In this document: one piece after another, positions 1-64,000 of the stretch
How the letters are laid out: every line of letters starts with the position of its first letter
How positions within the stretch are numbered: the stretch's first letter is position 1
Notes under the pieces: generated by a model
Seen by the model: the letters and a program-made list of their open reading frames with translations, nothing else
The model's database searches: none
What the model was told of the DNA's origin: nothing
Made by a program: the position numbers and the translations under genes
Source of the DNA: Eubacteriales bacterium
GTDB taxonomy: Bacteria > Bacillota > Clostridia > Oscillospirales > CAG-272
Assembly: GCA_045535815.1 (NCBI GenBank)
Contig: JAZSMJ010000034.1
Location: forward strand, 648 to 64,647
DNA length: 64,000 bases
Direction of reading: 5' to 3'

Positions 1-2
1 AT

Positions 3-695
3 CTGAAGCTTGAGGATTTTCTGAAAGCGAAGGATAACCCCGCGCTGCTCCCTATACAGATTGCATACTACACAGGACTTCGCATTGGCGAGGTCTGTGG
101 ACTGACTTGGCAAGACGTAAATCTTGAAAAGCAGTACCTTACGGTACGCCGCAGTATGCGCTACAACGGGTCAAGGCACAAAACCGAGATGGGGGCTACC
201 AAACGCAGGAAAGTCCGCACGGTGGACTTCTGTGACACCCTGGCAGAGATTCTGCGAACTGCCAAGCTCGAACAGCACAAAAACCGATTCAAATACGGAG
301 AACTCTTCTGCCTTAACTACTATATTGAGGTTAAGGAGAAAGACCGTACATACTACGAGGTCTATACGCTACCGAGAAATGAGAAGGTTCCCGAGGGATA
401 CAAGGAAATTTCCTTTGTATGCTTAAGGCCTGACGGAGCGTATGAATCGCCAAGCACGATCGGTATTATGTGCAAACGGGCAAGCAAAAAGGTAGAAGGT
501 CTCGAAGGGTTTCATTTCCACCAACTGCGCCATACCTTCACGAGTAATCTGCTCTCAAATGGAGCAGCGCCGAAGGATGTGCAGGAGCTTTTAGGTCACT
601 CTGATGTCAGTACCACGATGAATGTCTACGCTCACTCTACAAGAGAGGCGAAGCGTACCTCCGCAAGACTGCTCGACAAGGTAGTTAGCGGTTAG
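3..695 (+). CDS. Tyrosine recombinase / phage-type integrase, C-terminal part (5' end lies outside the window)
   Basis: Frame 3 is open from the window edge (LKLEDFLKAKDNPALLPIQIAYYTGLRIGEVCGLTWQDV = Arg box). The C-terminal catalytic box is HQLRHTFTSNLLSNGAAPKDVQELLGHSDVSTTMNVYAH. Confidence 0.9.
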   Translation: MKLEDFLKAKDNPALLPIQIAYYTGLRIGEVCGLTWQDVNLEKQYLTVRRSMRYNGSRHKTEMGATKRRKVRTVDFCDTLAEILRTAKLEQHKNRFKYGELFCLNYYIEVKEKDRTYYEVYTLPRNEKVPEGYKEISFVCLRPDGAYESPSTIGIMCKRASKKVEGLEGFHFHQLRHTFTSNLLSNGAAPKDVQELLGHSDVSTTMNVYAHSTREAKRTSARLLDKVVSG

Positions 696-968
696 ATATA
701 AAAAGTTTCCCTTATTTTCGCTCATAAGGGCAAAAACAAGGGAAAATACATAACAGTTGAGTTTGTAATTGACGAAAAAACCAGTAATATCAAGGGTTTT
801 TAGAGTGTAGGACAGTTAATGTCTAATAAATTCCAATTTATTGAACAGATGCAAGAGCGCACTTCTATACACCTCTGTAGGATATATAGTGCGGTGTGCA
901 GTTTTGCACCGCACCAAAGCCTCCCTTTACACAAGGGAGCCTTTCCTAAACCGGTACATACTACAAAT

Positions 969-1002
969 AATCCGACCTATGATGTAAACCATAGGTCGGA
1001 TT
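969..1002. repeat. Perfect 13-bp inverted repeat (AATCCGACCTATG / CATAGGTCGGATT, 8-nt loop) in the integrase-HAD spacer
   Basis: Read directly. It is one of four stem-loops in 889-1033 (889-914, 920-940, 969-1002, 1018-1033). Confidence 0.8.
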
Positions 1003-1038
1003 AACTGCTTTATGACCCCGCTCGCAAGAGCGGATCTT

Positions 1039-1647
1039 TTACATATTCAGAAGATCTGTCGGGGTAGCAATGTGCCTGCATTCAAGCTTGTCGGCAAACG
1101 GATTCCATCCGGGTGCGGCAAAGGGAATGCCTGCATCCTTTGCAGCGATAAGATCGTTTACCGTATCGCCTAAGTACAGCGTTTCATTCGGGTCAAGCTT
1201 GAGCTTCTCCAAAGCGTAAAGCAAGGGGTCGGGGGCAGGCTTGAGCCTTACCGTTTCGTCCGCGGTAACGAAAAGGTCTACGTAACGCTCAAGGGCGAAT
1301 TTTTTGAAAAACGGGTCTGCAACGTCGTGCTTGCGTGAGGTCACTATAAGTATCTTCTTTCCCCTTGCCGAAAGCTCCTTTACCGTATCGAAAACTCCGT
1401 CGTAAAGTGGTGAGTCTTCGCCGAATTTATTGTAAAGCGCTACCCAGGTGGGAAGCACCTCGTCTATGTTTTCTATTTCAAGCGCCTGCAAGACCTCGGG
1501 TGCGGAAAGAGCAAATATCTCCTCGGAATAGGTATCCTTTGGTGAGGTAGCACCGTGCATTTTCAGGGCAAGATTGAGCGAATTGTAAAATTGATCCTTT
1601 GAGTCGACCATCGTGCCGTCAACGTCAAAAATAAAGTTATTATACAT
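1039..1647 (-). CDS. HAD-superfamily hydrolase (phosphoglycolate phosphatase-like)
   Basis: N-terminal FDVDGTMVDS (DxDGT nucleophile motif), VTSRK motif II and GDTVNDLIAAKDAG motif III. Confidence 0.85.
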   Translation of the reverse strand: MYNNFIFDVDGTMVDSKDQFYNSLNLALKMHGATSPKDTYSEEIFALSAPEVLQALEIENIDEVLPTWVALYNKFGEDSPLYDGVFDTVKELSARGKKILIVTSRKHDVADPFFKKFALERYVDLFVTADETVRLKPAPDPLLYALEKLKLDPNETLYLGDTVNDLIAAKDAGIPFAAPGWNPFADKLECRHIATPTDLLNM

Positions 1648-1736
1648 CAGTATCTCCGCAGTATTGGTAAAGTCAGTAGTATTATATCACAAAACGGCGA
1701 TTAATCAAGCGGTTTTAAATATTTTAAAAAAGTATA

Positions 1737-1790
1737 TTGACAAATTTGCTCTAATGTGTTAGACTAAATGTGAGATCTAACGCATTAGAG
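1737..1790 (+). promoter_or_regulatory. SigA-type promoter (TTGACA-17-TAGACT) overlapped by a 15-bp-arm inverted repeat; candidate BlaI-family operator
   Basis: TTGACA 1737-1742, TAGACT 1760-1765. Arms CTCTAATGTGTTAGA (1749-1763) and TCTAACGCATTAGAG (1776-1790) are complementary at 14/15 positions. The site lies just upstream of the blaI-like gene. Confidence 0.6.
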
Positions 1791-1803
1791 TGGAGGATAT
1801 TAT

Positions 1804-2160
1804 ATGGAGATCCCAAAAATATTTGAAAGCGAGTACAGATTCTGCCTTGTCTTATGGGAGCACGAGCCGATAAAGAGCAGTGAGCTTGTGGCTCTTTGCA
1901 AGGAGCGTCTCGGCTGGAAGCCCACTACTACGTATACCGTAATAAAACGGCTATCCGAGCGTGGCGTTCTTAAAAATGAAAGCAGCGTCGTGCGCTCACT
2001 CGTCACCAAGGACGAGGTGCAGATATCAGAAATAGACGAGCTGGTTGAGAAAAAATTTGAAGGCTCGCTGCCTGCCTTTATCGCCGCATTTGCGCGCAGA
2101 CAGAAGCTTTCCGATAAGGAGATCGAAGAGATAATACGCATAATCGAAAAGGAGGATTAA
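1804..2160 (+). CDS. BlaI/MecI/CopY-family transcriptional repressor
   Basis: 118 aa winged-helix protein (SELVALCKERLGWKPTTTYTVIKRLSERGVL) with a C-terminal dimerisation helix. It sits directly upstream of an M56 peptidase gene. Confidence 0.85.
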   Translation: MEIPKIFESEYRFCLVLWEHEPIKSSELVALCKERLGWKPTTTYTVIKRLSERGVLKNESSVVRSLVTKDEVQISEIDELVEKKFEGSLPAFIAAFARRQKLSDKEIEEIIRIIEKED

Positions 2161-2161
2161 C

Positions 2162-4840
2162 GTGGAGGCAGTTTTTCTTTCGGTGATGAATCTGAGCATA
2201 ACCGCAAGCTATATTGCGCTGGCGGTCATGCTGATCCGTTTGGTTTTGAAAAGAGCTCCGAGGTGGATCAGCTGCGTTATGTGGGGGATGGTAGCTCTTC
2301 GCCTTATCATGCCGTTTACGCTTGAGTGCGTTTTAAGCCTTATACCGAGCAGTAAACCGCTTCCCGATGACTTTATTTATGCCGCAGAGCCTCAGATAAA
2401 CAGCGGAATACCGTACATAAACAGCATCGTTAATCCGATACTTTCGGAAAGCATGGCTCCTGCTGAGCTTGTAAGTGCAAATCCTTCTCAGCTGTGGTCG
2501 CTCACCTTTTCTATCGTGTGGGTAATCGGAATTATTATTATGCTTTCGTATGCCGTGATAAGCTATATCCGGCTTTACCGCAGAGTTTCCGATGCGGTGA
2601 AATTAAAGGATAATATATACGTGAGCGAGAAGGTCGATTCCCCCTTCGTTCTGGGGGCGATAAGACCCGGGATATATCTTCCCGTCGGTATGTCCGAAGA
2701 GGATGAGATGCAGGTGATACGGCATGAAAGATCGCATTTAAGCAGGCTCGATCATTTGTGGAAGCCACTTGGCTTTCTTCTGCTTTCGGTGCACTGGTTC
2801 AATCCGATAATGTGGGCAGCGTATATCCTTCTTTGCAGAGATATAGAATCAGCCTGCGATGAGAAGGTCATAAAGGCGATGGGAGAAGATGAAAAAAAGG
2901 CGTATTCATATGCGCTTTTGAACTGCAGTATACACCGCAGAGCCGTAACGGCCTGTCCGCTCGCCTTCGGAGAGACCGGGGTCAGATCAAGGATAAAAAG
3001 GGTCATGAATTATAAAAAACCGGCGTTTTGGCTGATAATAATTGCCGTCTGCGCTTTGGTTATACTTGCGGTATGCTTTCTTACAGATCCGCTGAGTGAA
3101 ACGCCCGAGCTTCCCGATATCACCGCTCACAGCTATGCCGTTTCAGAGGTCATTTATCAAAGCCCTGTATACAGCTTTTTTATGATAGCAGGCGAAAACA
3201 CCCCGATCTATGCCTTAACTGACGATATGGAGCTGATGATAAAGGGAGATCTTTTCCTCTCGGATGAGTGGACGGCGTTCGGCAGACTTGCCAAGGTGAA
3301 GCTCGATAAAGATAGCTTTGACGATATGTTCGTGCTCTCATCGCAAGCAGATCTCGTTCTGTCCGATGCGGTATCGGTGTGGGCAGTTGACGACGGGAAG
3401 ATAGGATATTATCTGATACGCCAGAGCAGTGGAGAGCTCTTCCTCGTGCGTACTTCACTGCACGGTGAGAAAGGAGCGGAGGCAAGATTCCTATACCGTC
3501 TCACCGAGGATATAGGCAGCGATATGGGGGTTCTTGCTGTTTCGGGAGGTAATTCGTGCGATGTGAAGGTGTATCCGAGCGGAACCGATATTTCAACTAT
3601 AGTGTCAAAGCTTTCCTCGGTAGTGATATCGCCGTCAGAGGAGGATACCGTGCCGGTTAAGCTAATGTGCGACGGGAATGAGATAATCGCATCTTACCGT
3701 ATATACGATGCTCAGACTCTTGAGCCACTTGATTTTTTCACGCCGTCCGGATTAGCACCTCAGACCTATCTTTTCACCAACGCAAAGGCAGGCTGCAGAT
3801 ATATAATTACCGCCAGCACAGATCCGATGGCAGTAGGTGGGGATATGTATTGCTTTATAGCCGTATTGCCGCAACCCGAGTATACCGAGCTGACTTATGA
3901 GGATATAGTGCTTTCCGATGATGTAAAGGATATGCCTGCGCCCGTTATCGAATACGCTTTATCCCTTGTGCTCAGCCGTGTCGAAGAGTACAACGGATTC
4001 AGCGAATCAAATAAGATAATAACGGGACATACGTATACTGTAACCGATGCGGTTATAGACAGTATCGAGCTGATGCCGACCGGAACGTCTGCTCTTGGCG
4101 AGAGCGTGAATATGTACAGGATGGTCTGCCGTCTGAAGCCGAGCCAGGCTGAAAACGTCTTTCTTGCAGGCGGTATGCTGCTTGAGGACGGATGGTTTGT
4201 TATCACAGATCCATATTTCGTTTTGCTGTGCGAGGATCTCGGCGATGATACCAGGTGGACGAGACTTGGCACGGTCGCTTCCCAGGCGCTTATAGATTAT
4301 CAGACCCCCGAAATGCTTGACAGGTACGGAAACGAATATACCGCCGCTGCAATGGAGCTGCTTTTAGCATACAGAGAAGGCGAGGGGCACTTCTTCTCTG
4401 ACGGATGGTTTGAAAGCTTTGTCGGAGAGGACGGCAGAAATTATCATATATACAAAAAGAAATGCTACGAGTGCGGATATATTTATTCCGCTCAATATAA
4501 GTGCAAAAATTACACCTCCTTATGTGAGGGTGGGTGTATCGAGCATTGGCAGGATGCCAAGCTTACGGGAGTGTACTATATGAAGGAATTTGGAGGTGTT
4601 TCAAGTCCGAGTGTGGCGCTGTTTGATGACGGAAGCTTTACCTTCAGCTATGATGAGTACCGAAACTATCACGGTCACGGGACGTATGACGTAGATAACG
4701 GTCGGCTGACCCTCAATGTAAACGGCGACGAAAACACCTATGTGTTTGACGTAAGCGGAAGCTCTTTGGTCTTCGATGCCGATGCATCATCGGATATTCC
4801 GCTTGATTCGGGTATTACCGACGGAGCGATTTTTGAATAG
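2162..4840 (+). CDS. BlaR1/M56-family membrane metalloprotease-sensor with a long unassigned extracellular C-terminal region
   Basis: GTG start 2 nt after the blaI-like stop. Multi-TM N-terminus with HERSH (HExxH) followed by LDHLWK, typical of peptidase M56. The C-terminal ~590 aa does not look like the penicillin-binding sensor domain. Confidence 0.8.
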   Translation: MEAVFLSVMNLSITASYIALAVMLIRLVLKRAPRWISCVMWGMVALRLIMPFTLECVLSLIPSSKPLPDDFIYAAEPQINSGIPYINSIVNPILSESMAPAELVSANPSQLWSLTFSIVWVIGIIIMLSYAVISYIRLYRRVSDAVKLKDNIYVSEKVDSPFVLGAIRPGIYLPVGMSEEDEMQVIRHERSHLSRLDHLWKPLGFLLLSVHWFNPIMWAAYILLCRDIESACDEKVIKAMGEDEKKAYSYALLNCSIHRRAVTACPLAFGETGVRSRIKRVMNYKKPAFWLIIIAVCALVILAVCFLTDPLSETPELPDITAHSYAVSEVIYQSPVYSFFMIAGENTPIYALTDDMELMIKGDLFLSDEWTAFGRLAKVKLDKDSFDDMFVLSSQADLVLSDAVSVWAVDDGKIGYYLIRQSSGELFLVRTSLHGEKGAEARFLYRLTEDIGSDMGVLAVSGGNSCDVKVYPSGTDISTIVSKLSSVVISPSEEDTVPVKLMCDGNEIIASYRIYDAQTLEPLDFFTPSGLAPQTYLFTNAKAGCRYIITASTDPMAVGGDMYCFIAVLPQPEYTELTYEDIVLSDDVKDMPAPVIEYALSLVLSRVEEYNGFSESNKIITGHTYTVTDAVIDSIELMPTGTSALGESVNMYRMVCRLKPSQAENVFLAGGMLLEDGWFVITDPYFVLLCEDLGDDTRWTRLGTVASQALIDYQTPEMLDRYGNEYTAAAMELLLAYREGEGHFFSDGWFESFVGEDGRNYHIYKKKCYECGYIYSAQYKCKNYTSLCEGGCIEHWQDAKLTGVYYMKEFGGVSSPSVALFDDGSFTFSYDEYRNYHGHGTYDVDNGRLTLNVNGDENTYVFDVSGSSLVFDADASSDIPLDSGITDGAIFE

Positions 4841-4845
4841 AAAAA

Positions 4846-4877
4846 ATGCAGGATGCATAGCCGTCCTGCATTTTTTG
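4846..4877 (+). terminator. Intrinsic terminator after the blaR1-like gene
   Basis: Stem ATGCAGGA/TCCTGCAT, followed by a T6 run. Confidence 0.8.
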
Positions 4878-4906
4878 TTGCAATGCGAGGGTAGATGAGG
4901 TATAAT
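4878..4906 (+). promoter_or_regulatory. SigA-type promoter TTGCAA-17-TATAAT
   Basis: TTGCAA 4878-4883, TATAAT 4901-4906, upstream of the methyltransferase gene. Confidence 0.6.
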
Positions 4907-4944
4907 AGAATAATAACTGTAATATCAGAGAGAGAGTATTTGTT

Positions 4945-5598
4945 ATGAACAATCTTGAGCGGATGAATGAATTCTTTGCGGCGAGGGTCGACGGGTATGA
5001 CGAGCATATGCTTAATGACGTAGGCGGTTGCAAAGAGGGGTATATAAAAATGGCACAGTCCTTGCCGTATACCGTGCGCACTTTGCTCGATCTCGGATGC
5101 GGCACCGGACTTGAGCTTGACGAGATATTCAAACTGCATCCCGACGTTTTCGTTACGGGTATAGATATGACAGCCGCTATGCTCGACAGGATAAAGAAAA
5201 AGCATCCGGATAAGAAATTGGAGCTTATCTGCGGAGATTATTTCAAGGTCGGATTTAGAAAGAACGGGTACGATTGCTGCGTCTCCTTTCAGACCATGCA
5301 TCATTTCGGAAGAGCGGAAAAGACTGCGCTGTATAGGAAGATATATTCTGCCATAACGGAAGGCGGTTGCTACATCGAATGCGATTATATGGCACCGACT
5401 CAGGAGGTGCAGGACTGCCTTTTTGCTGAAAATGCGCGCATCCGTGCGGAGCAAGGGATAGCCGATGGTGAATTCTATCATTTTGACACTCCGTTTACGG
5501 TCGAGAATCAGATCGAGATGCTGAAGGATGCAGGATTTAACAAGATAGAACAGATATTCAAAATTGAAAACACAGTAATGCTGATATCACACAAATGA
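4945..5598 (+). CDS. Class I SAM-dependent methyltransferase
   Basis: Motif I LLDLGCGTGLE, downstream acidic residue in VTGIDMT. Confidence 0.85.
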   Translation: MNNLERMNEFFAARVDGYDEHMLNDVGGCKEGYIKMAQSLPYTVRTLLDLGCGTGLELDEIFKLHPDVFVTGIDMTAAMLDRIKKKHPDKKLELICGDYFKVGFRKNGYDCCVSFQTMHHFGRAEKTALYRKIYSAITEGGCYIECDYMAPTQEVQDCLFAENARIRAEQGIADGEFYHFDTPFTVENQIEMLKDAGFNKIEQIFKIENTVMLISHK

Positions 5599-5608
5599 GG
5601 AATATAAT

Positions 5609-6100
5609 ATGGATAATATCAAGGTAAGAGAGTATACGATTGAGGACATTGCGCAGATGATCGATATATGGAACACCGTCGTTGAGGACGGCGTTGCCTT
5701 TCCGCAGGAGGATATGCTTGATATGGCGAGCGGTGCGGAGTTTTTTGCCTCGCAGACATATACTGCGGTAGCCGTAGACGGCGAGGGGACCGTGTGCGGT
5801 CTTTATATACTTCATCCGAACAATATCGGCAGATGCGGACACATCTGCAATGCGAGCTATGCCGTAAAAAAGGATATGAGAGGCAGACATATCGGTGAGG
5901 CTCTGGTGCTCGACTGCCTTGCAAAGGGCAGGGAATGCGGATTTTCAATTATGCAGTTTAATGCGGTCGTTGCCTCAAATATTCATGCTCGACATCTTTA
6001 CGAGAGACTCGGATTTATACAGCTCGGCATCATTCCACAGGGCTTTCGTATGAAAGACGGGAGATATGAGGATATCTGCCCCTACTATAAAAAGCTTTGA
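5609..6100 (+). CDS. GNAT-family N-acetyltransferase
   Basis: 163 aa. Acetyl-CoA motif A-like RGRHIGEAL, and C-terminal NIHARHLYERLGF typical of GNAT. Confidence 0.8.
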   Translation: MDNIKVREYTIEDIAQMIDIWNTVVEDGVAFPQEDMLDMASGAEFFASQTYTAVAVDGEGTVCGLYILHPNNIGRCGHICNASYAVKKDMRGRHIGEALVLDCLAKGRECGFSIMQFNAVVASNIHARHLYERLGFIQLGIIPQGFRMKDGRYEDICPYYKKL

Positions 6101-6199
6101 TATTTTCATTGTGTGCCTTATCAAACGCTTTTTTGTGCAAATCGGCAAAAACCGGCGTTTATTTTTGGCAAAAACTAATTTTTAAATTTATAAATGTTA

Positions 6200-6228
6200 T
6201 TGACTTTAAAATAACAGTATGATAAAAT
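6200..6228 (+). promoter_or_regulatory. SigA-type promoter TTGACT-17-TAAAAT
   Basis: TTGACT 6200-6205, TAAAAT 6223-6228, upstream of the GH2 gene. Confidence 0.55.
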
Positions 6229-6306
6229 TGGATAAGGAAATATATTCTGCAAAAGATCGGCTTTTTTAGCGGCTTTTTCAGATAAAATAAAGAAAGGAAA
6301 TACACC

Positions 6307-9300
6307 ATGAACTACAATCGTATAAATATTTCCGACGGCTGGCAGCTTGGCTGGTGTAAAGAGACCAAGCTCAACAAATGGGTGCAGAATTTCGGCGAAT
6401 GGGAGATGAAAAACGGCTCTCTCAAGGGCTGGCGCTCCAATGCTAAGATCTACGAAAATACGGCTCTTCCCGAAGAGTATATTTTTGACTGTGATTTTAC
6501 TCTCGGAACCGATAATACCTGCATTTCGTTCTCTGTCGGCTTTTCCCTTATCAGACTTGCATATTTTGCAACCTTCCTCCGTGCAAACGGAACGGGTAAC
6601 TCTGCATACTTCTTCTCCGATATGGGAGAGGGCAATATGCTCGAGGGCGTAGGCCCGGTGCTTGAGGTAGGCAAGGCTTATCACTTCAAGGCAGAGGTTA
6701 AGGGCGGAGAGGCTGAAATATTCATAGATAACGTTTCCGCAGGTAAGTTCTCTATTGAAAGACCTCACGGAGACAGAGTGCTTCTCGCTATCCACAACGG
6801 TGAAGCTTATTTCAACAACTTCAAGATAGTATCTCTTGACGGTGAGACTCTCTTTGAGGACGATTTCTCTGAGGATTCTCTTATGAGAACCGTTCCGGTT
6901 GAGCTCGGCGAGCTTGACGTTCAGGAGTGGATCCCCGCAAAGATCCCCGGCTCTGTTCACAGAGCACTCCTCGAAGCAGGCAAGATAGAAGATCCCTACG
7001 TTGATTACAACGGACCCAAGCAGCTCTGGATCGACGATCAGAGATGGGTATACAAGAAGACCTTTACAGTTCCCTCCGAGTGGAAGGGCAAGACTGTAAG
7101 ACTTGACTTTAAGGGCGTTGACTATCACGGATATTTCTGGCTGAACGGTATTCAGCTCTGCTATCACGAGGGTATGCTCGGCGGTCCCGATATAGACATT
7201 ACTCCTTACGTTGACTTTGAAGGCGAGAACGAGGTAGTCGTTTGCATTCTTCCTTGCCCCAATCCTCCCTCTCACAACGTAAGACCCTACATATTCGGCA
7301 GATGGCACTTCAATATGGACATTCTGCCCTGCGGTATCTGGAGAGGCGTTGATCTCGTTTGCCAGGAAAACCTCATTCTCTCCGATCCCCACGTTATAAC
7401 CAAGTCCATCTCCGAGGACGGAACTGCTCATCTCGAGCTTTCCGCAACCGTTGCATCCATTGCGGCATGGCCGTTTGAATGTAAGGTAAGATTCTCGGTA
7501 AGCTCTCCCGATCCCGAGGAAGCTCCCTACACCGCTGAGGTAATAACGGGCTTCTCTCAGGGCGCTATAAGAGCTAAGGTTGAAATAGATATCCCCAACG
7601 CTAAGCTTTGGTGGCCCAACGGTCTTGGCGATCAGCCTCTTTATAAGGTTGACATCACCGGAGATCTCAAGGACTTCACACGTGACAACAAGATAACAGG
7701 TCACGACGAGCTCCATTTCAACATCGGTGTTCGTACGCTCAAGATGAATCCCTCTCCCAACAAGAACGGTCAGTACAACTGGATATTCTGCGTAAACGGC
7801 AGAGAGTTCTTCGGCAAGGGCTCCAACTGGATGCCTACAGACCAGATGCTCGATTTCACTCAGGAGAAATACGACAGACTTCTCGGTCTTGCTAAGGAAG
7901 CAAACATCAATATCCTTCGTCCTTGGGGCGCAGGTCTTATCGAAACAGACGAATTCTACGAAACCTGTGACCGCCTCGGTATCTGCGTATGGCAGGAGAC
8001 CCTTATGGCGAACAACAACTACGATAAGATCGACCGCAACGTTTGGAGAGAAACTCTCATAAGCAACGTTATCAGAGTCAGAAACCATCCGTCACTCGTT
8101 ATGTGGTGCGGCGGTAACGAATTTGACGCTGACAGCATTTACAACAAGGATGTTGTTGACGATATCGAAGCTATCGTTCGTGAATTCGATCCCGAAAAGG
8201 ATTTCCACCGTGCATCTCCGTACGGCGGTGACAACCACTCCTATCAGGTAAACTGGATGGAGGGTATGTACTATCCCCGTTACACAACGGATATGTCCGT
8301 AGCAGTAACAGAGTACTCGATGGCTTCTCCGCCTGTAATGGATACTCTTAAGGCTCTCATTCCCGAGGAAGAGTTCCAGATGTGGCCACCCAACCTTCCC
8401 GACGAGGTCGGCGGATGGAATATCGAAAACTGGGGCGACCGCAAGGTCGAGCGTAAGGAAAGCGGATTCTCCATGCACGACGCTCACCTTTCCTCCATCA
8501 CAAGAATAATGTTCAATCCCATGTCTGACGTCGGAATACCGAAGAATTGGGAAGAATACGTAAGATATACGCAGACCGCTCACGGTATGCTTACACAGTT
8601 CGGTCAGGACTTCTGGAGATCCAGATGGCCTTACTGCACATGCTCTATGAGCTGGGTGTTCAACGTTGTATTCCCCTGCACCATGAGCTGGGCATACGTT
8701 GACGGACTTGGCGTTCCGAAGCGTTCATACTACTACAAGAAGCGTTCTCTTGAGCCCCTCCATATCTGTGCGGCTTATGACGATCTCTTTACAAGACCCG
8801 GCGAGAAGTTCTCTGCAAGAATTTCGGTTGTAAACGAAATGCTTGAAGAATACCCGGATGCTAAGATAATCGTTAAGCTTTATGACAGCAACTTCGACGT
8901 TCTCAAGACGGAAGAAAAGAGCAGAACCGTCTATGCCGATATGGTTACCAAGTGCGGATACTTCGATTATGAGATCGCTGCGGACGCTAAGGAAGAGTGC
9001 CTCTTCCTCGTAACAGAGCTTTATGATAAGGACGGAAACCTCCTCTCCAGAAGCCAGTATTCGTTCAGAATAGGTCAGCCCTCAAGAAGAGCTCCCTATA
9101 TCGCAAACGGTCCCTGGATAGCAGACGTCTCTAAGAATACTACAGAGCTTTCCGTTGAAGCAGTCAAGACAGGCGAGACCACCGAAAAGGGCGAGACAGT
9201 TGCTCAGGTTACTATAAAGAACTGCGGCAATAAGCCCGCATTCCAGGTCGGCATAGAAGCTCCCGGTAACGAGTACTATATGAATTACTCGGATAACTTC

Positions 9301-9411
9301 TTCTGGATGGAAGCAGGCGAAACCAGAACTGTTACAGTTAAGATAGCAAACGATAATAACAAGTTCTTCGTTAAGGCTTGGAACTCCGACGCTATCGACG
9401 TTGCGCTTTGA
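6307..9411 (+). CDS. Glycoside hydrolase family 2 (beta-mannosidase-like) with an N-terminal ~190-aa jelly-roll-like extension
   Basis: WWPNGLGDQPLY, NILRPWGAGLIETDEFYETCDRLGICVWQE and acid/base region LVMWCGGNEF resemble GH2 beta-mannosidases/exo-glucosaminidases. No signal peptide. Confidence 0.8.
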   Translation: MNYNRINISDGWQLGWCKETKLNKWVQNFGEWEMKNGSLKGWRSNAKIYENTALPEEYIFDCDFTLGTDNTCISFSVGFSLIRLAYFATFLRANGTGNSAYFFSDMGEGNMLEGVGPVLEVGKAYHFKAEVKGGEAEIFIDNVSAGKFSIERPHGDRVLLAIHNGEAYFNNFKIVSLDGETLFEDDFSEDSLMRTVPVELGELDVQEWIPAKIPGSVHRALLEAGKIEDPYVDYNGPKQLWIDDQRWVYKKTFTVPSEWKGKTVRLDFKGVDYHGYFWLNGIQLCYHEGMLGGPDIDITPYVDFEGENEVVVCILPCPNPPSHNVRPYIFGRWHFNMDILPCGIWRGVDLVCQENLILSDPHVITKSISEDGTAHLELSATVASIAAWPFECKVRFSVSSPDPEEAPYTAEVITGFSQGAIRAKVEIDIPNAKLWWPNGLGDQPLYKVDITGDLKDFTRDNKITGHDELHFNIGVRTLKMNPSPNKNGQYNWIFCVNGREFFGKGSNWMPTDQMLDFTQEKYDRLLGLAKEANINILRPWGAGLIETDEFYETCDRLGICVWQETLMANNNYDKIDRNVWRETLISNVIRVRNHPSLVMWCGGNEFDADSIYNKDVVDDIEAIVREFDPEKDFHRASPYGGDNHSYQVNWMEGMYYPRYTTDMSVAVTEYSMASPPVMDTLKALIPEEEFQMWPPNLPDEVGGWNIENWGDRKVERKESGFSMHDAHLSSITRIMFNPMSDVGIPKNWEEYVRYTQTAHGMLTQFGQDFWRSRWPYCTCSMSWVFNVVFPCTMSWAYVDGLGVPKRSYYYKKRSLEPLHICAAYDDLFTRPGEKFSARISVVNEMLEEYPDAKIIVKLYDSNFDVLKTEEKSRTVYADMVTKCGYFDYEIAADAKEECLFLVTELYDKDGNLLSRSQYSFRIGQPSRRAPYIANGPWIADVSKNTTELSVEAVKTGETTEKGETVAQVTIKNCGNKPAFQVGIEAPGNEYYMNYSDNFFWMEAGETRTVTVKIANDNNKFFVKAWNSDAIDVAL

Positions 9412-9438
9412 TTTGATTTTTAGGATAGATATATACGG

Positions 9439-9468
9439 GGGGAGCCCTTTTTGTAAAAAGGGCTCCCC
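9439..9468. repeat. Perfect palindrome GGGGAGCCCTTTTT-GT-AAAAAGGGCTCCCC
   Basis: Read directly. Member of a small family of GC-clamp/T-run/A-run palindromes (see also 9591-9623, 57648-57671, 59544-59575). Confidence 0.85.
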
Positions 9469-9532
9469 GCGTACCCCCCTCCCAAAAACTTTTGGGGCAT
9501 TTTACTGGGTTAGTACTAACACAGTGCTACAT

Positions 9533-9565
9533 AAAAAAACGGCAGTCATCGACTGCCGTTTTGTG
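9533..9565. terminator. Bidirectional intrinsic terminator between the convergent GH2 and nrdR genes
   Basis: A7 run, stem ACGGCAGTC/GACTGCCGT with a 3-nt loop, then TTTTG. Confidence 0.8.
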
Positions 9566-9590
9566 TTTATATTAAAAGTTTTTCCGGGGT

Positions 9591-9623
9591 GCAGGGGCGG
9601 ATTTTTGCAAAAAGAGCCCCTGC
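9591..9623. repeat. Palindrome GCAGGGGC-GGATTTTTGCAAAAAGA-GCCCCTGC
   Basis: Read directly. Same architecture as 9439-9468. It lies just downstream of the nrdR stop. Confidence 0.8.
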
Positions 9624-9633
9624 GTGTTTCCTA

Positions 9634-10095
9634 TCAGCCTTTTGGCTTGTTATGGCGGAGGCTTTTGAGGGCTTCCATAAAGGTTTCGATATCCTTGAAC
9701 TCACGGTAAACCGAGGCGAATCTGACGTATGATACCTCGTCGAGACTGCGGAGCTTATCCATTACCATCTTACCTATCTCGCTTGACTTTATCTCTGCCT
9801 GCAGAGAGTTCTGCACCTCTGTTTCGATCTGATTTACGATATCGGTGAGCTGCTCTGTAGTGACGGGGCGCTTATAGCAGGATTTGACAAGTCCGCTCAT
9901 TATCTTATTTCTGTCAAACACCTCGTGCTGACCGTCCTTCTTTACGACAACGGTAGGCACGGTGTCGATAATTTCGTAAGTAGTAAATCTTTTCTGGCAT
10001 GAAAGACATTCTCGTCTTCTGCGTATGCTGCCCATTTCAGTGGGGCGTGAATCTATAACCTTACTGTCGGTAAAACCGCAAGCGGGACATTTCAT
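9634..10095 (-). CDS. nrdR: Transcriptional repressor NrdR
   Basis: MKCPACGFTDSKVIDSRPTEMGSIRRRRECLSCQKRFTTYE zinc ribbon plus an ATP-cone. 153 aa. Confidence 0.95.
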   Translation of the reverse strand: MKCPACGFTDSKVIDSRPTEMGSIRRRRECLSCQKRFTTYEIIDTVPTVVVKKDGQHEVFDRNKIMSGLVKSCYKRPVTTEQLTDIVNQIETEVQNSLQAEIKSSEIGKMVMDKLRSLDEVSYVRFASVYREFKDIETFMEALKSLRHNKPKG

Positions 10096-10218
10096 AGTAT
10101 TTATCCACCTTTGAATATTAATTGTTATAATAATTATACCATAAGTTTAATCTTTTGTAAATAATAAAAAAATCGTATTTTTTTGCCCTTATTTAATAAA
10201 AACATTGCCAAAGTTCGC

Positions 10219-10247
10219 TTGACAAATATAATTGACTATTGTATAAT
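10219..10247 (+). promoter_or_regulatory. Consensus SigA promoter TTGACA-17-TATAAT
   Basis: TTGACA 10219-10224, TATAAT 10242-10247. It lies inside the 5' extension of the ORF-track model, which argues for the downstream start. Confidence 0.7.
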
Positions 10248-10292
10248 GAGAGCAACGTACATTATTATGTATGTAAAAAGGGGGAATATTTT

Positions 10293-11669
10293 TTGCCTGA
10301 CCATATATGGGGCCAGTTGCTTTTACAGGTCGTGCTTATAGCCGTAAATGCGTTTTTTGCAGCATCGGAGATCGCAGTTCTTTCTCTGAATGACAACAAG
10401 CTTAAAAAGCTTGCTGAGGATGGGGACAAGAAGGCTGAAAAGCTTCTTCGTATGACTGAAAAACCCGAGGGCTTCTTATCGACCATACAGCTTGGTATCA
10501 CTCTTGCCGGCTTTCTCGGAAGTGCGTTTGCTGCCGAACACTTTGCCGACAGGATATGCAGTTGGCTCATAAATGATATCGGTTTCACAGCATTGCCTGC
10601 AAACGTTGTCAATACGCTTGCGGTCATTGTCATCACGCTTATACTCTCTTACTTTACGCTGGTGTTCGGAGAGCTCGTTCCCAAGCGTATCGCAATGAAG
10701 AAGCCCGAGGCGGTAGCTAACGCTACGGCGGGTATAATAAGAGGTATTTCTGTTGTGATGAAGCCTTTCGTTGCGCTTTTCTCGGCATCCACCAACGGTG
10801 TGCTCAGACTCTTCGGTATCAATCCCAAGGAAGAGAGCGAGCAGGTCACCGAGGAGGAGATCCGTATGATGGTTGACATCGGTGAGGAAAACGGCACTAT
10901 CGATTCCGAAGAAAGAGATATGATAGAAAACGTTTTCGAGTTCAACAATATGTCAGCCGCTGATATTATGGTTCACAGAACCGAGATATCGGCTATCTGG
11001 ACCGAGGACACGCAGGAGGAGATCCTTAGTGCAATAGAAGAAACGGGACTTTCGAGATTTCCCGTATACGAGGAGGATATAGACAACATCGTCGGAATCC
11101 TCAGCACGAGAAAGTATCTGCTCAATCTGCAGAGCAAGGATCCCAAGCCTTTCAAGGATATACTTTATACGCCCTATTTCGTTCCGAAAACGGTCAGAGC
11201 CGATGTGCTTTTCAGAGATATGCAGCAGAAAAAGATACATATGGCTATCGTCCTTGACGAATACGGCGGAACGTCGGGTCTTATAACGCTTGAGGACCTG
11301 CTTGAAGAGATAGTCGGAAATATCTACGATGAATTTGATCCTACCACAGAGCAGGATATCGTAAGCATAGGCGAAAATCTGTGGAAGGTAGCAGGCTCGA
11401 CAGAGCTTGACGTCCTTTATGAAACGCTCGACATTGAACACGAGAGTGATGACGAGGAGTTCGATACTCTGGGCGGACTTGTATTCAGTCAGCTTACCAT
11501 GATCCCCGAGGATGGGGCTAAGGTAGAGGTCGAGACCGACCGTCTGCACATCAGCGTCGAAAAGATAGCCGACAGACGTGTCGAATCTGCCATCATATCG
11601 GTAAAAGAACCGCAGGTCGAGGAAGACGACGAGCAGAAGGATAAGAAAGAATCAAAAGATAAAGAATAA
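10293..11669 (+). CDS. CNNM/DUF21 + CBS pair + CorC_HlyC family membrane protein (hemolysin/TlyC-like, putative Mg/Co efflux)
   Basis: Start moved to TTG 10293 behind RBS AAAGGGGGAA. Multi-TM N-terminal region, then a CBS region (IMVHRTEI...) and a C-terminal transporter-associated domain. Confidence 0.8.
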   Translation: MPDHIWGQLLLQVVLIAVNAFFAASEIAVLSLNDNKLKKLAEDGDKKAEKLLRMTEKPEGFLSTIQLGITLAGFLGSAFAAEHFADRICSWLINDIGFTALPANVVNTLAVIVITLILSYFTLVFGELVPKRIAMKKPEAVANATAGIIRGISVVMKPFVALFSASTNGVLRLFGINPKEESEQVTEEEIRMMVDIGEENGTIDSEERDMIENVFEFNNMSAADIMVHRTEISAIWTEDTQEEILSAIEETGLSRFPVYEEDIDNIVGILSTRKYLLNLQSKDPKPFKDILYTPYFVPKTVRADVLFRDMQQKKIHMAIVLDEYGGTSGLITLEDLLEEIVGNIYDEFDPTTEQDIVSIGENLWKVAGSTELDVLYETLDIEHESDDEEFDTLGGLVFSQLTMIPEDGAKVEVETDRLHISVEKIADRRVESAIISVKEPQVEEDDEQKDKKESKDKE

Positions 11670-11676
11670 AATTTCA

Positions 11677-11705
11677 AACGAAGACCTTCGGGTCTTCGTT
11701 TTTTA
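11677..11705 (+). terminator. Intrinsic terminator
   Basis: Stem AACGAAGACC-TTCG-GGTCTTCGTT, followed by a T run. Confidence 0.85.
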
Positions 11706-11738
11706 TCAGCAAAATTTGATTTGTGTGTGATACTTATA

Positions 11739-11767
11739 TTGACATTAAAACATAAAAATGGTAAAAT
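11739..11767 (+). promoter_or_regulatory. SigA-type promoter TTGACA-17-TAAAAT with TG extension
   Basis: TTGACA 11739-11744, TGG-TAAAAT 11759-11767. Leads into the AT-rich islet. Confidence 0.55.
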
Positions 11768-11872
11768 ATATATGCAATATGATTATCTTGTTAAAAAACA
11801 CAAGCCGTTTTATTGTGCACTTTAACAATATATACGAAACAACCGGTGTATTAAATAACGATTGAGGTAAAA

Positions 11873-12343
11873 ATGATTAATCAATACGATTTGTATGATA
11901 TGACTTATGCATTTATATGTGTAAGAAATAATATAAATTATGAATTGAATTTTGAGATTATATCAAAAATAGAAAGCACTCTGAGAAGACAAGATGAGGG
12001 TGTAGAAGATAATCAGATCAGAAAAGCCGTTTCTGAGGTAAATGGGCTTGACCGTGACGTCTGGGATTATGTATATCATAAAAATACTTATGTAAATCAA
12101 CGGTATTTGAGAAACCGTGAACTGTATGATCTTTTTGTAAAGCTGTGTGTGGCTTTTAAGAATGCGTTATACGATCATAACACGGATATGGCATATGATT
12201 TGATAGATTGCTTTCACTGTTTGCCGGATATTTTAGTAAATAATAATTTTGTTATCCCTAAATCTTATTGGAAAACATACGTCATGCCTTTTAGAGATAA
12301 GTGGGACAAAAGCTTTTTGAAACACGAAGAGAATTTGTTATAA
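11873..12343 (+). CDS. Hypothetical cytoplasmic protein (ORFan, 156 aa)
   Basis: Long ORF in an AT-rich islet with RBS TGAGGTAA. No motif I recognise. Confidence 0.5.
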   Translation: MINQYDLYDMTYAFICVRNNINYELNFEIISKIESTLRRQDEGVEDNQIRKAVSEVNGLDRDVWDYVYHKNTYVNQRYLRNRELYDLFVKLCVAFKNALYDHNTDMAYDLIDCFHCLPDILVNNNFVIPKSYWKTYVMPFRDKWDKSFLKHEENLL

Positions 12344-12399
12344 GTTAAAGCCGTTCAATAGTATAACACTACAAGAGTTTTTATAGGGAGATAGTGTGC

Positions 12400-12828
12400 A
12401 TGTATCACTTTTTTGTAGAAGTGCTTCCGATGTGGACTTGTGTTGTCTGGATATATATGCTTGGCAACTCCAATAAAATGCTTAAGCTTGGAAGAAGTAA
12501 AAACGGATATAAAAAATTAAAAAAGACTTTATCTATATGGGATTGGATATCAAAAAGAAAACATCTTAAGCTTACAAAAACGGCGATAACATTTCAATAT
12601 TTTTTTATCATAAATACATACCTGTGGTATTTCTTGCTTATTACCTTTGTTTTTATTTTTGCTGTATCGAGATTTACGGGTAATTTTTACGAATTAATAA
12701 AACCGTATCTTTTATTAAAATGCTATTTGGTAGAAATTCCGCTTTTGATTATTGAGATAATGAATATAAGAAGACCGAAAAACGGCGTTGGGCTGGAATG
12801 GAAAATATTTATTGAAAACAATTTATAG
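12400..12828 (+). CDS. Hypothetical small membrane protein
   Basis: ATG 12400 behind RBS AGGGAG. Contains 2-3 predicted hydrophobic helices (WYFLLITFVFIFAV, VEIPLLIIEIM). Confidence 0.45.
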   Translation: MYHFFVEVLPMWTCVVWIYMLGNSNKMLKLGRSKNGYKKLKKTLSIWDWISKRKHLKLTKTAITFQYFFIINTYLWYFLLITFVFIFAVSRFTGNFYELIKPYLLLKCYLVEIPLLIIEIMNIRRPKNGVGLEWKIFIENNL

Positions 12829-12838
12829 GGAGATATAT

Positions 12839-13165
12839 ATGAAGAAAAGCAAGCATGTATTGTCAATAGTAATTTCCGCCGTTTTATCCGTGATCGCTCT
12901 TCCCGGTGTTCTTTTTGGCGTTTTTGGCTGGACTTGGTTTACCTTTGGGGGCAGTTTGATTCATTTCCTCGTTTCAATGCTGTGCTCCGGAGTGTATGCG
13001 TTTATATTTATAACTGCATTTGTTTTGTTGATAAAAAAATACAAGCTCGGTATTATACCAATGACTGCAGGTATTATAATAATAGCTTTTGCAGTTCTGT
13101 ATTTGCCTATATTTACTATTGAGTCGTTTGCAAAGATGCTGAATATACCTATTGAAGTGTATTGA
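12839..13165 (+). CDS. Hypothetical small multi-pass membrane protein
   Basis: ATG 12839 behind RBS AGGGAG. Four hydrophobic stretches. Its upstream junction sequence is duplicated at 13161-13198. Confidence 0.5.
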   Translation: MKKSKHVLSIVISAVLSVIALPGVLFGVFGWTWFTFGGSLIHFLVSMLCSGVYAFIFITAFVLLIKKYKLGIIPMTAGIIIIAFAVLYLPIFTIESFAKMLNIPIEVY

Positions 13166-13188
13166 AAACAATATGTAGGGGGATCGAT

Positions 13189-14346
13189 ATGAAGAAGGTT
13201 TTAGTATTATTGGCTGTAGTTGAATGCTTGGTTATAGTAATTCTATCTGTTGCATTGTATAACGTTCTTTCCGAAAACGCTGTATTGACGGCACACGTTT
13301 GTCCCGAAATTGAAAATGAACAAGCCGAGCACACGAATGATGAGCACTTGAATAACGGTCATCAGCTCGATGTTGAGTATAATGAACAAGCCGAGCACAC
13401 GAATGATGAGAGCTTGAATGATAATCATCAGCTCGATGTTGAGTATAACGAAAAGAAATCAGTGGCCGTGAGCAATTCAGCATTAACCGCATTAAATGAT
13501 GAATATGCAGGGCTCTGGCAGAAACAGGTTGAAAAATATTATCAAGCGTTGTTTGATTATTACAGCTCAACCGAAGGTCTTTATACTGACAAAGACGGTA
13601 TTACGTATTATCCCGGCGTAAAAGACCATGCTTCAATGATGGAGGAAACAAAGGCATCTCAAGAAAATTGGCTTAAATATTATGAGAGCAGTATTAATTA
13701 CTATAAGGATTTTCTGTATTCTGTATACGGCACCGGAAGCATAGTCCCCGTTAAGCTTTCGGACTACAGCCGTATTTTGTATCGGGCAAAGGCTATCGAG
13801 ATGTGTGAGCTGTATTCAAGCATATCTTCGACGAGCGGTGAGACGGCAATGAGATCGGTGGGCGACAATTACGAAATCGATCAGGTCTATACGGAAGACA
13901 GATTCTATTTTAGATGCCGAGTCTACAATAATAACAAAGAGCTTGTTTTTGAGGAATCAGAGCTTAGAACTTATCCTCAAATAGACAGGGTATACGATGA
14001 TATAATTGATATTCATATAAATCGGGGGACCGGATTGGTTGAGCACCGTTATTACAGTCTGTCACTCGATAAGCTTTCCGATGCTTACGTATACGTTTCG
14101 GCTTTTGACGGAGCAAGAATTGCCTATGTGGATGTTGCCGATAAAAGCAACCCGATGGGAAGCCGAGTCTTGACTGTAAAAGACGTATTTGACGGTAACG
14201 GGTATTACAAGAGCTTTGAGCTTGATTTTCATAATATCGATACTCCTGTTGTGAATGCAGAATTTATAAATGACAAATCTCAGCTAAAGGTTTCGTATTA
14301 TTCAGCACCGGACGGAGATCTGAGAGAAACGGTATTGGATCTGTAG
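13189..14346 (+). CDS. Hypothetical membrane-anchored/secreted protein with a 22-aa tandem repeat
   Basis: ATG 13189 behind RBS AGGGGGA. N-terminal hydrophobic anchor MKKVLVLLAVVECLVIVILSVAL, then 2 x EQAEHTNDE(H/S)LN(N/D)(G/N)HQLDVEYN. The following segment (LNDEYAGLWQKQVEKYY ... ASQENWLKYY) faintly recalls LprI/DUF1311-type helices. Confidence 0.55.
   Translation: MKKVLVLLAVVECLVIVILSVALYNVLSENAVLTAHVCPEIENEQAEHTNDEHLNNGHQLDVEYNEQAEHTNDESLNDNHQLDVEYNEKKSVAVSNSALTALNDEYAGLWQKQVEKYYQALFDYYSSTEGLYTDKDGITYYPGVKDHASMMEETKASQENWLKYYESSINYYKDFLYSVYGTGSIVPVKLSDYSRILYRAKAIEMCELYSSISSTSGETAMRSVGDNYEIDQVYTEDRFYFRCRVYNNNKELVFEESELRTYPQIDRVYDDIIDIHINRGTGLVEHRYYSLSLDKLSDAYVYVSAFDGARIAYVDVADKSNPMGSRVLTVKDVFDGNGYYKSFELDFHNIDTPVVNAEFINDKSQLKVSYYSAPDGDLRETVLDL
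13318..13449 (+). repeat. 2 x 66-bp in-frame tandem repeat
   Basis: Units 13318-13383 and 13384-13449 differ at a handful of positions. Confidence 0.9.
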
Positions 14347-14359
14347 TTTTAATAGAATA

Positions 14360-14387
14360 AAACCGCGAAAGCGGTTTTTTCTTTTTT
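14360..14387 (+). terminator. Intrinsic terminator
   Basis: AAACCGC-GAAA-GCGGTTT, followed by a T run. Confidence 0.85.
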
Positions 14388-14583
14388 ATGGTTTTACCTG
14401 AATATATGCATTTGCTCGGAGCAATAATAAATATACCGATCGAGATCACGGTGTAAGGGCAGTCACATACCGAAGAGATACGTAATAAAATAATAGTGCA
14501 AGGGCTTTTCGGTATAGCGTCCTTTATGCATTGATCAAAACTGCCGCCCGTGAAAGAAAAAATATGGAGTGTGAACAAATAAA

Positions 14584-14988
14584 ATGACGGTAAAACGCGG
14601 TGATATCTACTATGCCGATCTGAGTCCGGTCATCGGATCCGAGCAGGGCGGATTGCGCCCTGTGCTGATAGTTCAGAACGACGTCGGAAACAAATACAGT
14701 CCGACGGTCATTGCGGCGGCCATAACAAGCCGTCTCGGGAAGACCAGACTTCCGACTCACATCGACGTTTACGCTGACCGCTTCGGACTTGCCAAAAATT
14801 CGGTTATACTGCTCGAGCAGATACGTACCATCGATAAAAGAAGACTTAAGGAAAAAATGGGCCATCTGGACGACAGCCTTATGCAGCAGGTGAATAACGC
14901 CATTACGATAAGCTTCGGTCTTGCCGCAGATGCCGACCTTACCGAAAACGCAACAGAGTACGGCGGTACGCCAAGCGTTATAGGATAA
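14584..14988 (+). CDS. mazF: MazF/PemK/EndoA-family mRNA interferase toxin
   Basis: [49 protein letters not shown]...[13 protein letters not shown] closely resembles EndoA/MazF. It has a ~20-aa C-terminal extension. Confidence 0.9.
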
Positions 14989-15015
14989 AGCTTTTTGGAC
15001 GATACAGGATTACAT

Positions 15016-15060
15016 ACGGAAGAGGATATTTGTAAAGTCTCCTCTTCCGTAGCGTTTTTT
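15016..15060 (+). terminator. Intrinsic terminator
   Basis: Stem ACGGAAGAGGA/TCCTCTTCCGT, followed by AGCGTTTTTT. Confidence 0.8.
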
Positions 15061-15093
15061 ACACACAATTTACAATATTTCATCGAAAAGCTC

Positions 15094-15122
15094 TTGATTT
15101 AAGGATCAAAAAAGTATACAAT
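15094..15122 (+). promoter_or_regulatory. SigA-type promoter TTGATT-17-TACAAT
   Basis: TTGATT 15094-15099, TACAAT 15117-15122, upstream of fba. Confidence 0.55.
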
Positions 15123-15149
15123 AGATAGGATAATAAAATTTTAAATAAA

Positions 15150-15165
15150 GGCTGTATGTACAGCC
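15150..15165. promoter_or_regulatory. 16-bp perfect palindrome GGCTGTA-TG-TACAGCC in the fba leader
   Basis: Read directly. Lies 23-38 nt upstream of the fba ATG. Function unknown (operator or leader hairpin). Confidence 0.3.
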
Positions 15166-15187
15166 GTAACGTTTGGAGTGTTTTTTT

Positions 15188-16117
15188 ATGGCATTGGTAA
15201 CAACAAAGGAAATGTTCGAGAAGGCATATAACGGCGGTTACGCTATAGGTGCTTTCAACATCAACAACATGGAGATAATTCAGGCAGTAACAGAGGCTGC
15301 TGCAGAAGCTAAGTCTCCCGTTATACTTCAGGTTTCCTCAAGCGCAAGAAAATATGCGGGACAGAAGTATCTTATGGCTATGACAAAGGCTGCTATCGAA
15401 TCTACCGGTATTGACGCTGCTCTTCACCTTGACCACGGCCCCGATTTCGAGACCTGCAAGGACTGCATTGACAGCGGCTTTACGTCCGTTATGATAGACG
15501 GCTCTCATTTTGATTTTGCCGAAAATATAGAAGTGACCAAAAAGGTAGTTGACTATGCGCACGCACGTGGAGTTGTCGTTGAGGCTGAGCTCGGTAAGCT
15601 TGCCGGCATCGAGGACGACGTAAACGTTTCTGCAGACGACGCTAAGTTCACCAATCCTGCAGAGGTTGAGGAATTCGTTGCAAAGACAGGCGTTGACTCT
15701 CTTGCTATCGCCATCGGTACAAGCCACGGTGCATTCAAGTTCAAGGGAGAGGCAAAGCTCCGCTTCGATATTCTTGAAGAGGTATCAAAGAGACTTCCCG
15801 GCTTCCCGATAGTTCTTCACGGTGCTTCATCGGTTGATCCCGCTCTTATTCAGGAGATCAACGCTTGCGGCGGTAAGATGAACGACGCTAAGGGCGTTCC
15901 GGAGGATATGCTCAGAAAGGCTGCTTCTATGGCAGTTTGTAAGATCAATATCGACTCCGACCTTCGTATAGCTATGACTGCAGGTATCCGCCGTGCATTT
16001 ATAAACAAGCCCGAGGGATTTGACCCCAGAGGATATCTCGGAGATGCAAGAGCAGAGGTTAAGAAGGCTGTTCTTCACAAGATAATAAACGTTCTCGGAT
16101 CAAACGACAAGCTTTAA
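15188..16117 (+). CDS. fba: Class II fructose-1,6-bisphosphate aldolase
   Basis: ATG 15188 behind GGAG. MALVTTKEMFEKAYNGGYAIGAFNINNME, LHLDHG and GTSHGAFKF motifs. Confidence 0.95.
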   Translation: MALVTTKEMFEKAYNGGYAIGAFNINNMEIIQAVTEAAAEAKSPVILQVSSSARKYAGQKYLMAMTKAAIESTGIDAALHLDHGPDFETCKDCIDSGFTSVMIDGSHFDFAENIEVTKKVVDYAHARGVVVEAELGKLAGIEDDVNVSADDAKFTNPAEVEEFVAKTGVDSLAIAIGTSHGAFKFKGEAKLRFDILEEVSKRLPGFPIVLHGASSVDPALIQEINACGGKMNDAKGVPEDMLRKAASMAVCKINIDSDLRIAMTAGIRRAFINKPEGFDPRGYLGDARAEVKKAVLHKIINVLGSNDKL

Positions 16118-16137
16118 TATAGGACGGATTTTTAAAA

Positions 16138-16857
16138 ATGAAATGGTCTGAAGAATACAGAATAGGGATAAATGAGGCTGATGTAAACGGCGTTGCAAGT
16201 GCATCCGCAATTTTGAACTATATTCAGACAACGGCTGATCTGCAGTTCTTTCACGTCGGTCCCACCGCAGAGGAGCTGCGCAGTCAGGGCAGAGCATTTT
16301 TTCTCAGCAGAATAAGTATGAGCATCTATAAGCCGCTCTATGCTCACGACGTTATAAGGGTAGAAACCTGGCCATGCGAGAGCCGTGGAGTAGTCTTCAA
16401 CAGATGCGCTACGGTATTCAGAGGAGACGAGGTGGTCGCCGAGGCGGTCAGCTGCTGGGCTTTGGTCGATATCGAAACTCACAAGGTGCAGAGGGTGGAC
16501 AGCCTTACGTTCAACGTTGAGTATCACGAGATGCTGACGCTTGACGTTCCTTTAAGGATACGCATTCCCAATCAGGACGAGCTTAAGCTTGTCGGTGAAA
16601 GGTCTGTGCTGTACAGCGACGTCGATATGAACGGTCATATGAACAACACACGTTATCCCGACTTTTTCTGCGATTATATCAAGGATATTGCGGACAAGCG
16701 TGTTATCAAGATGACTGTAAGCTTCCAAAAGGAAGCACCTATGGGAGATATGCTCAAGGTCTATAGCTACGAGGATGACGGCACCTATTATTTCCGCACG
16801 CTCAAGGGCGACGGTACCGTCGGTTGCGAGGCTGAAATCGTTATTGATGAAATTTGA
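16138..16857 (+). CDS. Acyl-ACP thioesterase family protein
   Basis: Double hot-dog pattern. The N-terminal half has VNGVASASAILNYIQ and the C-terminal half has YSDVDMNGHMNNTRYPDFF. Confidence 0.8.
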   Translation: MKWSEEYRIGINEADVNGVASASAILNYIQTTADLQFFHVGPTAEELRSQGRAFFLSRISMSIYKPLYAHDVIRVETWPCESRGVVFNRCATVFRGDEVVAEAVSCWALVDIETHKVQRVDSLTFNVEYHEMLTLDVPLRIRIPNQDELKLVGERSVLYSDVDMNGHMNNTRYPDFFCDYIKDIADKRVIKMTVSFQKEAPMGDMLKVYSYEDDGTYYFRTLKGDGTVGCEAEIVIDEI

Positions 16858-16942
16858 ATAAAAGGTGCGTCCCGAAAAAATGCATAGCTGCTTTTAAACG
16901 GACGCACTTTTTTATAAGACGCTCGGCAAACGGAGGCATAAT

Positions 16943-17569
16943 ATGACGGACATACTTATAATATCTCCCGATGCGGTATTTGCGAGAATGGCAGAGCTTG
17001 TTCTCTCGCCCTTGTCGGACAGTATAAGGGTCTGCAAGAGCGTTCACCACACGGTGCATGCAAAGCTGATAATTGCAGATACCAAGATAGAGGGAATTAG
17101 TCAATATATCCAGGGCGGCACCTGCGTTATCGGTATAGTCTCGGATAAGGCGGAGCAGACCGACCGATGCGATAAGGCTTTGGTGAGACCGATATCGGAA
17201 AAAGAACTGAGGGAAACGGCAAAGGCGCTTCTTTACAATAGCAGTGAGGCTCCGTCGGAGCTTGCTTTCGATGCTGCCGTAAGAGTGGGAGATTCCTCTC
17301 TTTTGAGTATAGACCCTCACAGTAAAACGGTCAGCTTTGGCGGTGACGTTGCTGCTTTGACGGATAAGGAGCTTGCGGTCATTTTATGCCTTTTGGATAA
17401 AAAGGGAGAGGCTGTCAGCCGTGCCGAAATAGTTGAGCGTGTATGGGGCGGTGGACGCAGTCCTTCCGAGTGCGACGTATACATAAGATTTATAAGAAAA
17501 AAGATAGACGAAAAATTCGGAATAAAGACTATCTATTCGGTGAGAAACAAGGGTTATATGATAAAATAA
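16943..17569 (+). CDS. OmpR/PhoB-type winged-helix regulator with a degenerate (pseudo-)receiver domain
   Basis: C-terminal LTDKELAVILCLLDKKGEAVSRAEIVERVWGG...VYIRFIRKKIDE...IYSVRNKGYMI. The N-terminus has ILIISPD instead of the DD acidic pocket, and RP in place of the conserved KP. Confidence 0.7.
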   Translation: MTDILIISPDAVFARMAELVLSPLSDSIRVCKSVHHTVHAKLIIADTKIEGISQYIQGGTCVIGIVSDKAEQTDRCDKALVRPISEKELRETAKALLYNSSEAPSELAFDAAVRVGDSSLLSIDPHSKTVSFGGDVAALTDKELAVILCLLDKKGEAVSRAEIVERVWGGGRSPSECDVYIRFIRKKIDEKFGIKTIYSVRNKGYMIK

Positions 17570-17589
17570 TATGCTTGGGGGAGTGAAAT

Positions 17590-18894
17590 TTGGCTGATCT
17601 GAAATACACACTTTTGAAAAACGTCAAAATGCTTGACAGCGGAAATACTCCGACGGCCGTCAAGGACATACTTTTTAAAAACAGAACGAGAACCGAAGAC
17701 AGCGTTATACTCAAGGTCGAAGCTTCACCGTCTCTTCCGAGTGACGGCGGATGTATGACTATAGATGCAAGGGGCAATCTCGTGCTTCCGGGATTTATAG
17801 ATATTCACTGTCATTTAAGAGATCCCGGCTTTGAATACAAGGAAGATATCGCAACCGGAACGGCAGCGGCGGCTGCGGGGGGATACAGCGCAGTTTTGTG
17901 TATGCCCAATACGAAGCCGGTAATAGATAAGCCTGAGGTTATAGCGTATATAAACGATAAGGCGAAGCGTCTCGGACACTGCAGAGTGCTTGTCAGCGCC
18001 GCTATAACCGAGGGACAAAACGGTTTAAAGACGGTCGATTTCGATAGGCTTCACCGTGCAGGCGCACTTGCCTTTACCGATGACGGAAGACCGGTATCGG
18101 ACGATGCGGTAATGCTTGAAGCCATGAAGAAATGCGCAGAAAAGGATTATCTCATAATCTCGCATTGCGAGATCAATTCCATAGCCCGTGGCGGAGTTGT
18201 AAACGAGGGCAAGATATCACGTATGCTGGGTGTCAAGGGTATACCCAACAGTGCAGAGGCGCTTATGATAGCAAGAGATATCGTTCTTGCAGAGGAAACG
18301 GGCTGCAGACTGCACATTGCTCACGTCAGCACGAGAAGCGGACTTCAGCTTATCCGTGAGGCAAAGGCAAGGGGTGTACGTGTTACCTGTGAGACCTGTC
18401 CGCATTATTTTTCTCTTTGCGATAACGACGTTATGCTCTACGGCTCAAACGCCAAGATGAATCCGCCGCTTCGCTCTGCAGATGACGTGAGGGCTGTTAT
18501 CGAGGCGATAGTTGACGGAACGATAGACTGCATATCCACAGACCACGCTCCCCACTCCGAAAAGGAGAAAAAGGGAGAGCTCAGCGCAACGCCCAACGGC
18601 ATAATAGGACTGCAGACGGCGTTTGCGGTAGGAGTTACCTACCTCGTAATGCCGGGGCATATCACCATGAGCCGTCTCTCAGAGCTTATGACCGATAATC
18701 CCGCAAAAATACTCGGCATCGACTGCGGTATAAAGCCGGGCGCAAGGGCAGATATAGCTATCGTTTCACCCAAAAAGGAATTTGTTTTCCTCAAAAATAT
18801 GATAAAGAGCAAATCGTCCAACACTCCCTTTGCAGGGCTTCCTCTGAGAGGATATAACGAGGGTACCTTCGTTAACGGCGAGCTCTTCAACTGA
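17590..18894 (+). CDS. pyrC: Dihydroorotase
   Basis: TTG start behind GGGGGAG. GFIDIHCHLRDPGFEYKEDIATGTAAAAAGGY, HIAHVS and ISTDHAPH motifs. Confidence 0.95.
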   Translation: MADLKYTLLKNVKMLDSGNTPTAVKDILFKNRTRTEDSVILKVEASPSLPSDGGCMTIDARGNLVLPGFIDIHCHLRDPGFEYKEDIATGTAAAAAGGYSAVLCMPNTKPVIDKPEVIAYINDKAKRLGHCRVLVSAAITEGQNGLKTVDFDRLHRAGALAFTDDGRPVSDDAVMLEAMKKCAEKDYLIISHCEINSIARGGVVNEGKISRMLGVKGIPNSAEALMIARDIVLAEETGCRLHIAHVSTRSGLQLIREAKARGVRVTCETCPHYFSLCDNDVMLYGSNAKMNPPLRSADDVRAVIEAIVDGTIDCISTDHAPHSEKEKKGELSATPNGIIGLQTAFAVGVTYLVMPGHITMSRLSELMTDNPAKILGIDCGIKPGARADIAIVSPKKEFVFLKNMIKSKSSNTPFAGLPLRGYNEGTFVNGELFN

Positions 18895-18921
18895 TCATCA
18901 TAAAAGAAAGGCAGAAAGACA

Positions 18922-19791
18922 ATGTCATTTGATGTACTTATAAGCAAGATAAAAGAAAAGAATAACCCCACGGTAATGGGGCTTGATCCCAAGCTTGAAT
19001 ACGTTCCCGAATTTATAAGAGAGGGAAGAAGCATAAGCGAGGCTCTGTTTGAATTCAATAAGAGACTTATAGACTGTACGGTAGATCTTATCCCTGCGGT
19101 AAAGCCGCAGTCGGCGTTTTACGAGATGTACGGCATGGAGGGAATGATCGCCCTTGCAAATACGGTAAAATATGCTAAATCGCAGGGACTTTACGTCATT
19201 CTCGACGTAAAGAGAGGCGATATCGGAAGCACCGCTCAGGCATATGCCGAGGCGTTCTTCGGTGAGGCTTCAAACGGTGAGGATTGCGTTACCGTTAACC
19301 CTTATCTCGGCTCTGACGGAGTTCTTCCTTTTGTCAGTGCCGCAGAAAAGTATGATAAGACTATATTTGCGCTTGTAAAGACCTCAAATCCCTCTTCAAG
19401 CGAGCTTCAGGACCTTGACGTTGGCGGTAAAACGCTTTACCGTGCAGTCGGCGAGCTTGTAGAAGAGTGGGGTTCAGGCAATATAGGCGAGAATGGCTAC
19501 AGCAGAGTCGGTGCCGTCGTAGGTGCAACCCATCCCGATCAGCTGACAGAGCTCAGAGCGGCTCTTCCGCATACCTTCTTCCTCATTCCCGGATACGGTG
19601 CTCAGGGCGGAACCGCAAAGGATGCCGCAAGGGCGTTTGATGCAAACGGAAACGGCGCTATCGTAAACTCGTCAAGAGGTCTTATGTGCGCTTATATGAA
19701 GAAAAACGATCCGCAGGGCTTCGAGAAGCATACAAGAGACGCAGTTCTTGAAATGAAAAATGCACTCAATGCAGAGATATCTGTAAAATAA
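18922..19791 (+). CDS. pyrF: Orotidine 5'-phosphate decarboxylase (long, type 2 form)
   Basis: VMGLDP..., VILDVKRGDIGSTAQAYA, LIPGYGAQGG. Confidence 0.9.
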   Translation: MSFDVLISKIKEKNNPTVMGLDPKLEYVPEFIREGRSISEALFEFNKRLIDCTVDLIPAVKPQSAFYEMYGMEGMIALANTVKYAKSQGLYVILDVKRGDIGSTAQAYAEAFFGEASNGEDCVTVNPYLGSDGVLPFVSAAEKYDKTIFALVKTSNPSSSELQDLDVGGKTLYRAVGELVEEWGSGNIGENGYSRVGAVVGATHPDQLTELRAALPHTFFLIPGYGAQGGTAKDAARAFDANGNGAIVNSSRGLMCAYMKKNDPQGFEKHTRDAVLEMKNALNAEISVK

Positions 19792-19833
19792 GATTCTGAA
19801 AATGCAACTATTGGTTGCATAATAAGATTTATG

Positions 19834-19862
19834 TTGCAAAATGCATAATAATATTGTATAAT
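19834..19862 (+). promoter_or_regulatory. SigA-type promoter TTGCAA-17-TATAAT with TG extension
   Basis: TTGCAA 19834-19839, TG-T-ATAAT 19855-19862, upstream of giant protein A. Hairpin TGCAAC/GTTGCA lies just upstream, within 19803-19818. Confidence 0.6.
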
Positions 19863-19937
19863 AAACTTAACATTTCAAGTTGACGTTTTTAATCAGACTT
19901 TTGATCAATTATATTAAATCAAGGAGAAGAAAGAACC

Positions 19938-22900
19938 ATGAAGAATTCAAAGAAATTATGGCTCGTGCTGTTTCTGACAGTATCAATGCTCGTGGTATCC
20001 GGTTGCTTGTTTGCAGTTTCTGCGGCGGACGGATACGAGATCACGGGATGGTATGGAACCGATAATATCGGCTTGGAAACAACGGTTGAGCTTGTTCACG
20101 ACGGTACGGTTGTTAAAACGACAACAATTCCGGCTTTTGAGGACAGCTACGGAGAGGGCGCAGTAAACTTTTGGGTTACAGACGTCCAGCCGGGTACATA
20201 CGATTTAGTTTTCAAAAAGGCAGGATGCCTTTCGTATACGGTAACGGGAATAACCGTTATCAATTCGGACGTTAATCTCAGTAACAGCTCGCTTACAAGT
20301 GGAGCGAACAAGCCTAATCTTATATCCGGTGATATAGATGAAAACGGCTTTGTTGACGGTATTGACGTTTCATATTTCATTTTCGATATGGGTAAGTCTG
20401 ATGCAGAGGCTATATATGCAACCTCCGATTTGAATGGAGACGGATACAGAGACGGTATAGACGTTGCAAAGCTTGCATTCAATATGCTTTCTCAGCCCGG
20501 ATCAGTTGAGTATGACAATCCGCATATAAACGTGGTCAAAAACATATTTAACTTCAATGAACTGAACCCGAACGGAAGCTTTTGGTGGGGCTTGGTTCAT
20601 CCTACGCTTTCCGAGGACGGATATAAGGGCAATTGCTATACAACGAACGTAGGCAACGATATTATCTGCGGTAACCTCGGTGCAGAGGGTACGTCCGTTG
20701 ATTTTTCCGCTCTTGCAGAGGACGGTAACTACCTTTCCTTCTACGTATATGTAGAATCCGATATAACCACAACGCTCAGAACTGACGTTGTAAGTATCAG
20801 AGATGTTTATTCTGATCCTTGTTCGCTGATATGGAATACAACCGGTCTTACCAAGGGCTGGAACCATATTATTCTTGATATTGACGACGTGATCAATCAC
20901 GGAGCAAACTTTGATATAGAGAACGTGCAGTTCGTTCATTTCTGGCTTGGTACCGATGAGACAAATTGGTGCGTTGACGAGCTCAGCATAATTGAGATCG
21001 AAGATTATAATCAGGATAGTGGATCAGGCGAAGCTCCCGGTGACGAACATGAGCATGACGCTGCAACTAACCTCACTATTACAGATGCAGTAGGTCCTAT
21101 TACATCTGGCGCTGATATCGTTATGTTTGCAGGTGCTATAGGTCCGTATGATCTTACAGATTATCAGGCAAATGGCGGAGTTCACATTGAACTTTACGTA
21201 TCCGATCCTGCTTTGATAGCAAACGGTCAGCTTGAGCTTTCATCCAACAGTGCTCCCGATACTAAGGAAATCAACTGGAAGTTTGACGGTAAGCAGTTCC
21301 AGCTTAAAGAGGGTTGGAACGTACTTGACCTCAAGTTCAGTGAAATTCCTGAAGTAGAGCAGTGGGAAGCAAGCTTTGGCGGTATGGATTGGTCCGCAGT
21401 AAACTATTGCAGAATATACCTCAATCCTACAAACACAGAAGACAAAACGGTAGAACTTAAGAACGTTTACATCTTCAAGGGTGAAGCAGGTACAGAACCC
21501 GATGCCCCTGAAGATCCCGAAGATCCTCCCGTAGGCGAAGGAACAAAATTTGTTCTTACCGCTTGCGATTCCATAGATGGCCTGTGGGGATCTCCTCTTG
21601 CATTGGATACTCAAAACAAGGTAGAGGGTACAGCTTCCGTTTCAGCTTCAAGTAATAGTGATAACGTTGCCATAATTTGCGAAGCGTTTGGCTCCGGTTA
21701 CGATCTCAGTGAATATCAAGACGATATGTTCGTACACTTAAGCGTTTATATTGACGATATATCAAAGATGATAACCTCGCCCGGACACATTCAGTTTGAA
21801 TTATACGGCGGAGATCCTGTCGATAACGGAAACGGTCAACAAGTAGCTCCTTGCTTCAGATGGAATATAGGCAGTATGCTTGATACCGGATGGAACGAGA
21901 TCGAGCTTAGCTTCTCCTCTGCTGTAATAGACGATGTTGGGGGAAGAGCTACTCCTTCTATAGCTACAATAAAATCACACAGACTGTTTGGATATTCAAC
22001 AGCTCCGACAACGATAGCTATAGATGATATTTACGTAACGACTTCTGCAACATTAGCAAAGAAGTATGCAAACAATCTCTTCAAGCTTGACAATATGTCA
22101 GCATACAGTGATTCCTCTTACTACAGCAAGGCGGCTTGGACGGTTTCAGGAGCGAGTGCTTCCTTCAGCTCAGAGGGCGCAAAGCTTCACGACACTGGCG
22201 CTGTAACGCTCAACGTTGCATCAGGTCAGACAGCTGTACTTTGTAAGACCTTCAGCAATACCGACCTTAGCAAGTATGCTGATGACGGATATCTCTATTT
22301 CTGGCTCTACGTTGATAAGGCTTCAAAGATCACCGGCGGTCAGCTTGAGCTGACAAGCTCAACTCAGCCCGACTGCTACGAGACGTCCTGGAACGTTACA
22401 TCGCTTAACCTCAAGGACGGTTGGAATGAGATCAAGCTCAGCCTTAAGGACTCCAATTTTGCAAGCAATGATGCGATATGGAGTATAATAAACTACGTAA
22501 GATTCTATTTCTCTGTTAATGCTCAGACTACCATCAAGGTAGAGGGTCTGTACTTCGGTACGGCAGATGATATGGAAACTGTACAGGCTAATAAGGTTGA
22601 GACATCAAGAGACGTTTTGGTTCTCGAAAACTGCGATACGCTTGACAATTGGGCAGTTGTAGGAACTTCGAGCTGTATATATGACACCAGCAGTGCCAAT
22701 GCAGAACACGAGGGCACAGGATATATAACCACAAGCCTTGATTCCGCAGGCGACGTTGTTCTTGCTAAAACCTATCAGGCAACAGATCATTGGATGAACG
22801 CCGTGAACGCTACGGTAAATACCTGGAGAATAGATCTTCGTGAATACAAGGACAGCAAGCTTAACGTTTCAATGTATATAAGCGATCCCTCCGTTGTAAT

Positions 22901-25208
22901 TGGCGGACAGATAGAGCTTACCTCAAGCGGACGTTCTGATGCTAACGAGATAAGCTGGGGCGAGCTTGGCGTTAATATTCCGCTTAAAGCAGGCTGGAAC
23001 CACCTTGAGCTTGATTTTGCCGATGCAAATATAATCGGCAATCCCGATTACTTTGAGATAAACTATTTCAGAGCATACCTTAATTGCTCCGGTGCCATTA
23101 CAATGGGACTTGACAATATTTATTTCGGAGATACTCAGGAGCTTTCATCTGTTATATTTACCGACGGCACCAACACACTCAGCAGAGCTTACTATAAAGA
23201 TGGAAGCCGCATCAGACTCAGCACCTCGTTTTACAATTACGATAAGGAATTCAACGGTTGGTCAGACGGAACGAATTTGTATAAACAGGGTGAATACGTG
23301 ACGGTAAACGGCGACGTTACGTATACGGCTGTGACAAACGACAGACCGGTTGACAACAACGTATACTATAGCTATGATATGGATGACGGAGGATATGATT
23401 CTCCGAATAGGGTAAAGCTTAACGGAGCAGTGAAGGGCGCATGCTCTGCAACAGGCTACAACGTTGCTTGGATAAAATCAGACGTGTTTGGCCGTGTTCT
23501 CGACCTCTCGACAAACGGATCATCTGTGCAGCCCTTTGAAACCGTAAGCGTTCCGATGAGCAGTGACGTTGCGGTTGAAACATGGTTTAACGCTCCCAAG
23601 AGGACTGCTACGAAGGGCAGCACCCTTCTTGACAGATACATTATGCAGTCCGACGGAATCGGAATTTGGCTCGATCCTGACGATTCATCCGTAAACGTCA
23701 GAGTCGGAAGCACGACTGTAACTGCAACCAAGACAGATATAGGCTTTGATGTTATTGATGAAAAATGGCACTATATCTGCGTTAAATACGATGCAAGCGA
23801 TGCAAGAGTTACCGTTTATATTGACGGCAATTCGGTAAAGAGCGCTACGGTTTCTGTATCCGGAGAGCTCGGCGCTGTAGTTATAGGTGCATATTCACAT
23901 AATTCTGCAGCTAACTGCAACTTTGACGGACACCTTGCAAGATTTGCAATAACAAACGGAAACGAATTCTACGGATACTCTTCCTCGCTTATAACCGAGG
24001 CCGAATATGATGCATCGACTTCGATCAAGCTTGAAAAGGGTATAGTAATAGATCGCCGTCAGTATTGGAACTTCAATCCCTTTACTTACGAGGGTGCAAC
24101 CATAGCTCCCAACGATATTCAGAATATAAAGAGCCTCGGCTTCGATCACGTTAAGCTTCTTCTTACGCCCAACTGGCTGATAGACGATAACGGCGAGCTT
24201 ATATACGAGAATATGACTTACATTGCTCCCATTCTTGACGAGGTTCAGAGACAGGGCTTCAAGTGTATCCTTTGCCTGCACCCCGAGGAGGGCTTCAAGG
24301 GTACGTATATGAGCGAGGCTGCTTTTTATAACGGCAAATTCTCTGATCTTCTCAACTTCTATCAGGATTTCACAGCCTACGTAGTTGAAAATTGGGGAAC
24401 AGACTTTATAGCAATTCAGCTTATGACTGAGCCCAATGCAAACAGCAGCAGCGTTTCTTGGGATTGGATAGCGGACAGACATTGGGTAGCGGCGCGTAAT
24501 GCATCTGAAGATATTATGCTTATCACAAGCTCCGATGATTTCGGTAACTTTGAGCATATCAAGCATATGTCTCCCGTATTCGACTACAACCTCGTATACT
24601 CCTTCACGACCTACGAGCCCTATACCGTTGGATTCAACAACTATAATCAGTACGACTTCTGGCCTTACGTAAAAGGCGTGCTCTATCCCGTTCCCGAAGG
24701 ACTTACTTCCTCTCAGATCAGCGCATTGATCGAAGAGAATATTACGATGGTTCCCAATGACCTTAAAGAATCGGCTAGATATACACTCAGAAGATACTAT
24801 ACCGGTGAAGCTGATATCTGGCGTATCAACTCTTACGATCAGGTATACAACCTCGATTGGCATATGGAAAGATGCGCGGCGCTTGATGCTTGGAATCAGG
24901 CAAACGGCGGCAACATTCATCTGATGGCAGTTGAGTTCGGATGCTCCGATACTCAGTACAACCAGAAGATATTCCACGCCGTTGCGGGAAGCGGTATATC
25001 CGATGAGACGCGTCTGACGCTTATAGATCATCAGACAAGCTCCTTTGAGGCTTACGGTATCGGTTGGTCGTACTGGTCATACAACGAGTACTTCCATATG
25101 CTTGATACCACCAAGCATCTCAATCTTGGTAACGTCTGCCTTACACCTATACAGTTTGCAGATGCAGTTGACCAGAAGCTTATAGACATACTTCTTAACA
25201 GAAACTGA
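19938..25208 (+). CDS. Giant secreted multimodular protein A (1756 aa): dockerin + 5 recurrent modules + InlB-type B-repeat + LamG + C-terminal divergent GH5/clan GH-A-like domain
   Basis: Signal peptide. Small beta-sandwich (VELVHDGTVVK...GTYDLVFKKAGCLSYTV). Two EF-hand-like dockerin repeats. Repeated modules share ...DLSxY..DGYLYFWLYVD...GGQLELTSS...W...GWNEI.L...INYxRFY. FNGWSDG B-repeat. LamG (DEKWHYICVKYDA..VTVYIDG...FDGHLARFAI). The barrel has HPEE, LMTEPN, FTTYEPY, AVEFGC and GIGWSYWSYNE. Confidence 0.85.
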   Translation: MKNSKKLWLVLFLTVSMLVVSGCLFAVSAADGYEITGWYGTDNIGLETTVELVHDGTVVKTTTIPAFEDSYGEGAVNFWVTDVQPGTYDLVFKKAGCLSYTVTGITVINSDVNLSNSSLTSGANKPNLISGDIDENGFVDGIDVSYFIFDMGKSDAEAIYATSDLNGDGYRDGIDVAKLAFNMLSQPGSVEYDNPHINVVKNIFNFNELNPNGSFWWGLVHPTLSEDGYKGNCYTTNVGNDIICGNLGAEGTSVDFSALAEDGNYLSFYVYVESDITTTLRTDVVSIRDVYSDPCSLIWNTTGLTKGWNHIILDIDDVINHGANFDIENVQFVHFWLGTDETNWCVDELSIIEIEDYNQDSGSGEAPGDEHEHDAATNLTITDAVGPITSGADIVMFAGAIGPYDLTDYQANGGVHIELYVSDPALIANGQLELSSNSAPDTKEINWKFDGKQFQLKEGWNVLDLKFSEIPEVEQWEASFGGMDWSAVNYCRIYLNPTNTEDKTVELKNVYIFKGEAGTEPDAPEDPEDPPVGEGTKFVLTACDSIDGLWGSPLALDTQNKVEGTASVSASSNSDNVAIICEAFGSGYDLSEYQDDMFVHLSVYIDDISKMITSPGHIQFELYGGDPVDNGNGQQVAPCFRWNIGSMLDTGWNEIELSFSSAVIDDVGGRATPSIATIKSHRLFGYSTAPTTIAIDDIYVTTSATLAKKYANNLFKLDNMSAYSDSSYYSKAAWTVSGASASFSSEGAKLHDTGAVTLNVASGQTAVLCKTFSNTDLSKYADDGYLYFWLYVDKASKITGGQLELTSSTQPDCYETSWNVTSLNLKDGWNEIKLSLKDSNFASNDAIWSIINYVRFYFSVNAQTTIKVEGLYFGTADDMETVQANKVETSRDVLVLENCDTLDNWAVVGTSSCIYDTSSANAEHEGTGYITTSLDSAGDVVLAKTYQATDHWMNAVNATVNTWRIDLREYKDSKLNVSMYISDPSVVIGGQIELTSSGRSDANEISWGELGVNIPLKAGWNHLELDFADANIIGNPDYFEINYFRAYLNCSGAITMGLDNIYFGDTQELSSVIFTDGTNTLSRAYYKDGSRIRLSTSFYNYDKEFNGWSDGTNLYKQGEYVTVNGDVTYTAVTNDRPVDNNVYYSYDMDDGGYDSPNRVKLNGAVKGACSATGYNVAWIKSDVFGRVLDLSTNGSSVQPFETVSVPMSSDVAVETWFNAPKRTATKGSTLLDRYIMQSDGIGIWLDPDDSSVNVRVGSTTVTATKTDIGFDVIDEKWHYICVKYDASDARVTVYIDGNSVKSATVSVSGELGAVVIGAYSHNSAANCNFDGHLARFAITNGNEFYGYSSSLITEAEYDASTSIKLEKGIVIDRRQYWNFNPFTYEGATIAPNDIQNIKSLGFDHVKLLLTPNWLIDDNGELIYENMTYIAPILDEVQRQGFKCILCLHPEEGFKGTYMSEAAFYNGKFSDLLNFYQDFTAYVVENWGTDFIAIQLMTEPNANSSSVSWDWIADRHWVAARNASEDIMLITSSDDFGNFEHIKHMSPVFDYNLVYSFTTYEPYTVGFNNYNQYDFWPYVKGVLYPVPEGLTSSQISALIEENITMVPNDLKESARYTLRRYYTGEADIWRINSYDQVYNLDWHMERCAALDAWNQANGGNIHLMAVEFGCSDTQYNQKIFHAVAGSGISDETRLTLIDHQTSSFEAYGIGWSYWSYNEYFHMLDTTKHLNLGNVCLTPIQFADAVDQKLIDILLNRN
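20325..20492 (+). other. Dockerin module of protein A
   Basis: SGDIDENGFVDGIDVSYF and SDLNGDGYRDGIDVAKLAF both fit the D-x-[DN]-x-[DN]-G-x-x-D-x-x-D calcium-loop pattern. Confidence 0.75.
23970..25205 (+). other. GH5/clan GH-A-like (beta/alpha)8 domain of protein A
   Basis: Order of motifs matches GH5: GFDHVKL, CLHPEE, QLMTEPN (putative acid/base Glu codon 24429-24431), YSFTTYEPY, LMAVEFGC (putative nucleophile Glu codon 24933-24935), GWSYWSY. Confidence 0.65.
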
Positions 25209-25216
25209 TAATGATG

Positions 25217-25248
25217 CAGCTCCGTTCCATTGGAACGGAGCTGTTTTG
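25217..25248 (+). terminator. Intrinsic terminator after gene A
   Basis: CAGCTCCGTTCC/GGAACGGAGCTG stem, followed by TTTTG. Confidence 0.85.
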
Positions 25249-25269
25249 TCGTGAGGATATAAAAATCTC

Positions 25270-25298
25270 TTGACCGTTTTATGTAAAAATGATATTAT
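25270..25298 (+). promoter_or_regulatory. SigA-type promoter TTGACC-17-TATTAT
   Basis: TTGACC 25270-25275, TATTAT 25293-25298. The ORF-track TTG start coincides with the -35 box, so the real start is ATG 25327. Confidence 0.55.
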
Positions 25299-25326
25299 TA
25301 AAGTATCAAACGTTTTGGAGGCAAAT

Positions 25327-28300
25327 ATGAAAGCATCATCTGCAATAAAGCTGTTGTTTATTTTATGGATAGTATCGGCGATTATTATACTGACGGGATG
25401 CGAGGAAAGCGTTGCTCCCGAGCATGAAGAAGCTTTGAGCGAAGAGTCAGAGAGCGCTTCTGATCAGAATGAGGAGCCTGGTCTTATTACCGTAAGCTAT
25501 GATGCCGAGCTTGACGGTGCAGAAATACCTTCGGTCAGCGTAAGGGCAGGCGAGAAGATATTGCTTGCTGAGTGCGGCTATCAAAACGACGGCAGGATCT
25601 TTGCCGGCTGGAGCGACGGCGTGACGGTATATCCCGAGGGCAGTGAATTCACTGCACCCGAGGGCGATATAACGCTTCACGCAGTGTGGAAGGTGTATGC
25701 AGCTGCAATCAAAATATACGGCTTTGATGAAATGAACGCAAACGGAAGCTCGTGGTGGGGAACCGGGGCCGTGAACGTTTCGGTAGGCGGAGCATACGGC
25801 AGTTATTTCTCGACAGAGGCCGGTCAGAGCGTTATATGCGGAAATTTTGTTGCTGAAGGTCAGCCTCTTGATCTTTCAAGCCTTGAAGATGAAGAGAATA
25901 CTCTTTCTTTTTACGTATACATAGAAAATGATATAAATGCGGATATTACGGTGGATCTTGCAAGCGTAAGGGATACGCCGGACGCCGATCATTCTGCAAA
26001 ATGGATAGCTTCGGGACTCACGCAGGGCTGGAACCGGGTAGCGCTTAAGCTTAAGGATGCCATAGTCGGCGAAAGCTTCGATATATCAAAGGCGCAGTTC
26101 GTGCATTTTGAGATAAGCGACACCTCAAGCGTTTGGGGTGTAGACGAGCTTGCTGTATTTGGTTACGTTGAAGAAAAGCTACACGTAAACAATCTCTTTA
26201 TGCTTGACAGCATGTCGGGTAAGTACGGCACATCGATGTATAGCTCTGCTGCTTGGGGCTCGGACGGTGCAGAGGTCAGCTTCACAAACATAGGAGAAAG
26301 GCTTCACGGCTCAGGAACGGTAACGTTAAACGTAAGGCGTGGAGATACCGCTTGGCTTTATAAGCAGTTCAGCAATACCGATATCAGCAAGTACGCAGAC
26401 GACGGATATCTCTATTTCTGGATGTACGTTGATAACGCATCTAATCTTACGGGCGGTCAGATCGAGATAACAAGCTCAACTCAGCCCGACTGCTACGATA
26501 CCTCGTGGGACGTTTCCGCTCTCGGTATTAGAAACGGCTGGAATGAAATGAAGCTGAAGCTTGTCGGAGAAGCGGCAAATGAGGATGCGATCCTCAGCAT
26601 AATAAATTACGTAAGGTTTGTTTTCACTGCAAGTGAAGATACGGCTATAAAGATAGAGGGACTTTACTTCGGTACGGCAGACGATATCGCAAGTGTTACT
26701 ACCGTGCGCAAGGCAACCTCAAGAGAGGTCAGGGTTATCGAAAACTGCGACACCTCAGATAACTGGAGGGGTGACAAAAACATAACCTTCGTATCTGCCG
26801 ACAGCGAGGATATAGAGGGCAAGGGATATATTGCGATAAGCCGTGACGGTGCAGGCGACGTTGCTTTTTTCAAGACCTATCAGGGTATGAAGCATTGGAT
26901 GAACGCCGGGGGCGCAATGGTCAATACCTGGAGAATAGATCTTCGGGATTATATGGACAGCAAGCTAACGCTTTCACTTTACGTTTCCGATCCGGGTGTT
27001 ATCGCAGGAGGACAGATAGAATTCACCTCAAGCGAAGGCTCGGACGTTGACGAGATAAGCTGGGGAGAGCTTGGTGTGGACATTCCGCTTGAAAAGGGGT
27101 GGAACACGGTAGAGCTTGATTTTGCAGATGCAAATATGATCGGCACCCCCAATCTGTCTGAGATAAACTATTTCAGAGTATATCTTAACTGCACCGGTCC
27201 TGTAACAGTGGGACTTGACAACATATACCTCGGTGATAAGCAGGAGCTTTCCGATATCACCTTCACTGCAACCGAGATACTCGGGGAGGATCCTCAGACA
27301 ATAACGCAGACCTTCAAGTATAAGGACGGCGCAAGAATAAGGATGCTTGACATTCCCGATATTGAAACCAAGGAAATGACAAACTTCCTCGGCTGGTCGG
27401 ACGGAAGTAAGCTTTATATGCCGGGTGACTACGTAACGGTAAAGGGCGATGCGGTTTACACCGCACAGTATATAGAAAAGCCTTATGCAGAGGGCGTATA
27501 CTACGCATATGACTTATCGGACGGGGGCATATCGCAAGAAGGTATACAGACATCCTCGGCAGGTATTTCGGAGATCGAGTCTTCGGTTGCGGGTCTGCCC
27601 AATGCGATAGCTGAAAGTGCAGTGTGGATGAGCTCCAATACTTTCGGGCGCACACTTGATTTCTCGATAGCAGGAGCATACGTGGCTGCAAACGGTGTGA
27701 ATGTCAGCTTATCGTCCGACGTTTTGATCGAATGCTTTTTCAATACCCCGGACAGAGATCATTTAGAATCAAGATACATTATGGGCACCGGTGTTTTTGA
27801 TATATATTTAGGCGCCGATGCAAGAGTAAATATCAAGCTTGGAAATGCAAAGATAAGCTTTTCTCGAGATGCTATAGGTCATGATATAATTGACGAAAAG
27901 TGGCATCATCTGAAGGTCGTGTATAAAGCCCAAGAAGCTACCGTTACCGTGTTCGTTGACGGAAAATCCGTCGGTAGCAAAAAACTGCATTCAGACGCAG
28001 CCGATCTATCCTTTGATTCTGTTGTGATCGGAGCTCGGACGAAGGAGCCCAATCTAAATGACAGCTTTGACGGACGGTTAGCAAGATTTGCTATCACAAG
28101 CGGTGATGAATACTACGGCTACGAAAGCGTTGAGATAGCCGACGGTGAATACGACGTAGTAAGAGCTGTAGATCTCAAAAAAGGTATAGTAATGGACCGC
28201 CGTCAGTATTGGAACTATAATCCCTACGTTTACGAGGGCCAGAGCATAGCTCCGAATGATATCCAGAATATCAAGGATCTCGGATTTGACCACGTTAAGA

Positions 28301-29400
28301 TACTTCTTACGCCCAACTGGCTGATAGACGATAACGGCGAGCTTATATATGAGAATATGTCTTATATCGCTCCGCTTCTTGACGAGGTCAAGCGCCAGGG
28401 CTTTAAGTGTATTCTTTGTTTGCATCCAGAGGAGGGCTTCAAGGGTACGTATATGAGCACTAATGCTCTAAAGGACGGCACTTTTGGCGAGCTTCTCAAC
28501 TTCTATCAGGATATCTCCGCATACATAGTTGAGAATTGGGGCACCGACTTTATCGCACTTCAGCTTATGACCGAGCCTAACTCCAATTCCGGCACTGTAC
28601 CGTGGGACTGGATAGCTGACAGACAGTGGGGCGCTGCGAGAAACGCCGCTCCCGATCTTATGCTCATTACAAGCTCTGACGACTACGGCAACTTCGAAAG
28701 ATTAAAGGTTATGTCACCTGTATTCGACTATAACCTCGTTTATTCTTTCACCACATACGAGCCTTAGACGGTAGGTTTTAATAACTACACAAGAAGCTCC
28801 TTCTGGCCTTATCTCAAGGGCGTTATCTATCCCGTTCCTGAGGAAATGCCTCAGCGTGAGATCGTCAAGCTGATAGAAGAAAATATATCGGATGTTCCAA
28901 GAGACTTGAAGGAAGAGGCAAGGGGAACGCTTCGAAACTATTACCTTGGCAACATGGACAGCTGGAGAAGAAACTATTACGATTCACGTTATAATCTCGA
29001 TTGGCATATGCAAAGATGCGCTTCGATTCAGGAGTGGAATCAGGCAAACGGCGGAAATATTTATCTGATGGCGGTCGAGTTCGGATGCTCTGATACCAAA
29101 TATAATCAGGAAGTCCGCGAAAGAAAGGTGCGTGTTGAGGACTTCGGCATCAGCGACGAAACCAGACTTACCCTTATCGACCATCAGACGCAGTCGTTCG
29201 ATAAATACGGTATCGGCTGGTCGTATTGGTCGTATAACGAATATTTCCATATACTTGACACCTCCGTTCATGCATGGGGATACGACGGTGTGAAGGATAG
29301 GGATAAGAACACCTACGAAGGACTTTCGGGAGTGAGCATGACACCTGAGCAGTTCGCTAAATACGTAGACCGTGACCTTATAGACATTCTTATAAATTAA
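25327..29400 (+). pseudogene. Giant lipoprotein B, close paralog of A, interrupted by one in-frame TAG (28765-28767)
   Basis: ATG 25327 behind GGAGG. Lipobox IILTGC. ORFs 25270..28767 and 28846..29400 are in the same frame and separated only by TAG, where paralog A has Tyr (YEPY versus YEP*). The sequence downstream stays conserved (YPVPEE, LMAVEFGC, GIGWSYWSYNE). Confidence 0.7.
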
Positions 29401-29408
29401 ACCCAGAT

Positions 29409-29441
29409 AGCGGTCCTGCGAAAAAAGCAGGACCGCTTTTG
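29409..29441 (+). terminator. Intrinsic terminator after gene B
   Basis: AGCGGTCCTGC-GAAAAAA-GCAGGACCGCT, followed by TTTT. Confidence 0.85.
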
Positions 29442-29535
29442 TATGCAAAATGAGAAAATGAAAGTGCTTTAACAAATAAAGTAGATAAAACACAAAAAAT
29501 ATACAAAATGGTAAAAAATGCAAAGCAAAGTACTA

Positions 29536-29564
29536 TTGACCGCAGGGGTAAAAAATGTTATTAT
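29536..29564 (+). promoter_or_regulatory. SigA-type promoter TTGACC-17-TATTAT with TG extension
   Basis: TTGACC 29536-29541, TG-T-TATTAT 29556-29564, upstream of gene C. Confidence 0.55.
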
Positions 29565-29622
29565 ATTGATACGTAATTATCATTTTGATGTTAATTTGTG
29601 AAAAATATTTACGGAGGGTAAA

Positions 29623-32600
29623 ATGAATACGAATTTAGCAAAGAAATTACTGCTTATCCTTTGCATTTCGGTGTTGGTCTTCACGCTCTTTGTCGGATGT
29701 GATGGGGATACCGAGATTCCGGTAAGCGACGAGAGCGTTTCCGATAACGCAGAGGATACCACAGCAGATAATTCAGGAACTGAAGGATCCGAAAAGCCCA
29801 TAGAGGGTGCTTCGGTAATGATTACATATGACAGCGGACTCGAGGAAAGCTCGGGCAAGGCAGTTCTGCCTACAAGAGGAAAAGAAGGCGGCACGGTTGA
29901 GCTTTCAGACTGCTCATTCGTTAACTACGGCAAGATTTTTGCAGGCTGGAGCGACGGTACTAACGTTTATCCTGCAGGCTCGGAATTTGTCGTTCCGGTT
30001 GGCGGTGCTAATCTCACTGCTACCTGGAAGGACGGCGGTTCGGTTTTCGTTATAGATAACTGTGATTCCAATGACGGCTGGTGGGGCGTTTCTGAGGTTT
30101 ATAACGGAACCGAGGATGCAAAAGAGGGCAAGGGATACAATTATTCCACTCACCACGAAACCGTTATCTTCTGTAACGTTTTTGACGAGCCGATAGATCT
30201 GTCAAGCTTCAGAAGCACGGGCGTTATACATATGTGGCTTTGGATCGACAATATAGACAACGTAAGAACCAATTCGCCCGAGCTCGGACTTATCGAGCTG
30301 AATGACCCCGACGGCTTTGCATATTCAATGTCGGTAGCGACAGCAGGACTTCAGACGGGTTGGAATGAGGTTGCTCTTTCGTTCAAGGATGCGTTCAGAA
30401 AAGACGGCGATCTTTCAAACGTAGTTTCGTTCAGACTTTACCAGTACGTTACTGCCGAAACCACAATGAGAATGGACGGCTTTGAGGCGTGGATGCCTGA
30501 GGTTGCATGTACCGTTGAGTTTGGCGGAGAGTACGATTACGTTCTCGGAATGAAGGACGAAATGGTAATGGAGAACGTAAAGGAAACGGGTGACATAACC
30601 CTTCCCGAATGCGTTCTTGTAAGAAGAGGTCACACCTTCGCAGGCTGGAGTGACGGTACGAATACCTATGCGGCAGGCGATAAATATACAGTTCCCGAGG
30701 GCGGTATTAATTTCACAGCCGTATGGACGGCAAACGAAAAGAAAACTATAACGTACGACCTTGGCTCTGACAGCGAAAAATACGAAAGCTTCGAGGGCGA
30801 GTTCGTAACTCTTCCCACTCCTGCACCTAAGGACGGTAAGGTATTTGCAGGCTGGAGCCTTGATGACGTGGTTTACGGCGGCGGTACCTACTACATTATG
30901 GGTGATAAGGATATTACCTTTAAGGCTGAATGGAGAGATATAGATAACGTATCCCTTCTTTCCGATGCTATAGGAGCATGGGAGCTGACTGAAGGTGAAG
31001 GCGAGGCTATACCTTCAGCTATAGGCGGTAAGTCCCTCAAGTCCAAGTGGGCTGTATGGCTCAACTCCGAGACCTTCGGTCGTACTGCCGACTTCTCAAC
31101 AGAGGGCTCATACCTTCTCGCTGAGGATTCGGGCATAACCCTCAAGGATAGCTTTGCTATCTCCGCATGGGTTAAGGCACCGATACGTGAAAACACAAAC
31201 AGAGTTATCGTATCGTCTGACAGTGCGATCGAGACCGAATACGTAAATGAAAGCATATTTGCTGATGCCGATGCCACAAGAGGCTGGTGGAGCAATCACG
31301 ATATAACGGTAGGCGAGGGCGAAGCGGTTCAGGGTAAGGGTTACCTTCAGACAACCTCTAACGACGTTGCTATCTTCTGTGCATCCTTGCGCAACGTTGA
31401 CGCTACCGAATATATGGAAGGCGGAGCTATCAAGCTTTATCTTTACGTTGAAGATGACTCCAAGCTCGATATTGCATCGGGTGGAGAAATAGAGCTTTCG
31501 AGCGACGGCGGTCAGACCGCAACTGCATGGAGACTTCCCGCGCTTGTCGAGGGCTGGAATGAAATTATCATTCCTACAGAAGGACACAGCAGAAACGAAG
31601 CGAATATGTCCAAGATCAACTATATGAGAGTCTTCTATTACGTTTCCGCTGAGACAACACTGGGAATAGACGGCGTTTCCTTCCTCGGTACCAGCAAATC
31701 CGGCGGAGGTAACAGCTGGAAGATGTATATTGACGGCGAAAGCGGAGCTCTTGCGTTTGAGGCTGACGGTCTTGAAGGCGAAGTTCCGAGCAATGTTAAT
31801 ATAGTTGACGGCAAGTGGCATCACGTTATGACAACTCTCGATGGTGGCACTCTTACTTACTGGGTAGACGGCAAGTCTGTATCTACCGTATCGGTAAGCG
31901 GTGAGATATCGGTTGAAACGGACGATATCTACATAGGAAATATTGCATCGGGCACAGAGTGGTTTGACGGCTCTATGGCTCAAGTGCGTATATATGACAG
32001 CGCAAAGACTCCCGCAGAGGTTACTGCAACTACTATAGAGCCTTCCGATAACGAGGCTAAGGACGTTCGTCTTAAGATGAACAAGGGTACGCTTCTTGAG
32101 CGTCTCGGCTTCAGAACTGTCGGACGTATCGGCTATGAAGTATATCAGGAAGATCTCGAGTACCAGACTGTTGACGTTACGAATATAGACGCAGCAAAGA
32201 AGTTTGGCTTTGATTACGTTAAGCTTACGGTAACTCCCAACCATCTTATAGGAGATGACGGTGCGCTTATCGTTGAAAATATGACCTACGTTACACAGGA
32301 CGTAAATCTCATACTCGAGAGAGGACTTCCCGTTCTCTTCTGTCTGCATCCCGAGCCCGATTACAAGCCCACCTACCTTGGAAATCTCAACAACTTTGAG
32401 ATAATGATCAAGTGGTACGGCGAGTTTGCGGCGTATATCGGACAGCAGTGGTCTCCCGATGAGGTATCCATCCAGCTTATGACAGAGCCTCACGATAACA
32501 ACAGCTCTGTATCATGGACGTGGATGAGCGACAGAATGTGGGCTGCAGTCAGAAACGAGCTTCCCGATCACACCATAATCACAAGCTCCGATGCTGCAGG

Positions 32601-33300
32601 TAACATTGAAAGACTCAAGCTCATGTCTCCTGCAACTGACGATAACCTCGTATATTCATTTACGACCTACGAGCCTTACATGGTAGGCTTCGGTACTGCA
32701 AGAGACGGTATGAGCGGAAACGTTTCCTTCTTCAATTACCTTAAGGGCGTTCCGTATCCCGTACCCGAAGGACTTACTACCGAAGAAATAAATGCTATGG
32801 TAGAGGATATAACCTCTCTCGTTCCGTCCGAATATAAGAACGGTGCGGTAAATACCGTAAGAGCATACCTGAGAGGTCAGTTTGATGCAGATCCTCACTA
32901 CAAGAACCACTACGATATAGGCTATACGGCTGAGTGGAATATGACAAGAATGAACTCCCTCACCGATTGGAGCAATAAGTACGGCGGAAACATCCATATG
33001 ATGTGCGTTGAGTTCGGTTGTATGGATGACGTTACTGCTAAGAAGATGTTCGGTGCTGCAGATGGCTCAGGTGCGGCTGAGGATGCAAGAATCAATCTTG
33101 TTCACGATCTCAGAGAAGCGTTTGAGGCAAACGGTATCGGCTGGTCTTACTGGCTGTTCAACGGTGTATTTACAGTATTCAATCCCGAAACGAGAATTAT
33201 GGACGGTATTACCGACGATGCTTACATAGCTAAGCATTACGACCCCGAGCTTATTGAATACGCTCTCGGTCTTACCCCCGACTATTCTTGGGAAAAGTAA
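29623..33300 (+). CDS. Giant lipoprotein C (1225 aa): B-repeats + recurrent modules + split LamG + C-terminal GH5/clan GH-A-like domain
   Basis: Lipobox LFVGC. Three B-repeat units (IFAGWSDGTNVY, TFAGWSDGTNTY, VFAGWSLDDVVY). LamG halves flank an inserted module. The barrel has CLHPEPD, LMTEPHDN (Glu codon 32485-32487), FTTYEPY, MMCVEFGC and GIGWSYWLFNG. Confidence 0.85.
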   Translation: MNTNLAKKLLLILCISVLVFTLFVGCDGDTEIPVSDESVSDNAEDTTADNSGTEGSEKPIEGASVMITYDSGLEESSGKAVLPTRGKEGGTVELSDCSFVNYGKIFAGWSDGTNVYPAGSEFVVPVGGANLTATWKDGGSVFVIDNCDSNDGWWGVSEVYNGTEDAKEGKGYNYSTHHETVIFCNVFDEPIDLSSFRSTGVIHMWLWIDNIDNVRTNSPELGLIELNDPDGFAYSMSVATAGLQTGWNEVALSFKDAFRKDGDLSNVVSFRLYQYVTAETTMRMDGFEAWMPEVACTVEFGGEYDYVLGMKDEMVMENVKETGDITLPECVLVRRGHTFAGWSDGTNTYAAGDKYTVPEGGINFTAVWTANEKKTITYDLGSDSEKYESFEGEFVTLPTPAPKDGKVFAGWSLDDVVYGGGTYYIMGDKDITFKAEWRDIDNVSLLSDAIGAWELTEGEGEAIPSAIGGKSLKSKWAVWLNSETFGRTADFSTEGSYLLAEDSGITLKDSFAISAWVKAPIRENTNRVIVSSDSAIETEYVNESIFADADATRGWWSNHDITVGEGEAVQGKGYLQTTSNDVAIFCASLRNVDATEYMEGGAIKLYLYVEDDSKLDIASGGEIELSSDGGQTATAWRLPALVEGWNEIIIPTEGHSRNEANMSKINYMRVFYYVSAETTLGIDGVSFLGTSKSGGGNSWKMYIDGESGALAFEADGLEGEVPSNVNIVDGKWHHVMTTLDGGTLTYWVDGKSVSTVSVSGEISVETDDIYIGNIASGTEWFDGSMAQVRIYDSAKTPAEVTATTIEPSDNEAKDVRLKMNKGTLLERLGFRTVGRIGYEVYQEDLEYQTVDVTNIDAAKKFGFDYVKLTVTPNHLIGDDGALIVENMTYVTQDVNLILERGLPVLFCLHPEPDYKPTYLGNLNNFEIMIKWYGEFAAYIGQQWSPDEVSIQLMTEPHDNNSSVSWTWMSDRMWAAVRNELPDHTIITSSDAAGNIERLKLMSPATDDNLVYSFTTYEPYMVGFGTARDGMSGNVSFFNYLKGVPYPVPEGLTTEEINAMVEDITSLVPSEYKNGAVNTVRAYLRGQFDADPHYKNHYDIGYTAEWNMTRMNSLTDWSNKYGGNIHMMCVEFGCMDDVTAKKMFGAADGSGAAEDARINLVHDLREAFEANGIGWSYWLFNGVFTVFNPETRIMDGITDDAYIAKHYDPELIEYALGLTPDYSWEK
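32065..33297 (+). other. GH5/clan GH-A-like domain of protein C
   Basis: Same motif order as in A: FGFDYVKL, CLHPE, MTEPH, TYEPY, VEFGC, GWSYW. Confidence 0.6.
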
Positions 33301-33313
33301 TATAAAGTATAAT

Positions 33314-33344
33314 AAAAGTCTGAACGAATATCGTTCAGACTTTT
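33314..33344. terminator. Bidirectional intrinsic terminator between gene C and the convergent AraC gene
   Basis: AAAA-GTCTGAACGA-ATA-TCGTTCAGAC-TTTT. Confidence 0.85.
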
Positions 33345-33354
33345 GTTGTTTATG

Positions 33355-34227
33355 CTATTCATCAGAGGAGCTGTTTCTGTAATGCGTCGGGGAGCAACCG
33401 GTATAGTTCTTAAAAAATCTGCTGAAGGAATATACGTCTGAAAAGCCCAGCTTTTCGGAAAGTGCGGTTATAGAAAGCGAGGTATTCCTTAAGGCGCTCT
33501 TTATATATTCAATGCGTTTGCTCCTATAATATGATACGACGTTTTGATTGTAGATAGATTTGAATCTTCTCATTAAGGTATATTTATTGACGTAAAATTG
33601 ATTGGACAGGCTTTCGAGAGTAATAAGCGACAGATAGTTTCCGTCTATATATTCCTTGACCGCGATCGTTAGATCATGTGTCGCTTCAGCTTTTTCGCTT
33701 TTATTTATGTCAAACTGCGTCAGAACAACGTTTATAAGCTCCAGCATTTTGATTTTGCAGGTAAGCTCGTAATTATATCCCTTCTTTTGATATAGATCGA
33801 TTATTTCAAAGAACAGTCTTTGAAAGGTGTTGATATCATATGGAGTGAACACGGTTGGTATCGGGATATCTTTTAAGGTATCGTGCTGTATCAGACTGAG
33901 CTCTTCCGTTGACATTTCGCTTTTGCGCTTGAACGATACGTATCTTTTCTCACTGTCGTCGCTGTATGAGATATCAAAATGGATATGAGGCTGAATGAAA
34001 TTGCAGTTATCCACACATTCAAATCTGTGGGTAATACCGGGACGAAGAAAAACGATATTGTTTTTCTTGCAAAGGTGGCACTTACCGTCCACGTAGATAT
34101 TGCATTTGCCACCGGTTACAAAAATCATTTCATAGTCGAATATCACTCTGTCATTTATTGTAAACGGTGCAGTAAGGGTTGAAAGCATTGCAACTCTTAT
34201 ATGCGGAGAAAAAGCGTTTTTGTTCAT
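33355..34227 (-). CDS. AraC-family transcriptional regulator (cupin-like N-terminal sensor + 2 HTH)
   Basis: Start moved to ATG 34227 (MNKNAFS) behind AAGGAAGG. C-terminal LSITALSEKLGFSDVYSFSRFFKNYTGCSPTHYR. Confidence 0.9.
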   Translation of the reverse strand: MNKNAFSPHIRVAMLSTLTAPFTINDRVIFDYEMIFVTGGKCNIYVDGKCHLCKKNNIVFLRPGITHRFECVDNCNFIQPHIHFDISYSDDSEKRYVSFKRKSEMSTEELSLIQHDTLKDIPIPTVFTPYDINTFQRLFFEIIDLYQKKGYNYELTCKIKMLELINVVLTQFDINKSEKAEATHDLTIAVKEYIDGNYLSLITLESLSNQFYVNKYTLMRRFKSIYNQNVVSYYRSKRIEYIKSALRNTSLSITALSEKLGFSDVYSFSRFFKNYTGCSPTHYRNSSSDE

Positions 34228-34363
34228 GTGATCGCCTTCCTTTTCGGTGAAATGGTCAATAAATGACAAATTTTTTGATTGCTTTTGCTATTTTAAATGT
34301 TTGGCAATGCCGTCATAATTATAGCATAAATACGGATATTAATCAAGGAGTGTATAGAATATT

Positions 34364-35413
34364 ATGGATTTAGCTAAAATACAAAAATGGGAATCAAGGT
34401 CAATTTCTGCTGAAAACCTCAAGGGCGAAAAGGGAAAGGGAGGAATGGCTGATCACGGAACGGGTGAGAGCTGTGCTCGTGATCTCGGACGTGGATGGAA
34501 GGTATCCCCTTCTGTAGTTATTGCACCTGGCGAAATATTTGAGATGGCAAGGATCGATCAGGCAGGTATTATAAAGCATATATGGATAACGGACAGCTGT
34601 CCGCTCAACCGAAGGCTTATTATAAGAATGTATTGGGATGGAAGCGATACTCCATCGGTTGAAGCTCCACTCGGAGATTTTTTTGCCAGCGCAGAGCATC
34701 AGAAGTATACACAGCTTACTTCAATACCGGTCTGCGTAAATCCTAAGAGAGCCTTTAACTGTTATTGGGATATGCCCTTTTACAAGGGATGCAGAATAAC
34801 TATAGAAAATATTCACAGCGAAAAGGTTACGGTATATTATCAGGTGGATTACGTCGTGGGAGATGTTCCCGAGGGACTTGGATATTTCCATGCTCAGTTC
34901 AGAAGAGTGAATCCGCTTCCTTATAAAGAATGCTATACCATTCTCGATAACGTAGAGGGTAACGGTCATTACGTTGGCACCTATCTTTTCTGGGGGGTAA
35001 ACAACACCGGCTGGTGGGGAGAAGGTGAGATTAAGTTCTTCCTTGACGGCGATAAGGACTATCCCACTATATGCGGCACAGGCACCGAGGACTATTTTTG
35101 CGGATCGTGGAATTTTGATATTGGAGGAGGATATCAGGAATTCTGTACGCCCTATTCAGGACTTTCAAAGGTGATAAGACCGGACGGACTCTACAGCTCA
35201 CAGCAAAGATTCTCTTTGTACAGATGGCATATTACAGATCCTGTTTTCTTCAAAAAGGATATAAGGGTAACTATTCAGGCTCTGGGTTGGAGAAGCGAGG
35301 GGCGTTATCTGCCGTTGCAGGATGATATCTCCTCGGTTGCGTTCTGGTATCAGGACAGTATATGCAAGACCTTTCCCAAGCTTCCCGACGCTGACGGACT
35401 TGAGTTAATATGA
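34364..35413 (+). CDS. DUF2961 / glycoside hydrolase family 172-like protein
   Basis: WWGEGEIKFFLDGDKDYPTICGTGTEDYFCGSWNF and GIIKHIWIT match the DUF2961 hallmark as I remember it. No signal peptide. Confidence 0.75.
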   Translation: MDLAKIQKWESRSISAENLKGEKGKGGMADHGTGESCARDLGRGWKVSPSVVIAPGEIFEMARIDQAGIIKHIWITDSCPLNRRLIIRMYWDGSDTPSVEAPLGDFFASAEHQKYTQLTSIPVCVNPKRAFNCYWDMPFYKGCRITIENIHSEKVTVYYQVDYVVGDVPEGLGYFHAQFRRVNPLPYKECYTILDNVEGNGHYVGTYLFWGVNNTGWWGEGEIKFFLDGDKDYPTICGTGTEDYFCGSWNFDIGGGYQEFCTPYSGLSKVIRPDGLYSSQQRFSLYRWHITDPVFFKKDIRVTIQALGWRSEGRYLPLQDDISSVAFWYQDSICKTFPKLPDADGLELI

Positions 35414-35416
35414 TCT

Positions 35417-35449
35417 AAAAGCAGAAACGGTAACTCGTTTCTGCTTTTT
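35417..35449 (+). terminator. Intrinsic terminator
   Basis: AAAA-GCAGAAACG-GTAACT-CGTTTCTGC-TTTTT. Confidence 0.85.
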
Positions 35450-35459
35450 CATAGCAAAA

Positions 35460-35495
35460 AAACAGAACAAAATGGTAAATAAACAGAACAAAATG
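35460..35495 (+). promoter_or_regulatory. Two perfect 15-bp direct repeats AAACAGAACAAAATG spaced 21 bp start-to-start, abutting the -35 box; candidate activator (AraC-type) site
   Basis: Copies at 35460-35474 and 35481-35495. The promoter TTTACA starts at 35499. Confidence 0.5.
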
Positions 35496-35498
35496 TAC

Positions 35499-35527
35499 TT
35501 TACACTTTTTTTTACATATGATATAAT
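35499..35527 (+). promoter_or_regulatory. SigA-type promoter TTTACA-17-TATAAT
   Basis: TTTACA 35499-35504, TATAAT 35522-35527. Confidence 0.55.
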
Positions 35528-35562
35528 TTATTAAACTTTATCTTTTTTGTTTGGAGTATATT

Positions 35563-36831
35563 ATGAAAAAGGTCAGTGCTATTATAGTAGGAGCAGGAGC
35601 AAGAGGTATAGGTGCTTATGCGCCGTATGCCAAGATCCATCCCGAAAAGCTTGCAATAGTCGGCGTTGCAGATCCCGATGAAAACAAACGGAAGATACTC
35701 CGTGATACCTACGGCTTTAGCGAGGATATGTGCTTTGAGTCGTATGAGGAGCTTTTTAAGCGTGAAAGGCTTGCGGATGCAGTCATTATCTGCACCGGAG
35801 ATGCGATGCATTACGATCCGTCAAGACTTGCGGTCGAGCGTGGTTATCACGTTCTGCTTGAAAAGCCCATCTCTCCCGATCCTCTTGAGGTATACCGTAT
35901 AGGTAAGGTTGCAGAGAAGAGCGATAAGGTTTTCCTTATCTGCCACGTTTTAAGATATACGGCCTTTTTCCGGAAGATAAAAGAACTGATCGACGAGGGC
36001 AGAGTCGGCAGAATAATGTCGGTCATGCATAACGAGAACGTTCAGTTTCAGCATCAGGCGCACAGCTTTGTGCGTGGCAATTGGAGGAGTAGCAAGACCT
36101 CGTCTCCGATGATACTTGCAAAGTCCTGTCACGATATGGATATCCTATTATATTTGATAGGAAAGAATTGTAAAAAGGTTTCATCCTTCGGCTCGCTCGG
36201 ATATTTCAAAAAGGAAAATGCCCCTAAGGGTGCTCCCGACAGATGTACAGACGGATGTCCGTATGAAAACACCTGTCCGTACAATCCCCTCCGTATGTAT
36301 ACGGAGGGCGAGCTGAGGGGCTGGTGCGGTATCTTCGGATGCTCACCCGACGATCCTGCTTCCATGATAGAGGTGCTTAAGGTAAACGACTACGGCAGGT
36401 GCGTTTTCAGATGCGATAACGACGTTGTCGATCACCAGGTGGTCAGCATGGAATTTGAGGACGGTATCACCTGCGTGTTCACAATGAGCGCATTTACGCA
36501 GACCGGCTCGAGAACTATAAAGATAATGGGCACTCACGGTGAGATAGGTGCCAATATGTCCGAAAACGTGATAGTCGTCAAGGATTTTGCCAGTGGCAGC
36601 GTTGACACCATAAAGGTGCGTGAATCGGTATGGGGACACGGCGGCGGCGATCTGGGAATAACCGAATACTTCGTTAACGCCGTGAACGGCGGTGATCGCT
36701 CGATGACCTCTGCGCAGATCTCGGTGCAGTCGCATATGATGGCGTTTGCCGCAGAAAAATCGAGAGTTGAGGGCTGCACGGTGGATCTTGATAGGTTTAC
36801 AAAAGAGATCGCGGCACTCACCGAAAAATAA
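35563..36831 (+). CDS. Gfo/Idh/MocA-family NAD(P)-dependent oxidoreductase
   Basis: ATG 35563 behind GGAG. Rossmann IVGAGARGIGAY, EKP motif (VLLEKPIS), large C-terminal alpha/beta domain. Confidence 0.85.
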   Translation: MKKVSAIIVGAGARGIGAYAPYAKIHPEKLAIVGVADPDENKRKILRDTYGFSEDMCFESYEELFKRERLADAVIICTGDAMHYDPSRLAVERGYHVLLEKPISPDPLEVYRIGKVAEKSDKVFLICHVLRYTAFFRKIKELIDEGRVGRIMSVMHNENVQFQHQAHSFVRGNWRSSKTSSPMILAKSCHDMDILLYLIGKNCKKVSSFGSLGYFKKENAPKGAPDRCTDGCPYENTCPYNPLRMYTEGELRGWCGIFGCSPDDPASMIEVLKVNDYGRCVFRCDNDVVDHQVVSMEFEDGITCVFTMSAFTQTGSRTIKIMGTHGEIGANMSENVIVVKDFASGSVDTIKVRESVWGHGGGDLGITEYFVNAVNGGDRSMTSAQISVQSHMMAFAAEKSRVEGCTVDLDRFTKEIAALTEK

Positions 36832-36912
36832 GGATATATTTAATTTTTACATAAATATATTTAATGAGGAAACAACATTTGCCGTAAAATGATACGGCGG
36901 GAAGGAATTCAA

Positions 36913-39900
36913 ATGAAAAAAATAATTCTTTTATTTGCAGCTTTACTCTGCTTCTCATTTGTCTTTATCGGATGTGACGATGCTACCGTAGATCCTGTAG
37001 ACGGAACTGAAAGCAACGCAGAAGAAACCGCAGATAACGTTGAACAGGAAAAGGGGGAAGAGGTTGTGACTAACGCAAATCTTCTTGAATCCTGGGATCT
37101 TTCCGATGGCGGAAGAACGGGTAACGTTTCGAGCTCTATAGGAAAAACCTCAGGTACAACACGTTGGGGAACATGGCTCAGAACCGAAACCTTCGGATTC
37201 ACGCTTGACTTCTCTACAGAGGGCTCCTACTTCAAGGCTGAAAACGTTTCTCTTGAAGAGATGAGCGACAGCTTTACGATATCCTCATGGCTGAAGGCTC
37301 CGCCCCGTGAAGACAATACCAGAGTTATCGTTTCAAAGGGCACATACGATTCAAGTGCTCCTGTTGAATATTCGGATTTCAAGGTGCTTCATTCTTGTAA
37401 CGTAAAGGACGGCTGGAAGAGACTTAATAACCAGGTAGCCGATTACGAGGACGAGAGCTGCAGCGACGGACACTGTCTTGAGCTGACCGGAGATCAGAAT
37501 GCTCCGCTTATATTTGCTCTTCAGTTCAAAAATCAGAACTTTTCTTCATACGATACGGACGATGCATACATAAGATTCAAGCTTTACGTTGACGATGCAT
37601 CAAAGCTCATAAGCGGTGAGCTTGAGCTCGGCTCGCAGAACGCCTCCGATTCTTACGAAACTGCATGGTCTCTTGATTCAAGTCTGTTCAAGGATGGCTG
37701 GAACGAGATAGTTCTTCCCCTCAGCGGCGCTCATAAGAGCGGTGACGGAGGATGCGATCTTGGAAGAATCAACTTTACAAGACTTTATATGTACGTAACC
37801 GGGCCGGCTACCATAAGATTGGACGAGATAGCCTTCTGCCGTGTTGCGGAAAGCGATAAGGCTCTCGACTTCGCTCTCTATCTTGAGGGCGGAAGCGGCA
37901 ATCTCGGATTTATGGCTCCCGGTCTTTCGGGACTTGAAAATACCGACGTTTCTCTTATCGACGGTAAGTGGCATCACGTTGCCGTAACTCTCAACAACGG
38001 AAGCTTTACGTACTACGTTGACGGTGAGGCTGTAAAGACTCTTGCAGTCACAGGCTCGCTTACAAACGATTACAGCGACATCTACGCAGGCTCATACCCC
38101 GATGCTACGGGTGGCTTTGACGGATCAATGGCACAGCTTAAGCTGTACAGCGGAGTTGCAAGTGCAAAGAATATGGCGTCAGCCGTAACCGTTGCCGAAT
38201 CCGATAACACCTTTGATGCCACTACGGTTGAGCTTATGAAGGGTATATGGATAGAGCCCTCCAATATGCAGGACCTCAAGAACGTCAAGGATATGGGCTT
38301 TGGCCACGTAAGACACGGCTTTGACCCCGACAGACGCGGAGAGATATACATAAACGAGGACGGCTCCCTCAATCTTGAAGCTATGCAGACGGTTGAAAAG
38401 TGGATCAACAACTGCGTAAGAGCAGGCCTTCCGATCATCATAGGACCTCACCCCGTACATGAGTGGAAGGAAAAATGGATAACAGATCTTGAAAAGTTCG
38501 AGCTTGTGTGCGAATGGTACGGCGATCTTGCTGCCTATATAGCAGAAAGATGGACGCCTCAGCAGGTAGCACTTACCATAATGAGTGAGCCTGCAGGCGG
38601 TAACCCTTCCGTATCATGGACATGGGTCAGCGACAGAGTATATACTGCTATGAGAAATGCGGCACCTGACCACACCATACTTATGGGCGGTGACGCATCA
38701 GGTAACATCGAAAAGATGAAGGCGATGAGCCCCGTTACCGACGATAACGTCAAGTATTCATTCTCGACATACGAGCCTTATACCATAGGCTTCGGTACTG
38801 CATCATCCGGTATGGCAGGACAGGTGACCTTCTGGAACTACCTCGGTGACGTTCCGTATCCCGTACCCGAAGGACTTACCGATGAAGAGATAGAAGCGAT
38901 AGTTGAAGACGTTACGTCTATCGAGCCTGCCAACTTCAAGGCTCAGGCACAGGACGTAGTCCGCAAGTATCTTAAGGGTATCTCCGACGCAGGTGACCAC
39001 TACGTCAACAACTACGGCGGAGTATACAACAAGGATTGGCATATCCGCAGAGCTGAAAGCGTAAAGGCATGGCAGGACAAGTACGGCGGAGTAAACGTAC
39101 ACGTATCCGAGGTGGGTACGATAGACGCAGTTCAGTCTATCCAGTACTTCCAGGCAGTAGAGGGCTCGGGCGCTTCTATGGAAACGCACTACAACCATCT
39201 GCGTGACCTTGTAACTACATTTATAGATTACGGCTTCGGCTACGATTACTGTGCATACAATAACCCCGAGCTTACCGTATTCGATACTCGTCTGAGAAGC
39301 GGACAGTACGCTTACGGCAACGGACTTTCCTCAGACCTTGCACTTTCATGGTACGACTACGATAAGCTTGATATACTTCAGGTAACACCCGTAAGAGAAT
39401 ATCATCCTACCGCAGATCTTAGCAACGCACTTCTTGCAATCAAGCTTGACGACGAGGAGGGTGCAGAGACTGCAGCGTCCGAGCTTCTTCTCGGAGTTAC
39501 TGCCGAATATGGCAAGATAAAGACGGTAGCTGACGATAAATTCGGAAGAGCCGCACAGCTTACCGGTGTAGCGGGCGAAAATATAATATCCTCAAACGCA
39601 TCCTTCGATATGCCCGATGGTATGGCAATATCCGCATGGATAAAGGCCGATAACGCTGCAAGCACAAGCAAGCAGGCTATCGTTACTATGGCAGAGAATA
39701 TGCAGAAGGATGAGACCGGAGCAGTAGGTAAGCTGATGATATCCGATTGCGAGACCAACTCCGGCTGGTGGGGTGTTTCCGATATCGGAACTATGGAACG
39801 TCAGCAGAGCGGTGGCGAATTCGCTATCGTAACTGAAGCGAAGCAGACCGTAATATTCTGTAACGTATTCCATTCGCTTGATATTACAAGCTTCCTCGAT

Positions 39901-40521
39901 CACGGATATATCTCACTCGACGTCTACTGTGAGGACGCATCTCAGGTGACGGGTATACTTCTTGACTTCGGAAGCAACCGAGGACTTCTTGAGTCAGTTT
40001 CGTGGTATACCAATCAGCCCCTCAAGGACGGTTGGAATACTGTCAAGATAAAGATGTCCGAAAATCCCACGTGGAACGGAGCTGACCCTGCAGAGATAAG
40101 CTATCTCAGATTCGTAGGATATACTCCCTCAAGCACCACGATGGCCATCGACAATCTCTACTTTGAGCTCGATTCCGAGCACGCAAAGGGATACAACTAC
40201 TGGACTTTGGGTCTTGACGGCGAGGGCTACCTCACGTTTGAATCTGATAAGATCGAGAGCGAGGTCCGCTCGGATAAGGCTATAACCGATACCGAATGGC
40301 ATCACGTAATGATAAGCTATGACGGCGATCGCTTTACCTATTATATAGACGGCGCTGAAGCGGGCGGATTTGATGCGGATACATCATTCGTAACTCCCAG
40401 CTCTGCCGACCTTATGATCGGAACGGATGGGGACGGAAATGCACCCTACTCGGGTCTCCTTGCAAACGTCCGTATATACAATGCGGCAAAGACACCGGCA
40501 GACGTAACTCCTGCTGAATAA
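36913..40521 (+). CDS. Giant lipoprotein D (1202 aa): split LamG + central GH5/clan GH-A-like domain + second split LamG
   Basis: ATG 36913, lipobox VFIGC. LamG halves (FTISSWLKAP ... DGKWHHVAVTLNNGSFTYYVDG ... FDGSMAQLKLY) surround a recurrent module. The barrel has GPHPVHE, IMSEPAGG (Glu codon 38587-38589), FSTYEPY and VHVSEVGT (Glu codon 39109-39111). Confidence 0.85.
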   Translation: MKKIILLFAALLCFSFVFIGCDDATVDPVDGTESNAEETADNVEQEKGEEVVTNANLLESWDLSDGGRTGNVSSSIGKTSGTTRWGTWLRTETFGFTLDFSTEGSYFKAENVSLEEMSDSFTISSWLKAPPREDNTRVIVSKGTYDSSAPVEYSDFKVLHSCNVKDGWKRLNNQVADYEDESCSDGHCLELTGDQNAPLIFALQFKNQNFSSYDTDDAYIRFKLYVDDASKLISGELELGSQNASDSYETAWSLDSSLFKDGWNEIVLPLSGAHKSGDGGCDLGRINFTRLYMYVTGPATIRLDEIAFCRVAESDKALDFALYLEGGSGNLGFMAPGLSGLENTDVSLIDGKWHHVAVTLNNGSFTYYVDGEAVKTLAVTGSLTNDYSDIYAGSYPDATGGFDGSMAQLKLYSGVASAKNMASAVTVAESDNTFDATTVELMKGIWIEPSNMQDLKNVKDMGFGHVRHGFDPDRRGEIYINEDGSLNLEAMQTVEKWINNCVRAGLPIIIGPHPVHEWKEKWITDLEKFELVCEWYGDLAAYIAERWTPQQVALTIMSEPAGGNPSVSWTWVSDRVYTAMRNAAPDHTILMGGDASGNIEKMKAMSPVTDDNVKYSFSTYEPYTIGFGTASSGMAGQVTFWNYLGDVPYPVPEGLTDEEIEAIVEDVTSIEPANFKAQAQDVVRKYLKGISDAGDHYVNNYGGVYNKDWHIRRAESVKAWQDKYGGVNVHVSEVGTIDAVQSIQYFQAVEGSGASMETHYNHLRDLVTTFIDYGFGYDYCAYNNPELTVFDTRLRSGQYAYGNGLSSDLALSWYDYDKLDILQVTPVREYHPTADLSNALLAIKLDDEEGAETAASELLLGVTAEYGKIKTVADDKFGRAAQLTGVAGENIISSNASFDMPDGMAISAWIKADNAASTSKQAIVTMAENMQKDETGAVGKLMISDCETNSGWWGVSDIGTMERQQSGGEFAIVTEAKQTVIFCNVFHSLDITSFLDHGYISLDVYCEDASQVTGILLDFGSNRGLLESVSWYTNQPLKDGWNTVKIKMSENPTWNGADPAEISYLRFVGYTPSSTTMAIDNLYFELDSEHAKGYNYWTLGLDGEGYLTFESDKIESEVRSDKAITDTEWHHVMISYDGDRFTYYIDGAEAGGFDADTSFVTPSSADLMIGTDGDGNAPYSGLLANVRIYNAAKTPADVTPAE
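38245..39400 (+). other. GH5/clan GH-A-like domain of protein D (most divergent copy)
   Basis: MGFGHVRHGFDP, GPHPVHEW, TIMSEPAG, YSFSTYEPY, HVSEVG. Confidence 0.55.
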
Positions 40522-40536
40522 GATAATATATAATGA

Positions 40537-40569
40537 AAGAACCGTCACGCTTTGTGGCGGTTCTTTTTA
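40537..40569 (+). terminator. Intrinsic terminator after gene D
   Basis: AAGAACCGTCAC-GCTTTG-TGGCGGTTCTT (one G-T pair), followed by a T run. Confidence 0.75.
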
Positions 40570-40809
40570 CAATACGGCTGAAAATACGACTTTTTTTGTA
40601 CGTAAATGTTAACAAAGTGCAAATTTTGTTCACATTCAAGACGCTGCTTTTCCTTAATATTACAGTTATATTACAAAAGCGCCTAAGGTGTTGAAAAAAA
40701 AGACGGATTGTAATATGATATAAGCACAGGTACTCTCCCGAAATTTCTCAAGTCGGGGTAAAGAGAAACCTGTAAAAATTATAATTTTTTTCAAAAAGGA
40801 GAAAAAACC

Positions 40810-43800
40810 ATGAGAAATTTGAGAAGATTTCTGGCAATGGCTCTGACCATCATGATGGTAGCTGGATGCTTCAGCATGTTCAGCGTAAACGCATTTGAAG
40901 ACGTTTATGACTTTGAAGAAGCAATCAACACCCTTAATGATCTCGGAGTTATCAAAGGCTATGATGAGACATCGTTCGGTCCGGACGACGACGTTCTCAG
41001 ATGGCACATGGCGCTTCTTGTTTCCAAGCTCGTAACCGGTAAGGTTGAAACAGCTACATGGGAAACAGCGTCCAACTATTCCAACTTTACAGACGTAAAG
41101 GCTGAGAACTACTACGGTAGTATCTCTTATGCCTCCAACCACGCTATCATCATCGGTACCAGCGCTACAACATTTGAGCCCGAAGGACAGATCATGTTCC
41201 AGGATGCTCTTACAATGGTAATCCGTGCACTCGGATTCGGTGGCGAAGAAATGGATGCAGGCTATCCTTACACCTACATCGCAAAGGCTAACAAGCTCGG
41301 CCTCACAGCAGGTCTCGAGTACATTGAAAGCTACGACGAAAACCTCACAAGAGGCGAAACAGCACAGCTTCTTTACAACGCACTTTACACAGTAAATGCT
41401 GACGATACAACATTTGCTGAAAGCGCATTCGGTATGGTAGCAGCTGACGAGTACCTCGTAGTTATCACAGCTACAAACAACGCTAACATGGTAAGCGATG
41501 CTCTCGTTGAAAAGACAGATTACGTTGCATTCAACGAAATCATGGTTGACGGCACACTCAACGAAAACGTAACATACTTCCTTCCCAAGGCTGAATTCGG
41601 TATCGAAGGCGACGCAGACCTCTACGTTGGCGCTTCCTACGTTGTTTACACAACAGACGGATTCAAGTCCATCGCTTCCTACGAAGCAATCGAAGGTGTT
41701 GCAGTTGAAGTAGCAGGCAACGCAGAAAAGAACACAGCTCTCGTTAAGATCGACGACACAGTTTACCAGACAGTTGAAAGCTTCACAGCTCTTAACGCTT
41801 CTCAGGTAAACAAGGGTAACTATCCTGAAATCATTATGTACGCTAAGAACGTTGGTTATCAGACAGCAGCTGGCAACGGCATGTACGTTGCTGACGCAGC
41901 AGGTAACCTCCTCAACGCTAACGGTCAGGTAGTTGCATACTACATGCCCAACCTCGTTGGTTATGTTTCCCCCTACGTTGTATACGATGCAGTTACAGGC
42001 GTATACAGAGCAGCTACAGCTGAAGACCTCAGAAGCGTTGCAGTTGTTGCTCCCGAAACAGTAGGCGCATACAAGGTAGTTGCAGATACTCTTACAGAGA
42101 TCGCTAACGTTGGCGCTATCTACGATGCAGTTGCATACGACGATAACGGCGACGGCACATATGACAGAGCATTCTTCGTAAACTACAGATACGGTCAGTA
42201 CACACTTGACGCTGACGGACACGCTGTAATCGGCGGTCTCGACACAGGCGTTAAGGCTGAAGCAGTTAAGGTAGTAGACGCAGAAGGTAACGCTACAACT
42301 CTTACAGTTGGCGGTTACTACATCTACGCTTACAACGCACAGTCCAAGACTATCACAGTTAAGGAAGAACTCGCAGTTTACACCGGTTACGTTTCCGGTA
42401 TGAACTCTCTCCAGAGCAAAGTTACAATCGGCGGCACAGTTTACAACTACGGCATAGCTAACCTTCCCGGTGCTTCTGCTGCAGAAGTAGGCGTTGGTCC
42501 CGAACTCGTTGGTAAGAACGTAAACTACGTTCTCGTTGACGGTGTTGTTGTTGACGTTCTCGCTCTCAACAACCTCGGCTACATCGTATTCGACAGCGTT
42601 ATCGGCGTAACCTCCACAGGTCTTCCGATGGCTCTCGTTTACAACAACAGCAATATCCTTTCTGTAATCGTTGTTTCTACAATCGATACATATTCTTACT
42701 ATCAGTTCGCTTACAACAGCGATTCTCTCACATCTAACGTAACTAAGCTCGAAACAACAGCTAAGGGATCTATCTTCACAGCTGAAATCGACGCTCTCGG
42801 TTACTACCACCTCATGACAGTTGCAGGTGTTCAGACAGCTACATCTGACTTCGAGGTTGACTTCATCAACGGTGTTACAAACAACGAACCTGCTATCGGC
42901 GGTCAGTTCAAGACAACAGCTGATACAATCATCCTTGTTTACAACACAACAACAAAGACATTCACAGCTCGCAAGGGTATTCCTGGCGACGGTGCAGTTC
43001 TTACAGTAGCACTTGGTTCTCAGTACTTCGTTAAGACTGCCGGCAACGCTATTACATACATCTACGTATATGGCGATGCTACATTCACAGGCACAACTCA
43101 GACTCCTGCATGGGGCACAACAACAACCAATACAACAGTTGTTTACGTTGATCCCGCATATGCAGAACCCACAATCGTTTCCAACAGCCTCTCTTCTGTA
43201 ATCGGCGTTGAAGGCATTACACTTCAGGGTTACACCTACAAGTACAATGTAATCGACATGGCTACAGGTAAGGCTATAGACGTTTACACAGCATCTTACA
43301 ATGCACAGCTCATCGCAGGCGCATACTACACAGTAACTAACGGTTACGTTGACGGCCTTGCAGCTGACGATGCAGTTAAGACAGCAGAGATCATCTCTGT
43401 ATCTCCCTTCTATTCCGAAACATCTGTTGCAACATACGACAGACAGGAAGTTGTTATCCTTGCTATTGACGATATCACAGGCGTTGTTGCAAGAGGTGCT
43501 GACGGCCAGCCCGTTAACTATTTCGGAAATGCAGCATACGACGTAGCAGTTAACAAGTTCGCTATCTACTATGACGTTGCAGGCACAACAAAGGTTTACT
43601 TCACAGCTGACGGTCCTATAGGTGTTCCGGTTGTAACAGTTGAAACCGGCGTTTTTGGACCCAACCATAGATCTGACGTTTGCATGCAGGATAGCGATGA
43701 TGTAGTTGGATCATTCGTATCTGCTACAGCAGCTGTTCCTCAGATTATTACCAAGGATCTTAACCTTGACATTTCTGAATTTGCAAACAATCCCAACGCT

Positions 43801-44556
43801 ACACTCCACCTCGAAATTTACATTTCAAAGGTTGCAGCAGTGCAGCTCGGTGGACAGTTTGAGTTCTTTGTTGGCGGTTGCGACAATATGGAATGGGCTC
43901 TTAACTGGGAAGACCTTGCTAAGTATATAAAGAACGACGGCTGGAATACAGTTGAAATTCCTGTAACTGAATTTCAGGTAACAGGTGCTAACGGTGCTCC
44001 CAACTATGCAGCAATTGAAGGAACAAGACTTTATCTTCTTGCTAGCGAAACAATCAAGCTTGGTTTGAAGAGCGTTTACTTCTACGACGACGGATCCGCT
44101 CCTGCAGCTCCCGAACAGCCCGAAGAAGAAGAGCCCGAAGAGCCTGCAAGAGAACAGCTTGCTATCAAGGATGCTGTAGCTTCTGTAACACAGGCAACAG
44201 ACATCGTTCTTGTTGGTGAAGCAATAGGTCCTTATGACGTTACAGACTATCTTACAGAAGGTAAAGTTCATGTTGAGCTTTACGTTAGCGATCCCACAAA
44301 GATCGTTGCTGGTCAGTTAGAGCTTTCTTCTAACGGTGCTCCCGATAGCTGTGAAATCAACTGGAAGTTTGATGGTTCTCTCTTTGAATTGGTAGAAGGT
44401 TGGAACACTATAGAGCTTTCTTTTGCAGAAACATCTGATCAGGATGCTTGGGCTACAGGCGAGGTTGACTATAGCGCTATTAATTATTGCCGTTTCTATC
44501 TTAATCCCACCGGTGGTGAGGTAACAGTAGAAGCAAGAAACATTTACATTTATTAA
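40810..44556 (+). CDS. SLH-domain S-layer protein 1 (1248 aa) with two C-terminal copies of the recurrent module
   Basis: Signal peptide ending VNA/FE. Three SLH repeats (FEDVYDFEEAINTLNDLGVIKGYDETSFGPDDDVLRWHMALLVSKL; FTDVKAENYYGSISYASNHAIIIG...; LTRGETAQLLYNAL). Long T/V/A/G/Y/N-rich body. Strongly biased codons. The C-terminal module is highly similar to module 2 of protein A. Confidence 0.9.
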   Translation: MRNLRRFLAMALTIMMVAGCFSMFSVNAFEDVYDFEEAINTLNDLGVIKGYDETSFGPDDDVLRWHMALLVSKLVTGKVETATWETASNYSNFTDVKAENYYGSISYASNHAIIIGTSATTFEPEGQIMFQDALTMVIRALGFGGEEMDAGYPYTYIAKANKLGLTAGLEYIESYDENLTRGETAQLLYNALYTVNADDTTFAESAFGMVAADEYLVVITATNNANMVSDALVEKTDYVAFNEIMVDGTLNENVTYFLPKAEFGIEGDADLYVGASYVVYTTDGFKSIASYEAIEGVAVEVAGNAEKNTALVKIDDTVYQTVESFTALNASQVNKGNYPEIIMYAKNVGYQTAAGNGMYVADAAGNLLNANGQVVAYYMPNLVGYVSPYVVYDAVTGVYRAATAEDLRSVAVVAPETVGAYKVVADTLTEIANVGAIYDAVAYDDNGDGTYDRAFFVNYRYGQYTLDADGHAVIGGLDTGVKAEAVKVVDAEGNATTLTVGGYYIYAYNAQSKTITVKEELAVYTGYVSGMNSLQSKVTIGGTVYNYGIANLPGASAAEVGVGPELVGKNVNYVLVDGVVVDVLALNNLGYIVFDSVIGVTSTGLPMALVYNNSNILSVIVVSTIDTYSYYQFAYNSDSLTSNVTKLETTAKGSIFTAEIDALGYYHLMTVAGVQTATSDFEVDFINGVTNNEPAIGGQFKTTADTIILVYNTTTKTFTARKGIPGDGAVLTVALGSQYFVKTAGNAITYIYVYGDATFTGTTQTPAWGTTTTNTTVVYVDPAYAEPTIVSNSLSSVIGVEGITLQGYTYKYNVIDMATGKAIDVYTASYNAQLIAGAYYTVTNGYVDGLAADDAVKTAEIISVSPFYSETSVATYDRQEVVILAIDDITGVVARGADGQPVNYFGNAAYDVAVNKFAIYYDVAGTTKVYFTADGPIGVPVVTVETGVFGPNHRSDVCMQDSDDVVGSFVSATAAVPQIITKDLNLDISEFANNPNATLHLEIYISKVAAVQLGGQFEFFVGGCDNMEWALNWEDLAKYIKNDGWNTVEIPVTEFQVTGANGAPNYAAIEGTRLYLLASETIKLGLKSVYFYDDGSAPAAPEQPEEEEPEEPAREQLAIKDAVASVTQATDIVLVGEAIGPYDVTDYLTEGKVHVELYVSDPTKIVAGQLELSSNGAPDSCEINWKFDGSLFELVEGWNTIELSFAETSDQDAWATGEVDYSAINYCRFYLNPTGGEVTVEARNIYIY

Positions 44557-44724
44557 TCCAGAAAACTTCTCAAAACTTTAAATTATAATTTTGGCGGTGC
44601 GCGGAGGATCGTACTCCGCGCCTGCCGAAGATAAATTGAGAAAACTTTGACAGTTTAAGATAAGACCAATTCATTCGTTTTATACGCAAATCAACTTTTT
44701 TAATTTTAATAAGGAGATTAAGCC

Positions 44725-47559
44725 ATGAGAAATTTGAAAAGATTTCTTGCGATGACATTGACAATGCTCATGATCGTTAGCTGCTTCTCTATGTTCAGCG
44801 TAAACGCATTTGACGACGTTTATGATTTTGAAGAAGCTATCGACACACTTGCAGGCCTCAATGTTATCAAGGGTTATGATGATACAACATTCGGACCCGA
44901 TGACGATGTTACAAGATGGCAGATGGCATTGCTTATATCTAAGCTCACCACAGGCCTTACAGATACATCTGTTTGGTATTCCGAATCCAACACAACAAAG
45001 TTTGCTGACGTAGTTGCTGACAACTACTTCGGTTCTATCAACTTTGCTTCCGGCAACGGCATCATCAAAGGTACATCCGACACAACGTTTGCTCCCGAAG
45101 CAGGCATTATGTTCCAGGATGCTCTTACAATGGTCGTTCGTGCTCTCGGTTACGGCAGCGAAGAGATGGACAAGGGTTATCCCTGGATGTTCATCGAAAA
45201 GGCTGATGACCTCGGTCTTATGAACGGTCTCGAATACATCGACGACACAGAAGCTACTCTTACAAGAGCAGAAACAGCTCAGCTCCTTTACAACGCTCTT
45301 TACGCTGTAAACGCTGACGACGAAACAATTGCAACAGCTGTATTTGATCTTTATGATCCTGAAGCAGTTGTAGTAGTTCTCACAGCTACAAACAGATACA
45401 ACATGAATGCGGCTGAAGGCGTTCTCAAGAAGGACTACGTTGCATTCAACCTCGTAAATGCTAAGACTGGTATCATTGATACAGGCCTTACATACTACGT
45501 TGACAAGGCTGAGTTCGGTATCGAAGGCGATGCTGACCTCTGCATTGGCAACACATATGAAGTTACATCTTTCGACGGATTTGCAACTCTTGAAAGCGCT
45601 ACACTTATTGACGCCGGCAAGACAGATGCAGTTATCGAAGGCAATGCTAACGCTAACACAACACTCATCACTATTGACGGTGTTGTTTATGAAGTAGTTG
45701 AGTCTTACACAAGCCTCAACGCTACAGGCGAATACATGGGCAACTATCCTGAAATCGTTCTCTACAACAAGGATGGCTCTTACGTAATCGACGGAACAGG
45801 CGCTTACCAGACAGACGCATACGGTAACCTTCTTGACAAAAACGGTCAGATCGCTCTTTACTATATGCCTTGGCTCACAAGCTATGCTAATCCTTACGTT
45901 GTTATGAGAGATGACGGAACAGTTATCGCTGCTAACCCTGATCTCACACAGTACGACCTCGCTAAGATCGATGACGGCGTAGTTGGCGGCTTCTCCAAGA
46001 TCACTAATACAAAGACTGAGATCGCTGACATCAACGGCGTTTACGATGCAAAGGTATTTGACGTAAACGGCGACGGTTACTATGATTACGGTTACACTGT
46101 AAACTACAAGTACGGTGCATACGGCGTTAATGCTGTAAGTGGAAGCCTCATAGTTGGTACTACCGATACAGGCAGAAAGCCTGACCAGATCAAGTACGTT
46201 GACGCTGAAGGCAACACAATCGCTGCTATCGGCGCTGGTTACTACCTCTACTCCTACAACGCACAGGCAGGTGTTCTTACAATCAAGGAACAGCTCTCTG
46301 TTTACTCCGGATATCTCTCCGGTCTCAACACAATCGCTGATCAGCTCACTCTCGGTGGCACAGTTTACAGCTACGGCTTCGCTAAGCTTCCGGGCGCTGA
46401 AGCAGCTAACGTTGAAGCTGACATCACAGCAGCTCTCATCGGTAAGAACATCAACTACGTAATGTATGACGGCGTTATCGTTGACATACTTCCTGTTCAG
46501 GGCAACGGCTACTTCGTTCTCGACAGCGTTATCGGTGTTACATCCTCCGGTCTTCCCACCGTTCTCGGATACAACCAGAATAACATTGCTACAGTTGTTG
46601 TAGTTGCTACTCTCAACACATACACAGGTTACATTTACAACTTCGAAACAGATAAGCTCAACGGCGTTCCCGCACTCTTCCAGAACGCTGAAAAGGGTAC
46701 TCTCTACACAGCTCAGGTTGATACACTTGGTTACTACCACCTCACAGAAGCTGACGCAGCTCTCCTGGTTGCTACTGCAGGCGAAACAGTTAACTTCAAG
46801 AACGGTATCTCCAACACAGGTTCTGTTCTCGGAACATTCTCTACAAACGATAACACAGTTATCCTTGCATACGATCCCTCTACTGGTAAGTTCGAATCCA
46901 GAAAGGGTCAGCCTGCTACAGGTGCTACTCTCGTAGTTCCTCAGGGTGCTGAATACGTTGTTGTTGGTGCAGCTCCTGCTTCCTTCATCTACATCAAGGG
47001 CGCAGTTTCCTTCGAAGGTTACTCCGTTGTTGATCCTTGGGCTACACCCGCTAACACAACTCTCGTTTACATCGATCCCGCTAACTCCAAGGCTACAATA
47101 GTTGACAATAGCCTCTCTTCCGTAATCGGCGTTGAAGGCATGCTCCTCCAGGGTTACACATACAAGTACTCTGCAGTTGCTGACCTTGTAAACGGTAAGG
47201 CTACAGACGTTTACTCTGTATCTTACAACGCACAGGTTAAGGCCGGCTACGTTTACTCTGTAGTTAACGGTTACATTGACGAAGAGATCGGTACTCTTGA
47301 AGACGTTCTCACAGCAGTAACACTTGCAAACGTAACAGCTACAGCTGGTACAGTTGACGGTGTTGCTATCGACAGAGATAACTTCGTAGTTATGACTGTT
47401 GACGCTAACGGTAACGTTGTAAGAGCTGAAAACTCCAAGGGAATTGCTAACGCAGTTGCAGCACCTGCTGCTCCTTACTCCGGCGCAGCATACAAAGTTA
47501 ACGCTACTATCCTTGCTGAACTCGGCATCACAGCTGGTAACGTTTACCTCGTTAAGTAA
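44725..47559 (+). CDS. SLH-domain S-layer protein 2 (944 aa), tandem paralog of the preceding gene without the C-terminal modules
   Basis: Near-identical signal peptide and SLH region (MRNLKRFLAMTLTMLMIV...FDDVYDFEEAIDTLAGLNVIKGYDDTTFGPDDDVTRWQMALLISKL). Shares conserved blocks with SLP1 (KAEFGIEGDADL, VLDSVIGVTSSGLP, SLSSVIGVEGMLLQGYTYKY). Confidence 0.9.
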   Translation: MRNLKRFLAMTLTMLMIVSCFSMFSVNAFDDVYDFEEAIDTLAGLNVIKGYDDTTFGPDDDVTRWQMALLISKLTTGLTDTSVWYSESNTTKFADVVADNYFGSINFASGNGIIKGTSDTTFAPEAGIMFQDALTMVVRALGYGSEEMDKGYPWMFIEKADDLGLMNGLEYIDDTEATLTRAETAQLLYNALYAVNADDETIATAVFDLYDPEAVVVVLTATNRYNMNAAEGVLKKDYVAFNLVNAKTGIIDTGLTYYVDKAEFGIEGDADLCIGNTYEVTSFDGFATLESATLIDAGKTDAVIEGNANANTTLITIDGVVYEVVESYTSLNATGEYMGNYPEIVLYNKDGSYVIDGTGAYQTDAYGNLLDKNGQIALYYMPWLTSYANPYVVMRDDGTVIAANPDLTQYDLAKIDDGVVGGFSKITNTKTEIADINGVYDAKVFDVNGDGYYDYGYTVNYKYGAYGVNAVSGSLIVGTTDTGRKPDQIKYVDAEGNTIAAIGAGYYLYSYNAQAGVLTIKEQLSVYSGYLSGLNTIADQLTLGGTVYSYGFAKLPGAEAANVEADITAALIGKNINYVMYDGVIVDILPVQGNGYFVLDSVIGVTSSGLPTVLGYNQNNIATVVVVATLNTYTGYIYNFETDKLNGVPALFQNAEKGTLYTAQVDTLGYYHLTEADAALLVATAGETVNFKNGISNTGSVLGTFSTNDNTVILAYDPSTGKFESRKGQPATGATLVVPQGAEYVVVGAAPASFIYIKGAVSFEGYSVVDPWATPANTTLVYIDPANSKATIVDNSLSSVIGVEGMLLQGYTYKYSAVADLVNGKATDVYSVSYNAQVKAGYVYSVVNGYIDEEIGTLEDVLTAVTLANVTATAGTVDGVAIDRDNFVVMTVDANGNVVRAENSKGIANAVAAPAAPYSGAAYKVNATILAELGITAGNVYLVK

Positions 47560-47577
47560 TTAAATACTTAATATATC

Positions 47578-47612
47578 AAAAGAAGCACATCGAAAGATGT
47601 GCTTCTTTTTTT
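47578..47612 (+). terminator. Strong intrinsic terminator after the S-layer genes
   Basis: AGAAGCACATC-GAAA-GATGTGCTTCT, followed by T7. Confidence 0.9.
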
Positions 47613-47687
47613 GTGCCCTTCTTTTGGTATAACGCAGGGGCCTTATAAATATAATTAAGTGAAGGACAAAAGAAGGGATTTGAAAGC

Positions 47688-48590
47688 ATGCAAAAAAGTG
47701 ACAGAATAGAGCTTGTCTGCGCTTGTATGCCGCTGAGGATACAGGATGAGCTTAAGGATATTTTAAACCTCTCGCAGTTTGGCGGAGCAGACAGTCTTGA
47801 GGAGATACGGATAAGGGCATTTTCTCCGATATGCCTGAAATTTGATCGTGGGCATATCCTCGGGAATGCCGTTTTATCGCAGGACGAGCTTTCCGATATT
47901 GTAAAAAAGCTTTGCGAGGGCTCGGTTTACTCCCATTCCGATGAAATAAGAAACGGATATATATCGGTTTTCGGAATGAGGATAGGTGTATGCGGTGAGG
48001 CAGTAACGTCGCATGGAAAAACCGAGGATATAAAAAATATAACGTCGCTTAATATTCGTATGCCTTTTATATCAAGGAATCTTGCATCCGATCTTGCGTT
48101 GTATCTTGAAAGGTCGGGATTTTCTGAGAGCGTGCTTGTCTATTCGCCACCCGGTGTGGGTAAGACAAGCGTTTTGCGCTCGCTTGCCGCACTTATCTCA
48201 TCTTCGCCATACAATAAAAACGTCGCTCTGTGCGACCCGAGAGGCGAGCTTTACGATTGCGAGCTTTTGCGTGGCTGTACGTGTGACGTCTATCTTAATT
48301 ATCCGCTTGACAAAGCCTTGGAGCTTGCGGTGAGGACCATGCACCCCGACTATATCATATGTGACGAGATAGGCGGAGAGGCTGAGATGAAAGCGCTGCT
48401 TTCCTGCGCTTATATGGGCGTGCCGATAGTGGCATCGGCTCATGCTGACGATATCCTTGGGCTTTGCCGACGCATAAGCGTAAGGCCACTTATAGATATG
48501 GGGGTATTTAATTCCTTCGTAAGACTTACCAGGAGAGGAAAACGGATAAGCTTTGATTTTGTTCCTGCCTCGGAGGCTTTGGCGGTATGA
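47688..48590 (+). CDS. spoIIIAA: Stage III sporulation protein AA (ATPase)
   Basis: Walker A SPPGVGKTS and Walker B-like YIICDEIG. First gene of an eight-gene cluster with spoIIIA order and sizes. Confidence 0.9.
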   Translation: MQKSDRIELVCACMPLRIQDELKDILNLSQFGGADSLEEIRIRAFSPICLKFDRGHILGNAVLSQDELSDIVKKLCEGSVYSHSDEIRNGYISVFGMRIGVCGEAVTSHGKTEDIKNITSLNIRMPFISRNLASDLALYLERSGFSESVLVYSPPGVGKTSVLRSLAALISSSPYNKNVALCDPRGELYDCELLRGCTCDVYLNYPLDKALELAVRTMHPDYIICDEIGGEAEMKALLSCAYMGVPIVASAHADDILGLCRRISVRPLIDMGVFNSFVRLTRRGKRISFDFVPASEALAV

Positions 48591-49063
48591 TTAGACTGAT
48601 AGGCGTTTGCGCAGTTATAGCAGGCTCGTATATTGCAGGTGCTTTGGGGGCTTCCTTTTATAAAAAACAGCTTTTGCAGACCGAAGGATTGTACAGACTC
48701 GTTTGTAAAATAAAGGCTGATATAGAAGGCTTGAATCTTCCGCTTTCCGATATTTACGCTTCGTTTTCCGATAGGGCACTCGACGAGTGCGGCTTTACCG
48801 AAATACTCCGCTCAAGCGGTCTTACTCAGGCATCGTTTTGCGTTGATCTGTGCGTTAGCAGCGAGGTATCCTCTATTATAGATGAGCTCTCCGCAAGGCT
48901 TGGCAACGGGAGCAGGGAGGAGCAGGTGCTGCTTTGTCAGCACTACGGGGGCAGACTGTCGGAGCTTTGCTCCCTTTTATCCGCTGAGCAAAGGCAGAAG
49001 AGCAAGCTGGTCAGGACCGTTTGTGCGGCGGCAGGCGCAATGATCGCCATAATGCTTATATAA
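48587..49063 (+). CDS. spoIIIAB: Stage III sporulation protein AB
   Basis: 4-nt overlap with spoIIIAA. N- and C-terminal TM helices, correct size and position. Confidence 0.8.
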   Translation: MIRLIGVCAVIAGSYIAGALGASFYKKQLLQTEGLYRLVCKIKADIEGLNLPLSDIYASFSDRALDECGFTEILRSSGLTQASFCVDLCVSSEVSSIIDELSARLGNGSREEQVLLCQHYGGRLSELCSLLSAEQRQKSKLVRTVCAAAGAMIAIMLI

Positions 49064-49084
49064 TACTGAAAGGCGGTTGTTTTC

Positions 49085-49279
49085 GTGGATGTCAGCCTTA
49101 TAATGAAGGTTGCCGGAGTTGGTATACTCGTCAGCTTTGTCTGCCAGATACTTCAAAAATCTGGCAGAGAAGAGCAAGCAACGCTGGTCTCTCTCAGCGG
49201 TGTGGTCATAGTGCTTCTGATGCTGCTTGATGAGATATCGACTCTGCTTACAACCATACGGAGCGTATTCGGGATCTGA
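49085..49279 (+). CDS. spoIIIAC: Stage III sporulation protein AC
   Basis: 64-aa two-TM protein: IMKVAGVGILVSFVCQILQKSGREEQATLVSLSGVVIVL. Confidence 0.9.
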   Translation: MDVSLIMKVAGVGILVSFVCQILQKSGREEQATLVSLSGVVIVLLMLLDEISTLLTTIRSVFGI

Positions 49280-49668
49280 TGGATATTATAAAGCTTTGCG
49301 GAATTGCAATTATAGCGGCTATTTTCAATATCGTGCTCAGAAGGGAAAAGGGCGAGTTTGCGCTTGCGGTATCTGCCGTGTCGGGCGTTATGCTTTTGCT
49401 TTGTGCAGTTTCGTCACTTGCACCGGCGCTTGAGCTTATGCGTGAGCTCTCCTCTCACGTATCACAACAGCATATCGGATATTTTAACGTAATGATAAAG
49501 GCGCTGGGAGTTTCGGTAATAGTATCTGCGGCGGCAGACAGCTGTCGTGATATGGGGGAGGCAGGCGTTGCCAAAAAGCTTGAGTTTGCAGGCAAGGCTC
49601 AGCTTTTGCTTCTTGCTCTGCCTCTTATTCGGGATATATCGTCGCTTGCTCTCGAGCTTGCGTCATAG
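49279..49668 (+). CDS. spoIIIAD: Stage III sporulation protein AD
   Basis: MDIIKLCGIAIIAAIFNIVLRREKGEFALAVS. 129 aa, position in operon. Confidence 0.9.
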   Translation: MDIIKLCGIAIIAAIFNIVLRREKGEFALAVSAVSGVMLLLCAVSSLAPALELMRELSSHVSQQHIGYFNVMIKALGVSVIVSAAADSCRDMGEAGVAKKLEFAGKAQLLLLALPLIRDISSLALELAS

Positions 49669-49683
49669 GAGCTTGCTTTTGAA

Positions 49684-50790
49684 ATGATAAAAAAAGGGAT
49701 ATTATATTTTTTGGCGGTGTCTTTTTTGGCTCTTTTTTGCTCTTTTTCCGTGTCAGCTTATACTGCAGAGCTTGAGGAGCTAAGGTCCAACATACCCTCG
49801 GAGATACTGCAAAGCCTGCCCGAATCGGTCTTTGAGGGTGGGGAGGTGGCTGCAAAAGAGCTTGATGCAGGCTTTTTCTTCGATTTTATTCTATCCTGTG
49901 CGGACAAGGTCATAAAGGCGGTTTTCGGAGATTTTGCCGCTTTGATGGGGATAATAGTTATTTCGTGTGTGCTGAGGCTTATGTCCGAGAGCCTCGGGAA
50001 TGAGATGCTATCGTCCGTATGCGACTATCTTTCGCTTTTATGCATAGCTCTTGCCGTATGGCAGAGCGTATCGTCTGCCTGGCGTGCCTGCGAGGAGCTT
50101 ATATCGTCGGTTACCGTTTTTACATCTTCTATGCTTCCGGTGATGAGTGCGCTTTATACGGCAGGCGGCAATATCGCTACGGGAGTCGTCAGATATGCCG
50201 GAATGAGCGCACTTCTCGCCTTTCTTGAAAATTTTTGCGCTCTCTGCCTTTATCCTGCGCTGAGGATATGCTTTTGCTTTGCAATAGTCAATGCGGTATC
50301 GGCATCGCTTGACCTTTCTCCGATAATTTCAACCGTAAAAAATACGGTATCCTTTCTTTTGGTGTTTACAATGACCGTGCTATCAAGCGTGCTTGCCTTT
50401 CAAAGCTCTCTTGCGCAGAGCGCCGATTCGTTTCTGGCAAGGACGGTAAAGTTTGCGGTCGGCAGCTTTATACCGGTGGTCGGAGGTGCGGTAAGCGATG
50501 CCATGAGGACGGTTAGTGGAAGTCTTGAAACCGTGCGGAGCAGCGTCGGTGTGATATCGGTCTTCGTGATAATACTTATGCTTTTGCCGCCTCTTTTGAA
50601 GCTTATCGTTTGCCGCATCTCGCTTTCCTTTCTTTCGTCAATATCAAAAATGCTTGGGTGCGCAAAGGACGGAGCATTTTTATCGGACGTTAAGGGGGTG
50701 TTTGACATAGCGCTTGCTCTTTCGGCAAGTGCAGGGGTGTTTGGGATATTCTGCTTCACCTTGCTTATAAAAACTGCCTGTGCAGTATAA
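49684..50790 (+). CDS. spoIIIAE: Stage III sporulation protein AE
   Basis: Signal sequence plus a multi-pass membrane protein, 368 aa. FIPVVGGAVSDA motif, position in operon. Confidence 0.85.
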   Translation: MIKKGILYFLAVSFLALFCSFSVSAYTAELEELRSNIPSEILQSLPESVFEGGEVAAKELDAGFFFDFILSCADKVIKAVFGDFAALMGIIVISCVLRLMSESLGNEMLSSVCDYLSLLCIALAVWQSVSSAWRACEELISSVTVFTSSMLPVMSALYTAGGNIATGVVRYAGMSALLAFLENFCALCLYPALRICFCFAIVNAVSASLDLSPIISTVKNTVSFLLVFTMTVLSSVLAFQSSLAQSADSFLARTVKFAVGSFIPVVGGAVSDAMRTVSGSLETVRSSVGVISVFVIILMLLPPLLKLIVCRISLSFLSSISKMLGCAKDGAFLSDVKGVFDIALALSASAGVFGIFCFTLLIKTACAV

Positions 50791-50810
50791 TTCGGTGTGA
50801 GGATGGTCAT

Positions 50811-51299
50811 ATGAGAGCTTATCTTGTAAGTATACTTACGGTTGCGCTCGTATCGGGTATACTGAATTCGCTTTCTCCCGATACAAAGCTTGGAAAATAC
50901 ATAAGGATGATATCCTCGCTTGCGGTCGTTATGATAATTCTCTACCCTCTTGCAAGGGTGAGCGGAAGCCTTCTTTCGTTCGCAGATATGATAAGCGGAA
51001 GTGAATACACCGCCTACGCAGGAGACAGCTATGAGGATCTGGTTCTAAGACAGACGAGGAGCAATCTTGAAGAATCATTGAAGGATATGCTGTACAGCCG
51101 TTTTTCCATAGCAAAGGCTTCAATAAGAGCCGATTTTATACTCGATGCGTCCGATATTGAATCGGTTTCGATAGAGCGGATAGATATAGGGATATACCCG
51201 AGTGTAAGTGACTGGCTTTCGGCTGATATATCCGAATATATAGGCGGTATTTTCAACTGTAAGGTGTACGTTTTGGAGTGGGACGGTAATCATGGGTGA
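50811..51299 (+). CDS. spoIIIAF: Stage III sporulation protein AF
   Basis: Two N-terminal TM helices, 162 aa, position in operon. Confidence 0.8.
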   Translation: MRAYLVSILTVALVSGILNSLSPDTKLGKYIRMISSLAVVMIILYPLARVSGSLLSFADMISGSEYTAYAGDSYEDLVLRQTRSNLEESLKDMLYSRFSIAKASIRADFILDASDIESVSIERIDIGIYPSVSDWLSADISEYIGGIFNCKVYVLEWDGNHG

Positions 51300-51699
51300 G
51301 ATATTCAATCGTTTGAAAAAAATAAAGGGGCTGCCGTATGCCTTTATCGGCATAGTCGCAGGCATTGCTCTGCTGCTTATCGGATACGGTGACGGCGAGA
51401 TTGATAATGACGTTAGCCTCTCGCTTGATGAATATATAACTGCGCTTGAATATGAAATATCTCAGATGCTGAATGCCGCCGAGGGAATTTCCAATGCCCG
51501 AGTGATGATAACCGCCGAGGGCGGTGCGGAGCAGCAATACGATACGAGGGGCTCTTTTATCGGTGAAAGGTCTCCCGTGATAAGAGGTGCGGCGGTAATA
51601 TGCGACGGCGGCAATTCGCCCGACGTTCAAAAGCGGGTGATCGGACTTATATGCGCACTTCTGGATATATCGAGCAATAATGTTTTTGTCTGCGGTTAG
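51292..51699 (+). CDS. spoIIIAG: Stage III sporulation protein AG
   Basis: N-terminal TM. C-terminal IRGAAVICDGGNSPDVQKRVIGLICALLDISSNNVFV matches the SpoIIIAG ring-forming motif region. Confidence 0.85.
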   Translation: MGEIFNRLKKIKGLPYAFIGIVAGIALLLIGYGDGEIDNDVSLSLDEYITALEYEISQMLNAAEGISNARVMITAEGGAEQQYDTRGSFIGERSPVIRGAAVICDGGNSPDVQKRVIGLICALLDISSNNVFVCG

Positions 51700-51760
51700 T
51701 TATATTTTTGGTATATGCGGAATATATTTGTATAAACCAAGTTGAACGGAGGATACATAT

Positions 51761-52345
51761 ATGAAATCGGAAAAGATGAGCCGCATTTTTCAAAAATTCA
51801 AGCTTAGCAAGACGGTAAAACGAAATATAACGGTAGTTTGTTCTCTTTTGCTTATAGGCTGTGCCATCGCACTCAATTGGATATTCTTTACGGGCGAGGA
51901 GCCAAATGGCAGTATGGTGCAGGATATTTCCGCAGAAGAGAATAATCCCTCAGATTCTGTCGGTGACGTTTCATTCGTTGGCGCTGCCGATGAGGAAAAC
52001 GGATATTTTTCAACCATTCAGGTAAACCGTCAAAGAGCACGTGACGAGGCTATGGAAACGCTTCTTATGGTAGTTGACAGCGACAGCGCACTTCAGGAGG
52101 CAAAGGACGAGGCTTACGAGAGCATCAACCGTATTGCCGCCAATATAGAAAATGAGGCTAACGTTGAAACTCTCATTATGGCAAAGGGCTTTGAGGAGTG
52201 CGTGGCGGTGATCAGCGATAACAGCGCAAGCGTTATAGTGAAAAGCCAGGGGCTTTTGCCCAATGAGGTAGCGCAGATACAGGAGATAGTCTGCGAGCAC
52301 TCGGGTCTTAGCGCAAAGGATATAACCATAATAGAAACCAACTGA
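51761..52345 (+). CDS. spoIIIAH: Stage III sporulation protein AH (SpoIIIAH-like)
   Basis: N-terminal TM, acidic linker and C-terminal YscJ/FliF-like region (VETLIMAKGFEECVAVISDNSASVIVK). Last gene of the operon. Confidence 0.8.
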   Translation: MKSEKMSRIFQKFKLSKTVKRNITVVCSLLLIGCAIALNWIFFTGEEPNGSMVQDISAEENNPSDSVGDVSFVGAADEENGYFSTIQVNRQRARDEAMETLLMVVDSDSALQEAKDEAYESINRIAANIENEANVETLIMAKGFEECVAVISDNSASVIVKSQGLLPNEVAQIQEIVCEHSGLSAKDITIIETN

Positions 52346-52384
52346 AAAAGCAGGTAAAGGCCTTTGGCTTTTACCTGCTTTTTG
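52346..52384 (+). terminator. Intrinsic terminator after the spoIIIA operon
   Basis: AAAAGCAGGTAAAGG...CTTTTACCTGC, followed by TTTTTG. Confidence 0.8.
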
Positions 52385-52445
52385 TCAGCCCTTGACTTGA
52401 GGCTGATAATGTGGTAACATTTTATGGTGAAGGGCGGTGCTTTTT

Positions 52446-53690
52446 ATGCAGATAAAAAATGCGGAGATACTGTGCGTTGGCACGGAGATCCTTATCGGAG
52501 ATATAGTCAATACCAATGCGGCCTATATATCGCAAAGGCTTGCGGCAATGGGTATAAATCAGTATTATCAGGCAGTGATAGGAGATAATCCCGAGCGGCT
52601 TTATGAATGTATCAGAGCGTCTCTTGAAAGATGCGATCTTCTTATAATGACGGGCGGTCTTGGGCCTACCTATGACGATCTTACAAAAGAAACGGCGGCA
52701 AAGGTCATGGGGCGTGAGCTTGTTCTTCATCAGCCGTCGCTTGACAGGATAAAGTCATTCTTTGAGAAAAGAAAGCGTAAAATGAGCGCTACGAACGAAA
52801 AACAGGCATATATGCCAAGCGGTGCCGTCATTTTCGATAATCATCACGGCACTGCGCCCGGATGCGCTATCGAGGATAATGAGAGCGGAAAGATAATAAT
52901 AATGCTTCCCGGTCCGCCAAGAGAGATGAAGCCGATGTTTTCAGAGTCGGTCGAGCCCTATCTTTCGCAGTTTTCCGAATACGTAATGGTCAGCACCAAT
53001 ATGAATATATTCGGTATGGGTGAATCTACGGTTGAGAGCGTTGTCAGCGACATTATGAAAAATTCCCAAAATCCAACGGTTGCGCCCTACTGTGCAGAGG
53101 GAGAGGTAAGGCTTCGCATAACTGCAAGATGCAAGACCGAAGAGGAGGGCAGAGAGCTTTGCGCCCAAATGCAGAAGAGGATAATGGATACCGAGGTGGG
53201 CGCATTTGTATACGGAGTGGATACTTCGCTTGAAAAAACGGCGGTTGAGCTGCTTTATAAGAGCGGAAAAGCTCTTGCAAGCGCCGAATCCTGCACCGCA
53301 GGGCTGGTGTCAAAGCGTATAACCGAGGTGCCGGGTGCATCAAAGGTGTTCCTTGGCGGTGTGGTGTCTTACGTAAATAGCGTTAAAACGGCGGTGCTGG
53401 GCGTTTCAGAGGATACAATCTGCCGTTATACCGAGGTATCGGAGCAGGCGGCTATTGAGATGGCAAGGGGCGCACGTGAGCTTATCGGTGCGGATATAGC
53501 AGTCAGCGTTACCGGATATGCAGGCCCTGCTATGCCGGGCTCAGACGAGCCGGTAGGACTTATTTATATAGGCGTAAGCTACGGAGATAAAAGCTATGCT
53601 ATTGAAAACAACTTCAGCGGTGACCGTGAGCATATACGCACGCTTGCATCAAACGCCGCACTGCACGCTGTAATATCCGAATTAAAATAA
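52446..53690 (+). CDS. cinA: CinA-family protein (MoCF-biosynthesis-like domain + nicotinamide-nucleotide amidohydrolase PncC domain)
   Basis: ATG 52446. MQIKNAEILCVGTEILIGDIVNTNAAYIS, GGLGPTYDDLT, C-terminal ESCTAGL...GGVVSY. Confidence 0.9.
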   Translation: MQIKNAEILCVGTEILIGDIVNTNAAYISQRLAAMGINQYYQAVIGDNPERLYECIRASLERCDLLIMTGGLGPTYDDLTKETAAKVMGRELVLHQPSLDRIKSFFEKRKRKMSATNEKQAYMPSGAVIFDNHHGTAPGCAIEDNESGKIIIMLPGPPREMKPMFSESVEPYLSQFSEYVMVSTNMNIFGMGESTVESVVSDIMKNSQNPTVAPYCAEGEVRLRITARCKTEEEGRELCAQMQKRIMDTEVGAFVYGVDTSLEKTAVELLYKSGKALASAESCTAGLVSKRITEVPGASKVFLGGVVSYVNSVKTAVLGVSEDTICRYTEVSEQAAIEMARGARELIGADIAVSVTGYAGPAMPGSDEPVGLIYIGVSYGDKSYAIENNFSGDREHIRTLASNAALHAVISELK

Positions 53691-53729
53691 GGTGAGTAAC
53701 CTTCTTTTTTATTTGATAAACATGCATAA

Positions 53730-53782
53730 ACTTGTTGACAAATCAACAAGTTTATGCTATACTTGTTGAAGTATCAACAAGT
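53730..53782. promoter_or_regulatory. Two identical-arm 22-bp palindromes ACTTGTTGA-N4-TCAACAAGT overlapping the -35 and -10/+1 of a TTGACA-17-TATACT promoter
   Basis: Palindromes at 53730-53751 and 53761-53782 (31 bp centre to centre). TTGACA 53735-53740, TATACT 53758-53763. Confidence 0.7.
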
Positions 53783-53805
53783 TGCTTTGTAAAAGGAGAA
53801 ATTCA

Positions 53806-54642
53806 ATGAGAAAAATAAGAGTGGTTTCCGACTCATCATCTGATATTATGGCGCTTGAATATGCCGATTTTGCCTTTTCACCCATGAAGATAATTACAAC
53901 CGATAGGGAATTCGTTGACGATGCCGAGCTTGACGTTGACGCTATGGTAGACTTCTTCGATCATTACAAGGATAAATCGAAAACGTCCTGTCCCAATCCG
54001 TCCGATTGGCTTACTGCCTTCGGAGATGCGGACGATATTATCTGCGTGACTATTACAAGCGCTCTTTCGGGAAGCTATAATTCTGCCTGCGCTGCTAAGA
54101 AAATTTACGAATCCGAAAACGAGGGCAGGCGAGTTTTCGTTCTTGATACTCTATCCGCAGGCCCCGAAATAACCCTCGTTATAAGGAAGATAGAAGAATA
54201 TATAAAAAGCGGAATGGAATTTGATGCCATCTGCGAGAGCATTAAGGAATATCTCAAAAATACCGCTCTCGTATTTATGCTCAAGTCACTTAGGAATTTT
54301 GCCGCAAACGGCAGAGTGTCGCCGCTGGTAGCCAAGATAGTCGGCATTGCGGGCATCTGCATAGTCGGAAGGGCGAGTGACGAGGGAACTCTTGAGCCCA
54401 CCCACAAATGCCGTGGCGAAGCTCGCTCACTTGAAACTCTGATGAGCGATCTTGAAAAACACGGTCTTAGGTGCGGCAGGGTGAGCATAGGTCACTGCCG
54501 AAACGAAAGGGCTGCGCAGGAGCTTAAGGAGAAGATAAAGGCGAAATTCGAGGCTGTACAGGTTGAGATACACAAGCTGAGGGGGCTTTGCAGCTTCTAC
54601 GCTGAAAACGGCGGTCTTCTGGTAGGCTTTGAAAGGATGTAA
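53806..54642 (+). CDS. DegV-family fatty-acid-binding protein
   Basis: ATG 53806 behind AAAGGAG. MRKIRVVSDSSSDI, TSCPNPSDW and TLSAGP are typical DegV motifs. Confidence 0.9.
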   Translation: MRKIRVVSDSSSDIMALEYADFAFSPMKIITTDREFVDDAELDVDAMVDFFDHYKDKSKTSCPNPSDWLTAFGDADDIICVTITSALSGSYNSACAAKKIYESENEGRRVFVLDTLSAGPEITLVIRKIEEYIKSGMEFDAICESIKEYLKNTALVFMLKSLRNFAANGRVSPLVAKIVGIAGICIVGRASDEGTLEPTHKCRGEARSLETLMSDLEKHGLRCGRVSIGHCRNERAAQELKEKIKAKFEAVQVEIHKLRGLCSFYAENGGLLVGFERM

Positions 54643-54644
54643 TA

Positions 54645-54675
54645 AAAAAGGCAATGCCGTGGGCATTGCCTTTTA
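54645..54675. terminator. Bidirectional intrinsic terminator between the convergent degV and deacetylase genes
   Basis: AAAAA-GGCAATGCC-GTG-GGCATTGCC-TTTT. Confidence 0.85.
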
Positions 54676-55581
54676 CTGTTTGTTTGGATAAAATTCTTCA
54701 AAGAAACGATCGACTTCCTCGCAGACGTCGCTGTCGTATCTTATATTCATTCGCTTGGTAAGGCGGTATTCGTCCTTCAGCCATGCGAGATCCTTTGAGT
54801 GAATGAACTGCACGAACTGAGCCTTTACTCCTGCTTCATACAAGGCCTCGACGAGATAGCGGTCGTAGCTGCTGTTGGGATAGGAAAAGAGGCGGAGGGC
54901 ATTTTCATCCAGACGTATCTGTATCGATTCGTAAGAGCGGCTCTCCTCCAAAAGGAACGAATCGTGGTCGGTATCGCTCGCTTTTGTGTGGTTTATGGTG
55001 TGGGAATAGATGTCTACCCATCCTGACTGCACCATCTCATCTGCCTGATAATAGCTGAAATGATTGGGAAGTCCGCTAAGACCGGTGCACATAAATATGT
55101 CGGCGGTTATACCGTATTCACTAAGCAGGGGATATACTATCTCATAGTTTGAAAGATATCCGTCGTCAAAGGTGAGGATGAAGTAATCTCTGTCGGGTCT
55201 GTAGTCGCCGTTATACCACTGCTCAAGGCTGAGTGGCACCAGCCCCTTTTCGAGAAGCGACTCCATATCGTATTTGAATTTTTCGGTGGTGGTAACGCTG
55301 TCGGGATCGTCCATCGGGCCCATTTCGTCTACGACGTGATGGTATAGAAAAATGATAACCCTTCCGCTTCCCTTTGCAGGTGTGTAATCGTCCTTTATAT
55401 AATGAGGCGGATCAAGCTTGAAGGTGCTCATGCATGAGGCATAGCGTGAAAGCGTTGTCCTCGAGTGCGACGGATACGGCATGGAATATACCGCACCTTC
55501 GGCGTTTGCCGGTATGCACGCAAGGATAAGCATGATCGCCGTTAGCATACAAACAAACGGTAATATGCGTTTTAAAATCAT
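54673..55581 (-). CDS. Polysaccharide deacetylase (CE4/NodB homology) family protein, secreted or membrane-anchored
   Basis: N-terminal hydrophobic segment. YFILTFDDGYLSNYEIVYPLLSEYGITADIF contains the TFDDG motif. HTINH motif. Confidence 0.85.
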   Translation of the reverse strand: MILKRILPFVCMLTAIMLILACIPANAEGAVYSMPYPSHSRTTLSRYASCMSTFKLDPPHYIKDDYTPAKGSGRVIIFLYHHVVDEMGPMDDPDSVTTTEKFKYDMESLLEKGLVPLSLEQWYNGDYRPDRDYFILTFDDGYLSNYEIVYPLLSEYGITADIFMCTGLSGLPNHFSYYQADEMVQSGWVDIYSHTINHTKASDTDHDSFLLEESRSYESIQIRLDENALRLFSYPNSSYDRYLVEALYEAGVKAQFVQFIHSKDLAWLKDEYRLTKRMNIRYDSDVCEEVDRFFEEFYPNKQ

Positions 55582-55717
55582 CGGGTCTGTATCCTTTCAG
55601 AAAATAAACACTATTATTATAATATAAAAAATCGAAAAACACAATACTTTTATTTGAATAAGCCTTCGGCAGTATTTTACAGATATGTGAAAAAGATAAA
55701 AAATGTACAAAAAATGA

Positions 55718-55746
55718 TTGACAAAATTCAAAAAAAGGAGTAAAAT
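55718..55746 (+). promoter_or_regulatory. SigA-type promoter TTGACA-17-TAAAAT
   Basis: TTGACA 55718-55723, TAAAAT 55741-55746, upstream of transketolase. Confidence 0.6.
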
Positions 55747-55785
55747 AAACTTTGAATGTATTTATGTTATGTAGGAGGTAAGATC

Positions 55786-56616
55786 ATGACTGAACAGAGA
55801 ATAAAAGAGCTGACTAATATAGCTAATAATATAAGGCTCAACGCACTTAAGGCAGTATACAGCGCATCCTCCGGACATCCGGGCGGATCGCTTTCTATAG
55901 CAGACGTACTTGCATATCTTTATTTTGAGGAAATGAATATCGATCCCAAGAATCCCAAGTGGGAGGACAGAGACAGATTCGTTCTCTCAAAGGGTCACAC
56001 CACCCCCGGTCTTTACGGCGCACTCGCTGAAAGAGGCTTCTTCCCTAAGGAGGATCTTGTAACCTTCCGTCAGGCAGACAGCTATCTTCAGGGTCACCCG
56101 GATATGAAGGGTACTCCCGGTGTTGATATGACTACGGGTTCTCTCGGCCTCGGTATATCCGCTGCCTGCGGTATGGCTCTTGAGAGCAAGATATCGGGCA
56201 AGTCGTGGAGAGTTTACGCCGCAGTAGGTGACGGTGAGGTTGAAGAGGGTCAGGTTTGGGAGGCAGCTATGTTTGCCGCTCATTACGGACTTGATAAGCT
56301 CTGCATCTTCGTTGACTTCAACGGTCTTCAGATAGACGGTAAGGTAACGGACGTTATCGACCCCACACCCATTGACGAGAAGTTCAGAGCGTTCAACTGG
56401 AACGTTATCTGCATAAACGGTCACGATTTTAACGAGATCGAGGCAGCAGTAAACGCTGCCAAGGCTTGCAAGGGTAAGCCCACGGCAGTTATATGCAAGA
56501 CCGTAAAGGGACGTGGCGTTTCCTTTATGGAAAACAACGCTTCATGGCACGGTGCGGCTCCCAAGCAGGAGCAGTACGAGCAGGCAGTAGCCGAGATCAC
56601 GGCTGCTATGCAGTAA
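55786..56616 (+). CDS. Transketolase, N-terminal (TPP-binding) subunit
   Basis: ATG 55786 behind AGGAGG. SSGHPGGSLS, SKGHTTPGLY and GDGEVEEGQVWEA motifs. Confidence 0.95.
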   Translation: MTEQRIKELTNIANNIRLNALKAVYSASSGHPGGSLSIADVLAYLYFEEMNIDPKNPKWEDRDRFVLSKGHTTPGLYGALAERGFFPKEDLVTFRQADSYLQGHPDMKGTPGVDMTTGSLGLGISAACGMALESKISGKSWRVYAAVGDGEVEEGQVWEAAMFAAHYGLDKLCIFVDFNGLQIDGKVTDVIDPTPIDEKFRAFNWNVICINGHDFNEIEAAVNAAKACKGKPTAVICKTVKGRGVSFMENNASWHGAAPKQEQYEQAVAEITAAMQ

Positions 56617-56631
56617 TAGGAGGGACGCAAA

Positions 56632-57573
56632 ATGGCAGATAAGATAGCAACAAGAGAAGCATACGGTGCGGCTCTCGCAGAGCTGGGCGAAAAATATGAT
56701 ATAGTCGTTTTCACGGCTGACCTTGCAGACGCTACCAAGGTTTCAAAGTTCCAGGCAAAATTCCCCGAAAGATTTTTCAACTGCGGTATCGCAGAGGGTA
56801 ATATGGTATCGGTAGCGGCAGGTGTTGCAACTACGGGAAGAATTCCGTTCGTCAGCTCCTTCGCAATGTTTACTGCAGGAAGAGCCTTTGAGCAGATAAG
56901 AAATTCCATAGGATATCCTCATCTTAACGTTAAGATAGGTGCAACTCACGGCGGAATCACCGTCGGTGAGGACGGTGCTACCCACCAGTGCAACGAGGAT
57001 ATGGGCGTTATGCGTACCATTCCCGGAATGGTAGTTATGTCTCCTGCAGATGCGGTTGAAACAAGAGCCTGCGTTGAGGCGGCTATTAAATGGGACGGTC
57101 CCGTTTATATGCGATTCGGACGTGCGGCAGTGCCCACACTTTTTGATAAGGATAACTACAAGTTCGAGATAGGCAAGGGTATCGTTATGGCAGACGGTAA
57201 AGACGTTGCCATCTTCGCTAACGGATATATGGTAGACCAGGCGCTCAGCGCAAGAGAGCTTCTCAAGGCTGAAGGCATTGATGCGGCGGTTATCAATATT
57301 CATACGGTAAAGCCGCTTGACGATGAACTCGTTCGCAGCTACGCCGCAAAGACCGGCGCAGTAGTTACTGCAGAGGAGCACAGCATTATCGGCGGTCTCG
57401 GAAGCGCAGTATGCGAGTCTCTCGCTGAAAGCTGTCCCGTTCCCGTTATGCGTGTAGGTGTTGAGGATAAGTACGGACGCAGCGGAAAGGTTCCTGCTCT
57501 CGTCGAGCTCTACGGCCTCACTCCCGCTAATATCGCCGCTAAAGCAAAAGCAGCGATCGCACTTAAGAAGTGA
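56632..57573 (+). CDS. Transketolase, C-terminal (pyrimidine-binding) subunit
   Basis: FNCGIAEGNMVSVAAG, GATHQCNEDMGVMRTIPGM. Confidence 0.95.
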   Translation: MADKIATREAYGAALAELGEKYDIVVFTADLADATKVSKFQAKFPERFFNCGIAEGNMVSVAAGVATTGRIPFVSSFAMFTAGRAFEQIRNSIGYPHLNVKIGATHGGITVGEDGATHQCNEDMGVMRTIPGMVVMSPADAVETRACVEAAIKWDGPVYMRFGRAAVPTLFDKDNYKFEIGKGIVMADGKDVAIFANGYMVDQALSARELLKAEGIDAAVINIHTVKPLDDELVRSYAAKTGAVVTAEEHSIIGGLGSAVCESLAESCPVPVMRVGVEDKYGRSGKVPALVELYGLTPANIAAKAKAAIALKK

Positions 57574-57615
57574 TTCAGACTCTGTTTTATAAAAATACGA
57601 GGGAAGAATAGAATC

Positions 57616-57646
57616 ATAGCCGCCATTCAGGCGGCTATAATTTATT
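57616..57646 (+). terminator. Intrinsic terminator after transketolase
   Basis: ATAGCCGC-CATTCAG-GCGGCTAT, followed by a T-rich tract. Confidence 0.65.
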
Positions 57647-57647
57647 T

Positions 57648-57671
57648 CCCGCTTTTTTGAAAAAAAGCGGG
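57648..57671. repeat. Palindrome CCCGC-TTTTTT-GA-AAAAAA-GCGGG
   Basis: Read directly. Same architecture as 9439-9468 and 59544-59575. Overlaps the left end of the direct repeat. Confidence 0.8.
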
Positions 57672-57714
57672 GCAAAAAACTTCATAATACAAGCTGCTGT
57701 GCGAACAAAACGGT
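57665..57714 (+). repeat. Left copy of a ~50-bp direct repeat flanking the NERD/XRE cassette
   Basis: AAGCGGGGCAAAAAACTTCATAATACAAGCTGCTGTGCGAACAAAACGGT versus the right copy at 59398-59446: three substitutions and one 1-nt indel by manual alignment. Confidence 0.85.
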
Positions 57715-57797
57715 TTTTTATTAAAGTTTTGGTAAAGCAAGAATTTTTAAATATATTAATACTAATTACTCCGATATCTTAATACACATTAAACGCA

Positions 57798-57825
57798 TTG
57801 ACATATACAAAAAATATGATATAAT
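57798..57825 (+). promoter_or_regulatory. SigA-type promoter TTGACA-16-TATAAT with TG extension
   Basis: TTGACA 57798-57803, TGA-TATAAT 57817-57825. Confidence 0.6.
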
Positions 57826-57858
57826 CAAAATGTAGTAAATTTTGTGGAGATTTTGTAA

Positions 57859-59133
57859 ATGGTTGATATTAATAAAACATATTATGAATTAACCAATGTT
57901 GATATCGAAAAACAGCGTGAATTATGGGATGAAAGAGGCAAAGGCTACTACGGGGAGTTTTTGGTTTTTAAAGAGCTTTACATGAATATACCCGGAACAT
58001 GCAAAATGCTTATGAATCTTCAAATTCCAACGATAAATGGAAAAACAACCGAGATAGACTTTTTAATGATTCATGAAACCGGAATATATGTTTTTGAGAT
58101 AAAACATTACAAAGGGACTATTTACGGAAAGATTGAGGATAAAATATGGACTCAGTATTTCCGAACATCAAGAAATAATACGTTTGTAAATCCGGTTGAA
58201 CAAAACAGATATCATATCGACGCAATTTCAAAGCTTTACCCAGCCGTACCAATATATTCATATGTAGTTTTTACTAACCCTGTATGTGAATTAAAAATCC
58301 AAAATACCACATCTGAAATTACTGTATGCAACCTACGAGATCTTTTGTTTTTTGTGAATTATAAAATTAACAGTTTACCTGTATTTTTTGATATGCAGTT
58401 GATTGACTGCATTTTTGATGATTTTAAAAAACATTCTCCAATTGTTGAAAAGCCGATAAAAATTGACGGAGAAATAGTTCCGTTTTATATGTATGTAGAT
58501 GAAATAAGGAAGAACTACCAACAAAAAATAGAAGATGATGAGCTTAAATCGAAAATAAATATCAAAAGAACAAAAAAGAAGGTTTTTCTTTCAGCTATTA
58601 TTTATACTGCAACTATGCTTTGTGGGTGTTTGATTTTTGGTTTGGTATGTCATATATCAGTATTGAACAATCAAAAAATGGCATTAGATGCTCAGCAAGA
58701 GCTACAAACATTCGCTCGTAAATTTCAACGTGTTGATGAAATATCGGTTGATGATATAGTTATAACATCTGACTTAATAACTGTTTCCAATGTGCTTTTA
58801 GAAAAATCTATTGATTTAGAAGGAGTTATTAATTTTTCTTTTAGATTAAACTGGAATGGAGCCCAGTATGGTGTTGAAATTCCTAAAGGAGCAAAAATAA
58901 TAGTTGTTTTATCAGATGGAGCCGTACAAGAATATGATATTGTTATTAATTCAAGTGTTAGGTTAAATCGTTTTAATAAATATACTCAATCTAATTTATA
59001 TGAATTACAGATTATGGATATAGAGGATATTTCATATATAAAAGTAAATGGATTGAAGTTGTATAAAATTTCCAGACCTAATGTATATGTAAAAGAGAAT
59101 ATGGAAATAGAGTTATACGATTCAAATAAATAA
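57859..59133 (+). CDS. NERD (nuclease-related domain) protein with a central TM helix and an unassigned C-terminal domain
   Basis: GKGYYGEFLVFKEL...TEIDFLMIHETGIYVFEIKHYKGTIYG...NPVEQNRYHIDAI matches the NERD pattern. TM VFLSAIIYTATMLCGCLIFGLVCHISVL. Visibly AT-rich gene. Confidence 0.8.
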   Translation: MVDINKTYYELTNVDIEKQRELWDERGKGYYGEFLVFKELYMNIPGTCKMLMNLQIPTINGKTTEIDFLMIHETGIYVFEIKHYKGTIYGKIEDKIWTQYFRTSRNNTFVNPVEQNRYHIDAISKLYPAVPIYSYVVFTNPVCELKIQNTTSEITVCNLRDLLFFVNYKINSLPVFFDMQLIDCIFDDFKKHSPIVEKPIKIDGEIVPFYMYVDEIRKNYQQKIEDDELKSKINIKRTKKKVFLSAIIYTATMLCGCLIFGLVCHISVLNNQKMALDAQQELQTFARKFQRVDEISVDDIVITSDLITVSNVLLEKSIDLEGVINFSFRLNWNGAQYGVEIPKGAKIIVVLSDGAVQEYDIVINSSVRLNRFNKYTQSNLYELQIMDIEDISYIKVNGLKLYKISRPNVYVKENMEIELYDSNK

Positions 59134-59166
59134 TTTAATAAAAGAATTTTTGAAAATGGTTTATAT

Positions 59167-59367
59167 ATGATTGTTTTTGATAAGCTTTGGATAACTATGA
59201 AAGAAAAGGGAATATCCACTTATACTTTGCGTGAGGAATGCGGAATAGATAGTAAGACGGTGAGACGGCTTAAGGCAAATGAAAATATAGAGACAAAGAC
59301 TATTGATAAGCTTTGCAAGGCGCTGGATTGTAAAATAGAGGATATAGCAGAATTTGTAAAAGACTGA
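59167..59367 (+). CDS. Small XRE/Cro-type helix-turn-helix protein (66 aa)
   Basis: KLWITMKEKGISTYTLREECGIDSKTVRRLKANENIETKTIDKLCKALDCKIEDIAEF is a typical short HTH_26-like protein. Confidence 0.8.
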   Translation: MIVFDKLWITMKEKGISTYTLREECGIDSKTVRRLKANENIETKTIDKLCKALDCKIEDIAEFVKD

Positions 59368-59397
59368 AAAAGCTCTTTTGTTTGACTTCGTGGTGAG

Positions 59398-59446
59398 AAG
59401 CCGGGCAAAAACTTCATAATACAAGTTGCTGTGCTAACAAAACGGT
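59398..59446 (+). repeat. Right copy of the direct repeat flanking the NERD/XRE cassette
   Basis: AAGCCGGGCAAAAACTTCATAATACAAGTTGCTGTGCTAACAAAACGGT. Confidence 0.85.
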
Positions 59447-59452
59447 ATATTT

Positions 59453-59487
59453 AAAACCGACAGTCAAACTCCGACTGTCGGTTTTTT
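59453..59487 (+). terminator. Intrinsic terminator
   Basis: AACCGACAGTC-AAACTCC-GACTGTCGGTT, followed by a T run. Confidence 0.85.
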
Positions 59488-59543
59488 GATGTATGTTAGA
59501 ACTAACCAAGAAAAATGCCCTGAAAGTTTTTGGGAAAGGGTAC

Positions 59544-59575
59544 GGGAAAACCTTTTTTATAAAAAAGGTTTTCCC
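59544..59575. repeat. Perfect palindrome GGGAAAACCTTTTTT-AT-AAAAAAGGTTTTCCC
   Basis: Read directly. Lies immediately downstream of the PPTase stop. Confidence 0.85.
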
Positions 59576-59576
59576 G

Positions 59577-60092
59577 CTATAAAATTACCTCTATTTTATC
59601 AGGGAATTTCTCGGGGTGCTTACGTGAAGCGAGGGCGACGGTGTATTCTACGCCGTTTGATGACAGGGTGTAGTGCTTAACGCTGATGTCTTCTTCAAGC
59701 ATAGCAGAATTGCTGACGCCACAGCCTATCAGCTTTCCCTTGCTCTCGAGCGCAGTCCATGCGCTTAGCGATTCATCGGCATCGCAGTCGCATAACCATC
59801 GCTTACGTATCCGCTCGCTTACCTCTCTGTCGGAGCGCTCGGCGTCAACGCCAACGTCCTCGTCCGATATTGCGCAGACTGCAAGTGAGCTTGTATGCGA
59901 TATGCTGAAGAATATCCCTTTGGCATTGCCTTGTGCAAAATACGGCTTGCCAAGCTGTGTTTTTGATATGTCGGACAAAGAGGTGTCTATTCCGAAATCA
60001 CGCCTGAGCGCAGAAAAAAGCAGCTCATATGCGCACTTGCTTTGACCTTTTGCAGAGCTATCCACGATAGGACTTGCATACAGCCTTATCAT
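59577..60092 (-). CDS. 4'-phosphopantetheinyl transferase (Sfp-type, short)
   Basis: GKPYF, FSISHTSSLAVCAIS, VGVDAE and WTALESKGKLIG fit the PPTase superfamily motifs. ATGA overlap with the upstream gene. Confidence 0.8.
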   Translation of the reverse strand: MIRLYASPIVDSSAKGQSKCAYELLFSALRRDFGIDTSLSDISKTQLGKPYFAQGNAKGIFFSISHTSSLAVCAISDEDVGVDAERSDREVSERIRKRWLCDCDADESLSAWTALESKGKLIGCGVSNSAMLEEDISVKHYTLSSNGVEYTVALASRKHPEKFPDKIEVIL

Positions 60093-61015
60093 GCTTTCTT
60101 TCCTTTTCCTACGCCGAAAACGGCAGGGCGAAGAAGCATATCCAAAGGATATGCAAGAAGGTTTGCGATAATAAGTGCGAAAAGCGAGGCATCACGTCCA
60201 AAAAGAACGCTGAGCGTGGCAGACAAAGCGCCTGCAAGCGCACCAAATACCAGCCTTGCGCTCTTGTTCATGGGTGTTGAGATGCCGTCGGGCGCAATAA
60301 ATACTGCTATCGGGATAACTGACGAGCAGATAAGTCCGAGCAGCGCCCTTTGAATATCAAATGATGAGAGAAGATAGAGTGCTACGGTATAGGTCGCTAT
60401 AAACGATATCGGGATATGTCTGTCAACCGCCCTTCTGCAGATAAGGTAAATTCCGCCTGCTATGCACAGAAGGATAGATATTTCGCAGATAAGTCCTGCT
60501 CTGTTTCCGGTGAGCAGATCAAAGACCGAAATATCCTGCGCTGCATCTGAAAAGAAGAGAGATGAGGGAGATAACTCAAGCGCCGAGCCCTCGGAATTCG
60601 GCAGGGGCGAAAGATACGCCTTATTTCCGAATATAGAGCAAAGCAGTAATATTGCGGTTGCGCTCGGGTTTGGTATTATCTTACTGCCGACGGCTTTCAG
60701 CGATATTTTTATTACTGCCACGGCGAATACCGATGCGACACAGCCCATCCATATTGGCGCAGACGGCGGTAGCATTATCGAGATGAGCAGACCCGTCACG
60801 GCGCCCGACGTAGCTGTCGATACTGTATTTCTTTTAAGCAAAAAGCTTAATAATGCTTCGGTGATAATTGCGCTTACCACCGATACGGCGACTATTGCGA
60901 GCACTCTTGCGCCAAACGTTGCAGATGCAAATATAATTACGGGCAAAAGCGCTATTATCATATCTATATTGACAGAGCTTGCGGTTTTGGAGGTTTTTAT
61001 CAACTGAGCTTTCAT
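60089..61015 (-). CDS. RnfD/NqrB-like integral membrane protein (degenerate)
   Basis: SGAVTGLLISIMLPPSAPIWMGCVASVFAVAVIK...IIPNPSATAILLL and GNRAGLICEISILLCIAGGIYLI align by eye with conserved RnfD blocks. No SGAT-type FMN attachment motif is visible. Confidence 0.7.
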   Translation of the reverse strand: MKAQLIKTSKTASSVNIDMIIALLPVIIFASATFGARVLAIVAVSVVSAIITEALLSFLLKRNTVSTATSGAVTGLLISIMLPPSAPIWMGCVASVFAVAVIKISLKAVGSKIIPNPSATAILLLCSIFGNKAYLSPLPNSEGSALELSPSSLFFSDAAQDISVFDLLTGNRAGLICEISILLCIAGGIYLICRRAVDRHIPISFIATYTVALYLLSSFDIQRALLGLICSSVIPIAVFIAPDGISTPMNKSARLVFGALAGALSATLSVLFGRDASLFALIIANLLAYPLDMLLRPAVFGVGKGKKA

Positions 61016-62466
61016 TTTTTCTTTTTGCCTCCTCCTTTTTTGCTCTTTTTGCCCTTACCTGAGCTTTTGGGCTTTGCTTCTTCCTTGGGGGATTCTTCCT
61101 CTATTACAGGCTCTTCCGAAACAGGCTCTTCCGAAACAGGCTCTTCGGGAATAGTTTCCTCGGGGAGAGGCTCTTCGGGAAGACACTCTTCCACGGTGGC
61201 CTCCTTAGCAGAGATTACAGCACCGCATATATCAATGCCCTGCGGACATATAAACGAACAGCTTCCGCATTCGATACAGTATTGTGCACCGAGCGCCTTG
61301 CATTTGTCGTAGCTTTCTTTACGGGCGCTTTGCGCTATCGCTATCGGCATTATGCGCATAGGACAGACCGCCGTGCATTTTCCGCAACCGATACAGCACT
61401 CAATGTCGGCATCCGTCTTCTTTTTTGGAAAATCTACTATAAGGGAGCTTACCTCTCCGGTTATGCAGGCGTCATCATCCGTTTTGCTTGCCGAAAGAAG
61501 AGTGCCCGAGTAGATATCGCATCCGGCCTCTGCTCCGCAGTAGGCGACTATATCCTTAAGGTAAGCTCCTATCGGAACGGTTACCACCTTGGGCTTTTTC
61601 ATTCCGCTTCCGTATACCGAAACGGTGGTATCTATAAACGGCTTGCCGTAAACGAATGCGTTATAAACGGCAATGCAGTCTGAGAGCGAGAATATTCCTG
61701 CAGGCATAGGAGAGGGAAGGGCATTCACGACAAGCTCCTTTCCCGAAAGGGAATAGTAAAGCAGAGCCTCGTTTTGCTGAGGATACTTTGCCTTAAGCTC
61801 TGATATTCTGAAAAGCTTATCGTCCGATACTGCGTTAAGAAGTGGCTTTAGTATATGTATATTATTTTCGGTTACCGCAAATACTGCATATGGAACGGAC
61901 AGAGCCTTGAGGAGTATTTTTGCTCCTCCGCATACTGCACGGGGGTCAAGCTCCGCTTCAAACATATCGCCCGAAGGAAAGGGAGCGCACGAAGCGCAGT
62001 TTATGACGATAGCCGTCGTGCCGACAAGGTCCTTTATCCTTTGGTGGAGAGGCTTACCTTGTGACATTATTCCGCACTCTCTGATACGTGCGACGATCTC
62101 GTCTGTGTCTGCATCCTTTAAAGGCTTTTCAAAGGGTGAAAGCATAACCTCTTCTTCAGCCGTGTCGGTCAAGACCGTCACCGTGCTCTCGGTAACACCG
62201 CAGACACTTCCGCTGACGCTTGAATATACGGGGCAGTCTTTATCGCCACTCGCATCTGCTATAAGCTGACCGCGCATAACGGTATCTCCCGCCTTCACGT
62301 CGGGGGTAAGACCGCTTGTGCCGATGCATACCTTCAGAAGTCCTTTTGCGGTAAGCGGAGAATCACCCGATAGCATATCGTCGCAAAGCTCGGGCAGACG
62401 CAGATCAAATCCGCAAGCCGTTTCTATTTCCTTTACGGGTATACCACCCTTGAAGGTCAACGCCAT
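61012..62466 (-). CDS. RnfC-like protein (RnfC_N barrel, degenerate nucleotide-binding region, 2 x [4Fe-4S] motifs, acidic/basic low-complexity tail)
   Basis: Start moved to ATG 62466 (MALTFKGGIPV) behind AGGTGA. KAGDTVMRGQLIA...SSVSGSV resembles RnfC_N. CIGCGKCTAVCP and CIECGSCSFICP are present. GGAGFP is replaced by SQGKPL. The tail is PEEPLPEETIPEEPVSEEPVSEEPV...KGKKSKKGGGKKKK. Confidence 0.7.
   Translation of the reverse strand: MALTFKGGIPVKEIETACGFDLRLPELCDDMLSGDSPLTAKGLLKVCIGTSGLTPDVKAGDTVMRGQLIADASGDKDCPVYSSVSGSVCGVTESTVTVLTDTAEEEVMLSPFEKPLKDADTDEIVARIRECGIMSQGKPLHQRIKDLVGTTAIVINCASCAPFPSGDMFEAELDPRAVCGGAKILLKALSVPYAVFAVTENNIHILKPLLNAVSDDKLFRISELKAKYPQQNEALLYYSLSGKELVVNALPSPMPAGIFSLSDCIAVYNAFVYGKPFIDTTVSVYGSGMKKPKVVTVPIGAYLKDIVAYCGAEAGCDIYSGTLLSASKTDDDACITGEVSSLIVDFPKKKTDADIECCIGCGKCTAVCPMRIMPIAIAQSARKESYDKCKALGAQYCIECGSCSFICPQGIDICGAVISAKEATVEECLPEEPLPEETIPEEPVSEEPVSEEPVIEEESPKEEAKPKSSGKGKKSKKGGGKKKK
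61106..61150 (-). repeat. 3 x 15-bp in-frame tandem repeat encoding the (P)VSEE units of the RnfC-like tail
   Basis: ACAGGCTCTTCCGAA at 61106-61120 and 61121-61135, with a degenerate third unit at 61136-61150 (plus-strand reading). Confidence 0.85.
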
Positions 62467-62708
62467 TTCTTTCACCTCGTAAAATAAAACGATATATAAT
62501 ATTATACTACAAATACTATAAATAAAGCAAGTTTTTTGCTTACAATTTGTGATTTTGAGGGTCAAAAAAAGAGCCTGTCCGTATCCTTCCCCGATAAAAA
62601 ATAAATATAGAAGAAAAAAGTTAAAAAAAGTGTTGACAAATCGCAAATCCCGTGATATAATAATCAAGCGCTTGAGGATTTTGGATAATATCTTCGGCAG
62701 TCAAATGT

Positions 62709-62785
62709 GGCGGAATAGCTCAGTTGGCTAGAGCATTCGGTTCATACCCGACAGGTCGTTGGTTCAAGTCCGACTTCCGCTACCA
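62709..62785 (+). tRNA. tRNA-Met (anticodon CAT; elongator-like, though tRNA-Ile2 cannot be formally excluded)
   Basis: Cloverleaf folded by hand: acceptor GGCGGAA/TTCCGCT, D-arm GCTC-AGTTGGCTA-GAGC, anticodon loop TTCATAC, T-arm GTTGG-TTCAAGT-CCGAC, encoded CCA. Confidence 0.85.
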
Positions 62786-62814
62786 TACGGCATCGGCGTC
62801 ACACAAATAAATAA

Positions 62815-62889
62815 GGCCCGTTGGTCAAGCGGCTAAGACACCGCCCTTTCACGGCGGTAACAGGAGTTCGATTCTCCTACGGGTCACCA
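62815..62889 (+). tRNA. tRNA-Glu (anticodon TTC)
   Basis: GGCCCGTTGGTCAAGCGGCTAAGACACCGCCCTTTCACGGCGGTAACAGGAGTTCGATTCTCCTACGGGTCACCA is almost identical to Firmicute tRNA-Glu as I remember it. Encoded CCA. Confidence 0.9.
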
Positions 62890-62921
62890 AAGCTCCGTAT
62901 CGAAGGATTCGGAGCTTTTTC
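62889..62921 (+). terminator. Intrinsic terminator after the tRNA pair
   Basis: AAGCTCCG...CGGAGCTT, followed by T5. Confidence 0.8.
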
Positions 62922-63059
62922 TTTACTTAAAACTTTTTATTTTTTCACATGAAGCGAATGTTTGAGTTGTTTTTTTGAAAAGCCCGTGGTATAATGAAGA
63001 TACTGGGTCGCAGATGACCATCAAATCCCGATTGAAGTGATATTACGGAGGAAGAATCA

Positions 63060-64000
63060 ATGCCAATGAAAATGACATTCCGCTGGTATGGCGAAGGCAA
63101 CGATAACATCAAGCTTTCGGATATCAAACAAATTCCCGGTGTGGAAGGCATCGTTTGGGCATTACATCATAAAATGCCCGGCGAAGTCTGGGAAGAAGAA
63201 GAGATTGCCGAAGTCAAGCGTCAGTTAGACGAGTATGGCTTCAATATGGACGTGGTCGAATCGGTCAACGTTCACGATGACATCAAGATTGGGCTTCCCA
63301 CCCGTGATAAGTACATCGAAAATTACAAGCAATGCATTCGCAACCTTTCGAAATACGGCGTCAAGGTTATCTGCTATAACTTTATGCCCATCTTTGACTG
63401 GACCCGAAGCAACCTCTTCCATCCGGTAGGGGATGGTTCCACTGCCTTGTTCTATGAAAAGAACATGATTCAGGATGACTACAATGCCATGGCAAAGTAC
63501 ATTTTGGATTTCACCGAGAAGTACAACATGTCCTTCCCGGGCTGGGAACCGGAACGCATGGCAAAGCTTGACGAATTATTCAAGGCATACGAAGGCGTAG
63601 ACCACGAGAAGCTCTGGGCCAACCTGAAGTACTTCCTGGAAGCCATCATGCCCACCTGCCGGGAATGCGATGTCAAGATGGCTATCCATATGGACGATCC
63701 TCCCTGGGATATTTTTGGTCTGCCTCGTCTTCTCATCAACGAAGAAAATATCGATCGTTTCCTGCGCATGGTAGATGACGAATACAACTGCCTGACCCTT
63801 TGCTCCGGCAGTCTGGGAGCCGATCCCAATAACAACGTGGCTGACATTGTTCGCAAGCACTGCGACCGTATCGCCTTTGCCCACATCCGTAACGTCAAGC
63901 ATTTCGAAAATGGTGACTTCTCTGAAGCCAGCCACCGGGATTGCGATGGTGATACCGGCATTCTGGATATCTTGAAGGCATACCATGATTGTGGCTTTGA
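63060..64000 (+). CDS. uxuA: Mannonate dehydratase, N-terminal ~313 codons (3' end outside the window; absent from the ORF track because no stop is reached)
   Basis: Own translation from ATG 63060 behind GGAGG: MPMKMTFRWYGEGNDNIKLSDIKQIPGVEGIVWALHH...VESVNVHDDIKIGLPTRDKYIENY...VICYNFMPIFDWTRS...AIHMDDPPWDIFGLPRL...CSGSLGADPNNN...RIAFAHIRNV. The frame is open to position 64000. Confidence 0.9.
   Translation, partial: MPMKMTFRWYGEGNDNIKLSDIKQIPGVEGIVWALHHKMPGEVWEEEEIAEVKRQLDEYGFNMDVVESVNVHDDIKIGLPTRDKYIENYKQCIRNLSKYGVKVICYNFMPIFDWTRSNLFHPVGDGSTALFYEKNMIQDDYNAMAKYILDFTEKYNMSFPGWEPERMAKLDELFKAYEGVDHEKLWANLKYFLEAIMPTCRECDVKMAIHMDDPPWDIFGLPRLLINEENIDRFLRMVDDEYNCLTLCSGSLGADPNNNVADIVRKHCDRIAFAHIRNVKHFENGDFSEASHRDCDGDTGILDILKAYHDCGF

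Follow-up and report, generated by a model that had tools for sequence, protein, structure and literature searches.

The four tandem paralogs A to D encode a divergent (β/α)8 barrel of GH5 as their catalytic domain, and the 28 kb around them (positions 19834-47559 of the window, the whole analysed stretch of 64,000 nucleotides) probably form a mosaic of three units in the genome of an uncultured, spore-forming, gut-type member of the Clostridia (Eubacteriales). Comparative genomics separates the GH5 array from a cassette of an AraC regulator, a GH172 enzyme and a Gfo/Idh/MocA oxidoreductase, and from two SLH S-layer paralogs (S1 and S2). Within this mosaic the array is, on balance, best explained as a set of surface-tethered polysaccharide-degrading enzymes for nutrient acquisition. 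The first-pass annotation had proposed one dedicated novel apparatus over the entire 28 kb, a view that is not supported, as the catalytic family is known and the cassette and the SLH genes occur separately from GH5, while its description of secreted, differently anchored, multimodular carbohydrate-active proteins is supported at the sequence level. It had matched the locus to no described system; the domains do map onto known superfamilies, but not onto any subfamily with characterised members or any published locus whose substrate is known, and the substrate, as had been stated, is not legible from the sequence. The array is a fresh variant within a familiar type of system.

Architecture and predicted anchoring of the array

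The reading frames of A, C and D, of the AraC, GH172 and Gfo genes and of both SLH genes lie where they had originally been placed. The array comprises the following features.

19938..25208, + strand: gene A, ORF of 1756 aa (in order: signal peptide, small β-sandwich, dockerin-like segment, five CBM-like modules, Flg_new-like repeat, LamG, GH5)
20328-20474, + strand: dockerin-like segment of A (Dockerin_1, 19.2 bits)
20550-20993, 21060-21476 and 21558-22043, + strand: CBM-like modules 1-3 of A (HMM)
22083-22565 and 22617-23135, + strand: CBM-like modules 4-5 of A (HMM)
23535-23957, + strand: LamG of A (Pfam, 5.9e-13)
23985-25205, + strand: GH5 barrel of A (paralogy to C and D; PDB match to CelC, 2e-06)
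25327..29400, + strand: gene B, A-like paralog with lipobox LTGC, interrupted at 28765-28767
25729-26160, 26200-26679 and 26722-27240, + strand: CBM-like modules of B (HMM)
27673-28095, + strand: LamG of B (Pfam)
28159-29397, + strand: GH5 of B (30-40% identity to C and D)
29623..33300, + strand: gene C, 1225 aa, lipobox FVGC, Flg_new repeats (Pfam, 3e-09)
30046-30492, + strand: first CBM-like module of C (HMM)
30955-31242 and 31699-32022, + strand: split LamG of C (Pfam LamG, 1.4e-20; alignment), with a nested module at 31249-31692
32050-33297, + strand: GH5 of C (Pfam Cellulase, 5.6e-11)
36913..40521, + strand: gene D, 1202 aa, lipobox FIGC, Pfam LamG (6.8e-43) in two stretches
37075-37362 and 37870-38172, + strand: first LamG of D, with a nested module at 37390-37845 (alignment)
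38140-39330, + strand: GH5 of D (Pfam Cellulase, 1.4e-17)
39400-39717 and 40183-40506, + strand: second LamG of D, with a nested module at 39730-40173 (alignment)

Paralogy of the four genes is borne out by pairwise alignment, with 54% identity between A and B over 1236 aa, 39% between C and D over 779 aa and 30-40% across pairs of catalytic domains. The product of A is identical to database protein P0041, and protein P0031 has the same architecture as D at 33% identity. While A, C and D are intact, B, which had equally been taken as an intact gene, consists of two ORFs (25270-28767 and 28846-29400), since TAG stands in frame at 28765-28767, where the motif TYEPY(T/M)VGF has its conserved Tyr. 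At present B is knocked out by this nonsense codon; its orthologue in a sister genome (GCA_052843795.1) carries TAC at this position and is intact, with 1361 aa. Judged by dN/dS against the sister genome (0.10 for C; 0.09-0.19 for B, with 0.09 downstream of its stop), C and B are under purifying selection. Of the promoter and terminator assigned to each array gene, the terminators stand throughout, as hairpins are located 3' of A (25216-25244), B (29409-29437), C (33314-33344) and D, and a strong one follows S2; a promoter scan detected promoter-like sites upstream of A, B and C, but no distinct site upstream of D.

LamG (PF13385) is common to all four proteins, and the B-repeat-type Flg_new repeat is significant in C, with a GWSDG motif readable in A and B. 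The lipoboxes of B, C and D can be read directly from the translations (ILTGC-EESV, FVGC-DGDT and FIGC-DDAT, each followed by an acidic low-complexity linker) and conform to a signal peptide ending in [LVIF][ASTVI][GAS]C before a polar linker, so that these three proteins are predicted to be lipid-anchored on the outer side of the membrane. More ambiguous is a lipobox-like Cys within the h-region of the signal peptides of A, S1 and S2; an AxA site located after the Cys makes cleavage by signal peptidase I appear more likely. A is predicted to be secreted with a dockerin-like segment, whose two DxNxDGxxDxxD-type loops, DIDENGFVDGID and DLNGDGYRDGID, are readable as annotated, but which scores 19.2 bits with PF00404, under the Pfam cut-off of 22.9. 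In this duplicated Ca-binding-loop segment A resembles cellulosomal enzymes, yet the segment is located near the N-terminus instead of the C-terminus and is sub-threshold in Pfam, the other three paralogs are putatively lipid-anchored and, in agreement with the first-pass annotation, no cohesin was found by Pfam among about 40 window ORFs scanned.

A divergent GH5 clade and its CBM-like module

Originally described as an unassigned divergent TIM-barrel, the catalytic domain has the expected fold but can be assigned, as PF00150 matches above threshold in C and D. The AF2 model of the C barrel (pLDDT 87.7) retrieves exclusively GH5 structures among the top 50 Foldseek matches, with a target-normalised TM of about 0.8 to CelC, CcsZ and TmCel5A, and a profile search of the PDB matches CelC with 3.9e-24. 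The nearest solved members of GH5 (clan GH-A) are C. thermocellum CelC, which belongs to GH5_37, and the GH5_25 group of TmCel5A, FnCel5A and CcsZ; with these the array barrels share the (β/α)8 fold, the PF00150 match, the acid/base Glu after strand 4 and the nucleophile Glu after strand 7; the motifs MTEP/MSEP and VEFG/SEVG align with Glu140 and the nucleophile region of CelC, and all 119 strong hits that were aligned keep both catalytic Glu. On the other hand, identity of the clade to the closest solved structures is merely 11-17%, there is no characterised close relative, a scan of the array domain against NCBIfam gave no match, and the barrels are 416 aa long compared with about 310-340, equivalent to some 80-100 extra residues. 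A LamG domain is always fused N-terminally to the barrel throughout the clade, which comprises 64 cluster representatives at E≤1e-30 among 1.84 billion.

Unlike solved GH5 members with canonical N-E-P, the clade shows L-M-T-E-P around the acid/base Glu. The preceding residue is Thr in A, B and C and Ser in D, the canonical Asn being absent from all four, and T-E is found in 84 of the 124 strong hits that bear a residue there (134 strong hits, 10 gapped), while N-E is confined to 36 more distant ones. In A-C, the canonical strand-2 Arg is likewise absent and replaced by Lys (GFDHVK versus GFDHVR). In clan GH-A, the Asn before the acid/base Glu contacts O2 of the -1 sugar. Although the barrel would be expected to cleave equatorial (β-type) bonds with a retaining mechanism, activity and specificity are not guaranteed because of the Asn to Thr/Ser and, in A-C, Arg to Lys substitutions.

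The recurrent module, which had been listed as unassigned, does recur, with 14 copies detected by an iterated HMM (five in A, three in B, two each in C, D and S1, none in S2), but is a CBM11/CBM30-like β-sandwich. Its AF2 model (pLDDT 85) has the β-jelly-roll of the CBM4/11/16/30 group, with CBM30 (1.6e-07), CBM11 and CBM16 as best Foldseek matches at a query-normalised TM of about 0.6 and 12-16% identity. CBM30, CBM11 and CBM16 are binders of β-glucan or mannan. In Pfam the module belongs to no defined CBM family and matches no other, except for a sub-threshold SGBP_B_XBD match in S1. According to alignment, the module is inserted within LamG in C and D, and this nesting in a LamG loop is a neat case of domain insertion.

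Cassette, S-layer genes and genomic context

Two further units and a GH2 gene outside the locus have to be considered along with the array.

33355..34269, - strand: AraC-family regulator (Pfam HTH_18, AraC_binding), divergent from GH172
34364..35413, + strand: GH172 (DUF2961; Pfam PF11175, 1.5e-92), with its own terminator at ~35417-35446
35551..36831, + strand: Gfo/Idh/MocA NAD(P) oxidoreductase (Pfam), cytoplasmic, promoter-like site at 35499-35527
40810..44556, + strand: S1, 1248 aa, signal peptide, S-layer-type core (Pfam SLH, 8.6e-11)
40894-41409, + strand: three SLH repeats of S1 (Pfam PF00395; readable)
43627-44091 and 44143-44553, + strand: two C-terminal CBM-like modules of S1 (HMM)
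44725..47559, + strand: S2, 944 aa, with signal peptide and S-layer-type core but devoid of CBM-like modules
44809-45324, + strand: three SLH repeats of S2 (Pfam SLH, PF00395, 9e-12)
6307..9411, + strand: GH2, outside the locus (Pfam GH2 domains; β-mannosidase-like branch with N-terminal jelly-roll extension)

GH172 aligns with ExoMA1 (PDB 8IC8) at 57% identity over 345 residues (E=5e-130) and is devoid of a signal peptide, features that point to a probable cytoplasmic exo-α-D-arabinofuranosidase; some GH172 enzymes favour α-D-fructofuranosides (PMC10509167). The matches of the Gfo/Idh/MocA protein in NCBIfam and the PDB are all weak. The cassette, of 3.5 kb with AraC as its first gene, had been regarded as plausibly the intracellular branch of the array's pathway, an assignment that is not supported: the sister genome has no AraC-GH172-Gfo genes between its C and D orthologues, reflecting either an insertion here or a deletion there, and the units do not co-occur in the other loci compared. 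Among 42 loci with the GH5 clade, none has a GH172 or an AraC match and one (L031) a weak Gfo-family match (25%), and neither the GH5 clade nor the module occurs in any of 80 loci with close GH172 relatives. The cassette apparently constitutes an independently inherited unit. The C and Gfo promoters share an exact 13-mer, ACAAAATGGTAAA, which in each case precedes the -35 box by ~30 nt, and a related element lies upstream of the sister-genome C orthologue; at ≤2 mismatches the 13-mer has 6 matches against 2.1 expected, which is statistically weak. Position of the cassette exactly inside the array and the 13-mer common to C and Gfo are two features that favour coupling of the units.

Two tandem SLH genes follow the array as annotated, with PF00395 in both, readable within aa 29-200, and with the enzymes' module in S1 as claimed; residues 1044-1248 of S1 are 45% identical to residues 307-513 of A, while S2 is 49% identical to S1. 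Composition (for S1, a pI of 4.1, richness in Ala/Val/Thr/Gly and 5 Cys), few Cys and the names of homologues suggest S-layer-type proteins with a predicted lattice, the named ones among 148 homologues of S2, from Eubacteriales/Clostridia MAGs, being annotated as S-layer homology domain-containing proteins. The N-terminal triple SLH, the acidic, Cys-poor, Ala/Val/Thr-rich core and the tandem arrangement are as in Firmicutes SLH S-layer proteins; a catalytic domain, as present in SLH-bearing glycosidases of Firmicutes, is missing from both S1 and S2. An S1 orthologue is present in the sister genome, as is the synteny of the SLH pair with spoIIIA, and tandem SLH-family arrays occur without GH5 in another MAG. 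No SLH homologue was found in the 42 GH5-clade loci, where matches to the S1 query are limited to the CBM-like modules. These modules are a lineage-specific addition to S1, missing from more distant homologues. Displaying CBM-like modules at the surface, S1 is reminiscent of Bacteroidetes SGBPs, with glycan binding as a prediction.

The GH2 is closest to a β-mannosidase (PDB 5n6u, 6e-61), has no signal peptide and is thus predicted to be cytoplasmic. In three further genomes of Clostridia its orthologues (47-54% identity) adjoin LamG-GH5 genes, which makes it a candidate for a partner that works with the GH5 enzymes from inside the cell. A GH2 orthologue, LamG-GH5 genes in tandem and giant module arrays are recurrent features of other genomes. 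Elsewhere, LamG-GH5 genes neighbour ABC permeases, LacI/RpiR regulators, FucI, FGGY/PfkB kinases, aldolase, GDSL esterases and nucleoside-hydrolase-like genes, in one locus also ribulose-phosphate 3-epimerase; the clade is equally present in Planctomycetota and, next to SusD genes, in Bacteroidota. FucI doubles as D-arabinose isomerase. Neither within 19.8-47.6 kb nor among the about 40 window ORFs scanned was a carbohydrate transporter found.

Function and significance of the array

In the preferred reading of a surface-tethered array for nutrient acquisition, the long module arrays would carry the barrel outward past the wall and S-layer, LamG and the CBM-like modules would grip extracellular polysaccharide, and the barrel would cut its equatorial (β-type) glycosidic bonds by retaining double displacement. 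Oligosaccharides would be imported by a transporter whose genes lie outside the locus, and exo-glycosidases of the cytoplasm, among them probably the GH2, would complete their breakdown. The cassette could provide intracellular trimming of an α-D-arabinofuranoside or related furanoside. S1 seems to have acquired the enzymes' binding module, of which it has two copies, and may therefore display on the cell surface the glycan that the enzymes bind. By the minimal definition of Sheridan et al. (2016, PMC5320581), a gpPUL comprises one or more polysaccharide-degrading enzymes, a transcriptional regulator and, linked to them, a system for carbohydrate transport. Enzymes and regulator are present here in the form of the GH5 genes, four in number, and the AraC gene, and the locus shares clustered secreted multimodular GHs with CBMs, the AraC-type regulator and cytoplasmic exo-glycosidases with gpPULs; it falls outside the minimal definition because it contains no carbohydrate transporter, although related loci in other genomes do have ABC transporters. 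Further unlike gpPULs, the array mostly consists of paralogs of one GH family, and the regulator's cassette is not conserved with it. The D-arabinan PULs of Microbacterium arabinogalactanolyticum (ExoMA1 GH172; PMC10509167) and Dysgonomonas gadei (PMC10115798) have in common with the locus a cytoplasmic GH172 and the logic of extracellular endo- plus intracellular exo-enzymes, but here the surface enzymes are GH5, and GH183 endo-arabinanase, GH116, isomerase, kinase and ABC transporter are missing.

Four other explanations have been weighed against this reading. That the GH5 domains are sequence-diverged endo-β-1,4-glucanases, mannanases or lichenases of known specificity acting on plant fibre is unlikely: in structure and profile comparisons the barrels come nearest to glucanases/mannanases of the GH5_37 and GH5_25 types, the partner GH2 most resembles β-mannosidases, the relatives are of gut and rumen origin and the module's nearest folds are β-glucan/mannan binders, yet the clade is small and distinct with just 11-17% identity to any solved GH5, the replacement of Asn by Thr at the O2-binding position throughout the clade is unexpected for glucanases or mannanases, and the genes found beside it encode FucI, FGGY and nucleoside-hydrolase-like proteins, not those of a cellobiose or mannobiose pathway. 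The loss of this Asn, suggesting an unusual -1 sugar, would suit an integrated system of the kind first proposed, in which GH5 frees oligosaccharides from microbial D-arabinofuranose- or other furanose/pentose-glycans, GH172 and Gfo process them in the cytoplasm under control of AraC and S1 binds the glycan at the surface; the similarity of GH172 to the intracellular ExoMA1 (PMC10509167), the cassette between C and D, the shared 13-mer and FucI and FGGY or PfkB kinases in related loci agree with it. This possibility is nevertheless distinctly improbable in view of the sister genome's missing cassette, the separate terminator of GH172, the lack of co-occurrence (0/42 and 0/80), the statistical weakness of the 13-mer and the fact that known endo-D-arabinanases are GH183, not GH5 (PMC10509167, PMC10115798).

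Remodelling of the cell's own envelope, with the SLH-binding secondary cell-wall polymer, S-layer glycan or capsule instead of food as the target, would explain why the array adjoins two S-layer genes here and in the sister genome, shares its module with S1, has no transporter and holds its enzymes near the wall by lipid anchors. However, the clade elsewhere accompanies ABC permeases, catabolic isomerases/kinases and LacI/RpiR, not SLH or wall-biosynthesis genes, extends to Planctomycetota and Bacteroidota (beside SusD), and SLH paralog arrays occur without GH5, making a role in the envelope very unlikely. Hardly credible is the assumption of inactive barrels in non-catalytic adhesins or decaying pseudogenes that bind only: the nonsense codon in B, the replaced Asn and Arg and the large share of binding modules in the length of each protein may suggest it, but both catalytic Glu are kept across the clade, barrel dN/dS is about 0.1 even 3' of the stop, and A, C, D and the sister-genome B are intact.

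Beyond nutrient acquisition by a surface-tethered array, it is conceivable, but rather doubtful, that LamG-fused L-M-T-E-P GH5 represents a new subfamily with a specificity undescribed for GH5, directed at a furanose-, pentose- or 6-deoxyhexose-rich microbial glycan (e.g. D-arabinan, as backbone or side chain) and coupled to the inserted GH172 cassette, with the nested module as a new CBM family. Should the enzymes be ordinary β-glucanases or mannanases, the locus would merely be one more Firmicute fibre-degrading cluster. If, on the other hand, the specificity of the clade is new, it would add a GH5 subfamily, probably a new CBM family too, and explain a recurrent unannotated locus type of gut and rumen Clostridia, Cohnella, Planctomycetota and Bacteroidota. 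The clade-wide Asn to Thr change beside the acid/base Glu offers a concrete handle on how the 2-position of the -1 sugar is recognised by enzymes of clan GH-A.

Gene layout and genomic setting

The locus is flanked by pyrC/pyrF on one side and by the spoIIIA operon on the other, the latter marking the host as a spore-forming Firmicute. ORF calls bore out the gene positions of the first-pass annotation. Of its four giant tandem surface-protein paralogs, A, C and D are whole and B consists of two ORFs.

Features of the locus by position in the window

19938-25208: A, intact ORF, 1756 aa
25270/25327-28767 and 28846-29400: B, two ORFs split by an in-frame TAG (28765-28767)
29503-29515: 13-mer ACAAAATGGTAAA, upstream of C
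29623-33300: C, intact ORF, 1225 aa
30955-32022: LamG with nested module in C (by alignment)
33355-34269, minus strand: AraC, between C and D
34364-35413: DUF2961/GH172, between C and D
35467-35479: 13-mer ACAAAATGGTAAA, upstream of the Gfo gene
35551-36831: Gfo/Idh/MocA oxidoreductase, between C and D
36913-40521: D, intact ORF, 1202 aa
37075-38172 and 39400-40506: LamG with nested module in D (by alignment)
40810-44556: S1, SLH protein
44725-47559: S2, SLH protein

The TAG in B takes the place of a conserved Tyr, that of the motif TYEPY(T/M)VGF. In a related genome with an orthologous array (GCA_052843795.1, the sister genome), the orthologue of B is a single intact frame of 1361 aa (83.5% identical), with TAC instead of the stop. 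Recoding of TAG was rejected, as 2 of 32 confident genes end in TAG, the codon is TAC in the sister genome and no other sign of recoding was seen. Since the 210 codons 3' of the TAG show a dN/dS of 0.09 against the sister genome, the nonsense codon either inactivated the gene very recently, is polymorphic in the population behind the MAG or reflects a sequencing error.

Two low-GC patches (0.35-0.36) lie at 11800-14990 and 57859-59133, one with ORFs lacking a Pfam match and a MazF-type toxin just downstream, the other with a NERD-domain protein. An integrase fragment is found at the left edge (156-695), and close to the right edge lie two tRNA genes (62709-62886); an Rfam scan of the window returned two tRNAs only, with no match inside the locus. 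Stop-free ORFs on the minus strand, antisense to S1 (40666-43668, 1000 aa) and S2 (44680-46740, 686 aa), were rejected as shadow ORFs owing to the biased codon usage of these genes, their translations being Cys/Val-rich nonsense.

Catalytic domains, CBM-like modules and predicted anchors

A and B are 54% identical over 1236 aa and C and D 39% over 779 aa, with 30-40% identity between catalytic domains across the two pairs. The barrel, first described as a divergent TIM-barrel-like catalytic domain, is identified by the Pfam assignment of C and D to glycoside hydrolase family 5 (PF00150) and by the model of the C catalytic domain (pLDDT 87.7), whose structural matches are exclusively GH5, the best being CelC, CcsZ and TmCel5A (target-normalised TM ~0.8, identity 11-17%). 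The profile of the clade, that is of LamG-fused divergent GH5 barrels, matches CelC at 3.9e-24. By fold, Pfam match and the presence of both catalytic glutamates the domains belong to GH5, but they differ from the family in two canonical residues and have no characterised close relative: N-E-P is replaced by L-M-T-E-P in A, B and C and by M-S-E-P in D, and the strand-2 Arg by Lys in A-C. Literature searches on GH5 combined with GH172 and GH2, or with Laminin_G_3, and on PDB 9NFE found nothing on this clade.

Searched exhaustively, a set of 1.84 billion cluster representatives contains 64 proteins that match the clade at E<=1e-30. Among 134 strong matches the acid/base Glu is preceded by Thr in 84 (T-E) and by Asn in 36 (N-E); the latter include the database protein P0025, the sole N-E among the top-ranked matches listed, and predominate in weaker matches (<150 bits). 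The nucleophile Glu is retained in every aligned match. In clan GH-A, the Asn of N-E-P hydrogen-bonds O2 of the -1 sugar; its clade-wide change hints, as a pointer and proof of nothing, at a non-standard -1 sugar.

The recurrent module, first listed as unassigned, is indeed shared with one SLH protein, S1, and its fold proved assignable. Iterated HMM searches found 14 copies (A 5, B 3, C 2, D 2, S1 2, S2 0), and because the AlphaFold model built from them (pLDDT 85) matches the beta-jelly-rolls of CBM30, CBM11 and CBM16 (best E 1.6e-07, TM ~0.6, identity 12-16%), the module is modelled as a CBM-like beta-sandwich outside every defined sequence family, with G-W-N as invariant motif. The matches listed for its profile include at least eight small proteins; none of the six large proteins has an NCBIfam match. 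Aligned with simple LamG-GH5 homologues, C proves to have the module (~150 aa) inserted into a LamG loop, as a domain within a domain, and D to have two such insertions; A and the short homologues have an uninterrupted LamG.

The lipoboxes ascribed to B, C and D are present and are followed by acidic linkers. A carries a dockerin-like duplicated Ca-loop segment scoring below the Pfam cut-off, and no cohesin was found in the ~40 window ORFs scanned. Three SLH repeats, a pI of 4.1 and a composition typical of S-layer proteins characterise S1 and S2, and one S1 module copy is 45% identical to one of the copies in A. By their record names, SLH homologues come from uncultured Eubacteriales/Clostridia MAGs, which together with the sporulation genes places the host in this group. 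Another Eubacteriales MAG has tandem arrays of the family with no GH5, and the C-terminal modules are missing from its distant homologues.

Distribution of the array and of the AraC-GH172-Gfo cassette

In the sister genome the same array is found at 75-87% DNA identity, and the S1-S2-spoIIIA-cinA synteny is kept on a separate contig. The 3.5-kb cassette is absent there, and only a terminator and a promoter separate the C orthologue from the D orthologue. When GTDB genomes were scanned with the clade profile, 42 loci emerged, from MAGs of gut/rumen Clostridia, from Cohnella rhizosphaerae and from Planctomycetota, Hydrogenedentota and Chitinophagaceae. C. rhizosphaerae DSM 28161 is a cultured carrier, with an orthologue of 1691 aa (L014). 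None of the 42 holds GH172, an AraC match or an SLH homologue (S1-query matches there are limited to CBM-like modules), and one (L031) has a weak Gfo-family match (25%). Metagenomes abound in GH172 relatives at 60-76% identity. Neither this GH5 nor the module stands beside them in any of the best 80 loci, whose neighbourhoods are heterogeneous, and a tally of the genes around close relatives revealed no conserved context.

Over its full length, the window GH172 shares 57% identity with ExoMA1 (PDB 8IC8), a characterised intracellular exo-alpha-D-arabinofuranosidase of Microbacterium arabinogalactanolyticum (PMC10509167). A hairpin with T-run lies directly 3' of its gene (35417-35446) and a strong promoter with near-consensus extended -10 precedes Gfo (35499-35527), so that GH172 looks monocistronic; a GH172-Gfo-D operon was rejected for GH172 on these grounds, and co-transcription of Gfo and D is possible. 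GC and GC3 of the cassette are not distinctive and gave no indication of horizontal origin. The Gfo/Idh/MocA protein contains a Cys-rich insert, CTDGCPYENTCPYNP (aa ~222-236, window 36200-36260).

Tandem LamG-GH5 paralogs, giant CBM-like module arrays and GH2 recur in the Clostridia loci. Giant proteins of 1949 and 1978 aa, almost wholly module repeats, adjoin tandem LamG-GH5 genes (L003/L004 14395-20241; L008 11717-17653). The setting of the related loci is catabolic, with ABC permeases, LacI/RpiR regulators, L-fucose isomerase, FGGY or PfkB kinases, class II aldolase, xylose-isomerase-like barrels and GDSL esterases as neighbours. A nucleoside-hydrolase-like (IU_nuc_hydro) gene directly upstream of LamG-GH5 (L011 8326-9258, L012 2914-3870, L013 8318-9280) may encode an unrecognised glycosidase partner. 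In the window, a cytoplasmic GH2 of the beta-mannosidase-like branch (6307-9411) lacks a signal peptide and has an N-terminal jelly-roll extension of ~190 aa; its orthologues (47-54% identical) stand directly beside LamG-GH5 in Oscillospiraceae, Lachnospiraceae and uncultured Clostridia MAGs.

One apparatus or three units

The first-pass annotation, partly confirmed in its observations and partly supported in its interpretation, had proposed one dedicated novel 28-kb apparatus. The cassette indel in the sister genome and the separate distribution of GH172, SLH and GH5 elsewhere speak against this, and the 28 kb most likely comprise three juxtaposed units. That array and cassette are coupled in an integrated D-arabinofuranoside-type system is improbable on the same distribution, although the cassette lies within the array and the C and Gfo promoters share the exact 13-mer, placed in each case ~30 nt upstream of the -35 box. 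In the sister genome a similar element, ACAGAACAAATGGTTAAAT, precedes the C orthologue (L048 ~9870-9890), and the 13-mer may be a shared operator, with weak statistics. L-fucose isomerase (FucI) also isomerises D-arabinose, and FucI and kinases in related loci, as well as a ribulose-phosphate epimerase in one, would suit a D-arabinose or 6-deoxyhexose theme.

The locus works like a Gram-positive PUL but falls outside the definition, which demands a transporter (PMC5320581), because it contains none; cellulosomal and SLH-anchored enzyme systems it resembles in single elements only. Of the three units, the GH5 array would represent surface-tethered retaining glycanases, kept at the membrane by the lipid anchor, with the Flg_new, CBM-like and LamG modules as putative spacers and glycan-binding elements. 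The barrel would cleave an extracellular polysaccharide, the products of which would be taken up by a transporter with its genes outside the locus and then be shortened by exo-glycosidases in the cytoplasm; the GH2 is the best candidate for such a partner, as its orthologues travel with the GH5 clade. The cassette would be separately inherited and serve furanoside trimming. In the third unit, the S-layer gene pair, S1 would have captured two modules and may show on the S-layer the same binding specificity as the enzymes.

Follow-up and report, generated by a model that had tools for sequence, protein, structure and literature searches.

Organisation of the locus

The window, a stretch of DNA of 64,000 nucleotides, contains four paralogous genes (A, B, C and D) whose products carry a variant of the GH5 catalytic domain (Table 1). 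In the product of gene A, this domain stands at the C-terminus, after a dockerin-like stretch, several unassigned beta-sandwich-like modules, a Flg_new-like repeat and a Laminin_G_3 module. Gene B contains an in-frame TAG codon upstream of the nucleophile, at the site of the FTTYEPY Tyr of the other three copies (FSTYEPY in D); its reading frame remains open past this codon to the end of the gene, and the motifs VEFG and IGWSYW are kept. Genes coding for a regulator, a DUF2961 protein and an oxidoreductase lie ahead of gene D, and the DUF2961 Pfam family corresponds to CAZy GH172.

Table 1. Position of the genes, domains and active-site features described in the text.
Feature	Position	Strand	Description
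Gene A	19938..25208	+	1756 aa; lipoprotein-type signal peptide (..VSGC)
GH5-variant catalytic domain of A	23970..25205	+	domain residues 1-412; (beta/alpha)8 barrel
A Arg29 (D28-R29 pair), end of beta1	24054..24056	+	conserved in the clade only; aligns with CelC Gln16
A Lys62, beta2	24153..24155	+	in place of GH5 Arg (CelC Arg46)
A His104 (H-P), after beta3	24279..24281	+	retained; equivalent to CelC His90
A Thr153-Glu154	24426..24431	+	Thr at the Asn139 position, then putative acid/base Glu
A acid/base Glu codon (GAG)	24429..24431	+	QLMTEPN
A F[T/S]TYEP motif	24603..24620	+
A Thr213-Thr214-Tyr215	24606..24614	+	Thr at the His198 position; Tyr200 retained
A Glu322, end of beta7	24933..24935	+	putative nucleophile (VEFG)
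A Trp366, beta8	25065..25067	+	equivalent to CelC Trp313; followed by clade-specific Tyr368 and Asn372-Glu373
Gene B	25270..29400	+	nearest paralog of A (domain identity 73%)
B acid/base Glu codon (GAG)	28573..28575	+	QLMTEPN
B F[T/S]TYEP motif	28747..28764	+
B in-frame TAG	28765..28767	+	upstream of the nucleophile
Gene C	29623..33300	+	1225 aa; lipoprotein
GH5-variant domain of C	32038..33297	+	LMTEPH, FTTYEPY, VEFG
C acid/base Glu codon (GAG)	32485..32487	+	QLMTEPH
C F[T/S]TYEP motif	32659..32676	+
AraC-family regulator	33355..34269	-	between C and D
DUF2961 protein (PF11175)	34364..35413	+	E 1.5e-92
Gfo/Idh/MocA-type oxidoreductase	35551..36831	+
Gene D	36889..40521	+	1210 aa; lipoprotein
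GH5-variant domain of D	38176..39480	+	mid-protein
D acid/base Glu codon (GAG)	38587..38589	+	TIMSEPA
D F[T/S]TYEP motif	38761..38778	+

Family assignment and active-site residues

The domains of C and D match the Pfam Cellulase family (PF00150) with 47 and 69 bits respectively (cut-off 23.5), and the same family is precomputed on nearly all the homologues found; it does not detect A or B, even at E 10. A profile of the clade to which the four domains belong, A and B included, matched the Clostridium thermocellum endoglucanase CelC from end to end (residues 11-331, E 9.6e-33), and phmmer aligned the A domain to CelC at 4e-6. The AlphaFold (AF2) model of the A domain (pLDDT 92.3, pTM 0.91) places the catalytic-site residues at the C-terminal ends of beta4, beta6, beta7 and beta8. 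A Foldseek search with this model ranked CelC (1cen) first (E 1.4e-16), with CcsZ, TmCel5A and FnCel5A also at the top, and every one of the top 50 PDB matches was either a GH5 enzyme or annotated as an endoglucanase of this fold. The GH5-like barrel proposed in the initial annotation is thus borne out, and its suggestion of a distinct GH family is set aside: profile matches and predicted fold assign the domain to GH5, as a (beta/alpha)8 barrel, and not to a new family. When the D domain was used by itself in a word-indexed homologue search, a single protein was returned, and homologues were obtained from profile searches instead. NCBIfam gave only a partial match of 13.7 bits, to endoglycoceramidase.

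The nearest relatives of the clade are the CelC-type enzymes (GH5_37 and GH5_25). It appears to lie outside GH5_37, being monophyletic and apart from all N-E-P sequences in the tree, with signal peptides and many modules, and it may already be a numbered CAZy subfamily without a known activity. Searches with the clade profile and with Foldseek revealed no solved structure or characterised member, and nothing relevant was found in the literature on a conserved Asn to Thr change in GH5 or clan GH-A, or on GH5 combined with Laminin_G_3. An insertion of about 80-90 residues between beta6 and the nucleophile had been pointed out in these domains; it is real in comparison with minimal GH5s but is not special, as CelC-type GH5s share the subdomain. 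CelC has 80 residues from the Tyr to the nucleophile and A has 107; a P-Y-P motif is conserved in CelC-type GH5s and in the clade.

The eight residues of CelC that make up the GH5 signature (Arg46, His90, Asn139, Glu140, His198, Tyr200, Glu280 and Trp313) were examined in the four copies. In the HMMER alignment, T153, E154, T213, Y215, E322 and W366 of A correspond to the last six of these. A, B and C retain five of the eight, with Lys in place of Arg46 (DHVK) and Thr in place of both Asn139 and His198. All four copies have [T/S]-E-P in place of the GH5 N-E-P and F-[T/S]-T-Y in place of F-H-x-Y, at the codons and in the contexts given by the initial annotation, which had missed the third change, from Arg to Lys. 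The E-F-G of beta7 and the Trp of beta8 that it listed are found in A, B and C (in B, past the in-frame TAG) but not in D. The latter is a derived subtype with IMSEPA, FSTYEPY and SEVG, in which the beta2 Arg is present, the Arg at the end of beta1 is absent, and Ser, Ser and Tyr (FGYDYCAY) replace Asn, His and the beta8 Trp.

Conservation and descent of the clade

Conservation was assessed in approximately 75 cluster representatives of the clade (50% identity) among the best 150 matches listed, originating from Firmicutes, Planctomycetota, Hydrogenedentota and others, and in a sister set of GH5 sequences (n = 68). Among the matches listed, the clan GH-A Asn directly before the acid/base Glu is replaced in 75/75 representatives, by Thr in 69 and Ser in 6, whereas it is present in 68/68 sister sequences. 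Position 213 is Thr in 58 and Ser in 6 of 68 clade sequences, against His in 67/68 of the sister set, and position 62 is Lys in 66 (93%) and Arg in 5, against Arg in 68/68, also among the matches listed; the sister GH5s thus have Arg, Asn and His at 100, 100 and 99%. Both catalytic Glu (E154 and E322) are kept in 100% of the clade members among these matches, and Tyr215, His104 and, D excepted, Trp366 are retained too.

At least ten positions of the active face differ in a fixed way between the clade and its sister group. At two acidic second-shell positions, Cys has replaced Asp (102) and Gln has replaced Glu (150), and the clade has gained conserved polar residues on the catalytic face, Asp28-Arg29 after beta1 and Asp189 after beta5, as well as Tyr368 and Asn372-Glu373 at and after beta8. 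Arg29 occurs together with Lys62 in 60 sequences, and the D lineage has Pro or Thr at position 29 together with Arg62. The sole clade-specific conserved Asn was N372, located after beta8, and no clade-specific conserved His was found.

The scores of the profile search break at about 135 bits: all sequences above have [T/S]EP and F[T/S]xY, and those below switch to NEP, FHxY and HVR. In the tree, the 60 T/S tips group together in a single clade, free of exceptions, that adjoins canonical GH5. Judged from these alignments and the tree, the clade is a real, ancient and coherent branch of GH5 in which three 'invariant' active-site residues were swapped and both catalytic Glu kept, and the agreement among the four copies is inherited from the clade ancestor rather than due to chance or convergence. 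Since the state is inherited, the four paralogs are not independent witnesses, and their use as separate evidence in the initial annotation does not stand. Its view of the replacement as a conserved and selected state rather than decay is upheld by the constancy of Thr/Ser and of both Glu among the matches listed, by a dN/dS of 0.13 between A and B, and by the persistence of the pattern in all copies of the genome.

This genome of 2.25 Mb harbors 19-20 copies. All are T/S-E-P, and both Glu are kept in every copy that includes the corresponding part of the gene. Clade members were found in none of 40 relatives, and each of the 16 other carrier genomes has 1-3 copies. Such a number of diversified copies suggests an enzyme family central to the way of life of the organism. 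Among the secreted enzyme families of this genome, the clade is the dominant one.

A survey of 52 homologous loci, several of them from the same organisms, and of 7 other places in this genome revealed variable neighbours, including ABC sugar transporters, GH95, GH2, sulfatases, L-fucose isomerase, FGGY kinase with AP_endonuc_2, and Gfo/Idh/MocA genes. ABC transporters recur at 8 loci, sulfatases at 5, an IU_nuc_hydro-like gene at 5 Firmicute loci, GH2 at 4, GH95 at 3-4, FGGY with AP_endonuc_2 at 2-3 and L-fucose isomerase at 3 (two apparently on the same contig). In this genome, most copies sit among housekeeping genes. Naming a substrate from the neighbourhoods was considered and rejected, the recurrences being loose and the contexts too heterogeneous.

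Proposed activity and comparison with known enzymes

The Asn ahead of the acid/base Glu and the His of beta6 are regarded as near-universal across GH5 and clan GH-A. Both have long been dispensed with in several phyla while the catalytic pair was kept, so that either they are dispensable given compensation or a new specificity has arisen. The explanation that we favor, with moderate confidence, is that the proteins are surface-anchored multi-module enzymes whose old GH5-clade catalytic module is catalytically active as a retaining glycosidase, its -1 subsite being altered. Anchoring would be ensured by the lipoprotein signal, and hydrolysis would proceed by the usual double displacement, with E154 (beta4) as predicted acid/base and E322 (beta7) as predicted nucleophile. 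The -1 subsite would no longer read the sugar 2-OH through Asn, and the acid/base, which His198 hydrogen-bonds in CelC (PMC3835425), would be tuned by Thr instead of His. The beta1 Arg lies at the position of CelC Gln16, whose role is described in PMC3835425, and probably substitutes functionally for the beta2 Arg that was lost; the D lineage has regained the beta2 Arg and lacks the one on beta1. With such a -1 subsite and acid/base, the enzymes therefore probably act on a substrate that differs from plain beta-1,4-glucan or mannan. This might be a sugar whose C2 group is substituted, missing or placed differently, or a decorated or charged glycan.

It seems unlikely that these domains are ordinary beta-1,4-glucanases, lichenases or mannanases in which the replacements are neutral, with Arg29, Asn372 and the Thr hydroxyls restoring the contacts and leaving specificity and mechanism unchanged. 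The closest solved relatives are endoglucanases, GH5_36 swaps the 'invariant' His for Arg and remains a mannanase/glucanase (PMC3835425), and Arg29 and Lys62 covary as though the Arg had moved from beta2 to beta1, but the fixed differences from the sister group extend over the active face, the Asn to Ala change abolishes activity in the related CpMan5B (PMC3835425), and no cellulose or mannan utilisation genes recur beside clade members at the surveyed loci.

Because loss of the Asn or His kills activity in canonical GH5, an inactive or non-hydrolytic role is also conceivable, in which the domain would serve as a module for carbohydrate binding or adhesion, or as a transglycosylase, expanded in this genome for surface display and not for glycan digestion. 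We consider it quite improbable: although three residues deemed essential in canonical GH5 are missing (PMC3835425) and the 19-20 surface lipoproteins, with many binding-type modules, are encoded mostly outside sugar-utilisation loci, the conservation across phyla of both catalytic Glu, the nucleophile-supporting Tyr and the O3-binding His (CelC His90; PMC3835425) is hard to explain without catalysis, and members from other genomes adjoin sugar transporters, other GHs and sugar-catabolic genes. A separate clan GH-A family merely resembling GH5, to which the silence of Pfam on A and B and the three differing residues out of eight might point, is very improbable given the Pfam scores of C, D and nearly all homologues, a profile match spanning the whole of CelC with its subdomain, and the place of the clade next to canonical GH5 in the tree.

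Returning to a retaining glycosidase with an altered -1 subsite, reading the loss of the O2-binding Asn as non-standard specificity or mechanism, as the initial annotation did, is a reasonable hypothesis. A bolder extension, which we put forward only tentatively, is that the clade gave up recognition of the 2-OH at -1 and cleaves glycosides with a C2-substituted, 2-OH-lacking or 2-OH-inverted sugar, stabilising the transition state unlike all characterised clan GH-A enzymes; the approximately 19-fold expansion would then identify this Clostridia organism, with its small genome, as a specialist on one class of decorated glycan without an assigned enzyme family. The name 'cellulase' under which the clade is annotated everywhere is probably misleading, and one characterised member would allow reannotation of the whole clade, which amounts to some 75 clusters (50% identity) among the 150 best matches listed.

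Among known systems, CelC (GH5_37; PDB 1CEC, 1CEN, 1CEO) is the best match by sequence profile and fold, with the same barrel, the same extra beta6-beta7 subdomain with its P-Y-P motif, and the acid/base Glu, nucleophile Glu, Tyr200, His90 and Trp313 in common. It differs by Arg46, Asn139 and His198, which are Lys, Thr/Ser and Thr/Ser in the clade, and by Gln16, where the clade has Arg; identity is only about 18%. Moreover, its subfamily consists of intracellular proteins (PMC3526467), whereas the copies described here are surface lipoproteins of large size that carry LamG and further modules. The next best structure and profile matches, from the same GH5 branch, are the GH5_25 enzymes Cel5A of Thermotoga maritima and Cel5A of Fervidobacterium nodosum, together with CcsZ of C. 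difficile, all with canonical N-E-P and H-x-Y.

The xanthanase RuGH5a of Ruminococcaceae UCG13 is likewise a multi-module secreted GH5 of gut Clostridia, with Listeria-Bacteroides repeats, no GH5 subfamily and appended modules needed for activity (bioRxiv 10.1101/2021.06.02.446819). Its GH5 module is N-terminal, however, and its locus carries GH88, GH94, GH38 and PL8, none of which was seen near clade members; a link to this enzyme, compared by description, was not retained other than as a lead. A precedent for the loss of a 'strictly conserved' residue is GH5_36, represented by Man5B of Caldanaerobius polysaccharolyticus, in which a whole subfamily swapped the beta6 His and is still active (PMC3835425). 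There, the Arg that replaces His still hydrogen-bonds the acid/base, and the Asn is both retained and essential, whereas in the clade described here the His has given way to Thr or Ser and the Asn has been lost as well.

Gene organization and GH5 membership

At the N-terminus of each of the four paralogs A to D is a signal peptide of the lipoprotein type, which ends in Gly-Cys or a comparable lipobox. In Pfam, all four match Laminin_G_3. C also has Listeria-Bacteroides repeats, of which A shows a trace below threshold, and GH5 is recognized through Cellulase (PF00150) in C and D; A further contains a weak dockerin-like stretch. The long N- and C-terminal stretches, labelled Pfam-blank in the table, gave no Pfam match except LamG and Flg_new; in sequence they resemble repeats, each a module of about 150 aa closing with a G-W-N motif. 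The interval between C and D holds an AraC regulator, a DUF2961 protein (E 1.5e-92) and a Gfo/Idh/MocA oxidoreductase, and two SLH-domain surface proteins lie downstream of D. Three long antisense ORFs are most likely shadow frames produced by codon bias. The presence of sporulation genes identifies the host as a spore-forming Firmicute.

Coordinates of the paralogs and associated features in the window
Feature	Position	Strand	Remark
Gene A	19938-25208	+	large ORF
GH5-variant domain of A	23970-25205	+	residues 1-412
Gene B	25270-28767	+	large ORF; frame open onward to 29400
In-frame TAG of B	28765-28767	+
Gene C	29623-33300	+	large ORF
DUF2961 protein and Gfo/Idh/MocA oxidoreductase	34364-36831		AraC regulator adjoining, divergent
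Gene D	36889-40521	+	large ORF
Pfam-blank stretch, A	19938-24000
Pfam-blank stretch, B	25270-28100
Pfam-blank stretch, C	29623-32000
Pfam-blank stretch, D	36889-38150
Pfam-blank stretch, D	39500-40521
Antisense ORF	23895-25031	-	378 aa; overlaps sense gene
Antisense ORF	31108-32493	-	461 aa; overlaps sense gene
Antisense ORF	40666-43668	-	1000 aa; overlaps sense gene

The initial annotation had considered a distinct GH family, an idea that did not hold: C and D score 47 and 69 bits against a Pfam threshold of 23.5, and nearly all homologues in a large protein collection already have a precomputed PF00150 assignment. The domain thus belongs to GH5 and is not a new family. A profile of the clade, the GH5 branch with T/S-E-P in place of N-E-P, matched the Clostridium thermocellum endoglucanase CelC over residues 11-331 (E 9.6e-33), followed by TmCel5A, FnCel5A, CcsZ and MtGlu5; Foldseek ranked the structures in the same order, and neither search found a closer solved structure. 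CelC is a GH5_37 and TmCel5A a GH5_25 enzyme (PMC3526467).

Residue replacements at the active site

The acid/base Glu codons lie where they had been placed, in the contexts QLMTEPN (A and B), QLMTEPH (C) and TIMSEPA (D), and the beta6 His-x-Tyr is indeed replaced, by FTTYEPY in A and C and FSTYEPY in D, with the TAG of B at the final Tyr codon. At the nucleophile, A, B and C share VEFG, and D reads SEVG. Both phmmer and the clade profile align Thr153, Glu154, Thr213, Tyr215, Glu322 and Trp366 (A domain numbering) with CelC Asn139, Glu140, His198, Tyr200, Glu280 and Trp313, respectively. A confident AlphaFold2 model built on a 47-sequence alignment (pLDDT 92.3, pTM 0.91) has them at the C-terminal ends of the strands beta4, beta6, beta7 and beta8. 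In D, Tyr takes the place of the beta8 Trp. The insertion noticed between beta6 and beta7 proved not to be special: CelC has the same subdomain, the profile aligns through it uninterrupted and P-Y-P is kept in both the clade and its sister GH5s, the canonical N-E-P relatives. A change previously overlooked affects the beta2 GH5 Arg, for which A, B and C have Lys.

Searching 1.84 billion representative proteins with a profile built from the four domains gave 1629 matches at E ≤ 0.001 (77 at E ≤ 1e-30). Among the best 150 of these, which were realigned, all those above about 135 bits have [T/S]-E-P and F-[T/S]-x-Y, almost always with H-V-K, whereas below this score there is an abrupt change to N-E-P, F-H-x-Y and H-V-R. 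At position 153 the clade has Thr (69/75) or Ser (6/75) against Asn in 68/68 sister GH5s; at position 213, Thr (58/68) or Ser (6/68) against His (67/68); and at position 62 (CelC Arg46), Lys (66/71) or Arg (5/71) against Arg (68/68). Other fixed changes are Asp to Cys at 102 and Glu to Gln at 150. Conserved in the clade only are Asp28-Arg29 directly after beta1 (CelC Ser15-Gln16), Asp189 after beta5, Tyr368, Asn372-Glu373 after beta8 and Thr376; in the model, these and the further fixed positions all map to the catalytic face of the barrel. Arg29 is paired with Lys62 in 60 clade sequences, a pairing from which the guanidinium would be supplied from beta1 in place of beta2. Glu154 and Glu322 are present in 100% of both groups.

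Judging from the sequences and the model, the proteins are fairly probably active retaining glycosidases whose -1 subsite has been remodelled. That they are ordinary glucanases or mannanases in which the changes are compensated appears unlikely, and a non-hydrolytic module that binds or transglycosylates is decidedly doubtful. A separate GH family is hardly credible given the Pfam matches of C and D and the match to CelC.

Clade history and copy number

In a maximum-likelihood tree, 60 T/S sequences form a single clade with zero exceptions within it and K-T-T as the ancestral state. The pattern in the four window paralogs is therefore inherited, and they are not the independent witnesses that they had been taken for; what argues for function is that the pattern has been conserved for so long. 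The clade is represented in Lachnospiraceae, Oscillospiraceae, Ruminococcaceae, Selenomonadaceae, Cohnella, Planctomycetota, Hydrogenedentota, Verrucomicrobiota, Armatimonadota and Chitinophagaceae, and in most members a Laminin_G_3 module precedes the GH5 module. Nested within the clade, D and P0008, its closest relative, combine a regained beta2 Arg with no Arg at the beta1 end; both key positions are Ser, and the beta8 Trp is Tyr. As a derived subtype, D further has Tyr and Cys for the two beta8 Trp, and its GH5 module is mid-protein, with additional modules and another LamG behind it. A further sub-branch (P0026, P0027 and 4-5 copies in the window's genome) also lacks the beta3 His. In copies on contigs C29, C9 and C10 (L056, L057), the beta3 His-Pro is gone, SLGCRG or SLGNRD replacing CLHPEE, while T-E-P and both Glu are kept. 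Near-identical fragments occur at contig ends, so the repeats probably broke the assembly.

The assembly (2.25 Mb, 87 contigs, 96.7% complete; G000) contains 19-20 domain matches, on contigs C9, C10, C17, C29, C45, C49, C53, C77 and C79. Most lie in lipoproteins about 1200 aa long, and tandem pairs or triplets are frequent. All are T/S-E-P, and both Glu are kept wherever those parts of the gene are present, a few copies being cut by contig ends and B by its stop. Not one copy turned up in 40 relatives that cover 24 other genera of its family and 16 other families of its order, and 16 other carrier genomes have 1-3 apiece; the organism has thus probably seen a massive expansion of a gene that reached it by horizontal transfer.

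Two explanations fit the single in-frame TAG of B, which falls where A, C and D have the last Tyr of the FTTYEPY motif: the assembly is wrong here, or a nonsense mutation has arisen very recently. Past this codon the frame keeps the motifs of the nucleophile and of the Trp, and P0024 in the protein collection is B ending at this point. The dN/dS of A versus B is 0.13, with dS saturated, and purifying selection therefore acted on B until recently.

Neighbourhoods and comparison with known systems

Neighbours of clade members elsewhere, in tallies that include several loci from the same organisms, are ABC sugar transporters (8 loci), sulfatases (5 loci in non-Firmicute MAGs of Hydrogenedentota, Planctomycetota/Phycisphaerales and one Nitrospiraceae-labelled), an IU_nuc_hydro-like protein (5 Firmicute loci), GH2 (4 loci), GH95 (3-4 loci) and, in about four other genomes, Gfo/Idh/MocA oxidoreductases; DUF2961 was seen beside none. 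An FGGY kinase and an AP_endonuc_2 TIM-barrel protein occur in Cohnella and one Hydrogenedentota genome, and L-fucose isomerase, PfkB kinase and class II aldolase on one Oscillospiraceae contig. Most copies in the window's genome are flanked by housekeeping genes, and neither these surroundings nor those elsewhere name a substrate; the recurring GH95 and isomerase-kinase-aldolase sets are weak hints of fucose-like or rare-sugar-bearing glycans. A handy strain for experimental work is the cultured isolate Cohnella rhizosphaerae DSM 28161 (L004, NZ_JAPDIA010000009.1:191822-209024), whose 1691-aa member, 52% identical to the A domain, is preceded by AP_endonuc_2 and FGGY kinase genes and followed by another GH5, which is short and has a TGA inside it.

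The Asn that precedes the acid/base Glu in clan GH-A is a ligand of the -1 sugar's 2-OH. In CpMan5B (GH5_36), replacement of this Asn (N136A) eliminates activity, and in CelC a 2.7 Å hydrogen bond joins His198 to the acid/base Glu140 (PMC3835425). Throughout GH5_36 this beta6 His position is occupied by Arg (PMC3835425), a precedent for His replacement; we found none in the literature for joint loss of Asn and His. The locus type of the RuGH5a xanthanase from Ruminococcaceae UCG13 was not seen near clade members. RuGH5a, assigned to no GH5 subfamily, is by its description similar in architecture to A to D.

Follow-up and report, generated by a model that had tools for sequence, protein, structure and literature searches.

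A predicted membrane-anchored NERD nuclease gene in the leader of a small HTH gene, between copies of a dispersed host element

Background

ZwsA (Zowangsin) uses its NERD domain as the catalytic effector, with a D/E/K triad that is needed for defence, and substitutions of E535, D567, E580 and K582 in this domain impaired defence (bioRxiv, 10.64898/2026.04.06.716636). A NERD effector has also been confirmed experimentally in HEC-02B (10.1101/2024.01.29.577857). ShdA of Shield, from Pseudomonas, is a lone membrane-bound nuclease that gives phage immunity, lowers transformation and degrades DNA in vitro (PMC10270631). As for gene acquisition, phage "morons" are single ORFs that possess their own promoter and terminator and sit as insertions between two genes (PMC4378225 and references cited there).

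Here, a stretch of 64,000 nt from an Eubacteriales bacterium (contig JAZSMJ010000034.1), referred to as the window, was analysed. A first-pass annotation had pointed to an AT-rich cassette encoding a NERD nuclease and an XRE-type protein, bracketed by direct repeats of about 50 bp, as a candidate inserted defence or addiction module. The locus is probably best explained as a horizontally acquired, moron-like cassette of a single NERD gene placed in the leader of the small XRE-type HTH gene, with copies of a host element as the flanking repeats.

Results and discussion

Composition and organization of the AT-rich block

The block extended from about nt 57606 to 59540 (1.9 kb), was flanked by tkt and by the genes for PPTase and RnfD/C, and was a composite of three parts: the flanking repeats, the HTH module that they bracket and the NERD unit. 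Its GC content was 0.23-0.31 over nt 57700-59350 versus about 0.50 in the tkt and Rnf genes, in agreement with the initial description of an AT-rich block between transketolase and an Rnf-like operon. Among 4282 intervals of 1.5 kb from the host genome (mean 0.438, sd 0.039), the one at this locus, with a GC content of 0.297, fell in the lowest 0.2%; the genome as a whole has 2.25 Mb and a GC content of 0.44. The features identified were as follows.

57606..57711, forward strand: full copy of a dispersed element of about 105 nt (nhmmer HMM positions 4-108, 86 bits, E 1.3e-24)
57715..59142, forward strand: segment lacking a counterpart in metagenome contig L119, with the NERD promoter, the ORF and short flanks (alignments of the window with L119; GC 0.29)
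57798..57825, forward strand: sigma-70-type promoter, TTGACA-16-TGnTATAAT (12/12 consensus match, extended -10 TG)
57859..59133, forward strand: NERD ORF of 424 aa, predicted to be membrane-anchored (Pfam, 32-sequence alignment, AlphaFold2 model)
59167..59367, forward strand: HTH_26 (Cro/C1-type) regulator of 66 aa (Pfam E 1.6e-18)
59376..59443, forward strand: partial copy of the element (nhmmer HMM positions 40-108, E 4e-9)
59453..59487, forward strand: intrinsic terminator with a 13-bp stem and a U-run, ending the NERD-HTH transcription unit (RNA fold; also in L119)
59160..59540, forward strand: segment common to L119 at 97.9% nt identity (blastn and alignment)

The segment common to L119 comprised the HTH gene, the right element copy and the terminator, together with a further 50 nt or so; past nt 59540 the sequence was specific to the host and included a palindromic PPTase terminator at nt 59543-59576. 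The extended -10 promoter and the 66-aa XRE-type HTH protein proposed for the cassette were both recovered, the former with all 12 consensus positions and the latter as an HTH_26 member. No tyrosine, serine or DDE recombinase was found in or next to nt 57606-59540, where the NERD and HTH_26 ORFs were the only two with a family match, as the first description had already noted for the cassette. No prophage context was visible around the NERD unit. Separately, an imperfect repeat of 16 nt was seen near both ends of the NERD segment (nt 57739-57754 and 59142-59157); in a sequence as AT-rich as this one, such matches are frequent.

The NERD protein

The protein predicted for the NERD ORF matched the Pfam NERD family (PF08378) with residues 28-139 over positions 1-111 of the 111 in the model, scoring 93.1 bits versus a cut-off of 22.1 (E 2e-26). 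Residues D67, E80 and K82, together with H72, E73 and Q115, were invariant in an alignment of 32 family members. In the AlphaFold2 model (pLDDT 84.3), the predicted domains were a PD-(D/E)xK nuclease (about residues 28-190), a long helix (residues 209-285) and a β-sandwich (about residues 300-421). A transmembrane segment lay inside the helix at about residues 243-266, with a predicted N-in/C-out orientation and a charge bias of 6 K/R before the segment versus 1 after it. Foldseek related the β-sandwich to the ApaG type (E 5e-5) and the nuclease to Bax1 nuclease (E 6e-4), the latter with a low TM value, as no more than a part of the model could be aligned.

No significant Pfam match was obtained with the C-terminal 150 aa alone, and a profile of this domain matched about 149 clusters, in nearly every case as the C-terminal part of a protein of 400-530 aa. 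The NERD match, the hydrophobic stretch and the C-terminus lacking a Pfam family were thus as described from the letters of the sequence. With high confidence, the prediction is of a protein that crosses the membrane once, with a catalytically intact nuclease on the cytoplasmic side, a rigid helix and a family-specific β-sandwich outside.

The flanking repeats are copies of a dispersed two-hairpin element

Alignment confirmed exactly three substitutions and one 1-nt indel between the direct repeats (nt 57665-57714 and 59398-59446); their 16-nt core occurred 2 times in the window versus 0.05 expected. The left repeat was the 3′ part of a longer element (nt 57606-57711), which began 33 nt past the tkt stop codon and consisted of hairpin 1 (nt 57616-57638), hairpin 2 with a T-run/A-run loop (nt 57649-57672) and a conserved tail (nt 57673-57711). 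The right repeat corresponded to the partial copy, which held part of hairpin 2 and the tail and shared 94% identity with the left tail and 98% with the right copy of L119.

An iterative nhmmer search of the host genome, seeded with nt 57600-57730, converged at 36 matches, which lay in 24 places on 14 contigs. Full-length copies, all with hairpin 1, hairpin 2 and tail, were found at 13 of the 24 places, typically 11-52 nt past the stop codon of a co-oriented ORF, and copies were almost never inside a long ORF. The element folded with z scores of -4.2 to -4.6 (-4.5 for the left copy), and hairpin 2 showed compensatory CG<->AU changes across copies. An Rfam search returned nothing significant, the best match being RsaF with 23 bits versus a gathering score of 60. 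Being scattered just downstream of genes, the element appears to be a REP-like terminator or 3′-UTR repeat. It is similar to the repeats of REP/BOX/Correia type, which likewise are short and non-coding, occur in tens of copies in intergenic sequence close to the 3′ ends of genes, and have stable hairpins whose stems show compensatory changes; unlike these, it has no Rfam relative and combines two hairpins with a conserved single-stranded tail of about 40 nt, an architecture specific to its lineage. The two copies of the window were each other's closest relatives (94% identity, versus 70-84% to other copies) and therefore a local duplication around the HTH gene once happened.

These observations bear on the first-pass proposal of an inserted NERD and XRE defence or addiction cassette with repeats that look like attL/attR-type duplications of the target. 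In such a model, the cassette would have been integrated site-specifically between tkt and the PPTase gene, with the recombinase lost or acting in trans. The repeats are indeed direct, 94% identical and placed tightly around the AT-rich block, with both genes, probably co-transcribed, inside them; an exact-pattern search of the host genome allowing up to 3 mismatches detected only these two copies. That search missed the dispersed copies because they are only 70-84% identical. However, the repeat is part of the 105-nt element found at 24 places, the same pair surrounds the HTH gene alone in L119, with other flanks, homology with L119 continues past the right repeat, no recombinase is present, and NERD and HTH genes occur together in only 2 of 60 loci. 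Site-specific insertion of this kind is thus very unlikely. The profile search revealed a common dispersed intergenic element, the very finding that the first-pass annotation had named as contrary to its proposal, and the flanking repeats are copies of that host element, not att sites.

Two further candidates were rejected. Regarding att sites of an integrative element in general, there was no recombinase and the repeats belonged to the family dispersed over 24 places; regarding an integron cassette with attC sites, the flanking hairpins were ordinary T-run terminators, the cassette had a promoter and there was no integrase. For genome scans a caution follows: near-identical 50-bp repeats around an AT-rich island mimicked att sites, also when copy number was tested by exact matching, and the mimicry was exposed only by a profile search together with one metagenome comparator.

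Comparison with an HTH-only module

Contig L119, a 1-kb metagenome contig, carried the same two element copies around the HTH gene alone. Its nt 415-472 matched nt 57653-57709 of the window and its nt 528-907 matched nt 59160-59540, with an identity on the right side of 98% through nt 59540. The outer flanks of L119 were unrelated to those of the window, and its upstream ORF was absent from the host genome. The repeats bracket the HTH gene alone there, between other flanks, and therefore travel with the HTH module; since the homology runs on for about 95 nt past the right repeat, they are not the ends of the foreign segment. An HTH module of roughly 0.5 kb with two element copies thus exists elsewhere without the NERD gene.

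The window and L119 differed by a clean indel of 1.4 kb, with the NERD segment located where L119 has 34 nt of HTH leader. The 34 nt kept in L119 contain the -10 box and the 5′ UTR of the HTH gene. The window also lacked 7 nt just downstream, which in L119 carry an AAGGAG ribosome-binding site. The NERD unit is therefore present in the HTH leader, and the choice between insertion here and deletion in L119 would have to be made from one 1-kb comparator.

In the history that we favour, the HTH_26 gene bracketed by one full and one partial copy of the host's two-hairpin element would be the pre-existing module, and a promoter-bearing NERD unit would have landed in its leader, displacing the promoter and the ribosome-binding site of the HTH gene. 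The reverse history, in which the NERD and HTH genes between the element copies are the older state and L119 is a deletion derivative, is rather unlikely. An indel against a single comparator is not polarisable by itself; however, L119 keeps the -10 box and AAGGAG that the window lacks, so that a deletion must have recreated both, HTH genes are solitary almost everywhere, and the GC content of the NERD gene (0.29) is lower than that of the HTH gene (0.35).

Several searches for an empty site between tkt and the PPTase gene were negative. Exact-protein look-ups of tktB and NERD gave no record, a scan of metagenome contigs by PPTase gave no relatives, and the repeat core had 0 matches in metagenome and viral contigs. 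PPTase loci were also compared from 29 further genomes within the family; in these, tkt never adjoined the PPTase gene, and therefore no empty-site comparison was available from them. The proposal of an inserted foreign module can thus be retained in part: the foreign composition and the strong promoter of the NERD unit favour it, whereas its repeats are not insertion-site duplications.

The HTH gene and its relation to the NERD gene

The HTH_26 family was large, with 4579 clusters at E<=1e-10 and hundreds at 82-98% identity, and close homologues of the HTH protein (89-91% aa identity) were encoded by solitary genes in other contexts. No terminator-like site was found between nt 59133 and 59167. 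The NERD promoter probably drives the NERD gene and, by read-through, the HTH gene, so that both would now be co-transcribed. Of 60 loci of the NERD family, 2 had a gene of this HTH subfamily next to the NERD gene (by HMM, 1 of the 59 loci other than this one); in that other locus, L020, a 71%-identical HTH gene is located divergently upstream of a NERD homologue.

A toxin-antitoxin or addiction pair, with the NERD nuclease as toxin and the small HTH protein as antitoxin and autorepressor, would account for the position of the HTH gene directly beside the nuclease gene in one operon and for the arrangement in L020, the adjacency being above chance, given that a genome has about one such gene. 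Yet no such HTH gene was found within ±5 kb in 58 of the 60 family loci, in which the catalytic residues are nonetheless kept, and the HTH family is mostly solitary. The HTH protein is conserved at 82-98% aa identity versus at most 47% for the NERD protein, which indicates that the two do not co-evolve. In addition, the NERD promoter has a constitutive consensus, the HTH gene lacks here the ribosome-binding site that it has in L119, and a 424-aa membrane protein is atypical as a type II toxin. Such a pair is thus highly improbable, and the paired NERD and XRE system initially proposed is not supported: the HTH protein is an occasional neighbour of NERD proteins, not an antitoxin or obligatory partner, and is possibly a recruited regulator.

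Distribution and genomic context of the NERD family

The NERD family comprised about 150 clusters at 50% identity, and 608 homologues were found, the top matches being 40-47% identical over 100% of the length. The 55 homologue loci in named MAGs showed a family restricted to gut and rumen Firmicutes. In about 60 loci the NERD gene was solitary amid unrelated, mostly housekeeping, neighbours; the nearest neighbours (n=88) were spread over 134 Pfam families, with no family occurring more than 3 times. Neither a conserved partner gene nor a recombinase was found beside family members, and few neighbours matched defence models, most loci being housekeeping regions and not defence islands. The GC content of the gene was below that of its flanks in nearly all loci, often by 10-30 points. 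No full-length homologue was found among 40 relatives of the same family or order, and no full-length copy on phages, plasmids or IMG/VR viral contigs. Patchy spread, persistent AT-richness and changing neighbours together suggest that the gene is often gained and lost, an unusual pattern for a core cellular function.

Local terminator duplications of 20-50 nt flanked 5 of 34 homologues versus 2 of 122 control ORFs, and in the genomes of L034 and L046 the duplications were unique to the two flanks. When an empty site for L034 was sought in relatives, only conserved tRNA genes were matched.

As to function, the protein may be a stand-alone barrier at the membrane, cutting phage or plasmid nucleic acid on its entry, a reading to which we give a little less than an even chance; the outer domain would then be the sensor or anchor by which the nuclease is gated or positioned. 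The defence part of the first-pass proposal is thus borne out halfway, in that the family is patchy, AT-rich and context-hopping as defence genes are, but has mostly housekeeping neighbours and no match to a known system. A non-immune accessory nuclease of the envelope, with a role such as DNA processing in uptake or secretion, extracellular or cell-wall-linked signalling, or sporulation or membrane-located repair, would fit the housekeeping surroundings, the restriction to gut and rumen Firmicutes, the lack of phage or plasmid copies and the resemblance of the β-sandwich to generic binding modules (ApaG, CBM-like). It is unlikely, however, given the patchy distribution with no full-length homologue in 40 relatives and a gene persistently more AT-rich than every host amid neighbours that keep changing.

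More tentative than the barrier itself, and rather unlikely, is a new cross-membrane immune sensor-effector encoded by a single gene, which possibly spreads as a promoter-to-terminator cassette that has no recombinase and duplicates the resident terminator on arrival. The family-specific outer domain would sense the adsorption of a phage, the injection of its genome or damage to the envelope, and the signal, passing through the long rigid helix, would switch on the cytoplasmic nuclease or position it against the entering nucleic acid.

Comparison with known systems

Searches of PADLOC and NCBIfam identified no matching system, only domain-level matches over about 55-130 residues with 15-34 bits versus cut-offs of 460-990, and a system with the membrane-anchored NERD architecture was absent from both, in line with the initial remark that the pair could not be named. 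The best of these matches were PglW and MAD6, in the NERD domain only (25-34 bits). For PglW of BREX type 2, MAD6 of MADS and the Mokosh-type MkoA, there was no full-length match and no partner gene in the window. The family of roughly 150 clusters is absent from current defence catalogues.

ZwsA, HEC-02B, the N-terminus of PglW and MAD6 share the NERD PD-(D/E)xK domain with the window protein, and the D...E-x-K triad of ZwsA has the same spacing as D67...E80-x-K82. Unlike the window protein, however, these proteins are cytoplasmic and multidomain, with VHS/DUF647/S4 domains, a kinase or an ABC ATPase partner, and none has a transmembrane helix followed by an outer β-sandwich. Should the NERD gene serve in defence, the small number of known membrane-acting immune nucleases would gain a compact one-gene architecture with a sensor outside, one helix and a nuclease inside, in the under-studied Clostridia of gut and rumen.

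The best functional analogy is ShdA, which is likewise a single membrane-bound nuclease of the PD-(D/E)xK superfamily. It has an RmuC domain instead of NERD and lacks the outer β-sandwich, and it is found in Pseudomonas defence islands, often with accessory genes. No sequence relation to ShdA and no RmuC match were detected in the window protein, so that the resemblance would be one of function only.

With regard to its organization, the NERD unit resembles a moron in possessing one ORF, a consensus promoter, a terminator, a deviant composition and no recombinase, and in lying between the left element copy and the HTH gene, which are adjacent in L119. Membership in this class is qualified, as the terminator at nt 59453-59487 serves the HTH gene as well and the adjacency is known from one comparator; furthermore, morons were defined in phage genomes, whereas the NERD unit is chromosomal. 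Read in this way, the locus would illustrate how a gene may enter a genome without a recombinase, as a moron-like unit in the leader of a small gene, beside terminator-like repeats.

Organization of the AT-rich block

Over approximately nt 57700–59350, the GC content was 0.23 to 0.31, versus about 0.50 in the transketolase (tkt) gene and the Rnf-like genes on either side; values of 0.30 or less occurred in only 0.2% of the 1.5-kb windows of the host genome, and this block was among the eight lowest. Thus, the AT-richness described in the first-pass annotation was borne out, and its other structural features, namely an extended -10 promoter, a 424-aa NERD protein, a 66-aa HTH protein, and direct repeats (57665–57714 and 59398–59446) differing by three substitutions and one indel, were all recovered, as follows.

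57606–57711: full copy of a repeated element, its tail being the left repeat; includes the apparent tkt terminator
57798–57825: extended -10 promoter, perfect TTGACA-16-TG-TATAAT
57859–59133: NERD ORF, 424 aa; NERD domain E 2e-26
59167–59367: HTH ORF, 66 aa; HTH_26 E 1.6e-18
59376–59443: partial copy of the same element, the right repeat
59453–59487: terminator closing the NERD-HTH unit, 13-bp stem
59543–59576: palindromic PPTase terminator, where host-specific sequence restarts

No terminator was found between the NERD and HTH genes. Judged from these signals, the NERD gene appears autonomous and strongly promoted. A 75%-identical relative of the terminator and about 50 nt downstream of the right repeat was located at nt ~9475–9562 of the window (host contig C77:10122–10209, minus strand), suggesting that this stretch, too, is repeated. 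Elsewhere in the genome, AT-rich islands at C47:71000–78500, C9:6500–9500, and C52:15500–17500 (GC 0.27 to 0.31 versus a genome mean of 0.44) may carry additional acquired genes.

The flanking repeats belong to a dispersed hairpin element

When the 2.25-Mb genome was searched for the exact pattern with up to 3 mismatches, the flanking pair were the only two copies, which seemingly favoured the earlier reading of the repeats as att sites; two later results overturned it. Both copies flank the HTH gene alone in L119, a metagenome contig described below, and diverged copies were found when L119, blasted against the host genome, matched other contigs and an iterative nhmmer search seeded with nt 57600–57730 converged at 36 hits. 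The repeat is a common dispersed intergenic element, present in 24 distinct places on 14 contigs, including the following.

Copies of the element in the host genome, by contig (further partial copies exist)
C14: 25235–25355; 25431–25529
C15: 36910–37010
C24: 26639–26745
C30: 36796–36893; 43991–44105; 44497–44595; 47101–47199
C42: 88210–88312
C44: 1832–1917
C45: 2350–2455
C78: 1403–1531

The element, of about 105 nt, is previously undescribed and had no match in Rfam. It comprises two hairpins, the first long with a GC core and the second with a loop of T-run/A-run type, followed by a conserved tail of about 40 nt with the consensus GCAAAAACTTTCAAAATACAGACTGCTGTGCAAACA. Single copies gave fold z-scores of -4.2 to -4.6, and CG-to-AU and reverse changes were observed among copies in the second hairpin. 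Full copies typically lie 11–52 nt past the stop codon of an ORF in the same orientation, and the element therefore behaves as a terminator or a 3′-UTR repeat similar to REP or BOX elements; convergent pairs of the element also occur. The left and right flanking copies were 94% identical and mutually closest (70% to 84% for other genomic copies), and shared 88% and 98% identity, respectively, with their L119 counterparts. The flanking pair itself, however, arose through a local duplication accompanying the HTH gene.

Comparison with a contig carrying the HTH gene alone

L119, a contig of 1,024 bp reached via its 97%-identical HTH protein, shared 97.9% identity with window nt 59160–59540 and 91% with nt 57653–57709; since it matches both segments, both repeats surround the HTH gene there, and the NERD gene is absent from the 1,024 bp. 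Homology spans approximately nt 57653 to 59540, beyond both repeats; outside it, the upstream ORF of L119 differs from that of the window and is absent from the host genome, and the downstream sequence also differs. The left element copy of L119 is separated from the HTH start codon by 62 nt containing a TATAAT box and an AAGGAG ribosome-binding site. The same interval in the window is 1.43 kb, with the NERD promoter and ORF, and lacks the seven nucleotides that bear the ribosome-binding site in L119. Judged against this single comparator, the NERD transcription unit would have been inserted into the HTH leader. The opposite course, in which L119 lost the NERD unit by deletion, is less likely because the HTH expression signals are intact in L119.

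Terminator duplications at other NERD loci

Direct repeats of 19–49 nt flanked the NERD gene in six homologue loci (L018, L034, L046, L059, L065, and L071), and their sequences were inspected in the first five.

L018: 370–414 / 1933–1977
L034: 4872–4919 / 6327–6375
L046: ~1118–1157 / ~3323–3362
L059: 4904–4927 / 6248–6272
L065: 4167–4198 / 6456–6487

The repeats were intrinsic terminators in L034, L046, L059, and L065, with compensatory stem differences in two loci, while in L018 a terminator hairpin adjoins each copy. Within 1-kb flanks, repeats accompanied 5 of 34 NERD genes versus 2 of 122 other long ORFs of the same loci (Fisher p = 0.006). In the genomes of L034 and L046 the repeat was found at the two flanks only, so that the duplication there is genuinely local, in contrast to the dispersed family of the window. 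There are hints that such cassettes arrive beside a resident terminator and duplicate it; the acquisition mechanism of phage morons, single-ORF units with their own promoter and terminator set between two genes, is likewise unexplained (PMC4378225). In L034, a tRNA-Pro gene (L034:4402–4478) is located some 500 nt upstream of the NERD gene, and a second conserved non-coding stretch at L034 ~4703–4853 is also present elsewhere in that genome.

Distribution and contexts of the NERD family

The database search returned 608 homologues, the top hits being 40% to 47% identical over the full length (420–460 aa). The 55 loci from named MAGs were from Oscillospiraceae, Acutalibacteraceae, Faecousia, Lachnospiraceae, Erysipelotrichaceae, Bacilli, and one Selenomonadaceae. 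No full-length homologue was found among 40 relatives of the host at the family or order level, nor in the phage, plasmid, and IMG/VR collections. In nearly all loci with flanks the NERD gene was AT-richer than its surroundings, often by 10–30 GC points. Its neighbours varied from locus to locus (gap/NERD, FHA-FtsW/NERD/SCIFF, or an ilvN-flanked islet with a PIN gene), the 88 nearest ORFs being spread over 134 Pfam families with at most three occurrences each, and defence-model matches among them were isolated cases. The behaviour of the NERD gene is that of an accessory gene moving horizontally.

Three loci had further peculiarities. In L014/L022 (JAMPHT010000005.1, ~1383–6978), the homologue forms a four-gene islet with 762-aa, 80-aa, and PIN-domain proteins between two copies of ilvN (small acetolactate-synthase subunit) within an ilvB-ilvN-ilvC operon, 3.5 kb upstream of a phage-integrase fragment. 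At L070:5001–6117 (JAAWCO010000070.1), the N-terminus of the window's NERD protein has its nearest relative (72% identity over residues 2–104), but the homology then shifts to another frame, where identity is only 25%, and residues 105–153 are missing; this could be a pseudogene with a frameshift or the product of recombination. In L050, a second, shorter NERD-domain ORF (6387–6725) directly 3′ of the family member makes tandem NERD genes.

The HTH protein is an occasional neighbour

The HTH family comprised 4,579 clusters at E ≤ 1e-10, hundreds of them at 82% to 98% identity, an unusual conservation seen across many Clostridia clusters. Close homologues, including those in L111–L120, stand alone as small genes with long intergenic gaps around them, and their contexts are unrelated (e.g., between leuA and ilvB). 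With a subfamily HMM run against 6,246 ORFs of 59 NERD loci, the sole match was in L020, where a 71%-identical HTH gene sits upstream of the NERD homologue in divergent orientation. Adjacency in 2 of 60 loci is above chance for a gene occurring about once per genome, yet far from a conserved pair, and the proposed two-gene NERD-XRE system was not upheld. The HTH protein is best read as an occasional neighbour that may have been recruited as a regulator, rather than as an antitoxin.

Architecture and possible role of the NERD protein

Residues D67, E80, and K82 were invariant in the family alignment, and the nuclease motif is intact. The AlphaFold2 model (pLDDT 84.3) contained an α/β NERD domain, a helix (209–285) enclosing a hydrophobic segment (243–266), and a β-sandwich (300–421, pLDDT >90). 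Six Lys/Arg residues precede the transmembrane segment and one follows it, a charge pattern that predicts a cytoplasmic nuclease; the predicted N-in topology with a membrane anchor carries good confidence. Foldseek matched the N-terminal part to Bax1 endonuclease and the sandwich to ApaG/DUF525-type domains (E 5e-5, TM up to 0.59). The C-terminal domain has no Pfam model; its profile, searched against 1.84 billion representatives, retrieved 149 clusters, nearly all of them C-termini of 400–530-aa proteins or fragments, and the domain is thus architecture-specific rather than a shuffled module.

The block holds a moron-like NERD nuclease gene acquired horizontally, whose uncharacterised product is membrane-anchored by predicted topology; a common small regulator gene lies next to it, and copies of a hairpin repeat of the host lie on either side. 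By analogy with ZwsA, HEC-02B, and ShdA, the protein may act at the membrane on incoming nucleic acid, with the outer domain as a putative sensor or anchor. A defence role is suggested tentatively and is short of even odds; a role as a non-immune envelope nuclease is about half as likely, and the remaining probability goes to no particular function. In ZwsA, NERD is the catalytic effector, four substitutions in this domain (E535, D567, E580, K582) having impaired defence (bioRxiv 10.64898/2026.04.06.716636), and in HEC-02B it is also the effector (10.1101/2024.01.29.577857); both have this domain in common with the window protein. ShdA, sufficient for immunity and reducing transformation (PMC10270631), is membrane-bound as predicted here, but its nuclease is RmuC instead of NERD. 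The protein is thus a variation on two known kinds, NERD defence effectors and membrane-bound nucleases.
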